Source: an uncultured bacterium
Lineage (GTDB): Bacteria; Oederibacteriota; PGYV01; CAWJRG01
Length of the DNA: 64,000 bases
Direction of reading: 5' to 3'
Assembly (NCBI GenBank): GCA_963845185.1
Contig: CAWJRG010000011.1
Span: 32,001 to 96,000 of the forward strand
The number at the start of each line of letters is the position of its first letter. The stretch's first letter is position 1. A program made the position numbers and the translations under genes. Of the stretch, positions 1 to 64,000 are shown one piece after another. Below the pieces are notes generated by a model. That model did no database searches. It saw only the letters and a list, made by a program, of their open reading frames with translations, and was not told the DNA's origin.

Positions 1-1247
1 CTTTCCCTTATGTCCATGGCAGTCATCACCGCCCTGAAAGAATCGTCGTCCTTGGGCGCAGGCACACCGTACACAGCCATAACGCAGTCGCCGACAAATT
101 TATCAAGCACGCCTTTCCATTTAAAAACTCTGTCGGTCTGCAGAGTCAGGTATTCATTGATTACGGACACTACCCATTCAGGCTCCAGGCTCTCAGACAT
201 TGCGGTAAATCCCCTGATGTCTGTGAACAGCATGGTTGCTTTTATCCTTTTTCCGTGCACGGACAATTTACTGGGGTCTTTCAGCAACTCGTTCATGACG
301 TCGCTGGAAACATATGTTGAAAAAGCCCCCTTTAAAAACTCTTTTTCTTTGAGGCTTTTTGCAGTTTCGTTGAAAACATTCGTGAGCAGTCCCAGCTCGT
401 CGCTGGTCTTTAATTTGATCGCTACGTCATAATTCCCGGCGCCTATGGCGCGCACGCCTTCCACGAGGTATTTTACCGGCCGTACGATTACATTGACAAG
501 GAATACGCATGCGGCTATCCCGAGCAGCAGCGCGATTATTGTTATAAGACCTATCTGGACCGCGGCAAGCGTCACTACTTTTGAAATTATGCTTCTGGAA
601 ATCGTGAGGTGGACCGCGCCTATCAAATAACGTTCCCCGTTTATCACTGTCGCTACAGGAACCGCGATATCAAAAAACTTCCTGCCGTCTTTTTCATAAT
701 CCTGTACCAGGACATCCTCTTCGTCTTTTAAGGCCCTGATGCCTCCCGGCAGCGCAAAAACTGAATTTGCCCTTCTCACGTCGTTTGCGGAAGCTATAGT
801 GCCGTTTTTCCTGACTATCACGGCTTCCAGTACGCCTTCATTTTTTATGGTTCCGGCCGCAGGTACGCCCGAAAAATTATTTTTTATGGTTAAGAGCAGG
901 TTGTGCGCGTTATTATCTTCCGCCTGGCTGCCGTTGCCGGCGGATTGCACTGCCTCTTTGGTAAGAATTGCAAGCGGCAGGTCGTCATTTTTTACAAGAG
1001 GGTCAGCTGCGTTGTTTGCTATGTTTTTTGCTATCGCTATGCCTCTTTCCTTAACTTCCTTTTCCAGGGCTCCACCTGCCCAGTTATAAATAAATACCGT
1101 CACTATTGCCATGATGGCGACAAGAAGCAGGCCTACAAAAAAGCTGAATTTCGCGCCCAGCGGGAAAATAACTTTTTGCCCGGAAACCGTGCTTTTTATT
1201 TCACCGGCGTCAGCGGTTGTTTTTGCAGTATTTTTCCTTACGGTCAT
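1..1247 (-). CDS. Membrane-bound class III adenylate/guanylate cyclase with HAMP domain (3' end runs off window)
   Basis: Not in the ORF track because it is open at the edge. Manual translation from ATG 1247 gives MTVRKNT..., an N-terminal TM segment (FSFFVGLLLVAIMAIVTVFIY), a second TM plus HAMP (DELGLLTNVFN), then cyclase motifs ATMLFTDIRGFTAMSE and VLDKFVGDCVMAVYG. Confidence 0.88.
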   Translation of the reverse strand, partial: MTVRKNTAKTTADAGEIKSTVSGQKVIFPLGAKFSFFVGLLLVAIMAIVTVFIYNWAGGALEKEVKERGIAIAKNIANNAADPLVKNDDLPLAILTKEAVQSAGNGSQAEDNNAHNLLLTIKNNFSGVPAAGTIKNEGVLEAVIVRKNGTIASANDVRRANSVFALPGGIRALKDEEDVLVQDYEKDGRKFFDIAVPVATVINGERYLIGAVHLTISRSIISKVVTLAAVQIGLITIIALLLGIAACVFLVNVIVRPVKYLVEGVRAIGAGNYDVAIKLKTSDELGLLTNVFNETAKSLKEKEFLKGAFSTYVSSDVMNELLKDPSKLSVHGKRIKATMLFTDIRGFTAMSESLEPEWVVSVINEYLTLQTDRVFKWKGVLDKFVGDCVMAVYGVPAPKDDDSFRAVMTAMDIRE

Positions 1248-1268
1248 TTGTTTTTATCCTTCATTTCT

Positions 1269-3059
1269 TCATTTGTTCCCCGGATTTTTCTTTTCAAAAC
1301 CCTGTATGGCTTTCTGCTTGCTGCGCGCGTCTTCGATGTAGCGTTTTACTTTCAGCATATAATCGCTCTTCGGGTCCAGTTCCTCGATATTCTTCCAGTA
1401 TACAATCGCCGCGTCGAGGTTCCCGTCGGTGTATTTTTCAATGCCCTTGTAGTAATAATCCTTTATTTTCAGGGAAATAAGGTCTTTTAATGTGGCCAAC
1501 ACGTCGGTTGCGTCCTTGTATGCCGGGCACGTAAGGGAAATATTCCTTAATTTTTTTATGCCTTCGACCATTGAAGTGTCTTTTGCAACATCGGCTCTTG
1601 CCTTTATAAGCCCTTCCTGAATTTCCTGTTGTTTTATCCTTGTCCTGTCTATGTACTGTTTCATCTTCCGGTTATCGGGGTCCTTTTCCAGGCCCGCCTG
1701 CCACGATTTTATCGCGCTTGTATATTCGCAGTTGTTATAATATTTCAGCCCTTCCTTAAAATATTTTTCAGCCGGTTTCGACATGCCTTTGCTTACCTTG
1801 AGTTCCAGCGCGTCGTCCAGCCATATGTCTATATCCTTGAACCCCGGGTTGAGCTTCTTTACCTGTTCCCATTTTGTTACTGCCTTATCGTACTGGAAAT
1901 TTGAGTAAAATCCCATGCCCTCGTCGAATATTTTCTGCGCCTTTCGAAAGCCGCCCATGCCCTGTTTCATCCTGTCTGCTTTCGCTATTGCCTCGTCAAT
2001 GCCCGCGTAATCAGGCGACATTTCCTTTGCCTGTTTCCATTTGTCCAGCGCACCGGCATAATCGCCCGCGTCAAAAAGCTCCTGTCCGTCCCTGTAATAC
2101 TGGTAAGCCAGGAATTCCGAAAGTTTCCGGTAATTATCCTTTTCCTTCTGTTCCGGGCTCTCGGTCATGAATTTCACGCTTACAAGGTGCGTCATGCCGA
2201 GCTCGCCGATCGACGTGAAGGCGTAATCGAAATTAATCTTGTCAATGACTATCCCTACCCCCGCGTTTATCCCGGATAGCCCTCCTGTCACGCTGTTTTC
2301 GCTTTTCAGCTTGTAACCGAGCCTTAATGTGAACATCCTGTATATTGTGTACTCTGCGCCCAGGGAAAAAGACGCACCAAAAGCTCCGGAATAATCTGCA
2401 TCCGCGTCCGCCAGCACGTCGTGCGTGTCTGTATTCAAAATATGCGCCCCTGCGCCGATCCTGATATTTCCCGGCGCCATTGAGCCTGACCCGAAATCAA
2501 TGTTCTGTAAGTCCAGGCCGAAAGTAAATATGTCCCCAGTCCTGGCGAGCAGGCCGATGTCGAGCAAAATGCCGGATATGTTCTCCGTGTCTATTGCGAG
2601 GTTTACGAATTTTGCCGCTATGCCGGCCGACATAAAATCAGCGACATGGCAGCCGTAACCTATTCCGCCTATTATATTTGAAGAGCTCAGTGACTTGTTC
2701 AGGTCAACCCCGTAATTGTCCCTTTGTTCAAAGGACCCGAAATCCATGTACATAAATTCCGCGGCAATGGTGCCGTAGCCGACAGGCAGCGCCGCATTCG
2801 CGTACTGGAAGGAAGAGTCAAGTATCCACTTGTCGTATGCAAGGTCAGCCTCAATCATGTTCACATTTGCCAGGCCTGCCGGGTTCCAGTACATTGCCGA
2901 TGCGTCCTGCGCTATGCCTGTAAAAGCGCCTCCCATGCCGACCGCGCGGGTGCCGATGTCGACATCAAGCGCGGGAAACCTCTGCGAATCCGCTGCTGTG
3001 ATTTGCAAAGGGATTATTAAAAAAGCCGCTATTATAACTGTGATTGCCGGTTTTTTCAT
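1269..3059 (-). CDS. PorV/PorQ-like (UPF0164/FadL-type) outer-membrane barrel fused to C-terminal TPR repeats
   Basis: Signal peptide; GTRAVGMGGAFTGIAQDASAMYWNPAGLA motif; barrel ending ELGMTHLVSVKF; then several TPR-like units (YYRDGQELFDAGDYAGALDKWKQAKEMSP). Confidence 0.8.
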   Translation of the reverse strand: MKKPAITVIIAAFLIIPLQITAADSQRFPALDVDIGTRAVGMGGAFTGIAQDASAMYWNPAGLANVNMIEADLAYDKWILDSSFQYANAALPVGYGTIAAEFMYMDFGSFEQRDNYGVDLNKSLSSSNIIGGIGYGCHVADFMSAGIAAKFVNLAIDTENISGILLDIGLLARTGDIFTFGLDLQNIDFGSGSMAPGNIRIGAGAHILNTDTHDVLADADADYSGAFGASFSLGAEYTIYRMFTLRLGYKLKSENSVTGGLSGINAGVGIVIDKINFDYAFTSIGELGMTHLVSVKFMTESPEQKEKDNYRKLSEFLAYQYYRDGQELFDAGDYAGALDKWKQAKEMSPDYAGIDEAIAKADRMKQGMGGFRKAQKIFDEGMGFYSNFQYDKAVTKWEQVKKLNPGFKDIDIWLDDALELKVSKGMSKPAEKYFKEGLKYYNNCEYTSAIKSWQAGLEKDPDNRKMKQYIDRTRIKQQEIQEGLIKARADVAKDTSMVEGIKKLRNISLTCPAYKDATDVLATLKDLISLKIKDYYYKGIEKYTDGNLDAAIVYWKNIEELDPKSDYMLKVKRYIEDARSKQKAIQGFEKKNPGNK

Positions 3060-3072
3060 TTGCTTCCTGCCG

Positions 3073-6000
3073 TTATTTTTTAATTATAAATTTGTTAAGC
3101 TTGTACTTTGTCACAGCGCCTGAATCTGCTTTTGCGCTGATAAAATAATAATACGGCCCTGCTTTTAACTTTGTGACATTGACAGTCATTTTTGCAGTGT
3201 CGGACGCCGGGACCCTGCCGGATTCCCTGTCAGCGAGGTTTCCGGCGATGTCAAAAATGCTTATTGTTACGTCTGAGTCTTCATTCAGCGTAAACATGAA
3301 AGTCGCGGTATTCTGCGCCGGTATCGGGTAAACAATGGAGTCGTTGCTTCCCGGAGCGCTTGCGCCCGGTGTAACTGTCGGAGACACGACCAGGGTTGTC
3401 ACCTTCATCGCTGTTATATCAAATGTCCCGCCTTGCGGGCAATTAACAGTGGCGTTCGGCGAACCCGGCGGGCTCAGGTAAGTGCTCCCATACACACCGG
3501 CATAGTCATTGATTTGCCAGCTTGTAAGGATCCCGGTGTTACTTTCGTCTACAATAACATAAATATAATATTTACCTGGAAGTACGGATACATTATAGGA
3601 TATCTGGTTCCCGTTTGTTGTGCCTCCTGTTGACCCTGCCGTGCCGTTTCCCACGTTAAAATCAGTGTCAACATAAAGCACCCACGCCGTGCCTGTCGAT
3701 GCAGCAGGCAGTGTGATAGTGCCGCTTATTCCGCACGGGGGCGTAGTGGGCGTGACTGTCACCGTCATAGTGTAAGTTGGTGTCGAAGAAACTGTGTATG
3801 TCTGGGTTATTGTAGGTGATTTTGTTGAAGTCGGAGTGTATGTTTCCGTGATTGTGACGGTAGAGGAAAATGTCGGCGTCTTTGTGTATGTGGGCGTGGC
3901 CGAGACTACAGGAGATAATGTGGACGTGGGGGTTATCGTACCTGTTGCGAGGTTCACCTGCCATGTGCTGCCTGTGTCGTAAACATTGCCTGCAGAATCG
4001 GTTAAAATCACGTCTATAAAATGCGCTGACCCGGCGCTTTGCTGGCTCGCGGGAAGCTGGAACTGGTATTTCCTCGTGTTGTTTCCAAGGTCCACGTATG
4101 ACATGCCTGTAACTGCGGTGCTGTCGGAATCTATTGTGACTGTCCCAAGCCCTGAGCCCAGCGCATAGTCGCCGGCAGTCACATATAAGTAGTCAGTGCC
4201 GTTTACAAGCAGCCCCTGCTGGCATGGTATCATGTAACCATCGTAGGGCCTGAACTTGTCTTTTGACGGGTCAATTGTCATGTTAAAATTCTGGTTTACC
4301 AGCGGAGAAGTGCTTAGCTGTGTGTCTATATCCGAAGTTAAAAAATATTGCCCCGACGCCCTGATTTTAATGTTGTAAGCCGTACCACTTATCAAATATG
4401 CCGAGCTTGAGTACTGGTCATTGCCGTGGCACATGTCGTAAAATTTGTAATTCCCGCCGCCTGTATCGTACATCAGCTCCACTTGTGCGTTGCTGTCATA
4501 AGGCGACACAGGTCCGCCGTTAAAAAGCATTGAGCCTGATACTGAAATGCCGGCGGTTATTGTAAGCGCGTTTCCTGCTGTCCCTGACATCACATTGTAA
4601 TCCCACGCCATGAATACCGGATTGCCGTTGTTGTTAATGCCCTGCAGGGCTGCGAGGTCGTAGTACTGAAAAACAGGCGGTACCGAAATGTTGAAATTTC
4701 CCGACGTGTCGCACATCGCGACATATGCAAGCACGTTACTGTTCATTATATCCGCCGTGCCTGTAACAATTGCCACAACCGCTGTCTCGGTCAGGATTAA
4801 TCCTGAACCTGTGTTGTCAATCACGGTCCCTGATATGAAAGTCACAGGGTTTGGCCCTGTCAAATTCAGGACTGTATTTCCGGATATTGTCTGGTTCAGT
4901 ACAGGCAGTATTATTGACGGCCCGTCGCCTGCATAAAAGTCATAATTTCCGGCAGGAAGGTTATTTATGGCATAGTTACCCCCGGTCGTCGTTACCGAGT
5001 AATAACTCCTGAAAGGGTCGTCCCCGTTCTTGTTATTTCCTGCAATCATAACGCTGACCCTGCTTCCGTTTGGCAGCGCCGGGCTGGTAGAGCCGTTCAC
5101 TGTGTACCCTGCTCCTATATTATAATTGACAGTTGTATTAAACCCGTCCCTCACGTTCACGTTCGCAGTGCAGCTTACAGCCAGGTTTGTTCCATAGCCG
5201 CTGTGGGGCTGCACCCATATCCAGTAATTGCCCGGCGCCAGGTTGTGAAAACCATACGCGGTGTTTGTGCTGCCTACGTAATAACCGTTGCTTCGGCTTG
5301 AGTAATTCGAATACATGGACATGTCCACGTTGTAAGCCGCGTTTATGGCGCCAATTACCACGCCTTCTTTATAAACATTAAAATTATAACCCGGCAGTGT
5401 TTGTCCCGCAGTTGTCAGGGTTATTGCAGGAGAAACCGTGTATGGGGTTATCCCGTATGCGTAATCAGCCGCGCAGCCGGGATACCATTGCCTGACCGCG
5501 TCCAGCTCACTTACTGCCAGTCCGACAGGCAATGTCAAAGTGTACGCTCCCGAAGCATTGCTGTTGCCATTTGAAATGTTTGTCCCGTTTGAGTCCCGTG
5601 CAGCCACCTGCACGTTTGACAACCCGCTTGCCCCTACCCCGACTAAATTAAGCGTGCCCGATATTGTTCCTGAACTCATTATGTCGGTATTTACCGTATA
5701 GGGCAAAGTCTGGGAATAACTATTGTTATTTGTGCTTCTTATTTGTATAAGAAAATTGTTACTCCCCGCTAGATTCCACTGTGTCATGTCGCAGTAAACC
5801 GTGGCTGTATTGCCGCTGTTTGCCCAGCTGTCGCTCGACCATTGCCAGTTGCTGCCATTGTTGAAATACAATGTTATTCCATAACTTAAGCTGTTGCTTG
5901 TGCCCGGCACATAAAGCCTTACCCTTAAAATGTCATTATTTAAGGCAGCCGGCGCGGTGAATGTATAGTTATCCAGGTCGTTTCCTGACGCAATGTATCC

Positions 6001-6168
6001 TGTCCCTGTCTGGTTGAAAGGTATCGGCGCTGCTGTACTTGTGGTGTCGTTTTGCCCTGTCTGGTACGACGCTTCAGAATACGGTGGTAGATTAGCTTCT
6101 GTCCATGCGAATAAAGCCGTATAAGATAGTAGTATGAGAACAGCTGTAAACAGCAATCTTTTTTGCAT
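3073..6168 (-). CDS. Large secreted protein with beta-sandwich repeats, Thr/Pro-rich linker and T9SS-type C-terminal sorting-like domain
   Basis: Signal peptide; carboxypeptidase-regulatory/Ig-like segments; TITPTSTLSP...TPT linker; C-terminus VYPIPAQN...ISIFDIAG...KLKAGPYYYFI...KFIIKK. Confidence 0.7.
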   Translation of the reverse strand: MQKRLLFTAVLILLSYTALFAWTEANLPPYSEASYQTGQNDTTSTAAPIPFNQTGTGYIASGNDLDNYTFTAPAALNNDILRVRLYVPGTSNSLSYGITLYFNNGSNWQWSSDSWANSGNTATVYCDMTQWNLAGSNNFLIQIRSTNNNSYSQTLPYTVNTDIMSSGTISGTLNLVGVGASGLSNVQVAARDSNGTNISNGNSNASGAYTLTLPVGLAVSELDAVRQWYPGCAADYAYGITPYTVSPAITLTTAGQTLPGYNFNVYKEGVVIGAINAAYNVDMSMYSNYSSRSNGYYVGSTNTAYGFHNLAPGNYWIWVQPHSGYGTNLAVSCTANVNVRDGFNTTVNYNIGAGYTVNGSTSPALPNGSRVSVMIAGNNKNGDDPFRSYYSVTTTGGNYAINNLPAGNYDFYAGDGPSIILPVLNQTISGNTVLNLTGPNPVTFISGTVIDNTGSGLILTETAVVAIVTGTADIMNSNVLAYVAMCDTSGNFNISVPPVFQYYDLAALQGINNNGNPVFMAWDYNVMSGTAGNALTITAGISVSGSMLFNGGPVSPYDSNAQVELMYDTGGGNYKFYDMCHGNDQYSSSAYLISGTAYNIKIRASGQYFLTSDIDTQLSTSPLVNQNFNMTIDPSKDKFRPYDGYMIPCQQGLLVNGTDYLYVTAGDYALGSGLGTVTIDSDSTAVTGMSYVDLGNNTRKYQFQLPASQQSAGSAHFIDVILTDSAGNVYDTGSTWQVNLATGTITPTSTLSPVVSATPTYTKTPTFSSTVTITETYTPTSTKSPTITQTYTVSSTPTYTMTVTVTPTTPPCGISGTITLPAASTGTAWVLYVDTDFNVGNGTAGSTGGTTNGNQISYNVSVLPGKYYIYVIVDESNTGILTSWQINDYAGVYGSTYLSPPGSPNATVNCPQGGTFDITAMKVTTLVVSPTVTPGASAPGSNDSIVYPIPAQNTATFMFTLNEDSDVTISIFDIAGNLADRESGRVPASDTAKMTVNVTKLKAGPYYYFISAKADSGAVTKYKLNKFIIKK

Positions 6169-6294
6169 TTATTCCCCTTTCTTTTCGTAATGCCTTATAT
6201 AAATACTATTGCAAAATTATAGCATATAATTGTATATTTTCAAGATACTTATAAATTGATTTTGCAGCATCAATATTGAATTACCTCCGGCTTC

Positions 6295-7921
6295 CAGACT
6301 GTGTCATAAGTCTCCGTCCACAGCTGATTGCCGTAGGTAAATTAAAAAAATCTACAAAATATCCTGTTTTATACAAAAAACCTGCGTGGCCCGATGTTTC
6401 TTGCTATCCAAGCTGCGCAATCAACTCCCTGACACCTACAATGCTTATCATTCGAGCCATATTGAAACAACTTGTGAACAACGCCATCTCAGCTCTTGCT
6501 CCTTCAAGCCCTCGCAGCAGAAACCCGCTTACTCCAAGATTTCTTTTAATATGTCCGAACGGCAACTCTGCTTTCTCTTTTCTCAACTTGAAAATATCCT
6601 GCGATTCTTTTGTTTTATATTTTTCTTCAAGCAATATTTTTAGTTCTTCGTTTTTTAGCCTCTTTATCATTCTGCCCTTCGGAGACCGGGTGCATACTCC
6701 AAAGTTTTTACATTCTATACAAGCCTTTTCTTCAGTAGACCTATATACTTCAAGATTCTTTTTTTTATCAAAACTATGCCATGTCAATATCTGTCCTTCG
6801 GGACAAGTGTAGGTATCTTTCTCTGAATCGTATTGGAATTTATCTTTCCCAAACGGCCCGATGTCTTTTTTCTCTACCTGTTCCTGAGAAGGTACTATTA
6901 CATTTATGTCTTTGTCGTGTATCTTTTTCATTTCTTCTATGCTGGCATATCCGGCATCCCCGCGTTTTTGCATTTGTTTTCAACTGTTTTCGCCGCTTCT
7001 TCAATCTGACTCCCGAATTGCTTGCGGTCATTGCTTTCGTTTACTACGTCGCTATGCACTATCAGTCCGTGTCTTTCATCTACCACTATCTGCCCGTTAT
7101 ATCCCGCATGCGTTCCCTGACGCCCTTTTACTTTCACGCATTCCTTGTCTGTCGTATTTATCGACTTTTTCCCCTCGTTCCTTATTTCTTCCATTACCTC
7201 TTTTATCTTTGCTTTTAATTTCTCTTTGCCTCTTAATTTTTCCTTCATCTTTACCAGTGATTCAGCGCCGCTTTCTTCCTCGTCTATCTTTTCGCTCTCC
7301 TTTATTATCGCTTCTATGTTTTCTTCTATCTTCTTTATCCTTTTTTCACACCGCTCCATTGTCCATGTGTTATTTATCGACGCGTTCGCCCTTATCTTGC
7401 TCCCGTCTACAAATAGCGTGTTTCCTTCTATCAATCCCAGTTTCATACACATCTTTGCGCTTTGTTTCATCACGTTTTTCAACATTTCCCGGTTGTCTTT
7501 TCGAAACCTTGCTATTGTTTTATGATCCGGCTTCAATCCTCCCAGCAGCCACATAAAAGACACATTATGATGCGTCGCTCTTTCCAGTTTTCTCGAACTT
7601 CGTGTCCCGTATGAATATCCGTATACCAGCAATTTTATCATAGCCTCAGGGTCGTATTCCAAATTTCCCATTTGCGTTTCATCTATTACTATCCCAAGTT
7701 CTTCCATTTTCAACGCCTTTACGAACGCGTCGTACGCCCTTACAGGATCATCTTCCCCTACATATTCTTCTATGCTCTGCGGAAACATTGTCAACTGACT
7801 TCGGTCTCCATATCGGTATGCCATTTTTGTCTCCTTTTCTGATGTGTTTTCTGGAGACATTATACCATTTTTTATCTGTCAAATATCGTTTCAGACTACA
7901 AAAACATTATGACACAGTCTG
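6295..7921 (-). mobile_element. IS1182-family insertion sequence, copy 1 (1627 bp)
   Basis: Terminal inverted repeats CAGACTGTGTCATAA / TTATGACACAGTCTG; appears identical to 9430-11056 in inverted orientation; transposase motifs YGY...SSRKLE, PDHKTIARFR, VDGSKI, GYNGQ. Confidence 0.93.
6404..7824 (-). pseudogene. IS1182 transposase split by a -1 frameshift (ORFs 6937-7860 and 6404-6973)
   Basis: Likely start MAYRYG at 7824 after AAGGAG; the frame changes immediately before the DAGY catalytic motif. Confidence 0.8.
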
Positions 7922-8065
7922 GAAGTAGGAGGATTCTAAAACTTCCCCCGCCTCTACCGGGGGGATTTTCGCGGAGTGGGAGTAAATTAAAAAAGTTGAC
8001 TTTGTAACTAAATAAGGGCTAAAATGCAATAAAGATTTTGCTAAAACGCAAACAGAAAGGCAATT

Positions 8066-9409
8066 ATGCGGAATTTCAGCCTTACTTTGAAATCTACAGT
8101 TAATAAAGCCGTGTACATATTATTTTTTTTCTATGGAATTTATTTCCTTGCAAAATACGGGCTGATTCTCAACGAGCAGGGATTAAAATACGCCTTTGCA
8201 GCTTTCTGGCAAAGGCGCGAATCCTGGATAGTGATCTCCTATTGCATTGCCCTGGCCTATACTGCATGGATAATCATTAATTTTTTTACATTGAAACCAG
8301 GAACAAACCGCGGCAATGAAACACTCTTAAAAACCGCTTCCTGTATTTTTATTGCTGCATTCATGATACGGGTTGTTCCCTCAATGTTCGTCTTCGGGCC
8401 CGACTCGGATATGTGCGTGTTTCAAAGAGTCCAGCATTTGACCCTTGATGCCCACGACTGGAAGAGTCCCGTTGAATCAATGCCTTATTTCTATTTCCAG
8501 GTTTATATCCTGCATTTTGCCGGCTGGGTTTCGGCAAAATTTCATCTTGCCCCGTATTTTATTATAAAGCTTCCGGTCATTACCGCGGATTCGCTTATCG
8601 CTGCATTCATTTTTATCCGCACAAAGGACAAGGCCATGGGTTTAATGTACATGTGGAACCCCGTAACCATATTAATCAGTTCTTTCCACGGCATGTTTGA
8701 TTCCGAAACCCTTTTATTGATACTCGCCTGCATATTTATATTTGAAAAAAAGTATTCGTTCTTCATTTTAGGGGCAATGTTCGGCCTTGCTTTCCAGAGC
8801 AAAATATGGCCGCTTGTTTTGCTGCCCGTATTCCTTATGCGCATGAAATCCGGGGATATAGCCAGGTTTCTTCTGGCCTGGGCAGTTGTATTTGTCCTGC
8901 TTTCAATGCCCAATATTTCCAATATGTATTATTATTTTCACGTGCTGAATTACAGCTCCCTTGACGGCTGGTGGGGCATAACCGGGCTATTTTTTGTTTT
9001 ATTTAAAAAAATATTAAGCCTGGGCGCGGCATATGACGCCGTCGTAATATTTTCAACATTGCTGTTTTTGGCTACAATTTCATATGGGTATTATACTGCC
9101 AGGAAAAAAAATATTATGGAAGCCGTTACGCTGGTTATAATTACTTTTTATGTATTTACCCCCGGTTTTGGCGTACAGTATCTCTTATGGTGTGTCCCTT
9201 TACTGATAATCAGCGGGAAATTCGGCAGGTCCGTTGTTGAAAGCTGCATCTTTTATCTGGTTTTCGCCTATTTTTTTAATATTTTATATCATTGTGAGAA
9301 AGCAATTGGAGCGGCATTTGATGTCAAGCCTTTGTTTGTGCTGGCTTCTTTTCCTGCCTGGCTGGGATTTTGCCGGATGTTATATGCAGGCCGGCGCAAA
9401 GCATCTTAA
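8066..9409 (+). CDS. Multi-pass GT-C fold glycosyltransferase (GT87/PIG-M/DUF2029-like)
   Basis: Many TM segments; motifs DSD, IKLPVITAD, WNPVTILISSFHGMFDS, LAFQSKIWP, QYLLW. Confidence 0.7.
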   Translation: MRNFSLTLKSTVNKAVYILFFFYGIYFLAKYGLILNEQGLKYAFAAFWQRRESWIVISYCIALAYTAWIIINFFTLKPGTNRGNETLLKTASCIFIAAFMIRVVPSMFVFGPDSDMCVFQRVQHLTLDAHDWKSPVESMPYFYFQVYILHFAGWVSAKFHLAPYFIIKLPVITADSLIAAFIFIRTKDKAMGLMYMWNPVTILISSFHGMFDSETLLLILACIFIFEKKYSFFILGAMFGLAFQSKIWPLVLLPVFLMRMKSGDIARFLLAWAVVFVLLSMPNISNMYYYFHVLNYSSLDGWWGITGLFFVLFKKILSLGAAYDAVVIFSTLLFLATISYGYYTARKKNIMEAVTLVIITFYVFTPGFGVQYLLWCVPLLIISGKFGRSVVESCIFYLVFAYFFNILYHCEKAIGAAFDVKPLFVLASFPAWLGFCRMLYAGRRKAS

Positions 9410-9429
9410 ACTGGAGCCCCACGGGCAAA

Positions 9430-11056
9430 CAGACTGTGTCATAATGTTTTTGTAGTCTGAAACGATATTTGACAGATAAAAAATGGTATAATGTCTCCAG
9501 AAAACACATCAGAAAAGGAGACAAAAATGGCATACCGATATGGAGACCGAAGTCAGTTGACAATGTTTCCGCAGAGCATAGAAGAATATGTAGGGGAAGA
9601 TGATCCTGTAAGGGCGTACGACGCGTTCGTAAAGGCGTTGAAAATGGAAGAACTTGGGATAGTAATAGATGAAACGCAAATGGGAAATTTGGAATACGAC
9701 CCTGAGGCTATGATAAAATTGCTGGTATACGGATATTCATACGGGACACGAAGTTCGAGAAAACTGGAAAGAGCGACGCATCATAATGTGTCTTTTATGT
9801 GGCTGCTGGGAGGATTGAAGCCGGATCATAAAACAATAGCAAGGTTTCGAAAAGACAACCGGGAAATGTTGAAAAACGTGATGAAACAAAGCGCAAAGAT
9901 GTGTATGAAACTGGGATTGATAGAAGGAAACACGCTATTTGTAGACGGGAGCAAGATAAGGGCGAACGCGTCGATAAATAACACATGGACAATGGAGCGG
10001 TGTGAAAAAAGGATAAAGAAGATAGAAGAAAACATAGAAGCGATAATAAAGGAGAGCGAAAAGATAGACGAGGAAGAAAGCGGCGCTGAATCACTGGTAA
10101 AGATGAAGGAAAAATTAAGAGGCAAAGAGAAATTAAAAGCAAAGATAAAAGAGGTAATGGAAGAAATAAGGAACGAGGGGAAAAAGTCGATAAATACGAC
10201 AGACAAGGAATGCGTGAAAGTAAAAGGGCGTCAGGGAACGCATGCGGGATATAACGGGCAGATAGTGGTAGATGAAAGACACGGACTGATAGTGCATAGC
10301 GACGTAGTAAACGAAAGCAATGACCGCAAGCAATTCGGGAGTCAGATTGAAGAAGCGGCGAAAACAGTTGAAAACAAATGCAAAAACGCGGGGATGCCGG
10401 ATATGCCAGCATAGAAGAAATGAAAAAGATACACGACAAAGACATAAATGTAATAGTACCTTCTCAGGAACAGGTAGAGAAAAAAGACATCGGGCCGTTT
10501 GGGAAAGATAAATTCCAATACGATTCAGAGAAAGATACCTACACTTGTCCCGAAGGACAGATATTGACATGGCATAGTTTTGATAAAAAAAAGAATCTTG
10601 AAGTATATAGGTCTACTGAAGAAAAGGCTTGTATAGAATGTAAAAACTTTGGAGTATGCACCCGGTCTCCGAAGGGCAGAATGATAAAGAGGCTAAAAAA
10701 CGAAGAACTAAAAATATTGCTTGAAGAAAAATATAAAACAAAAGAATCGCAGGATATTTTCAAGTTGAGAAAAGAGAAAGCAGAGTTGCCGTTCGGACAT
10801 ATTAAAAGAAATCTTGGAGTAAGCGGGTTTCTGCTGCGAGGGCTTGAAGGAGCAAGAGCTGAGATGGCGTTGTTCACAAGTTGTTTCAATATGGCTCGAA
10901 TGATAAGCATTGTAGGTGTCAGGGAGTTGATTGCGCAGCTTGGATAGCAAGAAACATCGGGCCACGCAGGTTTTTTGTATAAAACAGGATATTTTGTAGA
11001 TTTTTTTAATTTACCTACGGCAATCAGCTGTGGACGGAGACTTATGACACAGTCTG
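9430..11056 (+). mobile_element. IS1182-family insertion sequence, copy 2 (1627 bp), 3-bp AAA target duplication
   Basis: Same IRs as copy 1; flanks ...GGGCAAA|IS|AAAGCCC... Confidence 0.93.
9527..10947 (+). pseudogene. IS1182 transposase split by the same -1 frameshift (ORFs 9491-10414 and 10378-10947)
   Basis: Translations identical to copy 1; shift at AAC GCG GGG ATG / GAT GCC GGA TAT near 10390. Confidence 0.8.
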
Positions 11057-11223
11057 AAAGCCCGTGGTACCAGTTAACAACACAGCTCGACATCGTCTCG
11101 CCGTGAAGTACTAACTAAATACACTGTTGCTCTCGAATACATATAATATGCGACGTCCGCCGAAGCAGAACGCATTCAACCACGTGCATAGCACGTGGTG
11201 TTCTGCGCAGGTGGATAAATATT

Positions 11224-13209
11224 TTAATAAACCCTTATCGGCAATATGACAAAAATTATGCCGAGTTTGTAAAGCTGCTTCTGGAGCTCGAACACTATGT
11301 AGTTATGAAGCATGTTCGTCGCCATTGTTTCCCTTTCAAAAACCACCTGGCCGCCGAAGAAAATCGCGTCATGGTATTTTTCCCGGATTCCGGGCAATAG
11401 TTTTATTGTTTCCTCGACAACCTCGGTTCCCACAGCAGTGATGCCTTCGGCGTAACAGTTGTTTTTCTCGACAAAATCCACATACATCTGCGTTTCGCTT
11501 TGTATATGCTTTTTTAATTTTTCGACTTCCTCCGAGCCCTTGAAATTGCCGGTGTCCACTATGCCTATCTGCACAAAAACGTAATTCTTGAAAAGTTTCC
11601 CGAATATGCGCATGACCGTCATCAGCGTGTGGAGCCCCAGCCCGTTGAAATCATTGACAAACAGGATGGCCGTCTTTGCATTTTTGTTGTATTTTGTCAA
11701 TGCCTTGCGCGCTTTTTCATCGTCAAACATTTCGGGCCTGCTTGTTACAGTCGCCTCCACAAGCACGTCAAGCTTTTTAATCAGCTTGCCTATTTCGTCG
11801 TAGTGGCGCCTTATCATCAAGGCGGTAAAAATAAGCGCCCCTGTAATTGCCATGGTCACCCAGCCGCCCTCGCCGAACTTGAAGACTATTACCGTCACCA
11901 GGATGAAAGCCGACAGTATGAACCCGACTATGTTAATCAATAATCTCCTCTTCCACTTTTTTTCCTCTTTGCGTACGTGCCACCAGTGTACAACCATGCC
12001 CAACTGGGACATGGAAAAAGTTATGAAAACGTTTATGCTGTAAAGCACTACAAGCAGCCTTACCGAGCCTTTTGTCAATATGACTGTCAGGAGAGCCGCT
12101 GCTCCGAAGATCATGATGCCGTTCTGCGCAACCAGCCTGTCGCTTAAGGATGAAAACCTCATGGGCATCCACCTGTCCTTTGCCATGTTTGAAAGCACCC
12201 TTGGCCCGTCCACAAACCCTGCCTGCGCAGCCACAAAAAGCAGGGCAGCTTCGGAAATAAGTATGATAAGCACGAATATTGACCCGAGCCCCGGGTTCCA
12301 TGCTTTGGTCGCGGTTTCAAAAAGCACCGCATTCAGGGTCTTGCCATTCTGCGGCACTACCCCGAAAATGACGTAGGAAAACATTATTCCGAGCACTATA
12401 AGGCTAAGCGAAGAAGCCATGTATGCCATTACTTTTTTCGCGTTTATGACCCTTGGCTCCCTGAGTATTGAAATACCGTTGCTTACCGCTTCTATGCCGG
12501 TAAAAGTGCCTGCGCCCATGCTGTACGCGCGCAGGACCAGGAAAATCATGGCAAAAAGCCCCATACCCTGCCCGGTCTGTCCTGCGCTTGCGACGCTTGT
12601 ATGCAGCGCGGTGCCCAGGTGCCCGAAATTTTGTATCAGTATGTAGCAGAGTATAAAAGCGTGGCTCAAAACAAAAACAAGGAATACAGGGACAAGCGGT
12701 ATTATGGATTCCTTTACCCCGCGCATGTTCATCATGGTAAGCAGGATAATGCCTGCCAGGGCGACAATGAATTTATATGAATTTATCTGCGGCGGCAAAT
12801 AGCTGAAAAGCGCGTCAGCGCCGCTCACAATTGAAATGCTTATTGTCAGCACGTAATCAATCATGAGCGCGCTTCCCGAAATAACGCCTGACTTTGGGGA
12901 AAGCAGCTTGCTCGCCACCAGGTAACCGCCGCCGCCCGTGGGAAAAAGCTCGATTATCTGGGCGTAACTCATGCTTATTATTATTACGGTGAGCGCCGTC
13001 GCTATGGCGACAAATATGCCCAGGTAGGAAAATTTGCCCAGGGTCCTGAACGCCTCTTCAGGCCCGTAGCAGGATGATGTCAAGCCGTCCGAACCCAGCC
13101 CCACCCAGGCAAAAAATGCTATAAGGGAAATCCTCTGGAATACGCCGGGATCGCTTACATTCCTGCTTTTTCCCAGTATGAAACCTTTTACGTCGCTATA
13201 AAGGCTCAT
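11224..13209 (-). CDS. APC-superfamily transporter, KimA/YdaO-like potassium uptake protein
   Basis: GSDGLTSSCYGPEE, YAQIIELFPTGGGGY, DYVLT, FTGIEAVSNG motifs; about 12 TM segments plus a cytoplasmic C-terminal domain. Confidence 0.75.
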   Translation of the reverse strand: MSLYSDVKGFILGKSRNVSDPGVFQRISLIAFFAWVGLGSDGLTSSCYGPEEAFRTLGKFSYLGIFVAIATALTVIIISMSYAQIIELFPTGGGGYLVASKLLSPKSGVISGSALMIDYVLTISISIVSGADALFSYLPPQINSYKFIVALAGIILLTMMNMRGVKESIIPLVPVFLVFVLSHAFILCYILIQNFGHLGTALHTSVASAGQTGQGMGLFAMIFLVLRAYSMGAGTFTGIEAVSNGISILREPRVINAKKVMAYMASSLSLIVLGIMFSYVIFGVVPQNGKTLNAVLFETATKAWNPGLGSIFVLIILISEAALLFVAAQAGFVDGPRVLSNMAKDRWMPMRFSSLSDRLVAQNGIMIFGAAALLTVILTKGSVRLLVVLYSINVFITFSMSQLGMVVHWWHVRKEEKKWKRRLLINIVGFILSAFILVTVIVFKFGEGGWVTMAITGALIFTALMIRRHYDEIGKLIKKLDVLVEATVTSRPEMFDDEKARKALTKYNKNAKTAILFVNDFNGLGLHTLMTVMRIFGKLFKNYVFVQIGIVDTGNFKGSEEVEKLKKHIQSETQMYVDFVEKNNCYAEGITAVGTEVVEETIKLLPGIREKYHDAIFFGGQVVFERETMATNMLHNYIVFELQKQLYKLGIIFVILPIRVY

Positions 13210-13418
13210 TTAACCTTTTACCTCGTTTTAACATACCCTTCAAAAGGCAGTTAGTTTGTTGATTTTTTTATAGTACGATTTGAGAGGTGGAGCATCCATT
13301 AAAAATCCTCTAATATGCTCCCTCCCCGTAGCGCTATCATATACCGCACTATCAGCGGTAATTTTCGCGTAGAGGGATTAATAACACAATTCCACAGAAA
13401 GTCAATACTTAAACGCTT

Positions 13419-13515
13419 GATAGCGTTTATTTTATCAAGCCGAAGGCAACAACAAAATATTACGCTATCATGTACCCGCTCAAGTCCGAGGCCTACAGGC
13501 CGAGAACAAGAGGTA
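13419..13515 (-). ncRNA. Candidate cis-regulatory structured RNA motif, copy A (upstream of kimA-like gene)
   Basis: Aligns with 25219-25317 and 31530-31622; two-hairpin structure with covariation. Confidence 0.55.
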
Positions 13516-13566
13516 TTTTTATAATAGCGTTTATTTTATCAGGCCGTCAATTCCAAATTCCAAATC

Positions 13567-15096
13567 CTATTTCACTACCGCTATCTTTCCCCATGTCTTC
13601 TTTTTTGTAATGCCGTCCGCTGCTTCTATGCTGTATATAAATATCCCGCTTGCCACTGTCTTACCTGATTTATTGTTCCTGTCCCAGTAAATGCTGTTCA
13701 TGCCTGGCTCGCCCTGCTGCGAGAGTTCCCTCACAACCTCGCCGCTTATCGTGTATATTTTTACTTTTACCTGTGCCGTATCGCATAACTGGTAGATTAT
13801 ATTAGTGCCGCTTGAGCATGGGTTCGGCGAATTCTTGTATAAATTCAGGCAAAGCGGCGGCTGCGGCGTAGGTGTTATCGTGAAAGTGCATGTTATGCTT
13901 GTCGTGGGGGTTATTGTTACAGTGTATGTTATACTTGGCGTGGATGTTATTGTTGGTGAAATTGTACTGGTCGGCGATATGGTAAATGTGGGTGTCGCTG
14001 TAAACGTCAAGGTCAATGTCGAGGTCTGCGTTATTGTTGGAGAAAACGTCACAGTTGGCGGCGTCCCGGTTATTGTCGGCGTAAGGCTTGTGCACGGGCC
14101 GAATTCCTGGATTCTGTTATTACCCGAGTCTGCAACATACACGTCTCCGCTGCTGTCCACTGCTATTCCAAAAGGATAACCAAACTGCCCGTTGCCGCTT
14201 CCATAACTTCCCCATTGTGTGATATATACACCTGAACTGCTGAATTCTTGAATCCTATAATTAGTATCGTCTGCAACATACACATCCCCGCTGCTGTCTA
14301 CAGCTATCCCAGTAGGACCACTAAACTGCCCGTTGCCACTTCCGGTAGGAAGCCCGCCCCATTGTGTTATATACGTGCCCGTACTGCTGAATTCTTGGAT
14401 TCTATTATTACCCCAGTCTGAAACATACACGTCCCCACTGCTGTTTATTGCTATGCCGTAAGGGCCATAGTTTCCAAACTGGCTGTTGCCGCTTCCCGTG
14501 CTGCCCCATTGGGTTATATATGTGCCTATACTGCTGAATTCCTGAATCCTATGATTACCTGAGTCTAAAACATACACATCCCCGCTGCTGTCTACAGCTA
14601 TTCCAGTAGGACCACTAAACTGCCCGTTGCCGGTTCCAAGACTGCCCCATTGCGTAATGTAAGCGCCTGTACTGCTGAATTCCTGGATCCTGTTATTCCG
14701 CGTGTCTGCAACATAAACGTTTCCGTTGCTGTTTATTGCTACTCCTTCGGGGAAGTAAAACTGCACGTTGCCGGTTCCAAGACTGCCCCATTGAGCGATA
14801 TATGTGCCTGTATTGTTGAATGTTTGAATTCTGTTATTATACTCATCTGCAACATATACGTTTCCGTTGCTGTCTATTGCTATTCCCCATGGATTATTAA
14901 ACTGCCCGTTGCCGGTTTCGGGATTTCCTACTGAACTGCCCCATTGTGTTATATAGCATGGCGGTGAAACTGCCATGGCATGGGAATTTATTATGAAGAA
15001 GACAAACAAAAGAAACAGGAAATATTTTATTAATGTAAAGCTTCTCTGTTTCTGTAATTCAGAAAAACTTTTTATCCGCATTTTCATCCTATTCAT
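13567..15096 (-). CDS. NHL-repeat six-bladed beta-propeller protein with Thr-rich linker and FlgD-Ig/T9SS-like C-terminal domain
   Basis: Six repeats of GQF.GP.GIAVDSSGDVYV.D..N.RIQEF; TITPT linker; NSPNP...IYTISGEVVR...WD..NKSGKTVASGIFIY. Confidence 0.85.
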   Translation of the reverse strand: MNRMKMRIKSFSELQKQRSFTLIKYFLFLLFVFFIINSHAMAVSPPCYITQWGSSVGNPETGNGQFNNPWGIAIDSNGNVYVADEYNNRIQTFNNTGTYIAQWGSLGTGNVQFYFPEGVAINSNGNVYVADTRNNRIQEFSSTGAYITQWGSLGTGNGQFSGPTGIAVDSSGDVYVLDSGNHRIQEFSSIGTYITQWGSTGSGNSQFGNYGPYGIAINSSGDVYVSDWGNNRIQEFSSTGTYITQWGGLPTGSGNGQFSGPTGIAVDSSGDVYVADDTNYRIQEFSSSGVYITQWGSYGSGNGQFGYPFGIAVDSSGDVYVADSGNNRIQEFGPCTSLTPTITGTPPTVTFSPTITQTSTLTLTFTATPTFTISPTSTISPTITSTPSITYTVTITPTTSITCTFTITPTPQPPLCLNLYKNSPNPCSSGTNIIYQLCDTAQVKVKIYTISGEVVRELSQQGEPGMNSIYWDRNNKSGKTVASGIFIYSIEAADGITKKKTWGKIAVVK

Positions 15097-15177
15097 TGGA
15101 AGTTCGCGCCTCCTAATATGGCATAATTATACCATATTTTTGCGCAAATGGGCAAATCCCCCTATGTCCCTATATTT

Positions 15178-15205
15178 GTAGAGACACGCCATGGCGTGTC
15201 TCTAC
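15178..15205. repeat. GTAG-type REP-like palindrome
   Basis: GTAGAGACACGCCATGGCGTGTCTCTAC; near-identical copy at 29163-29190. Confidence 0.75.
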
Positions 15206-15252
15206 TTTAGTTTTATTATTGCAATTTAAATACAAGCGAGGCAAATCCCCCT

Positions 15253-15282
15253 AAAAAAAGACGCGGATGGAACCGCGTCTTT
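15253..15282 (-). terminator. Rho-independent terminator after fucosidase
   Basis: AAAGACGCGG/CCGCGTCTTT stem followed by a U-tract on the minus strand. Confidence 0.7.
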
Positions 15283-15298
15283 GCAATTGCAAAGCAGG

Positions 15299-16555
15299 CT
15301 AAATCTCGCCGAGCAAAACGTAGCCGTTGCCTAGCGCCTGCCTTGGCTTTGACGCGAATTCAAGCCTGATAACCGCAATCTGCGCTGTCTTGTCCGGGCA
15401 TTTTTCAGGCAGACCGCACAAGACCAGCCTTTTTTTTGTCTGGATAAAGCTAATTTTTTTACCTGTATCCAGAAAAGACGCTTTTTTTAATCTTGACTTC
15501 AGCCCGCCTATGGCAAGCTCTGTCCCCGGCCACCTGGTGCACCAGTAATACATTGTATTTAGCTTGCGTGTCCACCAGCCCGTAAGCATCCACTCCATAT
15601 TTTCTACAGCATCAACTTTGCCGTACACTGCTTCGCCATATTTTGAGAGCCACTTCCCTACAGTAAACAGCCTTTGTTTTGCCTCTTCAGGCACGCTGCC
15701 GTCCGGCTTTGGCCCAATGTTCAGCAGCAAATTACCCTCTCCGGCAGTGCAGGTACGAAGCATATCAAGGACTTTGCGGCTTGAGAGCCAGTCTTCTGCC
15801 GGGGCCTGCTGATATCCCCACGCGCCGTTAAATGTCATGCACGCCTCCCATGCGCGTCCTTTTTTCTCTGCTTTTATATGCTCTTCGGGTGTGCCGAAAT
15901 CCTCGTCAATATACGCGCGGTTGTTTATTATTATATGGGGCTGCAAATCCCTGGCCATCTGGTTCATTTTATATGATTCCCATTTTTCAGCCGTGTCAAG
16001 CGGCCACGCCATGTCGTACCAGAGTATGTCTATGTTCCCGTAGTTTGTCATCAGTTCCCGTACGCACCCCTGCGTGAAATCCAGGAACCTCCTTCTTGCC
16101 CCTTTATTTTTCGCACAAAGCGCACCGTCGGGATGGTGCCAATCCATGAGCGAATAATAAAAACCTATTTTCAGCCCGAACTCCCTGCACGCGTCCACGT
16201 ATTCGCGCACAAGGTCCCTGCCCAGCCTCTGCTTAAAGGCGTTGTAGTCATGCTGCTTCGTGTCCCACAAACAAAAACCCTCATGGTGTTTTGTGGTCAT
16301 TACCATATATTTCATGCCTGCTGTTTTCGCGAACCATGCCCATTCGCGTGCTGCGTTTGGCTTCGGGTGCCAGGTCCCGGCAAGCTTCTCGTAGTCCTTA
16401 ATTGGTATTCTCTCCCTGTTCATTGCCCACTCGTGCCTGGCAAGTTGTGAGTAAAGCCCCCAGTGTATGAACATGCCGAACCTCGCGTCGTGCCACCACT
16501 TCATCCTCTCCTGCCTTGTCTTTGCCGTCCATTTTATATATTCTTTTTTCGTCAT
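15299..16555 (-). CDS. Alpha-L-fucosidase (GH29)
   Basis: WWHDARFGMFIHWGLYS, GMKYMVMTTKHHEGFCLWDT, YYSLMDWHHP, LWYD, GNLLLNIGP; likely start ATG 16555. Confidence 0.9.
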   Translation of the reverse strand: MTKKEYIKWTAKTRQERMKWWHDARFGMFIHWGLYSQLARHEWAMNRERIPIKDYEKLAGTWHPKPNAAREWAWFAKTAGMKYMVMTTKHHEGFCLWDTKQHDYNAFKQRLGRDLVREYVDACREFGLKIGFYYSLMDWHHPDGALCAKNKGARRRFLDFTQGCVRELMTNYGNIDILWYDMAWPLDTAEKWESYKMNQMARDLQPHIIINNRAYIDEDFGTPEEHIKAEKKGRAWEACMTFNGAWGYQQAPAEDWLSSRKVLDMLRTCTAGEGNLLLNIGPKPDGSVPEEAKQRLFTVGKWLSKYGEAVYGKVDAVENMEWMLTGWWTRKLNTMYYWCTRWPGTELAIGGLKSRLKKASFLDTGKKISFIQTKKRLVLCGLPEKCPDKTAQIAVIRLEFASKPRQALGNGYVLLGEI

Positions 16556-16560
16556 TCTAT

Positions 16561-18636
16561 TTACCCGCTTTTGCCCTGGCTCATAATCTTCGCGCATTTC
16601 TCAGCTGCGATTGCCGCGAAATCCGTGATTGCCGTTATTATATACTTGTCCTGCGGGAGCATGAGCGCATAATCGGTATTAAGCGCTATTACGCCGACCG
16701 TGGAATTTTTCGTGTTCATTGGTATGAACACGAATTCAGACGCCACAAGCGAGCGCGTGCCCTTTCCGGCAGGCTCGCCCTTTTCATACACCCAGGACGC
16801 TATCGCGTAGTCGTTTTGCGCGATTTCCAGCGCATCCTCTGACCGGGCCCAAATCTTTATTTTCCCGTCCATGTCCTTGAATATGACCATATTGAGCGAC
16901 TTGACGGCCTTGGCAAGGTAGCTTGATATAATGCCTGCAATCTGCTCTAGTATGTCTATGTTTATCAGCTGTATTGTCTCTACCATTTCCCTGTTCCTGC
17001 TTTCCATGGACGTGTCGAGCACCTGCTCTATGGTCGGCACTCCAAGGAGTTCCCTGCCCATCTGCTCCAGTACCCTGATATTTTCCAACCGCAGCCTCAA
17101 TGCCTGCTGCTGCCTGTGGAAAAGCCTTGCTATCTCTCCTACGATTGCCGCCGTAGTGAGGAATATGACGAATTCCACTGCGTATTCGGGCTTGGCAATG
17201 GTAAAGCTGTAAATCGGCGGCACAAATAAAAAATCATATAATAATATCGACATTATTGAGACAAAAATTGACGGCCATGTGCCCAGCATAAAGGCGCTGG
17301 CGACAACTGCGATTATGAATATTATGGAAAAATTTTCTATTTTAAAAGTATATTTCAGTAAAAAACCGAGGGCAACGACAGGCACCAGCATAAGAAGGCT
17401 GTATATATAGTCCACTGGCTTGAAAACAGGCATGTATTTTTTCCGCCCGGATTCTTTTTCTTTTTCCGCGGTCTCGAGGCTTGGCTCTATCAGGTAAATG
17501 TCTATGTCTTTCCTGTAATTAATGAGCCTGTCCACGGGCGAAGGGATGAAGAAATTAAAAAATGTCTTTTTCACAGGCTTGCCTATCATTATCCTGGTTA
17601 TTTTTTCCTGCTCGCAGAAATGTATGAGTTCTTCCGACACGTCGTTTCCTGAAAGCGTCCTTACCTTTGCGCCGAGTTCCTCGGCGAATTCCAGGGTGGA
17701 CGCGAGCTTTGCCCTGTCCTGCACGTCGAGCTGAAGCGCGGAAAGCGAATCCACGTACACCGCATACCACTCTGCTTTTATCTCCTCGGCAAGCTGGAAA
17801 GCCTTGCGTATAAGCTGCTTTGCGTACGGGCTCGGCGATATGCACACAAGCAGGCGCTCGGTTACGGGCCACGGGCCCACGATTGCCTTTGCCTTCATGT
17901 AATTCACAAGCTCAGAGTCCAGTTTTGTCGCAACCCTGCGCAGCGTTATCTCACGCAGGGCGAGAAGGTTCGAGCGCTTAAAAAACTGGTCCACAGCGAG
18001 CTTTGCCTGTTCGGGTATATAAACCTTGCCTTCTTTGAGCCTTATATGGAGCTCCTCTATGGGGATATCCACCACTTCTATTTCGTCGGCCTGGTCGAGC
18101 ATGGAATCCGGCACGGTCTCCTGTACTTTTATGCCCGTAACTCCCGCGACAATGTCGTTGACGCTCTCAAAATGCTGTATGTTTACTGTGGTATATACGT
18201 CTATATTGTTCCAGGCAAGTTCAAGCACGTCCTGGTATCTTTTTAAATGGGTGCTGCCGGGCGCGTTTGTATGCGCCAGCTCGTCCACGAGCACGAGTTT
18301 CGGCCTGCGTTTTATGACAGCCGCAGTGTCGAATTCGTTCAGGGTTACGTTCTTGTACTTTACTTCCTTGAGCGGGATTATCTCAAAACCTTCAAGGAGC
18401 GCCTGGGTTTCCCCCCTTTTATGCGTTTCGACAACGCCTATGACCACGTCAACGCCGCGCTGCTTTAACGCGCGCGCCTGTTCGAGCATGGAATATGTCT
18501 TTCCCACACCCGGCGCGTAGCCCAGGAATATCTTCACTGCCCCTTTTGTTGCCTGCTCTTTTTTCATTTCATCGAGCAAAGCCTCCGGGTCAGGTTTCAG
18601 CATATTGTCATCTGCCAATGTTTTTCTCCCTTTCAT
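16561..18636 (-). CDS. kdpD: KdpD-like sensor (KdpD N-domain, Usp, 4-TM DUF4118, GAF) lacking the histidine kinase module
   Basis: KIFLGYAPGVGKTYSML, LVDELAHTNAPGS, TTVNIQHFES, Usp (LLVCISPSP), DFLFVPPIYSF, GAF; ends after the GAF helix with no H-box or HATPase motifs. Confidence 0.85.
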   Translation of the reverse strand: MKGRKTLADDNMLKPDPEALLDEMKKEQATKGAVKIFLGYAPGVGKTYSMLEQARALKQRGVDVVIGVVETHKRGETQALLEGFEIIPLKEVKYKNVTLNEFDTAAVIKRRPKLVLVDELAHTNAPGSTHLKRYQDVLELAWNNIDVYTTVNIQHFESVNDIVAGVTGIKVQETVPDSMLDQADEIEVVDIPIEELHIRLKEGKVYIPEQAKLAVDQFFKRSNLLALREITLRRVATKLDSELVNYMKAKAIVGPWPVTERLLVCISPSPYAKQLIRKAFQLAEEIKAEWYAVYVDSLSALQLDVQDRAKLASTLEFAEELGAKVRTLSGNDVSEELIHFCEQEKITRIMIGKPVKKTFFNFFIPSPVDRLINYRKDIDIYLIEPSLETAEKEKESGRKKYMPVFKPVDYIYSLLMLVPVVALGFLLKYTFKIENFSIIFIIAVVASAFMLGTWPSIFVSIMSILLYDFLFVPPIYSFTIAKPEYAVEFVIFLTTAAIVGEIARLFHRQQQALRLRLENIRVLEQMGRELLGVPTIEQVLDTSMESRNREMVETIQLINIDILEQIAGIISSYLAKAVKSLNMVIFKDMDGKIKIWARSEDALEIAQNDYAIASWVYEKGEPAGKGTRSLVASEFVFIPMNTKNSTVGVIALNTDYALMLPQDKYIITAITDFAAIAAEKCAKIMSQGKSG

Positions 18637-18693
18637 GAATTTTCCTTATTATATCAGTTGCTTCCTTTTAGTCAACTGGCCTTGCTTTAGCTT

Positions 18694-18996
18694 TTATTTA
18701 CTAAAGCTGTCCGCGGCTGTTGCCTTGGCCGCGAGCTTCAGCTCTGCCTTTGCCTGGCTGAGCAAATCCATTGCTTTCTGCGTGTGCCCGGCCGCGTCAA
18801 ACTCATTGGCTTTTTTTGCGGCCGAAAGTTTTGTATATGCCTTTTTCACCAGTTTTTGCGCCGCGGCAACATTCGGATGGCTCCCGTTTGTGTCATTAAA
18901 TAAATCATTAGGAACATCTACTGCAAAGGTTGTGCTGGTTATTAAAATCAATAAACTTGCGGCAAACAATAAAACTGTCATTTTATTCATTTTCAA
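18694..18996 (-). CDS. Small exported helical protein of unknown function within the kdp cluster
   Basis: Signal peptide (TTFA|VD); GGAGG RBS; Ala/Lys-rich helices with HPNV and AGH motifs. Confidence 0.7.
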   Translation of the reverse strand: MKMNKMTVLLFAASLLILITSTTFAVDVPNDLFNDTNGSHPNVAAAQKLVKKAYTKLSAAKKANEFDAAGHTQKAMDLLSQAKAELKLAAKATAADSFSK

Positions 18997-19025
18997 ACCT
19001 CCAGGTTGTGCCTTCCGCCGGCAGA

Positions 19026-19613
19026 TTATTTCGCGTTAGCGTCAAGGTAAATGTTGAGCTCAAGCACATTTGTCCTTTCCGGTCCTATAAAACCAAGAAA
19101 CGGCTTTTTGGTAAATTTATTTATGGCGTCTATGACTATCTTTTCATCGAGCTTGCGCGCTTTTGCCACACGGCCTGCCTGCCACACGGCATCGGTTTTT
19201 GTTATTTCAGGGTCCAGCCCGCTCGCAGACGCTGTCAGCATATCGTCGGGTATTTTATCTTTATTGCCCTTGTTCAACTTTTTCTCGGCATCCAGCCTTT
19301 TCATAAAGGCAGCCACAAGGTCAGGGTTTGTCGGAGCAAGGTTTGACCCGCCCGAGCTTACAGCGTTAAAAGTGTTTACATTATAGTCAGGGTCAATTGC
19401 AGACGGCCTGGCATGGAAATATCCAGGCTTTTCAAACTTCTGCGCTATCAGCCTGCTGCCTATAACCGTGCTGTTCTTTGTGATAAGGCTGCCTTCTGCC
19501 TGCTTGGGAAAAACAAGCTTTGCAACACCCCATACAAATACAGGGTAAATTATGCCTGTCAGCAATGTAAAAATTCCGAGCATTGTTATTGATGTCATCA
19601 GTATTTTCTTCAT
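19026..19613 (-). CDS. kdpC: K+-transporting ATPase subunit C
   Basis: GIIYP...FPKQAEGSLI...GSRLIAQ, YFHARPSA, SGGSNLAP, TASASGLDPEI, NVLELN. Confidence 0.95.
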   Translation of the reverse strand: MKKILMTSITMLGIFTLLTGIIYPVFVWGVAKLVFPKQAEGSLITKNSTVIGSRLIAQKFEKPGYFHARPSAIDPDYNVNTFNAVSSGGSNLAPTNPDLVAAFMKRLDAEKKLNKGNKDKIPDDMLTASASGLDPEITKTDAVWQAGRVAKARKLDEKIVIDAINKFTKKPFLGFIGPERTNVLELNIYLDANAK

Positions 19614-19663
19614 GTGTACATCTCCAATCTTATATGTTTTTTATTTTGTAGAGAGGCGGCTTG

Positions 19664-21277
19664 GAGTCTGTCTCAAAACTCTTTTAAACGCCTTGCATTG
19701 CCTACACTTATCGCGTTTTTTAGCCCCTATCTTTATTATTTCTCTTCTTTTCGATTTGTGGTTCTTTTCTTGTCAGGTTGCGAACCTTAATTTAACCTTA
19801 CCTTCCCTCCACAAGGCATACATTGTCTTTATGTTATGGGCGGCGCATATAAAAGACCATTGTGTTTTTACGCTTTCGATTCCTCTAACACTAAATCTTG
19901 TAAAACCAAGTACGTTTTTTATACGTCCCAATAATGGCTCAACTATTGTTTTTCTCTTTCGAAGCTGTTCTTTCCAGTTATTGGCCCTAGCTTCTTCTCT
20001 GTATATTGACACTATCTCCTCATACTCATGCTTATTTGCTTCTATTATCCTTCCGGATTTTACCTTGCTGCATTCGTATTTATAAATACAATCCCTATGA
20101 TCCCCGCATCGGTATATCATTGTCTCTTTTCCGTTTTTCTTCTTCCTTATACTGGTATATTCAAGCCTGCCATTTTTAGGACATACATATTCGTTTTTTT
20201 CTTTGTCGTATTTAAAATGCGCTTTGCCATACGGCCTATCGCTGTCATCCTCCGGCAAGTTAACAATTATATTCCTTTTTTCTTCTTTGGCTTTTGCCAG
20301 TTCTTCCGGTGAATAATACCCTCCATCCGCAAGCGTTACTCCTGATTTTTGTCCGGTATTCGACTCTGCTTTTTCTATCATATCATTCAGCATGTGAGCA
20401 TCCGATTCCTTGTTTGTCACATTCTCTGCCACAATTATCTGTTTCTTTGCGTCCACAACAACCTGTGAGTTATATGCCTGTTGCAGTCCTTTACCTCTTG
20501 TCATCACGAACCGGCTGTCTCTATCTGTGGGGTTTTCAGTTGTTTTTCCTTCACTTTTCATACGTTCTATATGTTCTCTTATTACCTGACGCAGTTTCTC
20601 CTTTTCCTGCAATTCTTTTGGCATTCCGCACTTACTTTTGTCCTCTTCATCGTCTTGTTCGTCATTTTTCTCAATTTCCACCATTATTTTGTCTATTTCT
20701 CTGTCTAATTCTTGTATTTTTTTATTCATGTCTTTTATTGTTTTGGTCTTTTCCTTATTTACATCTGCCTGTATTTTTGTGCCGTCCACGGCTTGAATTT
20801 CAAAACCAACCAAATTGTTGTTTGTTGCCACACGCACCGTCTCCTTCAGTAAAACCCTTATCTGCTCTTTATTTCCTTTAAAAAATCTCCATAGCGTATT
20901 ATGGTCGGGATGATTATTCCCGGTTATCCATATCATCCCCATTGAATCGTAAGTCATTTTTTCAACTTTTCTGCTGCTCTTTTTTCCTTCCAGTATGCCG
21001 TACATCCATGCCCCAAGTAAAAAATCTACAAAATATCCCGGTCTTCCGGTTTCTTCTTCCATTTTAAAACCCATCTCTTCAAGCGGTAATTCTTCTACGA
21101 ATTCTACGACAAATCGAGCTAAATGATCTTTTGAAACCCAATCTTCTATTGCCGGTGGCAGTAGATACATTTGATTTCTATCGGCTCTTATCGTTGGCAT
21201 TTGGTTTCTCCTTCGCTAAATTTTGAAACCATTATACCATTTATGTCAAAGAATTAAGAGGCTTTTGAGACAGACTC
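19664..21277 (-). mobile_element. Second IS1182-family element (1614 bp) between kdpB and kdpC, 4-bp CTTG target duplication
   Basis: IRs GAGTCTGTCTCAAAA / TTTTGAGACAGACTC; CTTG at 19660-19663 and 21278-21281. Confidence 0.92.
19773..21200 (-). CDS. IS1182-family transposase, intact
   Basis: PDHNTLWRF, AVDGTKIQAD, TDRDSRF, AYNSQ, LADGGYYS, RKTIVEP. Confidence 0.92.
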   Translation of the reverse strand: MPTIRADRNQMYLLPPAIEDWVSKDHLARFVVEFVEELPLEEMGFKMEEETGRPGYFVDFLLGAWMYGILEGKKSSRKVEKMTYDSMGMIWITGNNHPDHNTLWRFFKGNKEQIRVLLKETVRVATNNNLVGFEIQAVDGTKIQADVNKEKTKTIKDMNKKIQELDREIDKIMVEIEKNDEQDDEEDKSKCGMPKELQEKEKLRQVIREHIERMKSEGKTTENPTDRDSRFVMTRGKGLQQAYNSQVVVDAKKQIIVAENVTNKESDAHMLNDMIEKAESNTGQKSGVTLADGGYYSPEELAKAKEEKRNIIVNLPEDDSDRPYGKAHFKYDKEKNEYVCPKNGRLEYTSIRKKKNGKETMIYRCGDHRDCIYKYECSKVKSGRIIEANKHEYEEIVSIYREEARANNWKEQLRKRKTIVEPLLGRIKNVLGFTRFSVRGIESVKTQWSFICAAHNIKTMYALWREGKVKLRFAT

Positions 21278-21323
21278 CTTGCCCCTTCTCTACAAATATT
21301 GGTATCCCTATTCCCGATTCCCA

Positions 21324-23387
21324 TCAGTGTGTTATTCCCATCATTACTATTAATATGTCTATAATCTTTATCCCTATAAACGGCAGTATTACGCCGCCAA
21401 GCCCGTAAATAAACAAATTCACCCTCAAAAGGCTTGCTGCAGACTGAGGCTTGTATGGCACGCCGCGCAAAGCAAGCGGTATGAGCGCCGGTATGACGAT
21501 TGCGTTGAAAATGATTGCCGAGAGTATGGCGCTCGATGGCGATGTCAGCTTCATTATATTAAGCGCCGACATTGCCGGGAACATGGCCATGAGCATGGCC
21601 GGTATAATGGCAAAATATTTTGCCACGTCGTTGGCTATGGAAAAAGTCGTAAGCGAACCGCGCGTAATCAGTATCTGCTTGCCTACTTCGACGACTTCTA
21701 TGACCTTTGTCGGGTTTGAGTCCAGGTCAAGCATATTTCCTGCTTCCCTAGCTGCTGCTGTCCCTGTGTTCATGGCTATGCCCACGTCAGCCTGCGCGAG
21801 GGCAGGCGCGTCGTTTGTGCCGTCGCCTATCATCGCGACCATGTGGCCGTCTTTCTGGTACTTCCTTATAAGCGCGAGCTTTGCCTCAGGCTTCGCATTC
21901 GAAAGAAAGTCGTTCACGCCTGCCTCTGCCGCAATGGACGCTGCTGTCACTGGATTATCGCCTGTTATCATGACGCTTTTGATTCCCATAAGGTTGAGCT
22001 GGGACAGCCGCTCCTTTATGCCGCCTTTTAAAATATCCTTTAAATAAATCACACCGAGTATCCTCGCATTTTTCGCGACAACGAGCGGAGTGCCGCCCTT
22101 TACTGCCACTGACTCCACAAGGGACTTTAAATCCGCAGGTATGGCTGCGTTCCTGTCCAGGGACTTTACGAATTCCTCCACCGAGTCGGCAGCGCCTTTC
22201 CTTATTTTGTCCCCGTTCACGTCGCAGCCGCTCATGCGTGATTCCGCAGTGAATGGTATAAAATTGACCTTGTCAGAAGACCCGAATTCATGCTGGCGTA
22301 TGTTGAATTTCCTTTTTGCCAGGACCACTACTGACCTGCCCTCGGGTGTATCGTCTGAAAGCGATGAATACTGCGCTGCCAGCGCGAGTTCCTGCTCTTC
22401 CACTCCTTTAACCGAAAGGAACTGGTCAGCCTGCCTGTTTCCGAGCGTTATAGTGCCTGTCTTGTCCAGCAGCACTACATCCACGTCTCCCGCGGCCTCG
22501 ACCGACCTTCCTGAGAACGCAAGCACGTTTATCTTAAGAAGCCTGTTCATGCCCGCGATACCTATTGCCGAAAGCAGGGCTCCGATGGTCGTCGGCGCGA
22601 GCGCCACAAAAAGCGAAACAAGCTGGGTTATAGTAAAAGTCCCTTTTAAAAACTGCGCGTAAGGCTGCAGCGTCGCGGTCGCCAGAAGGAATATGAATGT
22701 AAGCGCTATAAGCACAAGGTTAAGCGCGATTTCATTCGGCGTTTTTTTTCTGACAGCGCCCTCGACCAGGGCTATCATTTTATCCAGGAAACTCTCACCA
22801 GGGTTCGATGTTATCATGTAAACTATCCTGTCGGAGAGTATTTTTGTGCCGCCTATCACGCTCGAGCGGTCGCCGCCAGCTTCCCTTATGACAGGCGCGG
22901 ACTCGCCCGTCACAGCTGACTCGTCAATGCTCGCTATGCCCTTTATTATCTCGCCGTCGCCGGCTATTATATCCCCGGGTTCACCTATGCACAGGTCTCC
23001 TTTTTTAAGGGACGATGCCGGTGTCAGGTCAAAAGTAACAGAGTCTTTTTCCTGCGCTTTTTTGGCCATTAAATCCTTTTTTGCCTTTTTAAGCGAGTCT
23101 GCCGTGGCCTTTCCCCTGCTTTCTGCCATGGCCTCGGCAAAATTCGCGAATACTACGGTCAGCCAGAGCCATACGCTTATGTGCAAAGTCAGGATATTGC
23201 CCGGCCTGTCAGCGCCTGACATGGTGCCGTAGATAAAATATACTGTCGTGAGTATGGCTCCTATTTCCACGCAAAACATGACCGGATTCTTCCACATTTC
23301 AGCCGGATTTAGCTTGATAAAAGAATTGCCCGAGGCTTCTTTCCATATTTCCCTGTTAATCTGTTTTGTTTTTTCCTTGTTGTCCAT
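21324..23387 (-). CDS. kdpB: K+-transporting P-type ATPase subunit B
   Basis: [49 protein letters not shown]. Confidence 0.97.
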
Positions 23388-23402
23388 TTTGTTTTACCTC
23401 AG

Positions 23403-25127
23403 TTAGTGGATGCTGCTGAAAAGCTGCATGTGCTCCGCAATCGGTCCCATTGTCAGGGCAGGCAGGAATGTCAGCCCGCCTACCAGCAATATTATCATTA
23501 CAAGCATAAAAGCAAATAGGGCGTCATTTGTAGTAAGCGTGCCTACCGAAGATGGCGTTATTTTCTTGTTCGCGAGCCTGCCTGCAAGCGCAAGCACAAG
23601 GACCAGCGGCACGAACCTGCCAAAAAACATGTTGATGGAAAGCATGATGTTCCAGAAGTTTATATTTGCATTAAGCCCGGCAAATGCCGAGCCGTTGTTT
23701 GCCACAGAGGAAGTCGCTGCGTATAACAGCTGCGAAAACCCGTGCGGCCCCGGGTTTGAAGTTGATTTGACTGCGTCAGGGACATAAATTGCTATTGCAG
23801 AAAGCAGGAGCATAAGTATTGAGGAGAATATAGCTGCAGCCACGGTCAGCTGTATCTCGATTGGCCCTATTTTTTTTCCCAGGTATTCCGGAGTCCTGCC
23901 TACCATGAGCCCTGCGATAAAAACCGTAATTATAGCGTAAAGCAGGAGCGTATAAAGGCCCGATCCCACTCCGCCCGGTATCAGTTCGCCAACCTGCATG
24001 TCAAAAAGCTCTATGAGCCCTGTCAAAGGCATATTGCTGTCATGCATGTTATTTACTGCGCCGCACGAAGTAACTGTGGTAACAACCGAGAAAAGCGGCG
24101 ACTGACCGCCCAGGAACCTTGTCTCCTTGCCCTCGGTATTGCCGTTTAAAAACGAAACGCTGCTTCCTGCGCTTTTAGCCAGCAAAGGGTTTGCCGTGTT
24201 TTCTGCAAATATTGCTCCTATTACAAGCAGCACCACCGTGATAAAAACAGCGTAAAAAAGCGCCCTGCCCTGCTTTATGTCGCCGCTGTATTTGCCGAAA
24301 GTAAATATCAGGCCCATGGAAATAAGGAGGATAAAGAACATTTCCAGTATATTTGTCAAAGGCGTCGGGTTCTCGTACGGATGCGCTGAATTTGCGTTAA
24401 AAAATCCGCCTCCGTTTGTCCCGAGCATCTTTATGGCAATCTGCGACGCTACAGGCCCCTGCGGTATCACCTGAGTGGCGCCTTCCAGAGTCCTTGCCTG
24501 AGTGTAAGCGGAAAAATTCTGCGGTGTGCCCTGCCATACAAGCACCAGCGCGCCGATAAGGGCTATTGGCAGGAGTATATATAATGTAGTTCGGGTCAGG
24601 TCAACCCAGAAATTCCCTATTGCCTGCGCTTCTTTGCGTACAAGCCCCCTGACCAGGGCTATTGATACGGCAATGCCTGTGGCAGCGGACAAAAAATTCT
24701 GCACGGCAAGACCTGCCATCTGTGAGAAATAGCTCATGGTTGTTTCAGGAGTGTAAGCCTGCCAGTTGGTATTCGTGACAAACGATACTGCCGTATTCAG
24801 CGCCATCCATGCGTTCTGCGCCCCGAGTTTTAGAGGGTTAAGCGGCAAAAATCCCTGCAGCATGATGATTGCAAAAAGTAATACTATCCCCAGGACGTTA
24901 AAAACCATCAGCGATATGGCGTAAGCCACCCAAGTTTGTTCGTTTTCGCTTTCAACGCTTGATAGTTTATATATCATGTTTTCAAGCGGCAAAAATACAG
25001 GGGATAAAAATGTCTTCTTGCCCGAGAATACATTATACATATACGAGCCAAAAGGCCTTGCTGCAATAAGAATCAGTACAAAAAAGGAAACTATTTCACC
25101 AAAAATTTTCCAGTTCATATGCACCAC
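23403..25127 (-). CDS. kdpA: K+-transporting ATPase subunit A (start may be ATG 25118)
   Basis: SFVTNTNWQAY, LGTNGGGFFNANSAHPYENP, TSCGAVN, GRTPEYLGKKI, ANNGSAFAGL. Confidence 0.97.
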   Translation of the reverse strand: MVHMNWKIFGEIVSFFVLILIAARPFGSYMYNVFSGKKTFLSPVFLPLENMIYKLSSVESENEQTWVAYAISLMVFNVLGIVLLFAIIMLQGFLPLNPLKLGAQNAWMALNTAVSFVTNTNWQAYTPETTMSYFSQMAGLAVQNFLSAATGIAVSIALVRGLVRKEAQAIGNFWVDLTRTTLYILLPIALIGALVLVWQGTPQNFSAYTQARTLEGATQVIPQGPVASQIAIKMLGTNGGGFFNANSAHPYENPTPLTNILEMFFILLISMGLIFTFGKYSGDIKQGRALFYAVFITVVLLVIGAIFAENTANPLLAKSAGSSVSFLNGNTEGKETRFLGGQSPLFSVVTTVTSCGAVNNMHDSNMPLTGLIELFDMQVGELIPGGVGSGLYTLLLYAIITVFIAGLMVGRTPEYLGKKIGPIEIQLTVAAAIFSSILMLLLSAIAIYVPDAVKSTSNPGPHGFSQLLYAATSSVANNGSAFAGLNANINFWNIMLSINMFFGRFVPLVLVLALAGRLANKKITPSSVGTLTTNDALFAFMLVMIILLVGGLTFLPALTMGPIAEHMQLFSSIH

Positions 25128-25204
25128 TACTCCTTTACATTAAAGAAAGCATAGATAAGGTAAACAAATAGAAAAATTGCAATTACCAGCGCCGCAATCC
25201 ACAT
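25127..25204 (-). CDS. kdpF: KdpF-like 25-aa membrane peptide MWIAALVIAIFLFVYLIYAFFNVKE
   Basis: Manual translation; AAGGAG RBS at 25212-25217; abuts kdpA; LFVYLIYA pattern typical of KdpF. Confidence 0.8.
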   Translation of the reverse strand: MWIAALVIAIFLFVYLIYAFFNVKE

Positions 25205-25218
25205 GGTTTTTCTCCTTG

Positions 25219-25317
25219 GAGTCCGTTGATTTTGCCGGGCGTCAACAGCAGAGGCAAAATCTTACGGAGTCTTGTAACCGCTCCAGCACGAGGCCGCCAG
25301 GCCCAGGACAAGTGGTA
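25219..25317 (-). ncRNA. Candidate cis-regulatory structured RNA motif, copy C (directly before kdpF RBS)
   Basis: Aligns with copies A and B; perfect 9-bp stem GATTTTGCC/GGCAAAATC; ends immediately before AAGGAG. Confidence 0.6.
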
Positions 25318-25533
25318 CTTCTTTTATTTCATTGATATTTTTTTATTGATGCAATCCAAACTAAATATATAGACCTATTACATTTGGTCTTTTTGGGAAA
25401 TTAGTTGGTCGTTAAATTAGTTCGGGAGACATTTCTGAAAGTCCGCGGCATTATAGCCGCAACTTTATCTTATATCAATCAATGTTACGCATCCTCATAG
25501 GCAGCCGTATGATTTACAGCCGACGTATTCAAG

Positions 25534-25878
25534 TCAGTCGTTTATTATTTCCTCCAGCGTAAGCTGGTCTTCCTCCCTTAAAGGGAAAAACTCCACTCCA
25601 AACTGGCCTTTACCGTTTTCGTCCTTTATCCATTTGATAAATGCAAATAAAACTATGAATTTATTGCCGGACTTGAATAATATTCTCACCACATCGTTTT
25701 CTTTCCCGACAAGCTTGCCCTCTATTCTCGCGCCGCCGATGCTGATATCCTTGCTTTTGCCTTCCATGTCCTCCCTGTTCGCTATTATACTTTCCGCCAC
25801 TACATTATAGGTAACCTCAAACTTCTTTTCAACTCTCCGCTCTTTCCGCTTTTCAACATAAAGGTTTCCTTTTGCCAT
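25534..25878 (-). CDS. PilZ-domain protein
   Basis: EKRKERRV (RxxxR) and KDISIGGARI (DxSxxG) motifs; FGVEF. Confidence 0.85.
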   Translation of the reverse strand: MAKGNLYVEKRKERRVEKKFEVTYNVVAESIIANREDMEGKSKDISIGGARIEGKLVGKENDVVRILFKSGNKFIVLFAFIKWIKDENGKGQFGVEFFPLREEDQLTLEEIIND

Positions 25879-25899
25879 AACACGCTCCCCGGCAAGAAT

Positions 25900-26563
25900 T
25901 TATTTTGCTTCGCCGAATTTATTCTCCACCCATTTCTCTATTTTATCAAGTGCTTCTTTTGCTTGCTGCCCGTAAGTAAGGAATTCAAGCTCATCGCCCA
26001 TGGCGGCGCACATGCCCACCAGGTCAAGGGCCGCGAGTACCGACTTCACGTTCAGGTACGGTTTGCCGTCTATTGCAAAATTATAATGGTCCATGCCTTC
26101 TTTATGTATATAAATCTCGCAGTTATATTCGCGCGCTATGCCCACAAGCGTGCCCGATGGCCTTACGTGCAGGCCCCTTTCATTGCTAATCTTAATCTTA
26201 CGCGTCAAGAACCCGTGCCGCTTCAGCGATTCCCTTTCCTGCCTCCAGATTTCGGCGTATTTCCCGCGCCATTCCTCTATTGCCTCCTCGCCCAGGTCCC
26301 CTGCCTTCCTCTTTTGACCGCAGGTATTTATGCTTGTTAATCTCATGCAGCTGGTCGAGATTGTCCCTCCTGTTTTTTTCTTTTCTCCACTCATCCCTGT
26401 ATTTCTCAAGAAAATCCTCTATTGCCTCGTTTATCGTCACATCTTTGTCTAATTCCAGCGCCATGAAGTATTTATGGTCAAGTATGGCCTTTAGTTCAGC
26501 CGGCGTCAAATCTTTTTCGTCAAAATTCAACTGCCTGCACCTCCCTGTTTTTGGGTCTTGCAT
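25900..26563 (-). pseudogene. Fusion of two DUF4032-like helical repeats to an HPr phosphocarrier domain; frameshift at GGGG run ~26298-26301
   Basis: ORF 26198-26563 (ILDHKYF..., INKHKYLRSKEEGR) continues as DLGEEAIEEW...GLHVRPS...NVKSV in ORF 25900-26409 if one G is removed. Confidence 0.7.
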
Positions 26564-26695
26564 TTACAGCAAAGGAACATGCATATATTATATACCACAA
26601 TAAACGTAAATGTCAAACTTTGCCTTAAAGAGTCATTTACAAATGAGGAACGCTGCCTCATTTTGGCCTAATTTTTGCACATTTAAAAGACAATA

Positions 26696-28186
26696 TTATA
26701 TAAACAAGTCCGCGCCGAACTGGTTTACGTTGAAATTTCTCCACCTCTCTATAAGGTCGCTTGCCATAAAATCCGCAGAATTGTTGTCGTCTGTAATAAT
26801 GGTCCCTGTATCCTGCAATTTAACGTCAAGATACTGTTTGTCAACCGCAACAGGACTGTCGGAAGCGTAAAAAACAAAGGACGACAGCCCTTCATTCTGT
26901 GCCTTTATATATACATTTTTATAAACCTGTTTTAAAGTCCTGTTTAACGACATGACAAGCTTATTGACCGCTACATTGCCGTCTATGTCCCTGTAAAGAT
27001 ACCCCATCATGTTAATAACAAGTATGCCGTTGCCGTTAAGCGCGTTTTTCGCCTCAAAAAAAGCCTCTTTTGAAAGAAGGTAGGGATAAACCGAATATCC
27101 GTTGAAAGCGTCAATAAAAACCATGTCGTATTTCTTTTTTGTGCCGTGGAGAAAATGCCTGCCGTCCCCGATTACGGCCCCGCCCTTGAATCCAAAATAT
27201 TTTCTTGCTGCATTTACTACTTCAGGGTCAACCTCGACTGTATCCAGGTTAAAACCGCGGTTTTGCAGCAGGCTGTTCACCGACCCTCCGCCCAGGCCTA
27301 TGGTAAGCGCATTTCTCGCGCCCGGTCTGTAATCAGCCGTTTTTTCAAACATTTTGATGTATGCGGCGTTGAATTCTTTTGCTTTCATGTCATAATATGA
27401 CTGGATTGCCCCGTCTATCATGATAAACCTGTATAAATTCTGCCATTCCATCACCCTTATCCTGCCGTATGCGCTTTGTTTTTCATAAATGATTTTCATG
27501 CCCGGGCCGTATGCCCTGGCCATAAAAATGTCCGGCATGGAATATAAAAGTGCCAGGACAACGGCAGGAATTATAGCTGCTATGTTTTTTCCGCCTTTGA
27601 CCATGAATCCTGCAGCTGCAACAAGTATCAGCAGCACTCCTGATAAGATTATTATGGCATGTATGCCGATTGCCGGTATCAAATAAAAACCCGTTAAAAT
27701 AGCTCCTGTAAAGCTGCCTGCCGTCGCCACGGCGTACAAACTTCCGGCAACCGTGCCGATTTTTCCGAATTTTCCTTCGTTTATCTTCACGGCATAAGGC
27801 GAAACCATGCCGAGCAGGACCAGCGGCACGCTAAAAAGCAGGGCTGAACTTGCAAGCGCCCCGAACCTCGGGTCCAGGATATTTGTGCCTGTCATTATAT
27901 GGGCGCTGATAAGCGGTATTATTAGGATAAAAACAGCGCTTGCAGATATTATATAATAAAGCATGTTTGGTTCCGGCCTTTTATCCGAAAGTATGCCGCC
28001 CAAAAAATAACCGGTGGTAAGCGATAAAAGCGTGACCCCTATCAGCGAGGACCATGCGTAAATGGTCGTGCCGTAAAAAGGCGCGATTATCCTTGTGCCT
28101 AGTATTTCAATAACAAGCACAACTGCGCCGGTGATAAAAACCGTCAGGTACATGTAATATTTTTCGAGCATTTCTTTTAATGTCAT
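26696..28186 (-). CDS. Fused MFS-like membrane domain / spermidine synthase-like SAM methyltransferase
   Basis: VIEILGTRIIAPFYGTTIYAWS, TM domain, then IGLGGGS, VEVDPEVV, GDGRHFL, YDMVFIDAF. Confidence 0.88.
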   Translation of the reverse strand: MTLKEMLEKYYMYLTVFITGAVVLVIEILGTRIIAPFYGTTIYAWSSLIGVTLLSLTTGYFLGGILSDKRPEPNMLYYIISASAVFILIIPLISAHIMTGTNILDPRFGALASSALLFSVPLVLLGMVSPYAVKINEGKFGKIGTVAGSLYAVATAGSFTGAILTGFYLIPAIGIHAIIILSGVLLILVAAAGFMVKGGKNIAAIIPAVVLALLYSMPDIFMARAYGPGMKIIYEKQSAYGRIRVMEWQNLYRFIMIDGAIQSYYDMKAKEFNAAYIKMFEKTADYRPGARNALTIGLGGGSVNSLLQNRGFNLDTVEVDPEVVNAARKYFGFKGGAVIGDGRHFLHGTKKKYDMVFIDAFNGYSVYPYLLSKEAFFEAKNALNGNGILVINMMGYLYRDIDGNVAVNKLVMSLNRTLKQVYKNVYIKAQNEGLSSFVFYASDSPVAVDKQYLDVKLQDTGTIITDDNNSADFMASDLIERWRNFNVNQFGADLFI

Positions 28187-28334
28187 CTTTTCTCCGGTTT
28201 CCAGGTCCCATAAAATGCACGTATGCCCTTGCTGTCAAATATGTTATTATTGAAATAACAAAAAGTCAATATACATAAAAAGGAAATGTGCTATAATATT
28301 CCCAATAAGACGGGTAAATTAATCGAGGTGACCC

Positions 28335-28631
28335 ATGCATTTTACAGCATCGTGGCATATAAATGCCGAAGGCGAAAAACTTAAGCAGATAAACGACTTC
28401 ATGGCCGAAGTGGTAAAAAAACAGGCCGACGCCTGTTTTTCGCCGTATCCGGGCTTTGTTTTTGCAAAGTGTGATTCCAGTCAAAAATGGGAAATAGTAT
28501 TGAATGGGCTTAAAGGCCTGTGCCAGATGTATGAAGGCAAGATCAACTTTGTAATGAGCCCACTTTTCGAGAACGGCAAATACAACGGACATCTTGCGAA
28601 CTGGACTCAAATTAACGATATAACAAAATAG
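28335..28631 (+). CDS. Hypothetical protein
   Basis: 98-aa ORF with GAGGTG RBS and upstream TATAAT; no recognised motif. Confidence 0.55.
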   Translation: MHFTASWHINAEGEKLKQINDFMAEVVKKQADACFSPYPGFVFAKCDSSQKWEIVLNGLKGLCQMYEGKINFVMSPLFENGKYNGHLANWTQINDITK

Positions 28632-28638
28632 CCGCCCG

Positions 28639-29154
28639 ATGAAAAAAAAGACTGCTGTTTGCCTGCTGGCATTTTTTTTGTTATGTCAGGCCCCTTCTCT
28701 GATTTTCCCCAGGGCTTATCAGATAATGAACACTCCGGACTACAATGACAGTTTATCCAGGTTCAAAAGATATGACATGTCCGGAGGCTTAAGCCTTGGC
28801 ATGTCCGATTATTTGAACATAGGCGCCGGATTAAAATTCAACCTGCATGAGATCCCGTTCTGGTCCATCAAGGTCGACGCGTCAATGATGCCTTCAGCAG
28901 AAAAAATACTTTTCTTCGAGGAAACAGGTTTTGTATATAACTTCTATTTTGAAAAATTTCCATCTTTGAGTTTATTCGCCGGACCATCCACGGGTTTCGT
29001 AATAAAAAACTCCAGCAGTTATTTCGGTTTTGGCGGTGAAGCAGGCGCTGATTATTATATAAACGAGCCCGGATCCGCTTCTGTTTTCATTGATTTTAGT
29101 TTCCTGTCCAGGCTGTATCCATTGATTTCCATCGGGATTAGATTTTATTATTAA
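28639..29154 (+). CDS. Putative small outer-membrane beta-barrel protein
   Basis: Signal peptide, alternating Gly/aromatic strands, C-terminal ISIGIRFYY. Confidence 0.6.
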   Translation: MKKKTAVCLLAFFLLCQAPSLIFPRAYQIMNTPDYNDSLSRFKRYDMSGGLSLGMSDYLNIGAGLKFNLHEIPFWSIKVDASMMPSAEKILFFEETGFVYNFYFEKFPSLSLFAGPSTGFVIKNSSSYFGFGGEAGADYYINEPGSASVFIDFSFLSRLYPLISIGIRFYY

Positions 29155-29162
29155 TTTTTATC

Positions 29163-29292
29163 GTAGAGACACGCCATGGCGTGTCTTTACCTTAAACGCA
29201 CGAATCGCCTTTGCTGCCGTTTTATAGCCGCAGACTTTAGTCTGCGCATCTAAAAGCCGCTAACATTCAAATACCGCAAACTAAAGTTTACG
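29163..29292. repeat. Cluster of REP-like palindromes (29163-29190; inverted pair 29225-29246 and 29275-29292)
   Basis: GTAGAGACACGCCATGGCGTGTCTTTAC; TAGCCGCAGACTTTAGTCTGCG ... CGCAAACTAAAGTTTACG. Confidence 0.7.
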
Positions 29293-29539
29293 CCTCTTTC
29301 ACCCTCCGTCCTTCCATCCTTCTAACCCTCCGCCCTTCCGCCTTATTTGCTCCACCACACGTCGTTCAGCGTATGCGCCGGGCCCGTGCTGCTGGTATCC
29401 ATACCTGCTATCACCCACATGCGGTTACTTTTGTCCAGGCAGTTCCCGGGTCTGTGGGAACCGAAGGCCCTGCCGGTTTTTTTCTTTGAGCACGCGAAAA
29501 ATAAAACCGTGAAAATCAGTAGTGGAATTAATGTTTTTT

Positions 29540-31444
29540 TGTGAGTAGACATCTTTTATAACCTCCTTTGGTTACTTAATGCCCCTCTCAGAACCGAACG
29601 TGACCGTTTCGGTCATTCGGCTCCACGGGAATACTTCCTAATACGATGACAGCGAATAGGTTAAATGATATATCCTGGGTTCCGGCAATGGGTTGTATCT
29701 TAGAAAGCGGCAAAACTGTTCCCAGTTGTAACTTCTTTTCTGGCTTCGCCTGTTTATCCATTTATAGGCGAGCGCACGATTTCTCCAGTAGAATTTTGTT
29801 ATTTGGGGCATATTACCGCTTATCCCGTAATAATTGTAGTGGCCCGTTAACTTTCTTCCTAATGCCTGCCACCACTGTTTTAATTCCACAAGATTTCTTA
29901 CGCTCTTTAGCCAGAAGTTCGTCGCCTTCATCTTCTGTTTGAATTTTGTACTTGCCGTCCTTCGGCCTAATTTGAAGCCGCCCTTTCTGGTTTTGTCGCA
30001 GTAATGAGTAAACCCGAGGAAATCAAAGGTCGGAATTTTCCCGCCTGTATCTTTGGACTTATACCAGGCGTGACGCCCGAATACGATTATTCTCGATTTA
30101 TCTTTGGCGATTTTGAGGCCAAACTTATCAAGCCTCTGTCTTAACATTTCGCCAAACTCCTTTGCTTCGCTGTCATATTGGAACAGCACAACAAAGTCAT
30201 CGGCATAACGTATCAGACTGGCGTATCCTTTGAGCTGTCTCTTGACATGCCTTTCGAACCACAGGTCTAATATGTAGTGTAGGTAGATGTTCGCCAGTAA
30301 TGGGCTTAGTATTCCGCCCTGCGGCGTCCCTTTATCCGTTTCGATAAACTTACCTTCTTCCATAATCCCTGCATTTAATATCCTGCCGATTAACCTTATC
30401 AGGTTTGTATCGGCAATCCTTTGCGTAAGGCATTTCATTAGCCATTTGTGGTTTATGGTATCGAAAAACTTCTCAATGTCCATATCCACTACTGCGTTGA
30501 CTGGCTTTGTCATTACTTCCTTATCCAGAATTTTCAATGCCTGATGACAATTTCTGTCAGGCCTGAACCCGTAAGATACTTCGCTGAAGTCTACCTCAAA
30601 GATTGACTCAAGAATTTTCTTTACCCCCATCTGGATTATCTTATCCTCGACGGCAGGTATTCCCAGCGGCCTCTTGTCTCCGTTTGTCTTGGGGATGTAG
30701 ACGCGCCTTGTTGGTTGCGGTATGTATCTCCACGCCTTCATCCTATTGATTAAATCCTTGATATTTGCCTCTTTGTTGACTTCATATTCCTCTATCCTTA
30801 CTCCGTCAATGCCCGGGGCTTTGTCCTGTTTTAACTCCTCAAAGCACTCCATTAGAAACTCCTCATTGAGCAGGTGTATCAGCGATGTAAATCTCAATTT
30901 TGGATTTTCCTTTGCCCGCATTGTTATGGTCATAAGTTTTGTTGCCATTCCGTCTCCACCTCTGTGTGTGGCGGTTGTCTCCCTTATGTCCATACGCATT
31001 CCCTCTATCCCCTTTTCTCCATCTACTTTCGTAGACTTCATCGATACTATGGGATAGTCAGACTGCCGGAACATCTTTTGCGGCTCCTTATCTTTTAGGA
31101 TTTGTCGCCGCATACTCTCGTTTTGAGGGTGTCCCGGCTCTCCCGAGTTCATATCTGCTCCTTGACATCTTGACACGGACTTAGACCCCGTCGGATTCCC
31201 ACTCTCTCGCCTTTTATGATTGTGGGACTGCTGCCTGCTCTTTTATGAAAAATGTCGGCCTCCGACACGTTGGCGATTTCGGGGCTCAATACCTTCACTT
31301 GCGTTGTATCCCGATGTCTCCCGCCTTCCAGCTTCATTTAGCTCGTTGCCTCACTATTTGTGGAATTTGGTATTGGGCTGGCGGCTGACCTTTGCCCAGG
31401 CTGGACTTTCACCAGCGCGAACCGATACGCTTTTCTCGGCGCAC
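29540..31444 (-). mobile_element. Group II intron (~1.9 kb)
   Basis: 5' GTGCG at 31444; domain V GAGCCGAATGACCGAAACGGTCACGTTCGGTTC; domain VI GGGGCAT...ATGTCT-A-CTC; 3' end uncertain by 1 nt. Confidence 0.88.
29638..30948 (-). CDS. ltrA: Group II intron reverse transcriptase/maturase (no endonuclease domain)
   Basis: APGIDG, RPLGIP, SYGFRP, GTPQGGILSPLLANIYL, RYADDF, FDFLGF, GHYNYY; likely start MATKL at 30948. Confidence 0.93.
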   Translation of the reverse strand: MATKLMTITMRAKENPKLRFTSLIHLLNEEFLMECFEELKQDKAPGIDGVRIEEYEVNKEANIKDLINRMKAWRYIPQPTRRVYIPKTNGDKRPLGIPAVEDKIIQMGVKKILESIFEVDFSEVSYGFRPDRNCHQALKILDKEVMTKPVNAVVDMDIEKFFDTINHKWLMKCLTQRIADTNLIRLIGRILNAGIMEEGKFIETDKGTPQGGILSPLLANIYLHYILDLWFERHVKRQLKGYASLIRYADDFVVLFQYDSEAKEFGEMLRQRLDKFGLKIAKDKSRIIVFGRHAWYKSKDTGGKIPTFDFLGFTHYCDKTRKGGFKLGRRTASTKFKQKMKATNFWLKSVRNLVELKQWWQALGRKLTGHYNYYGISGNMPQITKFYWRNRALAYKWINRRSQKRSYNWEQFCRFLRYNPLPEPRIYHLTYSLSSY

Positions 31445-31529
31445 TCATAACCGCCTCCCTTGGTTAAATATCCCTGTGAGATATTTAACGGGTAGTATCA
31501 ATAAGTCATCATATTAAAAACTACCCTAA

Positions 31530-31622
31530 GTTTACTTTCTCAAACCGTCAACAGGTGCCGGGAAAGTATTACGAAATCATGTACCTGCTCAAGTCCAAGG
31601 CTATTGCCGAGGGCAAGTGGTA
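31530..31622 (-). ncRNA. Candidate cis-regulatory structured RNA motif, copy B
   Basis: Aligns with copies A and C; lies downstream of a TTGATT-17-CATAAT promoter-like sequence. Confidence 0.55.
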
Positions 31623-31740
31623 TATTTTTGTTTTTAATTTACAAATATAATTATGTCCCCAAAAAGATACTTAATCAAGGTTTTTGCTCAACTACCCCGC
31701 TTTGCTTCGCAGAGCGTCCAACCTTCCACTCCTCCGCTCC

Positions 31741-34331
31741 GTATCTGTTGAGGAATAAGGGGCAAAGTACGTATATTATACGAAAAATTGGATTCGGGGC
31801 ATGGGTAAACAAGACAAAAAGATTTAAAAAAAATTAATTAAACCGGGAAATTAAAGGGGCGGTTGACCAAACCGCCCTCCGCAGAGGAAAAAGTACAAAA
31901 CAGCGCTGTGCCTCTACGCAACGCCGTATATTTATTTTTAAACGGAAACCTGATCCACCGGATTCAGGCAGTAGTTTGTCTATAGCTTAAAAAGCATATC
32001 AGCGTAAGTTGGTACCGGCCACAATTTTGCCGGCATTATTTTTTCCACAGAGTCAACATCGGTCCTGAGTTCGGCGCAACCCGTGAAAATTTTGTCCCTT
32101 ACAAATTCCGCTTTTTTTGTCACGCTTTCAATGGACTGGGATGCAACAACGGCATCTTCGAGTTTCCTGGCTTTGCCGGATATTGAGTCGAGCATGGAGG
32201 TTATTTCCTTTAAAAGCGCTGATTGGGTATCCGAGGTACCGCCGGCGGATTTAATTTCCGTGATTGTTTCCGCAAGCTGCCTGGTAAATTTAATTAACGC
32301 CGGAATATATAGGGTTTTTGCCATTTTCAGCGCTGTCTGCGCCTCTATGTTAACAACCTTTATGTAGTGTTCTATGTAAACATCGTACCTTGAATGAAGC
32401 TCCTCTTTGGAAAGCACGTTGTATTTTGAGAAGAGGTCCTCTGCTTCTTTGCCGGTGAAAACTTTATGCGCGTCAACCATGTTCTTGACATTCGGCAAAC
32501 CGCGTTTTTCAGCTTCTTTCACCCATTCTTCCGAGTAGTTGTTGCCGTTAAAAATTATCCTGCTGTGGGCTTTAATTACATCCTTTAAAATAGCGGCAAC
32601 TTCAGCATTGGTATCTTTGGATTTTTCCAGCCTGGTGGCAAATTCGTCAAGGGTTTCAGCCACTATTGTATTGAGGACGAAGTTCGGCGTGGCAATTGAG
32701 GCTGACGCGCCGACCATCCTGAACTCGAATTTGTTTCCCGTGAAAGCAAAAGGCGAAGTCCTGTTCCTGTCCGAGTTATCCTTCGGGAAAACAGGCAGTG
32801 AATCGACGCCGATTTTTATGGGCGCGTTGGTGAACCCGGCAACTTTCCTACCTTCTGCTATTGCCATAACTGTCTCTGTGATCTGGTCCCCAAGGAACAT
32901 TGAAATGATTGCCGGAGGCGCTTCGTTGGCCCCGAGCCTGTGGTCGTTGCCGGGTGTCGCGGCAGCTGCCCGTAAAAGATCGGAATGTTTGTCGACCGCG
33001 TTTATCAGGGCGGATAAGAAGATTAAAAACTGCGCGTTGTCGTGTGGGTTATCGCCGGGTTCTAGGAGGTTTAAATCATCGTCTGTGGAGAGCGACCAGT
33101 TATTGTGCTTGCCTGAACCATTTATGCCCGCATAAGGCTTCTCGTGAAGAAGGCATACAAGGCCGTAGCGCAGCGCCACTTTTTGCATTGTTTCCATCGC
33201 GAGCTGGTTGTGGTCAACGGCAAGATTCAGGTTTTCAAATACAGGCGCCATTTCAAACTGGGCAGGGGCAACTTCGTTGTGCCTGGTTTTTGATGGAATG
33301 CTAAGCTTCCATAACTCAAGGTCAAGATCGGTCATGAATGCGGAGACGCTGTCTTTTATTGAGCCTAAATACTGGTCTTCAAGTTCCTGGCCTTTTGGCG
33401 AGGGAGCGCCGAAAAGCGTCCTGCCGCAAAGCATCAGGTCTATCCTTTTCAGGAAAAGCTCCCTGTCAATCAGGAAGTATTCCTGTTCCGGCCCGAGAGT
33501 GGCAAATACTTTTTTTGATGTTTTATTTCCCATGGCGCGGAGGACCCTTAAAGCTTGTTTTGATACGGCGTCTATGGACCTTAAAACAGGGATCTTTTTA
33601 TCAAGCGCGACTCCTGTATATGAGTAAAAAGCCGTTGGAATACACAGGGTGACATCGCCGTCCGCGTCTTCTTTTAGGAAGGCCGGGGAAGAAGAATCCC
33701 ACACGGTATAGCCGCGGGCCTCAAATGTCGCGCGTAATCCGCCTGACGGGAATGACGAAGCGTCCGGTTCGCCCTTTATCAGCTGCTTGCCTGAGAATTC
33801 AAGCACGACGCCGCCGTCTTTGGCAGGCGAGATAAATGAATCATGCTTTTCCGCCGTTGTGTCAGTGAGCGGCTGAAACCAGTGTGTGTAATGCGTAGCC
33901 CCCCTTTCAATTGCCCAGTCCTTAATATCGTCGGCCACGACTTTTGCCACTTCAAGAGTAAGCTGCTTGCCTTCATCTATGGTTTTTTTGAGTTCTGTAT
34001 AGGTTTTTTGGGGCAGCCTTTTTTTCATTAACCTGTCGTTGTAGACATTTGATCCAAAAACTTTTGTAAGGCTAAGCTTTTTCTTTTCCATATCCTTTCA
34101 CCTCTGCTTTAAAGTTTTGGGCTGCTAATGCAACCCATGGTCTAAGAAAAAATATAATAGAATGATTTATATTATCCGGTATCCGTAATAACAAAACCAA
34201 CCAGCCTATTTTCATCAGAAATTTTACTATAAAGGATGTTTAAATCAAGAAAAAATTTCCAGGGGGATTAGGTATCTGTTGAGGAGTAAGGGGCAAGGTG
34301 CGTATGTTGTATATTATACGAATGTTAGATT
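31741..34331. repeat. Imperfect ~55-bp direct repeats (31741-31794 and 34272-34331) flanking the GSIII gene
   Basis: GTATCTGTTGAGGARTAAGGGGCAARGTRCGTA...TATTATACGAA in both copies. Confidence 0.7.
31980..34091 (-). CDS. glnA: Glutamine synthetase type III
   Basis: 703 aa; THWFQPLT, EKHDSF, GEPDASSFPSGGLRATFEARGYT, HEKPYAGINGSGKHNNWS, RLGANEAPP, NRTSPFAFTGNKFEFR. Confidence 0.95.
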   Translation of the reverse strand: MEKKKLSLTKVFGSNVYNDRLMKKRLPQKTYTELKKTIDEGKQLTLEVAKVVADDIKDWAIERGATHYTHWFQPLTDTTAEKHDSFISPAKDGGVVLEFSGKQLIKGEPDASSFPSGGLRATFEARGYTVWDSSSPAFLKEDADGDVTLCIPTAFYSYTGVALDKKIPVLRSIDAVSKQALRVLRAMGNKTSKKVFATLGPEQEYFLIDRELFLKRIDLMLCGRTLFGAPSPKGQELEDQYLGSIKDSVSAFMTDLDLELWKLSIPSKTRHNEVAPAQFEMAPVFENLNLAVDHNQLAMETMQKVALRYGLVCLLHEKPYAGINGSGKHNNWSLSTDDDLNLLEPGDNPHDNAQFLIFLSALINAVDKHSDLLRAAAATPGNDHRLGANEAPPAIISMFLGDQITETVMAIAEGRKVAGFTNAPIKIGVDSLPVFPKDNSDRNRTSPFAFTGNKFEFRMVGASASIATPNFVLNTIVAETLDEFATRLEKSKDTNAEVAAILKDVIKAHSRIIFNGNNYSEEWVKEAEKRGLPNVKNMVDAHKVFTGKEAEDLFSKYNVLSKEELHSRYDVYIEHYIKVVNIEAQTALKMAKTLYIPALIKFTRQLAETITEIKSAGGTSDTQSALLKEITSMLDSISGKARKLEDAVVASQSIESVTKKAEFVRDKIFTGCAELRTDVDSVEKIMPAKLWPVPTYADMLFKL

Positions 34332-34391
34332 TTAGCATTTTTACCAAATAAGGCACAAGGCAGGGCCCTGGCACTTTTTTCCTTTTTAAAA

Positions 34392-35159
34392 TTATTGTTC
34401 CCCATCCTGCAAAATTTCAACCCGCACGTCCTTATCAACCATATCCCTGAAATTTCTCGCCACATTTTTGCCAAGCTGATAGTGCATTGGGATTGCCACG
34501 GCCGGTTTCATTTCGTTTATCATTGCCGCGGCCTGTTTCGGGTCCATGGCTGTCGCTCCCGTACCGATCGGTATCATGGCTACCGTGATTTCTTTTATCT
34601 CCTTCATTTCCGGTATAAGGTCGGTGTCGCCTGCGTGATAAACCCTGGCGCCGCCGAGCGTAAGTATATAACCAACGTATTTTGCCGGTTTTGGATGAAG
34701 GGTTAGCCATAAAAATCCGTGTTTTGTATTATAAGAAGCCGTGGTTTCACATTTCATGCCTCCCAGCTCAAAAATTTCACCCGGCTTGACTTCCTTCACG
34801 TTATACCCCGCCAGCTTTTTTACGGCCGGCTTCGGGCATACTATCAGCGTTTCTTTTTTTGTTATTTTCTTTATATTCGGCATGGACATATGGTCCATAT
34901 GGGGGTGAGTTATGAATATATAATCCGCCGGCTTTGCGTTTTCTATTATATAAGGGTCAAGATAAATGACCCTGCCTTTCCACTCTATCCTGAAGCTTGA
35001 CGGGAAAATATTCATCTTAATGAGCCCTGTCGTATGTATGGCCCCGGTGGATGTTATGGAAAAATCCCCGGGCATCTGGATGCTCCTTGTGTCGCCGCTG
35101 CTTTTGAAATTAATCAATGCCATTGTATTTTCTCCTAATTCCGCGATGATAAGTCTCAT
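34392..35159 (-). CDS. MBL-fold metallo-hydrolase
   Basis: ITHPHMDHM, YHAGDT, AIPMHY. Confidence 0.88.
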   Translation of the reverse strand: MRLIIAELGENTMALINFKSSGDTRSIQMPGDFSITSTGAIHTTGLIKMNIFPSSFRIEWKGRVIYLDPYIIENAKPADYIFITHPHMDHMSMPNIKKITKKETLIVCPKPAVKKLAGYNVKEVKPGEIFELGGMKCETTASYNTKHGFLWLTLHPKPAKYVGYILTLGGARVYHAGDTDLIPEMKEIKEITVAMIPIGTGATAMDPKQAAAMINEMKPAVAIPMHYQLGKNVARNFRDMVDKDVRVEILQDGEQ

Positions 35160-35262
35160 TGCAATTTGATAATGTCATTAATTATATTCCCCTAAAAACG
35201 CCTTGTCAAGCAAGCTAAATTTGCCCAATTTTAATTAAATGCCAGGCATATTATAATTCATT

Positions 35263-35290
35263 GTAGAGACGTTTTGCAAAACGTCTCTAC
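35263..35290. repeat. GTAG-type REP-like palindrome
   Basis: GTAGAGACGTTTTGCAAAACGTCTCTAC, a perfect palindrome. Confidence 0.72.
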
Positions 35291-35325
35291 TTTATTAAAT
35301 TTAATATATCGACATGTATAAAATA

Positions 35326-35356
35326 CAAAAGGCCAGGCAGATGCCCGGCCTTTTTG
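35326..35356 (-). terminator. Rho-independent terminator after ppdK
   Basis: AAAAGGCCAGGCA-GA-TGCCCGGCCTTTT. Confidence 0.65.
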
Positions 35357-35369
35357 CTTTAAAAATATA

Positions 35370-38165
35370 TTATTTGTCTTTTTCTTTTGTTTTTTTATTT
35401 TTCTTTGCCAGTTTGTCCTTTATCGCCGCGTGCGCAGCCGCAAGCCTCGCGATAGGAACCCTGTACGGCGAGCATGACACGTAATCAAGCCCTGTCCTGT
35501 GGCAGAACTCAACAGATGCCGGGTCCCCGCCGTGCTCCCCGCATATGCCTATTTTCAGTTTCGGCCTGGCCGAGCGTCCGAGCCTTACAGCCATGTCAAC
35601 GAGCTTTCCTACACCCTTCTGGTCCAGTGTCTGGAACGGATCCGCGTCAAATATTTTTTTGTCGATATACACCTTTGTGAACTTGCCCGAGTCGTCGCGC
35701 GAGAAGCCCAGCGTGGTCTGTGTCAGGTCGTTTGTCCCGAACGAGAAAAACTCGGCTTCTTTTGCTATTTCATCCGCCGTTATGGCAGCCCTCGGGATTT
35801 CTATCATGGTGCCCACCATGTACGGTATCTTTTTCCCTTTTTCAGCCATGACTTTGCCTGCTGTCTCATCCACGACTTTCTTCTGGTCAAGGAATTCCTT
35901 TACATTGCCCACAAGGGGAATCATTATTTCCGGCACAATTTTCTTGCCTTTATTGACAAGGTCAATCGCAGCTTCGATGATGGCGCGCGTCTGCATCTCG
36001 GTAATTTCAGGGTACGTTATGCCGAGCCTGCATCCCCTGTGCCCGAGCATCGGGTTGAATTCGTGCAGTTCCTCTACCCTGTGCAGCAGCTTTTTCGCCT
36101 TATCGAGGTCCGAACCTGCTCCAGTTATCAGGTCCAGGGATTTTTTCAGCATCTCATTTTGCATTGTCGTTTCGCCTTTAGCTTCCATCTTCGCCACTTC
36201 TACCATGAGTTCCTCGCGCTTGGGAAGGAATTCATGCAGCGGCGGGTCAAGGAACCTAATGGTCACGCCATAGCCTTCCATGGCCTCGAAAAGCCCGGAA
36301 AAATCGCTTCTCTGCATAGGCAGCAGCCTGTCAAGCGCCACCCTGCGGCCTGCTTCGTCGTTTGCCAGGATCATTGCCTGCATGTGCGGAAGTCTGTCTT
36401 CGGCGAAGAACATATGCTCGGTCCTGCACAATCCGATGCCCTGGGCCCCGAAATCAACCGCGACTTTTGCGTCCCTTGGTATGTCGGCGTTTGCCCTGAC
36501 TTTCAGCACTTTTACCTCGTCTACCCAGTTCATGAATGTGCCGAACTCGCCTTCCATTTTCGGCTCGGTTGTCGGGACTTTGCCCAAAAGTACCTGGCCC
36601 GTGGTCCCGTCAATGGATATCCAGTCCCCTTCCTTAACTACTATATCCTTGTCTTTTACCGTGAATTGTTTCGTGTGTTCGTCCACTTTCAAAGCCTCGC
36701 ACCCTGCAACGCAAACCTTGCCCATCTGCCTTGCTACGACAGCCGCGTGTGAAGTCGCGCCGCCGCGTGCAGTCAGGATGCCTGTAGCCTTATCCATGCC
36801 GTGTATGTCGTCAGGCGATGTCTCAAGCCTCACGAGTATCACTTTTTCGCCGCCTTCTGCCCATTTTACCGCGTCGTCCGCTGTGAACACAGCCTTGCCT
36901 GTCGCTGCGCCCGGTGACGCGTTTATGCCTTTTGCTATGACTTTTTTCTCGGCTTTCGGGTCAAATACGGGGTGCAGCAGCTGGTCAAGCTGAGCCGGCT
37001 CAACCCTGAGTATCGCTTCTTCCTTTGTTATGAGTTTCTCAGCCACCATGTCGACAGCCGCTCTTACCGCAGCCATACCCGTCCTTTTTCCCGAACGTGT
37101 CTGGAGCATGTAAAGCTTGCCTTTCTCAATGGTAAATTCGAAATCCTGCATGTCCTTATAATGTTTTTCAAGCCTTGTTGTAATTTCGCGGAGCTGCTTG
37201 TGCACTTCCGGCATTTCTTTTTCCAGCGCGGCAATAGGCTGGGGCGTCCTTATGCCTGCAACTACATCCTCACCCTGCGCGTTTAAAAGATATTCGCCGT
37301 AAAAAACTTTTTCACCATTTGCCGGATTTCTCGTGAACCCCACGCCCGTTCCCGAGTCATTGCCCATGTTTCCGAAAACCATTGCCTGCACATTTACAGC
37401 CGTACCGAGGTCATCGGATATGCCGTTGGCCTTCCTGTAATATATAGCCCTGTCGTTCATCCATGATTTGAACACGGCATCCCTGGCGCCGCGGAGCTGC
37501 TCGAGCGGGTCCTGCGGGAAGTCCCTGCCAAATTCCTTTTTCACAAAAGCCTTAAATTCCGATACCATGTCCTTGAAGTCTTCAGCGCCAAAGTCCACGT
37601 CGTATTTAATGCCTTTTTTCTCTTTCCTTATGTCTATTAAATGCTCAAATTTGGACTTTGAAAGGTCCATGACAACATCCGAGTACATCTGGATAAACCT
37701 TCTGTAGGAATCCCAGGCAAAGCGCGGGTTGTTTGTCCTTTTTATTATTGCCTGCACAGTCGTGTCGTTTATGCCAAGGTTCAATATTGTATCCATCATC
37801 CCGGGCATGGAAAATTTCGCGCCTGAGCGGACCGATACGAGCAGCGGATTCTCTTTGTCGGAGAATCGTTTTCCCTCGGTTTCTTCAAGCCTATGGACAT
37901 ACTTCATCATGTCTTCGTCAAGTCCCGCAGGTACTTTATTGCCATGCTTGAAAAAATATACGCATATTTCGGTTGTAATCGTGAATCCCGGCGGCACTGG
38001 AATGCCGGCATTGGTCATTTCAGCCAGCCCTGCGCCTTTTCCGCCCAGCAGGCCTTTCATATCGCCGTTGCCATCGGCCTTTCCGGCACCAAAAAAGTAA
38101 ATGTATTTGGCCCCTTTCCCCTTGCCTGCGGCTTTCTTTTGTTTTGCTTTTGCTTTTTTTGCCAT
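35370..38165 (-). CDS. ppdK: Pyruvate, phosphate dikinase
   Basis: LLGGKGAGLAEM, SMPGMMDTILNLG, TSHAAVVAR, GIGLCRTEHMF, FSFGTNDLTQ, GICGEHGG. Confidence 0.97.
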   Translation of the reverse strand: MAKKAKAKQKKAAGKGKGAKYIYFFGAGKADGNGDMKGLLGGKGAGLAEMTNAGIPVPPGFTITTEICVYFFKHGNKVPAGLDEDMMKYVHRLEETEGKRFSDKENPLLVSVRSGAKFSMPGMMDTILNLGINDTTVQAIIKRTNNPRFAWDSYRRFIQMYSDVVMDLSKSKFEHLIDIRKEKKGIKYDVDFGAEDFKDMVSEFKAFVKKEFGRDFPQDPLEQLRGARDAVFKSWMNDRAIYYRKANGISDDLGTAVNVQAMVFGNMGNDSGTGVGFTRNPANGEKVFYGEYLLNAQGEDVVAGIRTPQPIAALEKEMPEVHKQLREITTRLEKHYKDMQDFEFTIEKGKLYMLQTRSGKRTGMAAVRAAVDMVAEKLITKEEAILRVEPAQLDQLLHPVFDPKAEKKVIAKGINASPGAATGKAVFTADDAVKWAEGGEKVILVRLETSPDDIHGMDKATGILTARGGATSHAAVVARQMGKVCVAGCEALKVDEHTKQFTVKDKDIVVKEGDWISIDGTTGQVLLGKVPTTEPKMEGEFGTFMNWVDEVKVLKVRANADIPRDAKVAVDFGAQGIGLCRTEHMFFAEDRLPHMQAMILANDEAGRRVALDRLLPMQRSDFSGLFEAMEGYGVTIRFLDPPLHEFLPKREELMVEVAKMEAKGETTMQNEMLKKSLDLITGAGSDLDKAKKLLHRVEELHEFNPMLGHRGCRLGITYPEITEMQTRAIIEAAIDLVNKGKKIVPEIMIPLVGNVKEFLDQKKVVDETAGKVMAEKGKKIPYMVGTMIEIPRAAITADEIAKEAEFFSFGTNDLTQTTLGFSRDDSGKFTKVYIDKKIFDADPFQTLDQKGVGKLVDMAVRLGRSARPKLKIGICGEHGGDPASVEFCHRTGLDYVSCSPYRVPIARLAAAHAAIKDKLAKKNKKTKEKDK

Positions 38166-38311
38166 ATTTTTTGCCTCCTTGATTTATTTTAACCCTTGAT
38201 TTTAAAAAGGGCAAAAGCAGAATTTAATCTGCTTTGTTTTTGTTTTTTTAAACAACGGCGAGATTATAACATAACACTTAAGCAATTTCAATAGTTTTCG
38301 GGATGATAAAC

Positions 38312-38346
38312 AAAAAAGCCCTTTCCCAGTTATGGGAAAGGGCTTT
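38312..38346 (-). terminator. Rho-independent terminator after ferredoxin
   Basis: AAAGCCCTTTCCCA/TGGGAAAGGGCTTT stem plus U-tract. Confidence 0.75.
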
Positions 38347-38361
38347 ATATAGGTAAATAAA

Positions 38362-38595
38362 TTATGCCCCGTCATCTCCTATTGAGTTTGTCGGGCATGA
38401 ATCCATTGATTCTTTGCACAATTTTTCCTCAGTCTCATTTGCCGGCTGTTTTGAAACATAAGCATGAGAGCCATCGTCATTTAATTTAAAATTATCAGGA
38501 GTTGTTCCTTCGCATACACCGCAAGCTATGCACTGATCGTCTATGTAATACTTGCCTGCAACATTTTCCGCAACTTTCGCGCTCTTATTCGCCAT
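38362..38595 (-). CDS. Ferredoxin (single Fe-S cluster)
   Basis: CIACGVC ... CPTNSI. Confidence 0.92.
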   Translation of the reverse strand: MANKSAKVAENVAGKYYIDDQCIACGVCEGTTPDNFKLNDDGSHAYVSKQPANETEEKLCKESMDSCPTNSIGDDGA

Positions 38596-38731
38596 ATCGT
38601 CCTTCCTCCTTTACTGTATTTTCGAGTCGTTGAGAGGAATATATACTATTTTATATTTTTTTTCAAGCATTTTTTGCATCTTAAAACGCAATATCGGTAT
38701 ATGCTCTCTTAAAATCTATCCGTTAAAATTA

Positions 38732-39316
38732 TTAAATGTATTTTCTCAATTTGTCCGGCAAACTGCCCCTTAATATCTTTATCCCCTTGCCGGTCAAATC
38801 AATGACAGCCGATGCTTTGCCCTTCACAATATTATCGTTTATTACATAACCGTCACAAAGTTTTATAAGTTTCTTTTCGATATTGCGGAACAAAACCGGA
38901 GTCTTTTTACCTGAAACATTTGCGCTTGTGGCCGCAACCGGAGCGCCTACTTTTTTCATAATCCTATTTAATAATGAATACCTTATGACCCTTATGCCTA
39001 TTGTCCCCGCGGACAGGAATGTAAATGTTTTTTTGTATTTTGGGTTTAATTTCAGGATAACAGTATACGGGCCGGGCAAAAGTTTTTTTAACTTTACGCT
39101 TGATGAAAAGTTTACATTTGCATATTTTTTTATCGATTTTATATCCGGCAGGAATACCTGTAAAGGTTTTTTTTTGTTCCGTTTTTTTATTTTAAAAATC
39201 TTGTTTATTGCTTTTTTATCCGTAGCTTTTGCAAAGATACCGTAAACCGTGTCTGTGGGCAGGATAACCACGCCGTGGTTGTTAAAAATTTCAGGTATTT
39301 CGGATGCTTTAACCAC
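38732..39316 (-). CDS. tsaC: L-threonylcarbamoyladenylate synthase (Sua5/YrdC)
   Basis: LPTDTVYG, KKR...KPL, PGPYTVIL, IGIR, ATSANVSG. Confidence 0.9.
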   Translation of the reverse strand: MVKASEIPEIFNNHGVVILPTDTVYGIFAKATDKKAINKIFKIKKRNKKKPLQVFLPDIKSIKKYANVNFSSSVKLKKLLPGPYTVILKLNPKYKKTFTFLSAGTIGIRVIRYSLLNRIMKKVGAPVAATSANVSGKKTPVLFRNIEKKLIKLCDGYVINDNIVKGKASAVIDLTGKGIKILRGSLPDKLRKYI

Positions 39317-39842
39317 GGTTCTTGTTTTTATCTTCCAGGAATTTTTTTATTCCCTTTTTGCGCAGCTGCCTGTCTTTATTGTTGACTTTTTCAGCAAGCT
39401 CTTTTTTGAATTTTGCGAGCCTGGTTTTCATAGCCGGGTCTTTTATCGCGATTATTTCAGCCGCAAATATTGCGGCGTTAACCGCTCCCGGTTTTCCGAC
39501 AGCCATTGTTCCCACAGGTATGCCCTGCGGCATCTGCACCATTGAATACAAGGAATCAATGCCGGACAAAGCGCTGCTCATAGGCACCCCGATTACAGGT
39601 ATTGTTGTTTGCGCCGCAATAACCCCTGCTAAATGCGCAGCCCCGCCAGCAGCCGCTATAATTACATCGCATTTCTTATCTGAAACCTCTTTAAGAAAAA
39701 CTTTAACTTTATCCGGCGTCCTGTGCGCCGACGTTATACTGACAAAAGATTTAATGCCGAATTGCTCCAGTGCATCAATAGCTTCCTTCATTACAGGCAA
39801 ATCGCTGTCACTGCCCATTACCACCGCTACTTTACCAGTCAT
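39309..39842 (-). CDS. purE: N5-CAIR mutase
   Basis: MGSDSDLPVM, SAHRTP, AGGAAHLAG, SMVQMPQGIPV. Confidence 0.96.
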   Translation of the reverse strand: MTGKVAVVMGSDSDLPVMKEAIDALEQFGIKSFVSITSAHRTPDKVKVFLKEVSDKKCDVIIAAAGGAAHLAGVIAAQTTIPVIGVPMSSALSGIDSLYSMVQMPQGIPVGTMAVGKPGAVNAAIFAAEIIAIKDPAMKTRLAKFKKELAEKVNNKDRQLRKKGIKKFLEDKNKNRG

Positions 39843-39912
39843 GTAAACCTCCCAGTTTAATGTTTCCTGTTTAATGTTTGAAACTTTAAACTTTCAACTT
39901 TAATCATTGAAC

Positions 39913-41184
39913 TTATTTTAATGCTCTTTTTGCTATATCTTTGCGAAAGTGCGCTCCTTCAAAAATGATATCGTTTATATCAGTGTACACCTTGTCTATG
40001 GCCTTTTTCAAGTCTTTGTCAAGCGACACGACATTAAGCACCCTGCCGCCCGACGATATTATATCCTTGCCGTTTTCCTTTGTCCCGGCGTGAAAAACCA
40101 GCGTGTCTTTATTATTTTTGAATTTTTCAAGTCCTGTTATTACCATGCCTTTCTCATAAACACCGGGATATCCCTTCGACGCCATAACTACGCATACGGC
40201 ATATTTATCCTCTATTTCCAGTTTTTGCGTGTTTAACCCGTCTCCGGCCGCTGCCATAAAAAGGTCTATAATATCGTTTTTAAGCAAAGGCAGCACTGCC
40301 TGCGTTTCCGGGTCACCAAACCTCACGTTATATTCAAGAACCTTTGGCCCGTCTTTTGTTATCATCAACCCTGCATATAATATACCTTTGTAAATAATGC
40401 CTTCGCTCTTTAAGGCGGCAATGGTGGGTTTAAGTATTTTTCCCATTATTTCATCCGAGAGTTTTTTATCAATAACCGGTGCCGGCGCATAAGCACCCAT
40501 GCCGCCCGTGTTCGGGCCTTTATCGCCGTCAAATATTCTTTTATGGTCCTGCGCGGCCGGCAGGGGCAATACCGTCTTTGAATCAACAATGGCCAGTATG
40601 CTTGCTTCGTCGCCCTCTAAAAACTCTTCCACAATAATCCTGTTTCCCGATTTGCCGAATTCTTTTTTTTCCATTATATTCTCAATGGCCTCTATTGCTT
40701 CTTTTTCATCATTGGCTATTATCACGCCTTTTCCTGCAGCCAGGCCGTCCGCTTTTATCACAACGGGGTATTTTTTATATGATTTTATGTATTTTTTTGC
40801 TGTATCGGAAGAATCAAATTCGCCGTAATCGGCAGTGGGTATCTTATACTTTTTTAATAAATTTTTGGTAAAAACCTTGCTTCCTTCAAGCATCGATGCG
40901 CTTTTATTCGGTCCAAAAACTTTTAACCCCTGCGACTCAAAAATGTCAACAATGCCGTTTACAAGCGGTATCTCGGGTCCGACAACGGTCAGGTCTATTG
41001 ATTTCTCCTTTGCAAATTTCAACAGCCCTGCAATATCGTCTGCCGCTATATTTATATTTTCCGCCTGTTCTTTTGTGCCGGCGTTCCCAGGCGCGCAGTA
41101 TATTTTACCGGCATTTTTACTTTTCGCAGCAGCCCATACCAGCGCATGCTCCCTGCCTCCGCTTCCTATAACCAGAACTTTCAT
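39913..41184 (-). CDS. purD: Phosphoribosylamine-glycine ligase
   Basis: MKVLVIGSGGREHAL, KADGLAAGKGV, QDHKR, NTGGMGAY, RFGDPETQ. Confidence 0.96.
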   Translation of the reverse strand: MKVLVIGSGGREHALVWAAAKSKNAGKIYCAPGNAGTKEQAENINIAADDIAGLLKFAKEKSIDLTVVGPEIPLVNGIVDIFESQGLKVFGPNKSASMLEGSKVFTKNLLKKYKIPTADYGEFDSSDTAKKYIKSYKKYPVVIKADGLAAGKGVIIANDEKEAIEAIENIMEKKEFGKSGNRIIVEEFLEGDEASILAIVDSKTVLPLPAAQDHKRIFDGDKGPNTGGMGAYAPAPVIDKKLSDEIMGKILKPTIAALKSEGIIYKGILYAGLMITKDGPKVLEYNVRFGDPETQAVLPLLKNDIIDLFMAAAGDGLNTQKLEIEDKYAVCVVMASKGYPGVYEKGMVITGLEKFKNNKDTLVFHAGTKENGKDIISSGGRVLNVVSLDKDLKKAIDKVYTDINDIIFEGAHFRKDIAKRALK

Positions 41185-41256
41185 TAATAAATCCTCCGGA
41201 TACAAAGTTTCTAGTTTCTTGTTTCTATCCTTCAATCTAACATCTACTATGTAGTA

Positions 41257-43410
41257 CTAAACTCTCCAGTTGTACATATCAAACTTCTCGTCCGGCAGTT
41301 GAATAGCCACGACGCCTTTTTCCGGTATTCTTTCCATTATTTCTCCGTTTTTATAAATAAAAACCTGGAATTTTATCTCGTTGCCTGCAGCGAGTTCTCC
41401 CATGCCGGCAAAAGGTATTCTTGCCTCAAAAATGTCTGCCGCTGCGAATTTTACGGTTTGTGCGTCCATATTCTTTGCCTCTATCCCGTTTTTGTCAATA
41501 AAAAATTTTATTTCGCCGGCCCTATCGCCGTCGATAAATTTAAGCTCTATCTCGAGTTTTTCCTTTGACGCGGCGATCCTGTCTGCCGCGTCAAGCCTGA
41601 CATAAAAATTTTCCAGGTTAAATCCGTAATAAAGGTATTCAAAAAACTTTCCCGCTTTATGCATCGCGCCGCCGTCTTTTGACAGGTCATAAACGCCCGC
41701 GCCTTTCCACTCATAATAATGCGTGCGGTTGCCGTCTATTTCAGGGTAAATAAACCTTGTCGGCTTTATCTCAAAAGTCGCTCCTGCTTTTGTTATAGGC
41801 ACAAAAAGATCATCCGGTATATCACGGCCTGTCATTTTATAGACATTCATGAGATGCAGCCTGTAAAGGTTGTCAAACTCAGCGTCATTTTTCGAGGAAT
41901 GGTCGTCGCCGTACCACCAGTTCCAGTCGCTGCCTTCGGCTATATATATTTCCTCCCATGCCTTTTTCATGGTTCCATTATCTGCGTTTTTATTGGCAAG
42001 TGCCCATGAATCCAGGTCTTCCCTTGTCTTTTTTAACAATTTCCATGCTTTCCTGTCGTCTGCATGCCCTATCCAGATGGCAAAATTATGGTCAATCCAT
42101 GAGCCTGGAAAAACTTTTGTAAGTTCCGGTTTAGCCTGAATTTTTTCAACAGCCTCTTTCATTGTCACGGTCTTGAAATCCGCGTTTACGGCAAGCTTTG
42201 AGTAAAGCGCGTTTAAAAAATCCTTCCCGTCGTTTGTGTAGGATTCCCATGAATTTTCCCCGTCAAGTATGATATTTGCCGCATAATCTCCTTCAGGAAG
42301 GGAATTTTTGATTTTATAAAGTTCGGCTATGAAATGGTCGGCGGCTTCTTTATAATTCCACGAAGGATAGGTGAATCCTATAAGGTCGGAAAGGTAATGG
42401 TTCCTGAAAAACATGTTTATTGTTCCGTTTTTTGACTTATAAACATAAGGCTTGTATATCGTGTCTTTTTTTCCGTTAACATCCGTACCTGAAAGCATAA
42501 GCGACTGAAAAAGTATTTCCTCGTCCGTCGCTATCCATTTGATATTGTATTTTGCGAATATATTTATCACATCCTCGCTCACCGAACCTTCGGCCGGCCA
42601 CATCCCGAAAGGTATTTCCCCGAATTTTTCCTTGAAATACGAAACTGCCATCTGCACCTGCGCTTCTGCGTCCTCGGGCTTTGAAAACTCCACGTCCAGG
42701 TCGAGTTCCGGCATGCATGTTTTTGCTATTTTTGTGTCGTAAACAAGCGGCAGTATTGGATGGTAAAAAGGCGTGGTCGATATTTCAATCTGTCCCCTGT
42801 TCTGCGCTTCTTTGTATTTGGGTATTATCATTTTCAGTATGTCAATATGCCTGGACAGAACAATGTTTTTTTCTTCCTCCGTGTAATTTTCTTCCTTTTC
42901 CTTTATTTGTTTCAGTTCCGGGAAGATTGCCAAAAAGTCCGTATCTATCCATGCCAGGTTAAACCATACCTGCAAATCCCGTATCTCCTGCTCGGTGAAT
43001 TTCATATGCGTTTTTTTCAGTTCATCCGGATGGGAATTTTCCCCTCTTTTTTTCAGCAGGAAAGAATACCGCCTGTACGGGTAAACCATGGTTTCCCAGT
43101 TTGCCATGAAAAAATTAAAAAGTACAAACACCCTTTCATCCTCGTTTAAATCCCCTGCCTTTTTACGGGACATGTCCAAAAATATGTCGGTTGTGCCGCT
43201 TATATATTCCTCAATCTGCAAAAGCAAAGAAGGCACAAGGTTAAAATTCTGCTTAATATCCGGGTACTTGTCAAGAATTGATACCATATCATAATAATCC
43301 TTGACGCCATGCAGCCGCACCCACGGCAGTATGAATTTATTTGTTTCAACATTTTTGTAATACGGCTGGTGCATGTGCCATAAAAACGTTATATTTAAGG
43401 GGCTTTGCAT
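41257..43410 (-). CDS. GH57 glycoside hydrolase (amylopullulanase-like)
   Basis: WHMHQPYY, PWVRLH, PFYHPILP, GMWPAEGSVS, ILDGEN, AEGSDWNWW. Confidence 0.92.
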   Translation of the reverse strand: MQSPLNITFLWHMHQPYYKNVETNKFILPWVRLHGVKDYYDMVSILDKYPDIKQNFNLVPSLLLQIEEYISGTTDIFLDMSRKKAGDLNEDERVFVLFNFFMANWETMVYPYRRYSFLLKKRGENSHPDELKKTHMKFTEQEIRDLQVWFNLAWIDTDFLAIFPELKQIKEKEENYTEEEKNIVLSRHIDILKMIIPKYKEAQNRGQIEISTTPFYHPILPLVYDTKIAKTCMPELDLDVEFSKPEDAEAQVQMAVSYFKEKFGEIPFGMWPAEGSVSEDVINIFAKYNIKWIATDEEILFQSLMLSGTDVNGKKDTIYKPYVYKSKNGTINMFFRNHYLSDLIGFTYPSWNYKEAADHFIAELYKIKNSLPEGDYAANIILDGENSWESYTNDGKDFLNALYSKLAVNADFKTVTMKEAVEKIQAKPELTKVFPGSWIDHNFAIWIGHADDRKAWKLLKKTREDLDSWALANKNADNGTMKKAWEEIYIAEGSDWNWWYGDDHSSKNDAEFDNLYRLHLMNVYKMTGRDIPDDLFVPITKAGATFEIKPTRFIYPEIDGNRTHYYEWKGAGVYDLSKDGGAMHKAGKFFEYLYYGFNLENFYVRLDAADRIAASKEKLEIELKFIDGDRAGEIKFFIDKNGIEAKNMDAQTVKFAAADIFEARIPFAGMGELAAGNEIKFQVFIYKNGEIMERIPEKGVVAIQLPDEKFDMYNWRV

Positions 43411-43448
43411 TTGATTTACTCCGTTGTTTTTTGATGGCTTAAAATACG

Positions 43449-43589
43449 CCCCTTCCCCCTCGACGGGGGAAGGCCGGGATGCGGGTGATGTAGCGGCAAT
43501 ACCCGTGTGGTAATTGTCATCTTCTTCGCTGCAAAAGTTTTTACTGCTGCTTCACCCTCACCCTACCCTCTCCCGTCAAGGGAGAGGGA
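43449..43589. repeat. Inverted pair of CCCTCTCCC...GGGAGAGGG-type extragenic palindromes
   Basis: CCCCTTCCCCCTCGACGGGGGAAGGCCGGGATGCGGGTGA and TCACCCTCACCCTACCCTCTCCCGTCAAGGGAGAGGGA. Confidence 0.7.
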
Positions 43590-43637
43590 GTTACATAAAA
43601 AAAACTTCTCACACAAGATATTCAATAGAGAACCACT

Positions 43638-44825
43638 TTATATTTTCTTTTCAATCACGGATTTATAGGTATTTTCAACTTCGGTTACTATGTTTTCAAA
43701 GGAATGCTTCTGGATTTTTTCCAGGCTCCTTTTGCCCATTTTTTCCCTGAGCTTGTCGTCTTCAAGGATCCTTATGATTTTATCCCCGAGTTCCTCATAA
43801 TTTCCCGGAGTCATTAAAAAACCGTTGTCGTTTTCAGCCACAAGTTCCGGCAATGCTCCGCTGTTTGCGGCAATGCACGGCAATCCCGAACCCATTGCTT
43901 CCATTGTAACTATGCTCTGCAGCTCAGCTGTCGATGGGATGCAGAACACATGCGAGGCAGTATAAACGCTCGGAAACTCATTTTTCTGGAGAAAACCAAT
44001 ATAGGTCGTATTCGGAGCAAGACCGAGTTTTATCACCATATTCTGTATATTTTTCAGTTCCCGTCCGGCGCCTGCGAAAACCAGCTGGTAATCATGTCCC
44101 TTGTCCTTTGTGTACTTAAAAGCCTTTACAAGCACCGGCAGGCTCTTTTCCCCGCTTATCCTGCCCGTGTAAAGCACTACTTTCTTATTAGGCATCTGGT
44201 ACTTATCCGTTATTATTTTAGGGTCGTTGTTGGGGTTAAAAACCTTCAAATTAACCCCATTTGACATCGGCTTGTGTTTTGCGGTAAGCCCGTGGTCGGT
44301 TAAAAGGTTAACCGCTGTCTGCGTAGGCGAAGTTACAAAATCCAGCTTGTTGTAAAAAGCCACTATTGCTTTCCAGCCCAGATTCCTTAGAGGATAGTAT
44401 AAAAAGGCGAATTTGGCGACATGCATGAAAAAATTCTCGGGCATCAGGTGGTTTGTCCCCATTATAGGTATGCCCAGCTTCCTCGCGGCATTCAGGCACC
44501 CTATGCCTATTGAATAAGGATTGTGAACATGAATAATATCCGGCTTTAATTCCTCCAGTTTCTTTTTTATGGATTTCCCCGGAAAAACCGTTGCTTTGTA
44601 TTCCCTGAGTGTGGGAAATGTGATTGCCTTAAACCTGTATATTATGGTGCCGGTATCCTCCTGCTGGTAATCCTCAAACCTTTGCGCCGGGGCGAAAACC
44701 GATACAGTATGCCCGCGCCTCGCAAGCTCCATTGCCAGGTTATGCTCCATTACAGCGCCGCCGTCAACATTCGGCCAATACGATTCAGTACCTAATACAA
44801 TTTTCATCCTGTTATCAACCTCCAT
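43638..44825 (-). CDS. GT4 (GT-B) glycosyltransferase, glycolipid synthase-like
   Basis: ESYWPNVDG, PDIIHVH, GRISGEK, PSTAELQSIVTMEAMGSG. Confidence 0.88.
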   Translation of the reverse strand: MEVDNRMKIVLGTESYWPNVDGGAVMEHNLAMELARRGHTVSVFAPAQRFEDYQQEDTGTIIYRFKAITFPTLREYKATVFPGKSIKKKLEELKPDIIHVHNPYSIGIGCLNAARKLGIPIMGTNHLMPENFFMHVAKFAFLYYPLRNLGWKAIVAFYNKLDFVTSPTQTAVNLLTDHGLTAKHKPMSNGVNLKVFNPNNDPKIITDKYQMPNKKVVLYTGRISGEKSLPVLVKAFKYTKDKGHDYQLVFAGAGRELKNIQNMVIKLGLAPNTTYIGFLQKNEFPSVYTASHVFCIPSTAELQSIVTMEAMGSGLPCIAANSGALPELVAENDNGFLMTPGNYEELGDKIIRILEDDKLREKMGKRSLEKIQKHSFENIVTEVENTYKSVIEKKI

Positions 44826-44974
44826 TTAAAATTTGTTAATAATAAGTTATTATAATATATTTAGTGCTTGTTTTTCAAGGATTTTTATGGGGTTAAAAAT
44901 ATAACCTGGATAAATTGAATCCCCCATAGTGCCAGTTGTTTTTTACGATTTTTTGGTGCTTAAGGCAATTATTT

Positions 44975-45442
44975 TTAATTTTCCTTGCCTTGCTGTCTCG
45001 GCAGGCTCGCAATTATAGTCCAGAACTCCTTTATTGATTTTATTGTAAATATAAACTTTTCATATTCAATGGGCTTTGTTATATAGCAATTGGCATGCAT
45101 TTTATATGTTTTATCTATATCTTCCTTATAATTGGATGAAGTCAGTATTATAACCGGTATGTGCCGGAGTTTTGTGGAGCTCTTTATTTCTTCCAGAATT
45201 TCATATCCGCTTTTTTTCGGAAGCCTTAAATCAAGAAGTATTATATCAGGCAAGGCCACGCTGCCGTACCTCCCCTTTTTATACAAAAACTCCAGCGCTT
45301 CTTCCCCGTCCCTGACCGTGTTTAAGTTATATTCCATACCGCCGATTTTCACTGCCTCCTCTATCAGGCGCATGTCAGCCAGGTTGTCTTCTATGAGCAG
45401 AATCTCCAGCTTAAATGGGTCCATTTGCATATCCTTGTTCAA
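44975..45442 (-). CDS. Single-domain response regulator (Rcp1-like)
   Basis: ILLIEDN, ILLDLRLP, ILTSS, ANCYITKP. Confidence 0.92.
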   Translation of the reverse strand: MNKDMQMDPFKLEILLIEDNLADMRLIEEAVKIGGMEYNLNTVRDGEEALEFLYKKGRYGSVALPDIILLDLRLPKKSGYEILEEIKSSTKLRHIPVIILTSSNYKEDIDKTYKMHANCYITKPIEYEKFIFTIKSIKEFWTIIASLPRQQGKEN

Positions 45443-45891
45443 TCCGGAAGTTTAACAACAGAAAGCCAGAAATCTTCCACGGCCTTAACGATTTTAATAA
45501 ACTCATTAATGTTTACAGGTTTTATTATGTAACAATTCGCGTTAAGGTCATAAGATTTTAATATGTCTTTTTCGGCGCGTGATGTGGAAAGGACCACTAC
45601 CGGTATGGATTTGAGCGCTTCGTCCACTTCTTCCTGTTTTAAGTCCATTAAGAACTCAAATCCATTCCTGCGCGGCATGTTCAGGTCAAGGACTATAAGG
45701 TCGGGCTGGGGTGCGTTTTTAAATTCGCCTTCCTTTTTCAGCACCTGCATTGCTTCAACCCCGTCGCTGGCAACAACAATATCATTTTTTATTCTGCCTT
45801 CCTTGAAAACTTCAAGTATCAGCCTGACGTCGGCAGGGTTGTCCTCGACAAGAAGTATCTGGATGAATTTTTTCCCCTTTTCTTCCTCCAT
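45439..45891 (-). CDS. Single-domain response regulator (Rcp1-like)
   Basis: ILLVEDNPAD, LDLNMP, VLSTS, ANCYIIKP. Confidence 0.92.
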   Translation of the reverse strand: MEEEKGKKFIQILLVEDNPADVRLILEVFKEGRIKNDIVVASDGVEAMQVLKKEGEFKNAPQPDLIVLDLNMPRRNGFEFLMDLKQEEVDEALKSIPVVVLSTSRAEKDILKSYDLNANCYIIKPVNINEFIKIVKAVEDFWLSVVKLPD

Positions 45892-45971
45892 ATATTTTGC
45901 TCCTTATGCCTTATTTTTTAGGCCTTCCCGTATGCATTTCTATATAATGATACCACAAAATTCCTTTATTT

Positions 45972-48450
45972 TCAAGCTTTTGATTCGGCTATCTTATAAG
46001 GTATGGTAAAATAAAATATTGAGCCTTTGCCCGGCTCAGACTCAAACCATATGCGCCCACCGTGCTTTTCGACTATTTTTTTGCAAAGAACCAGCCCTAT
46101 TCCTGTGCCGGGATATTCGGTCCTCGTATGAAGCCGCTGGAAAATAACGAATATTTTATCCTTATATTTCATATCTATCCCTATTCCGTTGTCTTTTATT
46201 GAAAAAACCCATTCGTTTTTATCTTTTTCCGCTTTTATCTCTATTTCCGGCGGTTCTTTGCCCCTGAACTTAATGCTGTTGCCGATAAGATTCTGGAAAA
46301 CCTGACTCATCTGGACTTCATTTGCCGTTACTTCCGGTAATTTATCGTAAATAATTTTTGACTTGCTTTCCTCAATTGCAATTTTTAAATTATTAATCAC
46401 TCCTGATATAACATTATTAATGTCAATTTTATCCGGTTTCCCCACAACTGAATCGACTTTTGAGTAAGCAAGCAAATCGTCTATAAGCCCGGCCATCCTT
46501 TTTACGCCTTCCACGGCGAAATTGATGAAATCATCCGCGTCCTTGTCGAGTTTCCCCTTATACCTTTTTTCAATGAGCTGCACATAGCTTGTTACCATCC
46601 TGAGCGGTTCCTTTAAGTCATGCGAAGCTATCACGGCAAACCTTTCGAGTTCTTCGTTTGATTTCTGCAGCCTGCTCAAAAGGTTTCTCAGGTTTTCTTC
46701 AGCAACCTTCCTCTCTGTAATATCAGCAATAAATACATAATAATCTACAATTTTGCCGTTTTCAAATCTCGGGGAATACCTGCTGCTTATGCACCTTCTT
46801 GTATCGTCTCCCCTCACTATCCAGTATTCGAGATTTTTAGGAAGTACTTGTGTTTCGTCAATACTTTTTTTTATTTCATTTAAAACCCTTTCTTTTTCTT
46901 CGGGCGCAGCAATATCAATTTCCCTCATGTCTTTAATGTTTTCCAACGTATAACCCAAAATTTCAACTGCCCTTTCGCTTACATAATTAACCTTCTTATC
47001 CCCGATAATAATCAGGCCGTCTATCACATTATCAACTATCCTTTTGTAACGTTTCTCACTTTCTCTAATATCATTCTCCATTTCAACTCGCCTGGTAATG
47101 TCTCTTGTCAGCCACAAAAATCCCTTAAAATTACCATTATCATCCTTTAGTACCGTTACATTTGTTTCCCCTATAAAAATTTTGCCATTCTTTCGTAAAA
47201 GCCTGTACTGCAAATTATTTATAAATCCATTTCCTGAAATAATTTTCCTGATTTCATTTCTGTTTTTTCTGTCCTCAGGCACAACTAACTCTTCTATTTT
47301 TTTGCCTATTAGTTCGTCAGAATTCTCATATCCGTGAATTTCAACGGCTTTCGGCGAGGCAAATGTTATTTTTATATCCTCATCTGTCACCAGTACCGCG
47401 TCAGGCAGGGTCATGACAAGTTTCCTGTACATATTTTCCGAATTCTTAAGCGCTTCCTCTGACTTCTTTCGTTCGGTTATGTCCACTGCAAACCCGAAAC
47501 TGTATCCTTGGCCCTCAAATTCAAAATAATTTGCCGTAACTTCAACAGGGAAAAACGAGCCGTCCTTTCTCCTGTGTTCCGTGTACATGATGTGCGTGTG
47601 TTTTTCTTTTATGATATTAAATACTTCATCCCAATTTTTTGCCGCCATGCCGACATCCCCGATTTTTAATTTGAGCAACTCTTCCTTTGTGTATCCCAGC
47701 CTTTTACACTGGATATCATTCGTATAAATAATGTCACCTGCCTTATTAATAAGAAATATGCCTGCATTGGCTTTATCAACCGAAAATTGCATAAAATGCA
47801 GGTCTCTTTCGGTTCTTTTTCTGTCAGTGATATTCTCTTGCCGTAATGAGCAATACTCTTTTCCCCTTAAACTCGATAATATTAATATAAAATTCGAGGT
47901 TAAATGTGCTGCCGTCTTTTCTGGTAAGCACAGCCTCAAATTGCCTTTTATTTTCAATTAAAACTTCTTTTTTGAATGTATCTATGTCTTTATTAAGCGC
48001 AGTAACCGCAAGGTCGTCTGCCGGCATGCTTAATAATTCTTTCCTGGTGAGCCCAATCCATCTGCATGCTGTTTCATTTACTTCCAGGAACTTCGTTGGA
48101 ACACTTTCTGTGCCCAATTCGATAAGCATGATTGCCTCATTGGCATTTTCAAATAATTCCCTGTATTTTGTCTCGCTTTCGCTGAGCGCATCAAATGTCT
48201 TTTTTGTCCGGGCATTATTATTGCGGATAAGTGCATAAAGAAGGCATGCTGTAATAATAATAAAAGCCCATCCTTTAGCCATTGAAATTTTGGTGATTAC
48301 AGCAGGATCTTTTGTAATTAAAGTCAGAAGCGAATCTGAAAAGAATATCCATAAAATGCCCACAATAGCGTATATAAGGGTTATTTTGTAATGGGGCTGG
48401 GAAATTAAATCAGCGGTAATTTGTAAAAATTTTTTAAAGAATTTGTTCAT
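45972..48450 (-). pseudogene. Multi-PAS sensor histidine kinase; one apparent frameshift near 47833
   Basis: ORF 47824-48513 (2 TM plus PAS ending ITAR) continues as DITDRKRTE in ORF 45972-47957; ASHDLKEPL H-box, NLIGNSIKF, DNGIG, GTGIGL. Confidence 0.8.
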
Positions 48451-48585
48451 GTTGTGCCTTCTTCTCTGTATTCCGTCAAAATTTACCCAGGCACGTACTC
48501 TATTCGTATCCAATCGTATAATAATTATACCTTAGAATCCCCGGCTGGTAAAGGTCTTTCGTCAGGCCGTCAACTTGACAATTGT

Positions 48586-49041
48586 TTAAAAACTCTTCCC
48601 GTCCTTATTTTTAAATACTTTCTCCGCAATGAAAGGCACAAAAACTTCACCGTCATTTTCCACGGGCGAGCCGAGCTTTGCGTCTATGCCAATCTCGGTT
48701 TTTGCCCTCCAGCTTATGGAAACAGGATGCGCGAAATTTCCGCTGAACTTGTTCCTGATTTCCTTGACAATGTTAAATGGCAATATCCTCAAGAGTTCCT
48801 TGTACATATCCCCGGAAAAATCAATACTCGCTGTGTATATTTCGCCCTGAAATTCAATATCCGACGAGGTAGTAAACAGCTTATTATCCACCCATGCGAG
48901 GTTAAATATCCCAAAATTTAAAAAAATGTATTTTGCGTTTTCTCCCTGTTGTTTTAAAATATTCGACCCAAAATCCTGCTTTCCTTCTGCCATTCCAGTG
49001 TTCCCCTTGATAATGTTTATTTTGTGAAGCTGCTGCTGCAA
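48586..49041 (-). CDS. Hypothetical protein
   Basis: 151-aa ORF co-oriented with neighbours; no recognised motif; start uncertain. Confidence 0.5.
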   Translation of the reverse strand: MQQQLHKINIIKGNTGMAEGKQDFGSNILKQQGENAKYIFLNFGIFNLAWVDNKLFTTSSDIEFQGEIYTASIDFSGDMYKELLRILPFNIVKEIRNKFSGNFAHPVSISWRAKTEIGIDAKLGSPVENDGEVFVPFIAEKVFKNKDGKSF

Positions 49042-49075
49042 TAAAACAGGAATATTATTGCAGGCAAGAGTTTTT

Positions 49076-49534
49076 TCATTTAACAGCCTCTTTTTCCATA
49101 TATACGCATCCGACCTCTCCCGGGATCAGCTCTTCCTTGAATTTTTTATAACCGAGTTTCTCATACAGATGGATATTCTTTGCGCTTTTATACCCGGTGA
49201 AAAGCTCAAACCGTATTATACGGGAAAAGGATTTTTCGATTTCATTCATAAGCTGCGTGCCCAACCCTTTATTCTGCATGCCAGGTTCCACCATGAGTTT
49301 GGCCACATAAACAGTTCCGTTTACTTCATGCGCCCTTACAGACCCAATTATCCTGCCGTCCTCAACCGCTTTCAATACAATGCATTTTTCAAAATCCCTT
49401 ACAGTCTCTTCGAGCGGCATTGTGAGCGGTTGTATCGTAAAATTATTATAGAATTCGGCCTCCTGCCTGTATGCCCTTTTTTGAAGCGCGAGTATCTCTT
49501 CAGCATCGTTTGTTTCAGCTCGTATAATCTTCAT
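49076..49534 (-). CDS. GNAT-family N-acetyltransferase
   Basis: LMVEPGMQNKGLGTQLM, NIHLYEKLGY. Confidence 0.9.
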   Translation of the reverse strand: MKIIRAETNDAEEILALQKRAYRQEAEFYNNFTIQPLTMPLEETVRDFEKCIVLKAVEDGRIIGSVRAHEVNGTVYVAKLMVEPGMQNKGLGTQLMNEIEKSFSRIIRFELFTGYKSAKNIHLYEKLGYKKFKEELIPGEVGCVYMEKEAVK

Positions 49535-50410
49535 GCCCGCTCCTTAACAAAAATGTCGACGGCCCTCCGGCCTGCCGTGATTCTTTCATCGTTAAAAAAG
49601 TTCTCCTCTATCCATACGGAAAATAGTCCTCTTCTTGTCGTTTCCCGATCCGATTCTTCCCATTGATTCATCGTGTATCCTGTTGAATGTATTATTTGAT
49701 ACAATGAGGAATTTGTACATGTCCCTGGCAATATCGATGCCGCTAACTTCCTTTATTTTTTTGTCTTTGCAGAATTCATAAAAATAATTAAGGCAGTTTT
49801 TGATTGTATCCTGCAATTCTTTCTGGTGAATATTCTCAAATTCTTCCTTGCCTTGTCCGGCAGAAAAGAACCCATGAAAACCATCGTTTTCCAGTTCTTT
49901 CTTTAGCTGCAGGACTACCAGTTCAACGTCATGAAATGTCAGGTAATTCCTGCATTCCTTGTAAAGCATGCTGTTTTTTTCCATCCTGGCCGGAATCAGT
50001 TTTGCGTAATTATCTACTGCCTGGAGAATTACGCACTTTGGTTCGAGCAGCGCCTTATCCGTTTTATACCACCCGGCCAAATCATTTTTAAAACTAAAGA
50101 GCGGGCTGTTTTCACTCCGCATTCTTCCGGTTTTTACAGTGGGTTTCCCGGCAGGCAATCCATTTAACCTTGAATATACAAATATGGCAAACATACTTAA
50201 AAGATATATAACAACCAGGCATATCACGAATAATATTGCGTAAAATATCATTCCCTGGTTATCAAGGGATATTTTAAATCCGGAAGATATCCTGGAAATA
50301 GACCAGATAAAGGCAAGAAAGAGCAATACCCAAGTTATTATTCCAATACCAGCAGGAATTAATCTTATTTTTCCTCTTAATATATTTTTTGAATTTGATT
50401 TTTTAGGCAT
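49531..50410 (-). CDS. Hypothetical membrane protein (2 TM); possible frameshift near 49690
   Basis: ORF 49592-50410; alternative frame 49531-49731 ends with an ATGA overlap on the GNAT start. Confidence 0.5.
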
Positions 50411-50805
50411 TTTCCCACTTTTCTGCTTTAAACCTGTCGACGGGTTTTATAAGGTTTTGCTTTGCCTTTTCTTTGTTCATATTACTCCGTTCACTATTCG
50501 GCATTCGAATACCAAATACTTATAAAATATACTCCTATAAGCAGTCTTATTCAAGATTATTTTGTTCCACCTCAGGATATACCCGGGGTTCTCGCGGAGT
50601 GGTATTAATGAATTACGAACATCGTGCCTGTTTTTAATATGTCTTTGGAACCTCATTTAATTATATAATAATGCACTCCCGGCGATATCGGGTTTCCGAA
50701 TGAATTTTTCCCCTTTCAATATACATCCAGTGTTTGCGTTGCCCCTACAATGACGGATCGACCGAATAAACGATATAATGGATGCCGTGAACTAGCAAAG
50801 CAGGA

Positions 50806-53778
50806 TTAAAACAGCACGTCCGCCTTGGAATGCTGGCATATTGTTGAAAAAGCGCACTGCGAGCATTCAAAAACGCTGGGCGTGGCATCGAACTCTTCTT
50901 CTTTTATCTTTTCCGCCACCTGGTAAATCTTCTCCTCAAAATTCTTAATCGTGTCAGGCTTTAATTTCTTGCCGGCAAGTATGGAACTTTCCAGGAAATA
51001 CACAGCCACTTCGTCCGGAGCCTTGCCGAAAGCCTTTTGAAATGCAAGGGCGTAAAGCGTCAGCTGCTTTGATATGTCTTCCGAATTCAGCTTTTTCCTG
51101 GCTTTTTCCATGTCTTTTATTTCTGATGTCTTATAATCTATTATTATGCTCCTGCCTTCAATGCAGTCGATCCTGTCCCACCTGCCGCGCACAATGATAT
51201 CGTCGCCCAGTTTAAATTCAAAATCTTTCTCAATGAATTGAGGGATAATGTTGTTTTTACTTTCCTCTTCAAAAAATCTTTTTATGCTTGCCAAACCCGC
51301 CTCAAATCTCCTCTGTTCGTGCTGCCTTGATATAAAGCCTATCGGCTTCCACAGCGATCTGAAAATATCCTCAAGCTCCAAAATCGTTATTTTCCTTTTT
51401 TCCTGCCTTGCCTTGTAAAATTCAGCGGCTACTTTATGCATGGCCAGACCGTAAATGATATTTGGCTGCTCCCTTATCGGGAGCTTAAATAAATGGATTA
51501 ACTTGTATTTATACGGGCATGTAAGGTAATCGTCTATCTGGTAATTGCTCAGGCGCACTATCTTATCTTTTCTTTTAATGACGCTTCTTTCAAATCCTGT
51601 CTTTTCCCTCTCAAAATATTTAAGCCTGTCCTTTTTGTCAATAACTGCAAGGTACTCCTCGTTTTTTTCTACGCCAAGTTCCCTCAGAAAAATGCTGATT
51701 TTCCTCTCGCTCTTTCCCTCGTACTTAAGCGAAGCTGTCAGGTACAACAGATCCTGAGCCCTTGTCATGGCGACGTAAAAAAGCCTGCGCTCTTCCTCCT
51801 GCCTGTACTGCTCCTCGTTAACCATGTCTTTCATAAGCTCCTCGGGCAGTGGAAGCTGAAAATCGCCCCTATTTTTTGACGGAAACTTGTCTTGCACCAG
51901 CCCTATGACAAATACAGCTTTAAACTCAAGGCCTTTTGCTTTGTGCACCGTCGCTATTTGCACAGAATCCTCCAGGACATCGTCCAGTATTTCGTCACGT
52001 GGGTTGTCGCCTGCCTTTTGCCGCAAATCAATATAATTGACAAAATTATAAATGGTGTCGTATTCTTCCATTACAGAAAACTGCTTCAGTATCTCGAAAA
52101 ATTTCGATATGTTGCTTATCTTCAGACCCGCTTCAACGCTGTTTTGTTTCAGCAGGTTCTGGAACACCTTTTTATTTTTCATGTAGTCATATAAAATTTC
52201 ACCGGCTTTCCAACCTTCTTTTATTTTGCCGATATAAAATTCAACGTCTTTTATAAGGCCGTCAACCTTACCTTTTTCTTCTTCGTTTATTTCGAGTTCC
52301 GGATAGTTTTCTGCTTTCTTCATAATGTCAAAAACAGTAGCTGAATAATCCTTTGCCCTGTTTGAGAATTTTGACATTGTATAGGGGTCTATTCCGTAAA
52401 ATTCGGACACGGCAATGTCGCATATAGGGTTGAATTCGTAGGGCATTGCAAGCGTTTTGCAGAAATTAATTAAAAACTGGATTTCCCTCTTATTGTAAAG
52501 CCCCTCGTCGCCGGTAAACTTGAAAGGTATGCCCTTCTTTTCAAGGTCTCTTATAAATATAGCGGCATCATTGTTTGCCCGCACTAGTACCGCAATATCC
52601 TTGAATGAATACAGGCCTTTTTTTACGAGATTTTCTATTTCGGTTGCCGCAAAATCCGCTTCATCCGAGTAGTCGTTGAATATTTTTATTTCAAGGTGTT
52701 TGTCGAAATGGTGCGAAGGTTTGTATTTGGATTCAAGCTTTTTTTCAATGTTTAGTTTTCCTTCTAGCCTATCCGTGTTGTTTTTTACGACTCTATAAGC
52801 ATTGTCAAGTATGGGCTGGACCGAGCGGTAGTTGTCCTGCAATACTATAATTTTTGCGTCCGGGTAATGTTCGGTAAACCCTTTTATATTCGATATCGCG
52901 GCCCCGCGGAACCTATATATCATCTGGTCGTCGTCTCCAACTACGCTTATATTTTGGTATTTATCTGCTATGAGCTTTGTAAGCTCAAACTGGGCGTAAT
53001 TGGTGTCTTGAAACTCGTCTATCAGTATAAACTTAAACCTTTCCTGGTATTTGGCAAGAACGGATTTCTTGTTCTTAAGAAGGTAATAAGGTACTGTTAT
53101 AAGGTCGCCGAAGTCCATGTAATTCTTTTGCGTTTTAAGTTCCTCGTATTTTATGTAGAACTTCGACAGCTCAAGGTGCTTTAAATATATCTCCTTCTGC
53201 TCTTCATCCAGTTCCGCTTCGCCGACTTTTTTTATATATGCTGCGTAATCTTCCGGCGCAATCAGGTTGTCTTTAAGCTTGGATATGAAATCAACAAGTA
53301 TGCCGGCGTAACCCGCCGGGTTGTTTAATGGCCTGTATATGTCAAGCTCGAAATTTTCAAGGTTCTCGACTATGAAGATTATGGAATCGGCTTTCCTTAA
53401 TACCTGCCAGTCCGGCGCGATTTTGAGTTCGGCAAAATTTTCTTCTATAATATCGTGCCCGAATGAATGAAAAGTCGATATGTGGGTTTCAATAAACCCG
53501 TATGGAACAAGCAAATCAACGCGCCTTTCCATTTCTTTGGCTGCCTTCTCTGAAAAAGTAAGCGCCAGTATTTCGTCCGGCCTTGCTGTTTTGCTGTTGA
53601 TGAGATGCGCTATGCGCTCGGTTATGACCCTTGTCTTTCCTGTACCGGCGCCAGCTACAATTAAAAGCGGGCCTTGCCCGTGGTGTATGGCTTCTTCCTG
53701 TTTCTTGTTTTCCTGCATCCCGTACGAGGAAGTTCTTTCCTTGACTATGTTTTCCTTTTTTGGGGTTTTTTTTGCCAT
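50806..53778 (-). CDS. UvrD/PcrA-like SF1 helicase fused to C-terminal PD-(D/E)XK nuclease with four Cys (AdnAB/AddAB-like)
   Basis: AGAGTGKT, LIDEFQDTN, VGDDDQMIYRFRGA, TVHKAKGLEF, EERRLFYVAMTRA; TCPY...GRWDRID...IDYKT...CSQCAFSTIC. Confidence 0.9.
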   Translation of the reverse strand: MAKKTPKKENIVKERTSSYGMQENKKQEEAIHHGQGPLLIVAGAGTGKTRVITERIAHLINSKTARPDEILALTFSEKAAKEMERRVDLLVPYGFIETHISTFHSFGHDIIEENFAELKIAPDWQVLRKADSIIFIVENLENFELDIYRPLNNPAGYAGILVDFISKLKDNLIAPEDYAAYIKKVGEAELDEEQKEIYLKHLELSKFYIKYEELKTQKNYMDFGDLITVPYYLLKNKKSVLAKYQERFKFILIDEFQDTNYAQFELTKLIADKYQNISVVGDDDQMIYRFRGAAISNIKGFTEHYPDAKIIVLQDNYRSVQPILDNAYRVVKNNTDRLEGKLNIEKKLESKYKPSHHFDKHLEIKIFNDYSDEADFAATEIENLVKKGLYSFKDIAVLVRANNDAAIFIRDLEKKGIPFKFTGDEGLYNKREIQFLINFCKTLAMPYEFNPICDIAVSEFYGIDPYTMSKFSNRAKDYSATVFDIMKKAENYPELEINEEEKGKVDGLIKDVEFYIGKIKEGWKAGEILYDYMKNKKVFQNLLKQNSVEAGLKISNISKFFEILKQFSVMEEYDTIYNFVNYIDLRQKAGDNPRDEILDDVLEDSVQIATVHKAKGLEFKAVFVIGLVQDKFPSKNRGDFQLPLPEELMKDMVNEEQYRQEEERRLFYVAMTRAQDLLYLTASLKYEGKSERKISIFLRELGVEKNEEYLAVIDKKDRLKYFEREKTGFERSVIKRKDKIVRLSNYQIDDYLTCPYKYKLIHLFKLPIREQPNIIYGLAMHKVAAEFYKARQEKRKITILELEDIFRSLWKPIGFISRQHEQRRFEAGLASIKRFFEEESKNNIIPQFIEKDFEFKLGDDIIVRGRWDRIDCIEGRSIIIDYKTSEIKDMEKARKKLNSEDISKQLTLYALAFQKAFGKAPDEVAVYFLESSILAGKKLKPDTIKNFEEKIYQVAEKIKEEEFDATPSVFECSQCAFSTICQHSKADVLF

Positions 53779-53910
53779 TTTTCCTTTTCTTTTATGGTAA
53801 AGCTCACAATTTTTATTTCTGATTTTATGGTATTATATCATGGTGCTGTTCATTAACAAAGTATAATTATTTTATTCCCCCGCATTATTCCGTCCGTATA
53901 AAATTTGATT

Positions 53911-54285
53911 TTAATGCTGTTTATTGTCCCCAAGAAAATCTACCATTTCGGCAGTAAGTAATTCCTTGTACAACTTGCCGTATTCTTCCTTTTTTTCCCA
54001 TATTATGGTATCCATAAGTTTCTTTACTTTGTCATCTTCATTGGTCGGTATTTCAAGCTCGGTTAATTCGCCAAGCTTATTCACTTTAACTGCGCCCATT
54101 TTTTCCATTATATCGCCTATAGCTTTCAGGTCCTGTATTGACATTTTCATGTTTTTTGCTATTTTTTGCATATTTAATTTGGTGAATTGTTTATGATGTA
54201 TATAATAACATATGATCGCCAGGCCTTCCCGGGTAGATAATGCTTTTTTTAATTCCTCATAATCCTTATTTTTCTCACTTGCCAT
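53911..54285 (-). CDS. Hypothetical protein, possible winged helix
   Basis: 124 aa; GAGG RBS; HTH-like segment NMQKIAKNMKMSIQDLKAIGDIMEKMGAV. Confidence 0.55.
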   Translation of the reverse strand: MASEKNKDYEELKKALSTREGLAIICYYIHHKQFTKLNMQKIAKNMKMSIQDLKAIGDIMEKMGAVKVNKLGELTELEIPTNEDDKVKKLMDTIIWEKKEEYGKLYKELLTAEMVDFLGDNKQH

Positions 54286-54424
54286 AAAATTCGCCTCTTT
54301 TCAAAGTTCCTATGTCATATGTCCTCCCTGGCTCTAAAGTTTTTACTTCTCTTTTATAATATAATTATAAACTATAAATCCAATTTTGTCAATTTATTTG
54401 TTAAATTATTTGTAAAATATATCG

Positions 54425-55027
54425 TTAATTTTTTGCTTTTTGGCCCAAAAGATAATTGAATAATTCAATGGAATCCGAATGGATTATCATTGAAGAATTT
54501 ATAAGATAAATCAATTTTTCTTTAATGACTTTCAGGACAAATTTATTAAGGGATATTTTTTTGTTCTTAATAAGGTTCCTTGTTTTCTTTGAAGATGCAT
54601 ATTCCCTGCCTAATTCTATGTAGTCCGATACGTAAATTATTTTCGCCAGTGTTGACATGCTTTTTTTGCCTGTTGAATGGTATGTTATTGCCTCAAGTAT
54701 CTCCGTATTATTTATTCCAAAAATATCTTTAGCCATATAAGCCGATACAATGCCATGCCATAACCCCGGTATTTGTTTTGACGAATCATTCATTTTTATA
54801 TTATATTTTTTTATTGAATTTTTTAGCCCCCAAACCGACAAGCCCTTGGCACAATCATGAAAAAATCCGGCGATGACAGCGTTTTTTACAGATACCCCGT
54901 ACTTTTTTGCGAGAAAAGCTGCTGTAATTGCAACCCCAACGCTGTGCAGATAGCGTTCATTTTCAAGCAATACCCTTAATTTCGCCTGGCTGCTTTTTGG
55001 TATATAATCATCCAACTTAAACTTCAT
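54425..55027 (-). CDS. yqeK: HD-domain bis(5'-nucleosyl)-tetraphosphatase YqeK
   Basis: RYLHSVGV, FHDCAK, WHG, AITYHSTG, IYVSDYIE. Confidence 0.85.
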   Translation of the reverse strand: MKFKLDDYIPKSSQAKLRVLLENERYLHSVGVAITAAFLAKKYGVSVKNAVIAGFFHDCAKGLSVWGLKNSIKKYNIKMNDSSKQIPGLWHGIVSAYMAKDIFGINNTEILEAITYHSTGKKSMSTLAKIIYVSDYIELGREYASSKKTRNLIKNKKISLNKFVLKVIKEKLIYLINSSMIIHSDSIELFNYLLGQKAKN

Positions 55028-55043
55028 TTTGCGGCAATGATAG

Positions 55044-55214
55044 CTATTTTGCCCTGGTAAGCAATAATATTATAATAACTGGTATTAAAAAAAGAATGAA
55101 TCTAAACGCCATTTTCTGAATGCGTTTCGACAACCCAAGTGATTTTACTTTATAGTCATGGTAGCTCATGTCGATTTCCTTGCCTTTTAACGGACTCTTT
55201 TTTTTCTTTGGCAT
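55044..55214 (-). CDS. Small 56-aa protein with C-terminal hydrophobic segment
   Basis: Manual translation MPKKKKSPLKGKEIDMSY...FILFLIPVIIILLLTRAK; AGGAGG RBS. Confidence 0.5.
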   Translation of the reverse strand: MPKKKKSPLKGKEIDMSYHDYKVKSLGLSKRIQKMAFRFILFLIPVIIILLLTRAK

Positions 55215-55227
55215 TTTTTCCTCCTGT

Positions 55228-56193
55228 TTATTCTTGTAGTGATGTAAAAATAATGCCTTTCATTATTTGTTTTTGAAAAAGTACAAATAAGACAATTGTC
55301 GGTATCATTGAAATCGTCACTGCCGCCATTACAACATTCCACGGCTGTCCTTCCTCTATAATCTTGTAAATACCAAGCATAAGCGTGTATATCTGCGGTT
55401 CATTGACAACTATTAAAGGCCAGAAAAAGGAATTCCAGATGGTAACAAAATTTAATATGGCTATTACCGCTATAATAGGTTTGGATACGGGTAATATTAT
55501 CCGGAAGAAGATGCCTGTTTCCGAATAACCGTCAACCCTCGCAGCCTCTATAAAATCATCCGGCAATTTGTCAAAAAAACTTTTAAAAATAAAAATATTA
55601 AATGCATTGGCCATCCCGGGTAATATAAGCGCCCAGTATGTATTAACAAGGTTTATCTTGTAAATATAAAATATAGAAAAATCCCTCATAAAAAGGTAAA
55701 GTGGTATTGATATTGTCTCAAAAGGTATCATTATCGTCGAAAGGAACAGCAGCAGTATGGTCTGGTATGCGGGCGGCCTGAGTTTCGACAACGAGTACGC
55801 AGCCATCGCGCTTATCACTATCTGCCCGCCTACAACGCACAGCGCAACGAAGAGGCTGTTTAAAAAATATTTGATGAACGGTGTTATTTCCCACGCTTTT
55901 TTAAAATATGAAAAATCAAGGGTGATATTCTTAAATATATCCCCTATCGGCATAAAAATAAGCTGCATGGGCAACATACTTGAAAGTATCATCCAAAAAA
56001 AAGGTATTGTGGTCAATATCGCGCCTATAATAACGATCGTTCCCCATATATTATATATGGTTCTCACCTTTTTATTCCTCAGTTCAAAACCCGGGAATAT
56101 ATAATTATTATCACCTGTATAATAATGTGTCCTTCGTTTTGCTTTTTTCCTCATCTTGGGTTTTAATTCCTCTTTTTTGCCATCGCCGTCCAT
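55228..56193 (-). CDS. Carbohydrate ABC transporter permease (MalG-like)
   Basis: YFLNSL, AAYSLSK, FIEAARVDG (EAA loop), WNSFFWPL; start MDGDG at 56193. Confidence 0.9.
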   Translation of the reverse strand: MDGDGKKEELKPKMRKKAKRRTHYYTGDNNYIFPGFELRNKKVRTIYNIWGTIVIIGAILTTIPFFWMILSSMLPMQLIFMPIGDIFKNITLDFSYFKKAWEITPFIKYFLNSLFVALCVVGGQIVISAMAAYSLSKLRPPAYQTILLLFLSTIMIPFETISIPLYLFMRDFSIFYIYKINLVNTYWALILPGMANAFNIFIFKSFFDKLPDDFIEAARVDGYSETGIFFRIILPVSKPIIAVIAILNFVTIWNSFFWPLIVVNEPQIYTLMLGIYKIIEEGQPWNVVMAAVTISMIPTIVLFVLFQKQIMKGIIFTSLQE

Positions 56194-56195
56194 TA

Positions 56196-57464
56196 TTAGC
56201 CTCTTTTGCTTGTTATGTTCATTCTTACTACTGTTACGGAAATCAAAATAAAAAGGAAAACAAGGGCCATTGCACAGGCATAACCAATATCCATGTATAA
56301 AAACGCCTTTTTGTAAATGTAGGTTGCGACCATTTCGGAAGCGCCGACCGGCCCGCCATCCGTCATAATATATACTTCGGTAAATACCTGCAGGCTGTTT
56401 ATTATCTGGACAAATACAACCGCGAGTATTATGGGCGCAAGGTTCGGAAGCATAATATCCTTTATTTTCGTCCACACGCTGGCTCCATGCAGCGATGCTT
56501 CCTCGAAAAGGGTCTTTGGCATGTTCTGGAGTCCTGCTATATATATCAGCATCGCCCAACCAATGTTTTTCCATAGGAAAACAATGGCAATTGAAAAAAT
56601 AACTATGTTGGGATTTGTCAGCCAGCCTATGTGCACGTCAAGTGTCGTTATTAACGAGAGGAACGAATTAATCAATCCGTAGCTCTGGCTATAAAGCCAT
56701 TTCCAGAGTATGGCTGCCGGGACTGCAGGAGTTAAGAACGGTATAAAATATAGTATCTTAATTATGCCTGAATTCTTTCTCATTTCATGCACATAAAGCG
56801 CGATAAAAAGCGGCAGCCATGTACCTATTAAAATTACAATTACGGCAAGCTCCGCGGAATGTCCAAATGCTTCCCAAAATCTGGTATCAGAAAATATACC
56901 GGTAAAATTTTCAATCCCTATAAACGTACTTTTATTAAAACTAAAAAATTTGGTGAAACTTATGGCAACAGTTTTTATTATCGGCATCCAGCTAAAAAAA
57001 AGAAATACTAAAAGTGCCGGTATTAAAAGCCCCGTGCCTAAAAAAGTTTTTTTCAATTGATAAAATTTAAGTTTCTTTAAATCCTCCGGCTTTATCTGGG
57101 GAAGCGGCCTTATTTCCCTTTCTTTGGGTTTTACCAGCCTTATAGGCATTCCATAACGCCTAAATCTAAAAGCTTTTCTCAATTTCTCCGAAGTTGTCAA
57201 TGAATCAGGGAGCTGTATTTCCGGCCGCGTCCTTACCTGAGCCAAAGTATCAATGCTTCCGGCAGGTTTTGCGGCGTCCTGCAGAGCGCTTAATTTAATA
57301 ACTGGCTTTTTTATTTTTATAGTGGAGTCTTTATCCGGTAGTTTAAGCTTGATTATAGGCAATGCCACTTCTTCTTTTTTATAATTTGTTATCTCATCGT
57401 CTATTATGCTTTTAATGGCATTTTCCGACAGTTCTGCGCTGCTCTTATCAAACATATCACTCAT
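56196..57464 (-). CDS. Carbohydrate ABC transporter permease (MalF/UgpA-like) with long soluble N-terminus
   Basis: FIGIENF, GLIN, AGLQNMP.TLFEEASLHGA, LQVFTEVYIMTDGGP. Confidence 0.88.
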   Translation of the reverse strand: MSDMFDKSSAELSENAIKSIIDDEITNYKKEEVALPIIKLKLPDKDSTIKIKKPVIKLSALQDAAKPAGSIDTLAQVRTRPEIQLPDSLTTSEKLRKAFRFRRYGMPIRLVKPKEREIRPLPQIKPEDLKKLKFYQLKKTFLGTGLLIPALLVFLFFSWMPIIKTVAISFTKFFSFNKSTFIGIENFTGIFSDTRFWEAFGHSAELAVIVILIGTWLPLFIALYVHEMRKNSGIIKILYFIPFLTPAVPAAILWKWLYSQSYGLINSFLSLITTLDVHIGWLTNPNIVIFSIAIVFLWKNIGWAMLIYIAGLQNMPKTLFEEASLHGASVWTKIKDIMLPNLAPIILAVVFVQIINSLQVFTEVYIMTDGGPVGASEMVATYIYKKAFLYMDIGYACAMALVFLFILISVTVVRMNITSKRG

Positions 57465-58725
57465 TATATTCGCTCCTGATTTTTTCCATAAAATCCCCAA
57501 GTAACTCTTCGTAGTTTACCTGTTTGTTGATGAATACTTTTTCAAGGACATATTTGTTAAAATCCTCCTTGATGGCGAGCCATTTGTAAGAATTTGGCTC
57601 AGTTTGGGCTGAAGCAAGAAGCCCTTTTACTTTTGCAAATTCAGGCATATTTATGAGGTTTGTAGCGCAGGAAAAATCACCCGGGAATATTAGCATCTTT
57701 AATTCTTTCATCCTCACCCATTTCCATAACTGATACGGTGCCCCAAGGACATATTTTATATATTCCCATGCATAACGTTTTTTTTCGGGCGAGGAATCCG
57801 CATTTATTATAAAAGCGTCCCCGCCTGCATGCCAGCCCTTTATTCCTGAATCTCCCTGAGGTAAAGGCACTATTTCAACTTTTGATAAATCCATATCGTA
57901 TCTTCTGTTCATTACCGGAAGCCGGTTTGCCACGCCGAGCATCATGGCTATTTTGCCGGTCGAAAAAAGCTGTTCAATGTCGTAATCATAAAAAATATTT
58001 TGGGGCGGCATAGCGTTATTTACCCATTTTAAATCGTGCCAGAATTTCAAAGCTTTTATAACTTCCGGCGTATTTAAATTAAATTTGCCGGCCTGGTAAA
58101 CATCTCCTCCAGCCTGCCATATAAAATCGATAAAATAAAACAAGTCGGGTTGTATGGCTATTCCCCATGTTTCAGGCATTTTTTGGTGTATTATCTTGCA
58201 GTAGTCGGTAATTTCCTGCCATGTCTCAGGCGGTTTTGACAAACCGCATTTTTCAAATATATCGCGCCTGTAAATTAATGTTGTAAAATAGGAATCATAA
58301 GGTATACCATAAATGTTACCGTCGATATTTACAGCGTTCCACATTATCTGCGGCATATAATCCTTTTGTATCCATTTTTCAGTATAATCGTTTAGTTTGG
58401 ACAAAAATCCGTATTTTGCCATAACAGGTATCGCAGTTATTGGTATGTGTACTATATCGGGCCCTTTTCCGCTGGCCATAACGCTAACAAATTCCTGTGG
58501 TTTATATTCCCTGCTTATGCCTTTTATTTTTACTTTTGGATACACTGTGTTAAAGTTTTCAATGCCCTCATCCCATAGCTGACGCTGCATTTTATCCGCT
58601 TCCGGCGGCATATCCCATACAACAAGCTCTATAATATCGTTTTTATCTTCAGCATAATTGCCGCAGGAAAATATTAATGAAAAAAATATAATAAATATTA
58701 TTATGATATTAATACGACTTTTCAT
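57457..58725 (-). CDS. Sugar ABC transporter substrate-binding lipoprotein
   Basis: Lipobox IFSC, GPDIV, GNIYGIP, PPETWQE, FSTGKIAM. Confidence 0.88.
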   Translation of the reverse strand: MKSRINIIIIFIIFFSLIFSCGNYAEDKNDIIELVVWDMPPEADKMQRQLWDEGIENFNTVYPKVKIKGISREYKPQEFVSVMASGKGPDIVHIPITAIPVMAKYGFLSKLNDYTEKWIQKDYMPQIMWNAVNIDGNIYGIPYDSYFTTLIYRRDIFEKCGLSKPPETWQEITDYCKIIHQKMPETWGIAIQPDLFYFIDFIWQAGGDVYQAGKFNLNTPEVIKALKFWHDLKWVNNAMPPQNIFYDYDIEQLFSTGKIAMMLGVANRLPVMNRRYDMDLSKVEIVPLPQGDSGIKGWHAGGDAFIINADSSPEKKRYAWEYIKYVLGAPYQLWKWVRMKELKMLIFPGDFSCATNLINMPEFAKVKGLLASAQTEPNSYKWLAIKEDFNKYVLEKVFINKQVNYEELLGDFMEKIRSEYNE

Positions 58726-59175
58726 TTTTTCCCTTTACCATTTTAAAAATTTTTTCCACTGCGTCAGAAGGATTATTCATAGCTACAATTCCTTTTATAT
58801 CATAAGTTTTCACGCCAACAACCGGTTTTCCAATCTTCAGCGCAAACGCTATTTCGGATAATGTGCCGTATTTACCGTCAACCGCCACAAATCCGTCTGC
58901 GGTGTTTACTAAAACAATGTTTCTTGCTTCTCCTATGCCACAGGCTATCTTTACATCGACAAACTTATTTGTCCCGGATTTTCTCGACCCGGCAGTATTC
59001 CTATGGTTAACCCGCCTTGCCCTTTAGCACCCTTACATGCCGCTTCCAATACTCCAGACAATCCCCCGCACACAACTATGCCTCCCCTTTCCGCAATTTC
59101 CTGCCCTACTTTATAAGCAGTATTATACAGCTTCTTGCCTACGGAATTCCCTCCAATTACGCCTATATAATACAT
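58709..59175 (-). pseudogene. TIGR00725/LOG-family protein; frameshift near 58980
   Basis: VCGGLSGVLEAACKGA...GILPG, then in another frame NKFVDVKIACGIGEARN...GKYGTLSEIAFALK. Confidence 0.78.
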
Positions 59176-59176
59176 T

Positions 59177-59902
59177 TTATTTTAAGAAACTCATCTTTCC
59201 CCTTGCTGTGCTTGTCCATAATGAATCTTTTTCACCTGACGCAATATCTTCATATATTTTTTTGGCTTTTACGCTTTCATTTACTTTTAAATAAGAATCG
59301 GCTAACTTCATTTCGGCGTCGTAGTAATTATAGTTATTCTTGTATTTGGATATAAAAGTCTCAAAATCTGTTATGGCTTCTTTGTAATTTTGCATTTCAT
59401 AATAAGAATACCCCCTGCCCACCACAGCCTCGCCTACCACTGGGCACCGCGGATATTTATCCACCACGGTAGCGTAATAATCAATCGCTTCCTTATACAT
59501 GCCCCTATCAAAATAAGCGTTCCCAAGCCCTATATAAGCGTAGGGTGCCGCTTTTGTATTTCTGTATGTTTTTATTACCTCCATATAAGTATCTGTTATT
59601 TTTTCGTATTTTTCCTGCTTTGTCTTGAACATACCGTACATGCCGGCCTTTGCATTATCAAGAATGGGAGCATTCATATACATATCAGCGTAAGCAATAA
59701 TCTGCTCGGCTTTTTGTTCCATTGTATTTATATGATTGATATAAACAGGTATTGCAACAAGCACTATTGCCACGACAATTCCAACTATTATTATATTTTC
59801 CATATGTTTTGTAAAATACTGGCCTGTTTGCCCAATCACTTCCTGCAATTCATTTCTTTTTATAAGTTTTCTTACCTCTTTGTGCTTGAAATGTTGTTCC
59901 AT
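59177..59902 (-). CDS. Membrane-anchored TPR protein (YfgM-like)
   Basis: One N-terminal TM segment followed by TPR repeats (AYIGLGNAYFDRGMYKEAIDYY). Confidence 0.75.
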   Translation of the reverse strand: MEQHFKHKEVRKLIKRNELQEVIGQTGQYFTKHMENIIIVGIVVAIVLVAIPVYINHINTMEQKAEQIIAYADMYMNAPILDNAKAGMYGMFKTKQEKYEKITDTYMEVIKTYRNTKAAPYAYIGLGNAYFDRGMYKEAIDYYATVVDKYPRCPVVGEAVVGRGYSYYEMQNYKEAITDFETFISKYKNNYNYYDAEMKLADSYLKVNESVKAKKIYEDIASGEKDSLWTSTARGKMSFLK

Positions 59903-59985
59903 ATCTTCTCTAATCCTCCTGTTTCTATTTTATTAACTTTAATAACATATACATAATAAAATTTGTTGATATTTTAAATATGCAG

Positions 59986-60558
59986 TTATTTCATAAAAAT
60001 CGTCAGCCCTAAATTTATCGTCACAAACGAATCCGTATCTCCCGTACCCCCCGCTAGCGCTACGTTGTTGTATAAGACCTCAAGATTTATCGCTAAATTG
60101 CTGCCAAGCGGATAATTGACTCCGCCTCCCAGTATAAATCCGAATGTATTTTCGGTATTCGCCTGCGAGTTATTAAGGGATGTGAGCTCCGAATATCTAA
60201 CCATGTAAAGCCCAATTCCGCCTTTGATATACGGCCAAAGAAAATAATCCGGCATATAAGGCGCAAAAGCAAATTCAATGTCAAGTACGCTTGCGGAAAA
60301 ACTGGTAGGGGCTGTATTATCTTTATAAGGCATTACGCAATAACTTATTCCGCCGCCAGCTGACGTTTCCATATCAAGGCCTTTCCTTATGGATATGCCG
60401 CCACCATAGGAAACATTAACCGACTGCGCAAATGCGCCCACCGGACAAACAATTCCTCCGTGTATAGTATTTATCCAGTATGTATCGTAATCAATCGCTT
60501 TTGCAGAAAAAGGACACATAAATGCAAACAATAAAACCACGAATAATATTTTTTTCAT
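59986..60558 (-). CDS. Outer-membrane beta-barrel protein (OmpA/OmpW-like)
   Basis: Signal peptide; PYIKGGIG, FGFILGGGVNY, amphipathic final strand. Confidence 0.72.
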   Translation of the reverse strand: MKKILFVVLLFAFMCPFSAKAIDYDTYWINTIHGGIVCPVGAFAQSVNVSYGGGISIRKGLDMETSAGGGISYCVMPYKDNTAPTSFSASVLDIEFAFAPYMPDYFLWPYIKGGIGLYMVRYSELTSLNNSQANTENTFGFILGGGVNYPLGSNLAINLEVLYNNVALAGGTGDTDSFVTINLGLTIFMK

Positions 60559-61221
60559 TTTCTATTACCCCTTTTCGCTTTTTTCATGAGAACGTTTGCG
60601 TTCTCTTTCACCCTCGCTATTTCATTATCGCTCAGCCCCGCATCTTTAAGTACCTCGCGGTATTTTTTCTCATCCGCGAGGTCTTCAGGTGCATGGGCGT
60701 CCGTGTCAAATATCAAATCAGCTCCTGTTTCCTTTGCTATCCTGGCAACATGGCTATTTGTAATATTATGCCCTGAACGGGCTGTAATTTCAAGATAAAC
60801 ATGTTCTTGCTTGGCAAGCGTTGCTTCTTCTGCCGTTATATGTCCTGGGTGGGCAAGTATATCAATTCTGGCCATTATGGCTTCTTTATTTGAACCCGGT
60901 TCTACTGGTTCTATCGGCGTTTCCCCGTGAAAAACCACAATATCCGCTCCAAGTTGTTCTCGCCTTTCGCACCATCGGTTTTATAAATACCAGCGGGATA
61001 TGGGTAAGCTCCACTCCTGTAAAACATATAATATCTTTATATGCCTTTTTCATTTCCTTACAAAACCTCTTTATTCTCGGTATGATAAAATCAATATTTG
61101 AAATATCCGCATGGTCAGTAATTGCTATTGCTTTATATCCTTTTTTTCTTGCACGTTGTATAAGTTCGGATGGAAGTAAGTCTCCGTCAGAAAACAGGCT
61201 ATGCGTGTGAAAATCCATCAT
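60555..61221 (-). pseudogene. PHP-domain protein (histidinol-phosphatase-like); frameshift near 60957
   Basis: DFHTHSLFSDG, AITDHAD, GVELTH, then LGADIVVFHGET, ILAHPG, DTDAH. Confidence 0.8.
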
Positions 61222-61331
61222 AAAAAAACTCCTTTTTTTAAACCTTTCAAGATATGCTCTTCACGTTTCGATCCGACAATTTCTCTTGAAGTTTCTGCAT
61301 TATAAAAACTTCTTTTATGTATTATTAGTCC

Positions 61332-61407
61332 TGGCGCCCCCGACACGAATCGAACGTGCGGCCAAAGGTTTAGGAAACCTCTGCTCTATCCACTGAGCTA
61401 CGGGGGC
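61332..61407 (-). tRNA. tRNA-Arg(CCT)
   Basis: GCCCCCG acceptor stem, TAGCTCAGTGGATAGAGC D arm, anticodon loop TT-CCT-AA, GTTCGATTC T loop, 3' CCA; 76 nt. Confidence 0.95.
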
Positions 61408-61548
61408 TCATATGAATTATTAAGTTATTTTTATATAAGTATGATTATTTATAACAAATTATGCGTATTTTTCAACATAATTTTATATTTATTATAGCAT
61501 AAATTTAAGGTATAATATTTAAAATTGACCTGGAAAGGAAAATGAAAT

Positions 61549-62271
61549 TTGGAACCTCAATTTCAAGAAAATGTAAGTTTGCTTACTGCTTTTTTTGCTG
61601 GCATACTGTCATTTTTATCGCCGTGTGTATTGCCTTTAATCCCCGGCTATATTTCCTTTATTTCCGGCGAATCTATTCAAGCGCTGCGAAATAGTCAAGA
61701 AATAAAAAAGACACGGGAAAGAGTGATTTTAAGTTCGCTATTTTTTGTGGCTGGCTTTTCATTTGTATTCATACTTCTTGGAGCTTCGGCAACTACAATA
61801 GGTAAGTTTCTGCTTAAGTATTTAAAAACACTTTCCATTATAGCAGGCATTGTCATTATTATACTGGGACTTCATATGACAGGTATATTCCGGATAAAAG
61901 CTCTTTATTATGAAAAGAAATTTCAGGTGAAACAAAAGCCTGTTAATGCATTTGGTTCTTTTTTAATAGGTATTGCTTTTGCATTTGGTTGGACTCCCTG
62001 TATAGGTCCTATCCTTGCGGCAATACTCGCTGTTGCCGCAGCCCAAAGCACAATCGCAAAAGGTATATTTCTTTTAACTTCTTATTCTTTAGGCATGGCA
62101 ATCCCCTTCATGATTACCGCCTATAGCATAACTTTATTCTTTAAACTATTTGACAAAATAAAAAAATACTTTAACATAATAGAGTGGGCAAGCGGTATAT
62201 TGCTTTTAATTATAGGCATAATGATGGTTACAGGAATGTTTGCCAGGATAACCCATATTTTTGCATTTTAA
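61549..62271 (+). CDS. ccdA: Cytochrome c biogenesis / thiol-disulfide transporter CcdA
   Basis: AGILSFLSPCVLPLIPGY and FGWTPCIGPIL. Confidence 0.92.
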   Translation: MEPQFQENVSLLTAFFAGILSFLSPCVLPLIPGYISFISGESIQALRNSQEIKKTRERVILSSLFFVAGFSFVFILLGASATTIGKFLLKYLKTLSIIAGIVIIILGLHMTGIFRIKALYYEKKFQVKQKPVNAFGSFLIGIAFAFGWTPCIGPILAAILAVAAAQSTIAKGIFLLTSYSLGMAIPFMITAYSITLFFKLFDKIKKYFNIIEWASGILLLIIGIMMVTGMFARITHIFAF

Positions 62272-62303
62272 AATAAGTTGTTTAAATAATATCGGAGGTA
62301 TTT

Positions 62304-62861
62304 ATGAAAAAATTCGCTGTAATAATTTTGATTTTTTCCCTTTCGTTCTTCGTTGGCTGCGGAAATAAAAAAGAAGCAAACAAACAGCCTGCGCAAAACG
62401 TCCAGCAACAGGCCACGCAGGTTCAGGCTCCAGCTCCAGCCGGAAACGCCAGCGTAACAAAAGCCCCTGATTTCGAAATTTATGATATATCAGGAAAAAA
62501 AATCAGGCTTTCGGATTATAAAGGAAATGTAATTTTCCTTGATTTCTGGGCAACCTGGTGCGGTTGGTGCAAAATTGAAATACCGTTTTTTCTGGATATG
62601 TACAAAAAATATAAAGATCAAGGGCTTGTTATAATAGGCATCGCGACTTCCGACAGGGATGACAGAGTATCGGCTTTTGTGAACACTTATAAAATGAATT
62701 ATCCAGTTGCAATGGCAAAAGACGAAATTGTTGCGGCATATGGAGGCATAAGAGGCTTACCTACCACTTTTGTCATAGATAAAAACGGAAATATCGCGAG
62801 GCAATATGTCGGCTACAGGCCAAGAGAAGTTTTTGAAAAAGACTATAACGAACTGAAATAA
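62304..62861 (+). CDS. TlpA/ResA-family thiol-disulfide oxidoreductase lipoprotein
   Basis: Lipobox FVGC; FWATWCGWC; GLPTTFVID. Confidence 0.9.
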   Translation: MKKFAVIILIFSLSFFVGCGNKKEANKQPAQNVQQQATQVQAPAPAGNASVTKAPDFEIYDISGKKIRLSDYKGNVIFLDFWATWCGWCKIEIPFFLDMYKKYKDQGLVIIGIATSDRDDRVSAFVNTYKMNYPVAMAKDEIVAAYGGIRGLPTTFVIDKNGNIARQYVGYRPREVFEKDYNELK

Positions 62862-62868
62862 GTTTAAT

Positions 62869-63282
62869 TCATTCTCCTATAATTTTTATAATAAGCTTTT
62901 TCTTTCTTTGCCCGTCGAACTCGGCGTAAAAGACCTGCTGCCACGGCCCCAAATCAAGTTTGCCTTCTGTCGCTGGCAAGATAACCTGGTGTCCAACAAG
63001 CAGATTTTTAAGATGTGCGTCGCCGTTAATCTCCCCTGTTTTATGGTGATTGTAATTGATGCCCTCGGGCGCCAGCTTATTAAGCCATGTTTCAATGTCC
63101 TTAAAGAGCCCTGATTCGTCATCATTTATAAACACACCTGCTGTAATGTGCATGGCTGATACAAGGACAAAACCTTCCTTGATTCCCGACTTTGATAATG
63201 TCTTATCAACGCTGTCTGTAATATTTATAAGCTCGCGGTGATTTTTTGTGTTAAAATACATGTATTCCGTATAAGATTTCAT
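62869..63282 (-). CDS. yjbQ: YjbQ/UPF0047 family protein
   Basis: [28 protein letters not shown]. Confidence 0.9.
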
Positions 63283-63331
63283 TTGATTCCACCTGTTTAA
63301 TTCCCGTTATTCATTATTGCAAAAATTAAAT

Positions 63332-63361
63332 AAAAAGTGCAGGATATACTCCTGCACTTTT
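63332..63361. terminator. Rho-independent terminator after fba (symmetric)
   Basis: AAAAAGTGCAGGA/TCCTGCACTTTT. Confidence 0.72.
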
Positions 63362-63407
63362 ATTATATCTCAGTCATTTATTTATCTTACTGGTATTTGG
63401 AATCGTA

Positions 63408-64000
63408 TTATGCTTTTCCAGAACACCCAAGCACATCTTTAATTTTGTGTTTCACAACAGCTTTTATCGCGTCTCTTGCCGGTCCCAGATACTTCCTTGG
63501 GTCAAATTCTTCCGGCGTTTTTGAGAATACTTCCCTTATTGTTGCTGTCATCGCAAGGCGTAAATCCGTATCTATATTTATTTTCGCCACTGTCATTGAC
63601 GCGGCTTTTCTGAGCATGTCCTCCGGCACTCCCTGTGCGCCCGGCATTTTCCCGCCGTACTGATTGCATTTTGCCACCAGGTCCTGTGGCACCGAGGATG
63701 CACCATGCAATACCAAAGGATAGCCTTTTGGTATTTTCCTTATAATCTGCTCCAGCCTTTCAAAATCAAGTTTTGCCTCACCCTTAAATTTATACGCACC
63801 GTGACTTGTGCCTATCGCGACCGCAAGCGAATCGCAACCTGTTTTTGATATATAATCTGCCGCTTGGTCGGGATTTGTAAATTTGGCATCTGCTGCCGTA
63901 ACATTTACCGCGTCTTCAATGCCGGCAAGTTTTCCCAGTTCAGCTTCCACCACTACGCCTTTTGCATGGGCATAATCAACTACTTTTTTTGTTTCTTTCA
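63408..64000 (-). CDS. fba: Class II fructose-bisphosphate aldolase (5' end outside window)
   Basis: VEAELG, DSLAVAIGTSHGAYK, LVLHGASSV, KINIDTD, FDPRKYL. Confidence 0.93.
   Translation of the reverse strand, partial: KETKKVVDYAHAKGVVVEAELGKLAGIEDAVNVTAADAKFTNPDQAADYISKTGCDSLAVAIGTSHGAYKFKGEAKLDFERLEQIIRKIPKGYPLVLHGASSVPQDLVAKCNQYGGKMPGAQGVPEDMLRKAASMTVAKINIDTDLRLAMTATIREVFSKTPEEFDPRKYLGPARDAIKAVVKHKIKDVLGCSGKA

Follow-up and report, generated by a model that had tools for sequence, protein, structure and literature searches.

Three structured leaders, two of them before potassium-uptake genes, are very probably members of a dispersed repeat family found next to Shine-Dalgarno sequences

The BOX repeats of Streptococcus pneumoniae and the ERIC/IRU repeats of enterobacteria are dispersed, structured and co-transcribed intergenic modules that vary between strains and may affect mRNA stability; they are thought to be moved by transposases acting in trans, are found in either orientation, and have ends that are inverted or targets that are TA. 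To our knowledge, none of them adjoins a Shine-Dalgarno (SD) sequence within 0-2 nt. REP2 of Neisseria and the IR-A/IR-B repeats of Borrelia plasmids are described as intergenic repeats of ~100-150 bp without terminal inverted repeats, and REP2, present in about 23-26 copies, as carrying a promoter, a ribosome-binding site (RBS) and an ATG of its own (Delihas 2011, PMC3184786). The mobile regulatory cassettes of T4-type phages (promoter-stem-loop-RBS) are presented as phage-borne and promoter-carrying, and are proposed to act via recombination (PMC2839356).

The locus compared here lies in a 64-kb stretch of DNA (the window), where three copies of a structured motif, two of them upstream of K+ uptake systems, had been proposed to be a new riboswitch. 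A covariance model (CM) built from 46 other copies in the genome and run on the window with filters off recovered exactly these three, at the same positions and on the minus strand (Table 1); copy A was found at E 5.6e-23, and the next match after the three had an E of 0.14. Each is a unit of ~100 nt, here called E1, that comprises two hairpins, H1 and S2, between the termini RYACC... and ...CWW. The consensus of H1 is RYACC.CUUGUCC..GGC-loop-GCC..GGACUUGAGCGGGUR, and S2 has an outer and an inner stem enclosing a conserved GUAA/AAC internal loop. A search of the window against Rfam gave no match to the motif at the gathering score, and at E up to 10 copies A and C gave chance matches only, so the view of the motif as a real structured module outside Rfam holds.

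Table 1. Features of the window discussed in the text
Feature	Position	Strand	Basis or remark
KimA-like K+ transporter gene, 661-aa permease	11224..13209	-	Pfam AA_permease_2; PDB 6S3K
Module X, second repeated leader module	13300..13376	-	27 BLAST hits in genome
Copy A, complete E1 unit	13417..13516	-	CM 95.5 bits; no SD adjoining
Remnant of an older unit (stem 2, 3' half), adjoining copy A on its 5' side	13524..13550	-	
kdpA	23403-25118	-	next after kdpF-like ORF, then kdpB, kdpC
kdpF-like ORF, 25 codons	25127..25204	-	sequence; alignment with related contig L200
Copy C, complete E1 unit adjoining kdpF SD	25217..25318	-	CM 77.1 bits
Group II intron, insertion after GGGAGGCGGTTATGA	29509..31444	-	3' end uncertain by 1 nt
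Intron RT ORF	29638-31176	-	Pfam RVT_1
SD (AGGGAGG) and ATG of gene served by copy B	31446..31460	-	sequence
E2, distinct small two-hairpin repeat between copy B and SD	31463..31526	-	
Copy B, unit without 3' outer stem	31526..31623	-	CM 54.1 bits; 4-position gap there

The structure of copy C ends at the kdpF RBS, as had been seen, with the SD (AGGAG, 25216-25212) directly after the unit and the ATG at 25204-25202 of the minus strand, and the genes that follow match Pfam KdpA, KdpC and E1-E2 ATPase. The permease downstream of copy A is indeed a KimA homologue (PDB 6S3K, E 2.7e-62). Two copies do, then, precede kimA and kdp, but copy A has no SD in its right flank and is separated from the start of the kimA-like gene by 207 nt that hold another repeat, module X. 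The sequence gataaaataaacgctat is present on both flanks of copy A, and left-flank remnants of this kind occur at many other copies. The gene served by copy B is interrupted after ATGA by a group II intron, and the exon end is identical at all seven intron copies. This intron starts with GTGCG and matches RF02005 (101.5 bits) and RF00029 (49.3 bits); its family has seven copies in the genome and homes to SD-ATG-A sites. Besides E1, the genome contains two further small repeat families, module X and E2. The latter has the architecture GGGTAG..CTACCC followed by GTTAAATATCTC..GGGATATTTAAC. A BLAST search of the genome with it gave 38 hits that span 45 nt or more, and most of the 22 'half' copies of E1 have it nested in their stem 2.

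The compensatory changes reported for stem 2 are borne out and extend to both hairpins. Over the 46 genome copies, 91.5% of cells are paired, compared with 77.8% in shuffles and 30-45% in slid controls; 24 of the 35 pairs vary on both sides. The unpaired positions are invariant. The corresponding values for 11 other genomes are 90.5% against 65.1% in shuffles, with compensation at 30 of 35 pairs, in an alignment that was fitted to the model. The argument that G-U pairs identify the minus strand proved weak, given that the 46-copy alignment has 65 G-U cells to 62 A-C cells and that 41 of the former come from a single pair; because of this balance, pairing does not prove the acting strand. The stems differ strongly between sequence subclasses. 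The copies are old, with a median pairwise identity of 0.71 and, for just 2 of the 82, a dispersed match that reaches 0.95. That they are nevertheless 91.5% paired points to structural selection and favors a real function over a neutral passenger. Decayed copies with internal deletions also exist.

The count of three is right for the window but not for the 3.5-Mb genome, which has at least 149 copies by CM (150 of 1614 candidates were scored) and 178 by nhmmer, among them a tandem array of seven units with a 100-nt period and no gene adjoining. A regex search gave 84 matches, and the H1 pattern with up to three mismatches gave 43, compared with none for the reversed pattern. By crude ORF calls, on which the context counts rest, the SD core follows the end of the unit by 0-4 nt in 72 of 82 full copies (0-2 nt in 70), with a start codon 4-12 nt further on in 65 of the 72; in the regex set an SD-preceded start codon lies 65-74 nt after H1 in 45 of 84 copies. 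The motif is mostly in the sense of its downstream gene, as predicted, with co-orientation at 139 of 158 intergenic copies compared with 53% for random intergenic placements; eight copies are antisense between co-directional genes. E1 often sits between genes of a single operon, and where the upstream gene is co-directional (70 copies), it lies no more than 30 nt away in 17 cases. A -10 box 5' of the units is not enriched (22 of 82, shuffle mean 20.5). The 70 distinct downstream ORFs, 53 of which were named by NCBIfam, are unrelated housekeeping genes (atpB, metG, argG, rplC, nuoL and hisG, for example).

Related metagenome contigs, on which both flanks could be mapped for 14 of 26 units, give a view of E1 sites in filled and empty states. 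Against this genome, five of the 14 units are cleanly inserted (at four sites), and the genome itself also has a unit at five sites: L202 (one unit here for two there), L205, L208, L210 and L214, the last of which is not a clean shared site, as it spans a 1630-nt gap in this genome. Between the related organisms, roughly half of the sites that could be evaluated differ, and L213 provides a reciprocal filled/empty case. The junctions fall at AAACA^GGAGG before atpD, between kdpF and kdpA, and at GCTACG^GGGAGGG in module X; the module X of the window, which is followed by a 19-codon ORF, has this landing site vacant (between 13327 and 13326), and E1 is inserted at exactly the same junction at four sites elsewhere (C9:532502, C9:918541, C9:528157 and C6:76379). 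The inserted segment carries no SD and the empty sites already have one; the GGAGG core of that pre-existing RBS lies 0-2 nt 3' of the landing point. No clear target duplication was found: the flanks match over 2 nt or more in 19 of 82 copies, where permutations average 13 and 32 in 1000 of them reach 19. In 11 of 12 tandem pairs the SD-proximal unit has the higher CM score in bits. The sequences thus show E1 to be a discrete segment of DNA that occupies an orthologous site in one relative and is missing from it in another, and show that tandem units result from repeated landings at one SD, with the SD-proximal unit more intact. Like a classical MITE, it has many dispersed copies with presence or absence at orthologous sites; by its ends it is not one, having neither terminal inverted repeats nor clear target duplications.

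These data bear directly on the original prediction of a sensor for K+ or a different cation, or for a second messenger, that would control kimA and kdpFABC. The location of two of the three window copies before K+ uptake genes, the end of copy C at the kdpF SD and the lack of a match to any known family all spoke for such a riboswitch. However, the CM search and the table of downstream genes that the prediction itself had proposed returned the genome-wide family and a K+ link in only two of the 70 ORFs (kdpA and kimA), with no common ligand theme, and stable orthologous presence is contradicted by the sites that are empty here. Even at kdp a related contig has a leader unit from a different subclass, with a second one placed between kdpF and kdpA. 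As for an expression platform, just 2 of the 82 copies gave terminator-like matches, which lie within coding sequence in both cases, and the suggested sequestration of the SD is not seen: its predicted probability of being unpaired is 0.58 (n = 72) compared with 0.46 in 150 control leaders (p 0.003), a modest effect toward a more open SD. Together with the 207 nt between copy A and kimA, this makes such a sensor extremely unlikely. A MITE-like context, named beforehand as speaking against a riboswitch, is what we found, with copies before unrelated genes and at polymorphic sites. The three leaders are ordinary members of a family that precedes unrelated genes and is gained and lost between relatives, and hence we are confident that they belong to this dispersed family and are not potassium sensors.

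A purely selfish DNA could have the same distribution. Its hairpins would serve single-strand DNA transposition like the ends of IS200/IS605, PATEs or REP/RAYT elements, with RNA folding as a by-product and SD adjacency as the target choice of a transposase. E1 shares with these elements its hairpin ends, the missing target duplication and oriented insertion beside a short target, and its lack of terminal inverted repeats, the site polymorphism, the balanced G-U and A-C cells and the decayed copies are all consistent with this account. We nevertheless consider it unlikely, as the 99.4%-complete genome has neither TnpB nor the cognate Y1 HUH transposase (PF01797, no matches, compared with hits in 6 of 14 genomes in the control search), so that derivation as a PATE or REP/RAYT element was rejected, and the conserved target GGAGG is 3' of the element, not 5' as in IS200/IS605. 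Any replication-strand signal would be masked by a gene-strand bias of ~85-90%. No mobilizing gene was found for E1 in this genome; its seven IS110 copies occupy a different hairpin target.

Relatives, in which the module is flanked by a promoter and a terminator, also argue against purely selfish DNA. Of 23 further genomes from the same order, 11 have E1, compared with 0 of 75 elsewhere in the phylum, and in these sister genomes it is mostly stand-alone, resembling a small-RNA gene with a terminator. The units have a -10-like ATTATAT box 5', they are followed by an A-run, hairpin and T-run in 12 of 31 cases by a strict detector (more by eye), and only 2 of 31 have an SD within 10 nt. Syntenic copies are found between fabG and acpP in five genomes and between a TPR gene and radC in four, antisense to their neighbors. 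Rfam gave only sub-threshold matches for the relatives' copies, on the terminator hairpins. The combination of own promoter, intrinsic terminator and no adjacent SD expected of a stand-alone small-RNA gene was not found for any of the three window copies.

Such stand-alone copies would suit a post-transcriptional regulon, in which a lineage-specific RNA-binding factor recognizes H1 or S2 beside the SD (through the conserved GUAA/AAC loop, a UC/UC loop and bulges) and governs how over 100 genes are translated or their mRNAs decay, with the terminated copies of relatives and the seven-unit array serving as decoys, as CsrB does for CsrA. Structure kept by compensation at 71% median identity, invariant unpaired positions, synteny across genera and a fixed spot 0-2 nt from the SD, which suits a translational regulator, are in keeping with this idea, but it remains rather improbable: no protein has emerged as a candidate, the targets lack a common theme, the stems differ strongly among subclasses, and, for a regulon, differences at about half of the sites that could be evaluated amount to fast turnover.

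We therefore favor, at a probability of roughly 0.6 for the whole statement, the reading of E1 as an insertional "portable leader" that is specific to this lineage, stems from a small RNA, is co-transcribed and does not occlude the SD. E1 would descend from a family of small-RNA genes and have multiplied here as an insertional element that is not autonomous; leader copies would be co-transcribed and fold independently into two closed hairpins, so that the SD would stay single-stranded. The role of these copies would be at most that of a generic 5' structure, protecting the mRNA end and insulating the SD from upstream sequence, with no sensing of a ligand. Small-RNA origin and generic role, taken jointly, have a little less than an even chance. 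More speculatively, and on balance quite unlikely, E1 may be a small-RNA-derived, non-autonomous mobile element that chooses its landing sites by reading the SD itself, with stand-alone copies and arrays titrating a leader-binding factor. This could occur by RNA-guided pairing, for example via the CCUC tract of E1, or with machinery borrowed from the group II introns of this genome, for which SD-ATG sites are likewise the homing target. If so, a mobile element would be aimed at ribosome-binding sites, the lineage would keep supplying its genes with new leaders, and transposition would have built a regulon.

Compared with the known systems, the favored portable leader is like BOX and ERIC/IRU, as these are generally described, in being a dispersed, structured and putatively co-transcribed intergenic module that is gained and lost and may influence how stable the mRNA is. 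With the c-di-AMP (ydaO/kimA) riboswitch RF00379 it has in common that both are structured leaders before kimA-type and kdp genes; we rejected this identity on the lack of any Rfam match beyond chance (up to E 10 for copies A and C), the different fold and the unrelated genes that E1 precedes. The T4-type phage cassettes, as portrayed in PMC2839356, are likewise small portable modules beside translation starts that accompany gene gain and loss, but are phage-borne and carry promoters, whereas E1 brings no conserved promoter. Set beside the description of REP2 and IR-A/IR-B (PMC3184786), E1 has the same traits of a portable leader: no terminal inverted repeats, two internal stem-loops, and a place immediately upstream of ORFs, presumably within the 5' UTR. 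Unlike REP2 as described there, E1 comes without an SD and lacks a conserved -10 box, and it far exceeds the copy number given for REP2, with tandem units and stand-alone, small-RNA-like relatives.

The three E1 copies in the window (A, B and C) can be aligned with one another over about 100 nt and all lie on the minus strand. A covariance model (R1), trained on 46 E1 copies from elsewhere in the source genome (G000, 3.50 Mb in 11 contigs, in which the window is C11:32001-96000) and applied to the window with all filters disabled, returned exactly three strong matches, all others having E >= 0.14, and thereby confirmed the three minus-strand structured stretches of the original prediction. Its reading of the neighboring genes is borne out for both potassium systems, as the 3' end of copy C directly adjoins the Shine-Dalgarno sequence (SD) of a 25-codon kdpF-like ORF with kdpA next, and the 661-aa permease 3' of copy A is a KimA homologue (PDB 6S3K, E 2.7e-62). 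The motif also lies outside the known Rfam families. Rfam 15 at gathering score placed no family on the three copies, its only matches in the window being a group II intron (29509-31409) and one tRNA, and at E up to 10 copies A and C gave chance matches only; searches with the E1 copy of one relative (G019), with the copies of the relatives and with a tandem array of E1 units likewise found no family.

Coordinates of the E1 copies and other elements (window positions unless a contig of G000 is named)
Feature	Coordinates	Strand	Remark
Module X	13300-13376	minus	repeated leader-like module
E1 copy A	13417-13516	minus	R1 95.5 bits
KdpD-like protein	16561-18636	minus	
DDE transposase gene	19773-21200	minus	475 aa
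E1 copy C	25217-25318	minus	R1 77.1 bits
Group II intron	29509-31444	minus	window copy of 7-copy family
E2	31463-31526	minus	two-hairpin repeat, about 64 nt
E1 copy B	31526-31623	minus	R1 54.1 bits
Other intron copies, G000	C10:385218, C10:831397, C9:699945, C9:813074, C9:846914, C1:269894		
IS110-family elements, G000	C1:323041, C5:335702, C9:330368, C10:445859		four identical, ~1.3 kb each
Tandem array of E1 (L225)	C9:916520-917175		six full units and one interrupted

Compensatory change, claimed for stem 2 from the three copies, is upheld in the larger family. RNAalifold predicted two hairpins (H1 and stem 2) from the 46 units, with double changes at 22 of 27 pairs. In a hand-drawn structure of 35 pairs, 91.5% of cells pair compared with 77.8% in shuffles (0/500 as high) and 30-45% in slid controls, and 24 of the pairs vary on both sides, although 46 aligned copies from one genome represent fewer events than cells. 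Across genomes, 18 units from 11 other genomes, in an alignment fitted to the model, gave 90.5% paired cells (shuffles 65.1%) and compensatory changes at 30 of the 35 pairs. The argument that G-U pairs reveal the strand is weak within G000, where 65 G-U cells stand against 62 A-C cells, and fares better across genomes (14 against 3). The median pairwise identity of E1 copies is 0.71 and only 2/82 have a dispersed match of >=0.95, so that, to judge from this divergence, the copies are not young.

Treating the motif as a set of three copies proved untenable, as R1 gave at least 149 matches in G000 (best 150 of 1614 candidates scored). When up to 3 mismatches are allowed, the H1 pattern occurs at 43 places in G000 compared with none for a reversed-pattern control, a looser H1 regular expression has 84 matches, and nhmmer found 178 at E up to 1e-3, near full length in 120. 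In 45 of the 84 looser matches there is a start codon with an SD in front of it 65-74 nt past H1, and the SD core starts 0-4 nt past the unit in 72 of 82 full copies (offset 0 in 25, 1 in 37, 2 in 8 and 4 in 2), with a start codon 4-12 nt beyond it in 65 of these. By crude ORF-based gene calls, on which all of the context counts depend, the downstream gene is co-oriented at 139 of 158 intergenic copies, compared with 53% for random intergenic placements, and 8 copies lie antisense between co-directional genes. The upstream gene is co-directional at 70/82 full copies and is no more than 30 nt away in 17 of these 70, which are thus inside operons. Gene-strand bias in G000 is very strong, with about 85-90% of ORF calls co-oriented with GC skew, and any replication-strand bias of E1 is therefore inseparable from that of the genes; to our knowledge such a bias is unusual outside Firmicutes-like genomes. 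The units of the tandem array, which has an exact 100-nt period, adjoin no SD or gene.

Genes downstream of E1 are functionally diverse. An NCBIfam scan of 70 distinct ORFs named 53 and left 17 without a family; those named include atpB, metG, htrA, PPi-phosphofructokinase, apt, pyrB, lysA, fabD, surE, hydrogenase subunits, ilvD, hpf, argG, gatC, pheS, dcd, pstB and phoU, and rplC, nuoL, hisG and genes for TPR, NHL and T9SS-tailed proteins also lie 3' of E1 copies. Only kdpA (with kdpF) and kimA are K+-related, 2 of the 70, which by itself leaves no case for a sensor of K+ or of a second messenger, and K+ homeostasis has one false riboswitch candidate fewer. On a related metagenome contig (L200) the kdpF leader carries an E1 unit of a different stem-2 subclass, with a further unit between kdpF and kdpA where G000 has only 8 nt. 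The proposed sequestration of the SD was not seen either, as the SD is predicted to be more open behind E1 than in control leaders (P(unpaired) averages 0.58, n = 72, compared with 0.46, n = 150; p 0.003). This predicted openness leads us to read the leader copies as autonomous closed 5' structures, which would be tolerated or mildly useful through end protection or insulation. The main rival is a regulon in which a factor would bind the E1 units and some of the RNAs would serve as decoys; that old copies have kept their pairing speaks for some selection and counts in its favor. For G000, a promoter within the unit or just 5' of it was rejected for lack of -10 enrichment in the A/T-rich 5' flank (22/82 compared with a shuffle mean of 20.5).

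Comparison with relatives shows E1 sites in both filled and empty form. A strict H1 pattern matched 22 metagenome loci with flanks 75-92% identical to G000, holding 26 E1 units, for 14 of which both flanks were mapped to G000. Five units at four sites (L201, L207, L212 and L213) are clean insertions relative to G000; G000 also has a unit at five sites (L202, where two units correspond to one in G000, L205, L208, L210 and L214, the last spanning a 1630-nt G000 gap and hence not a clean shared site), and three sites are confounded by other differences. At L213 one site is filled in the relative only and the neighboring site in G000 only, and at L212 G000 retains an E1 copy with an internal deletion. 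The empty junction 5' of atpD reads AAACA^GGAGG, with one E1 unit at that point in the filled site, and an empty module X 3' of copy A reads GCTACG^GGGAGGG, with a unit exactly there at four other sites. Because the empty sites already have the SD, the E1 unit brings none. Of 12 tandem pairs, 11 have their better-scoring unit next to the SD, which fits successive landings at one SD. Target-site duplication is weak at best, with flank repeats of >=2 nt in 19/82 units compared with a permutation mean of 13.

With the best 40 candidates per genome scored, R1 matched in at least 11 of 23 genomes from other families of the same order (at least 17 units in G014 and at least 6 in G023) and in none of 75 genomes from other orders of the phylum. 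The strict H1 pattern had no match in 185,579 species genomes of a public collection, and a looser pattern gave, among the matches listed, only single chance ones in unrelated high-GC genomes. The relatives' units have an ATTATAT-like box just 5' and an A-run, GC hairpin and T-run 3', and from these flanks mostly look like small-RNA genes. A strict terminator detector picked out 12 of 31 such units, several more being visible by eye, and 2/82 in G000, both false and within coding sequence; an SD lies no more than 10 nt past the unit in 2/31, compared with 72/82 (offset 0-4 nt) in G000. Units stand between fabG and acpP in five genomes and between a TPR gene and radC in four, in both cases across genera and antisense to their neighbors. 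The fabG-acpP copy, absent from G000, is the one we label ancestral.

Neither a Y1 transposase nor TnpB was found in G000. IS110, with 7 matches in G000 of which two are single-copy genes, was rejected as the mover of E1 in a comparison made on its four identical copies, which occupy another hairpin, CCCTCTCCC/GGGAGAGG, and whose ends do not resemble those of E1. The inverted repeat beside them, CCCTCTCCC..GGGAGAGG, suggests yet another hairpin-type repeat serving as IS110 target. A general link between E1 and the group II intron was also discarded, a unit lying just upstream of only 2/7 intron copies. All seven introns sit in sense orientation after (G)GGAGGCNNWWATGA, comprising SD, ATG and one base of the gene, and translation-start regions are the apparent homing target of the intron. 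If exon 2 is assumed to start 1 nt 5' of the Rfam match end, spliced host ORFs in 6/7 copies span 119-334 aa and have an N-terminal signal or lipoprotein peptide (MKK...), and that of the window copy is a 56-aa remnant (MTVLFFACSKK...).

Other repeats accompany E1. E2, with at least 38 copies in G000 (BLAST matches >=45 nt), is nested within stem 2 in most of 22 truncated ("half") E1 copies and at copy B lies between E1 and the SD. Module X, a third repeated module, has 27 BLAST matches in G000 and no Rfam match; internal pairing between its CCCUC tract and its GGGAGGG is possible, and a 19-codon ORF lies 3' of it, upstream of kimA. The DDE transposase gene (DDE_Tnp_1_6, DUF772) stands between kdpB and kdpC, and an IS thus splits the kdp operon. 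The KdpD-like protein has KdpD, Usp, DUF4118 and GAF_3 domains, a Pfam scan of it found no histidine-kinase catalytic domains, and its gene is followed by a fucosidase gene, not kdpE.

E1 is thus an unusual interspersed repeat. It is a structured relative of small-RNA genes that, in a genome densely packed with genes, inserts two bases or fewer from the ribosome-binding site and has done so at well over a hundred places. Should the SD prove to be what is recognized, E1 would represent a new "safe-harbour" strategy of small mobile DNA, and portable 5' leaders with an insulating effect would have a natural source in it; should the units be bound by a factor, an uncultured lineage would have a new global network of post-transcriptional control. 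No description of the family was found among the titles and abstract openings listed for Goldbacteria, for FCPU426 and for SD-adjacent intergenic repeats. BOX and ERIC share only single traits with E1, as do IS200/IS605-derived elements. The nearest described element is Neisseria REP2 (PMC3184786), which like E1 has no terminal inverted repeats, forms two stem-loops and lies directly 5' of ORFs but, unlike E1, is described there with its own promoter, ribosome-binding site and ATG and in about 23-26 copies.
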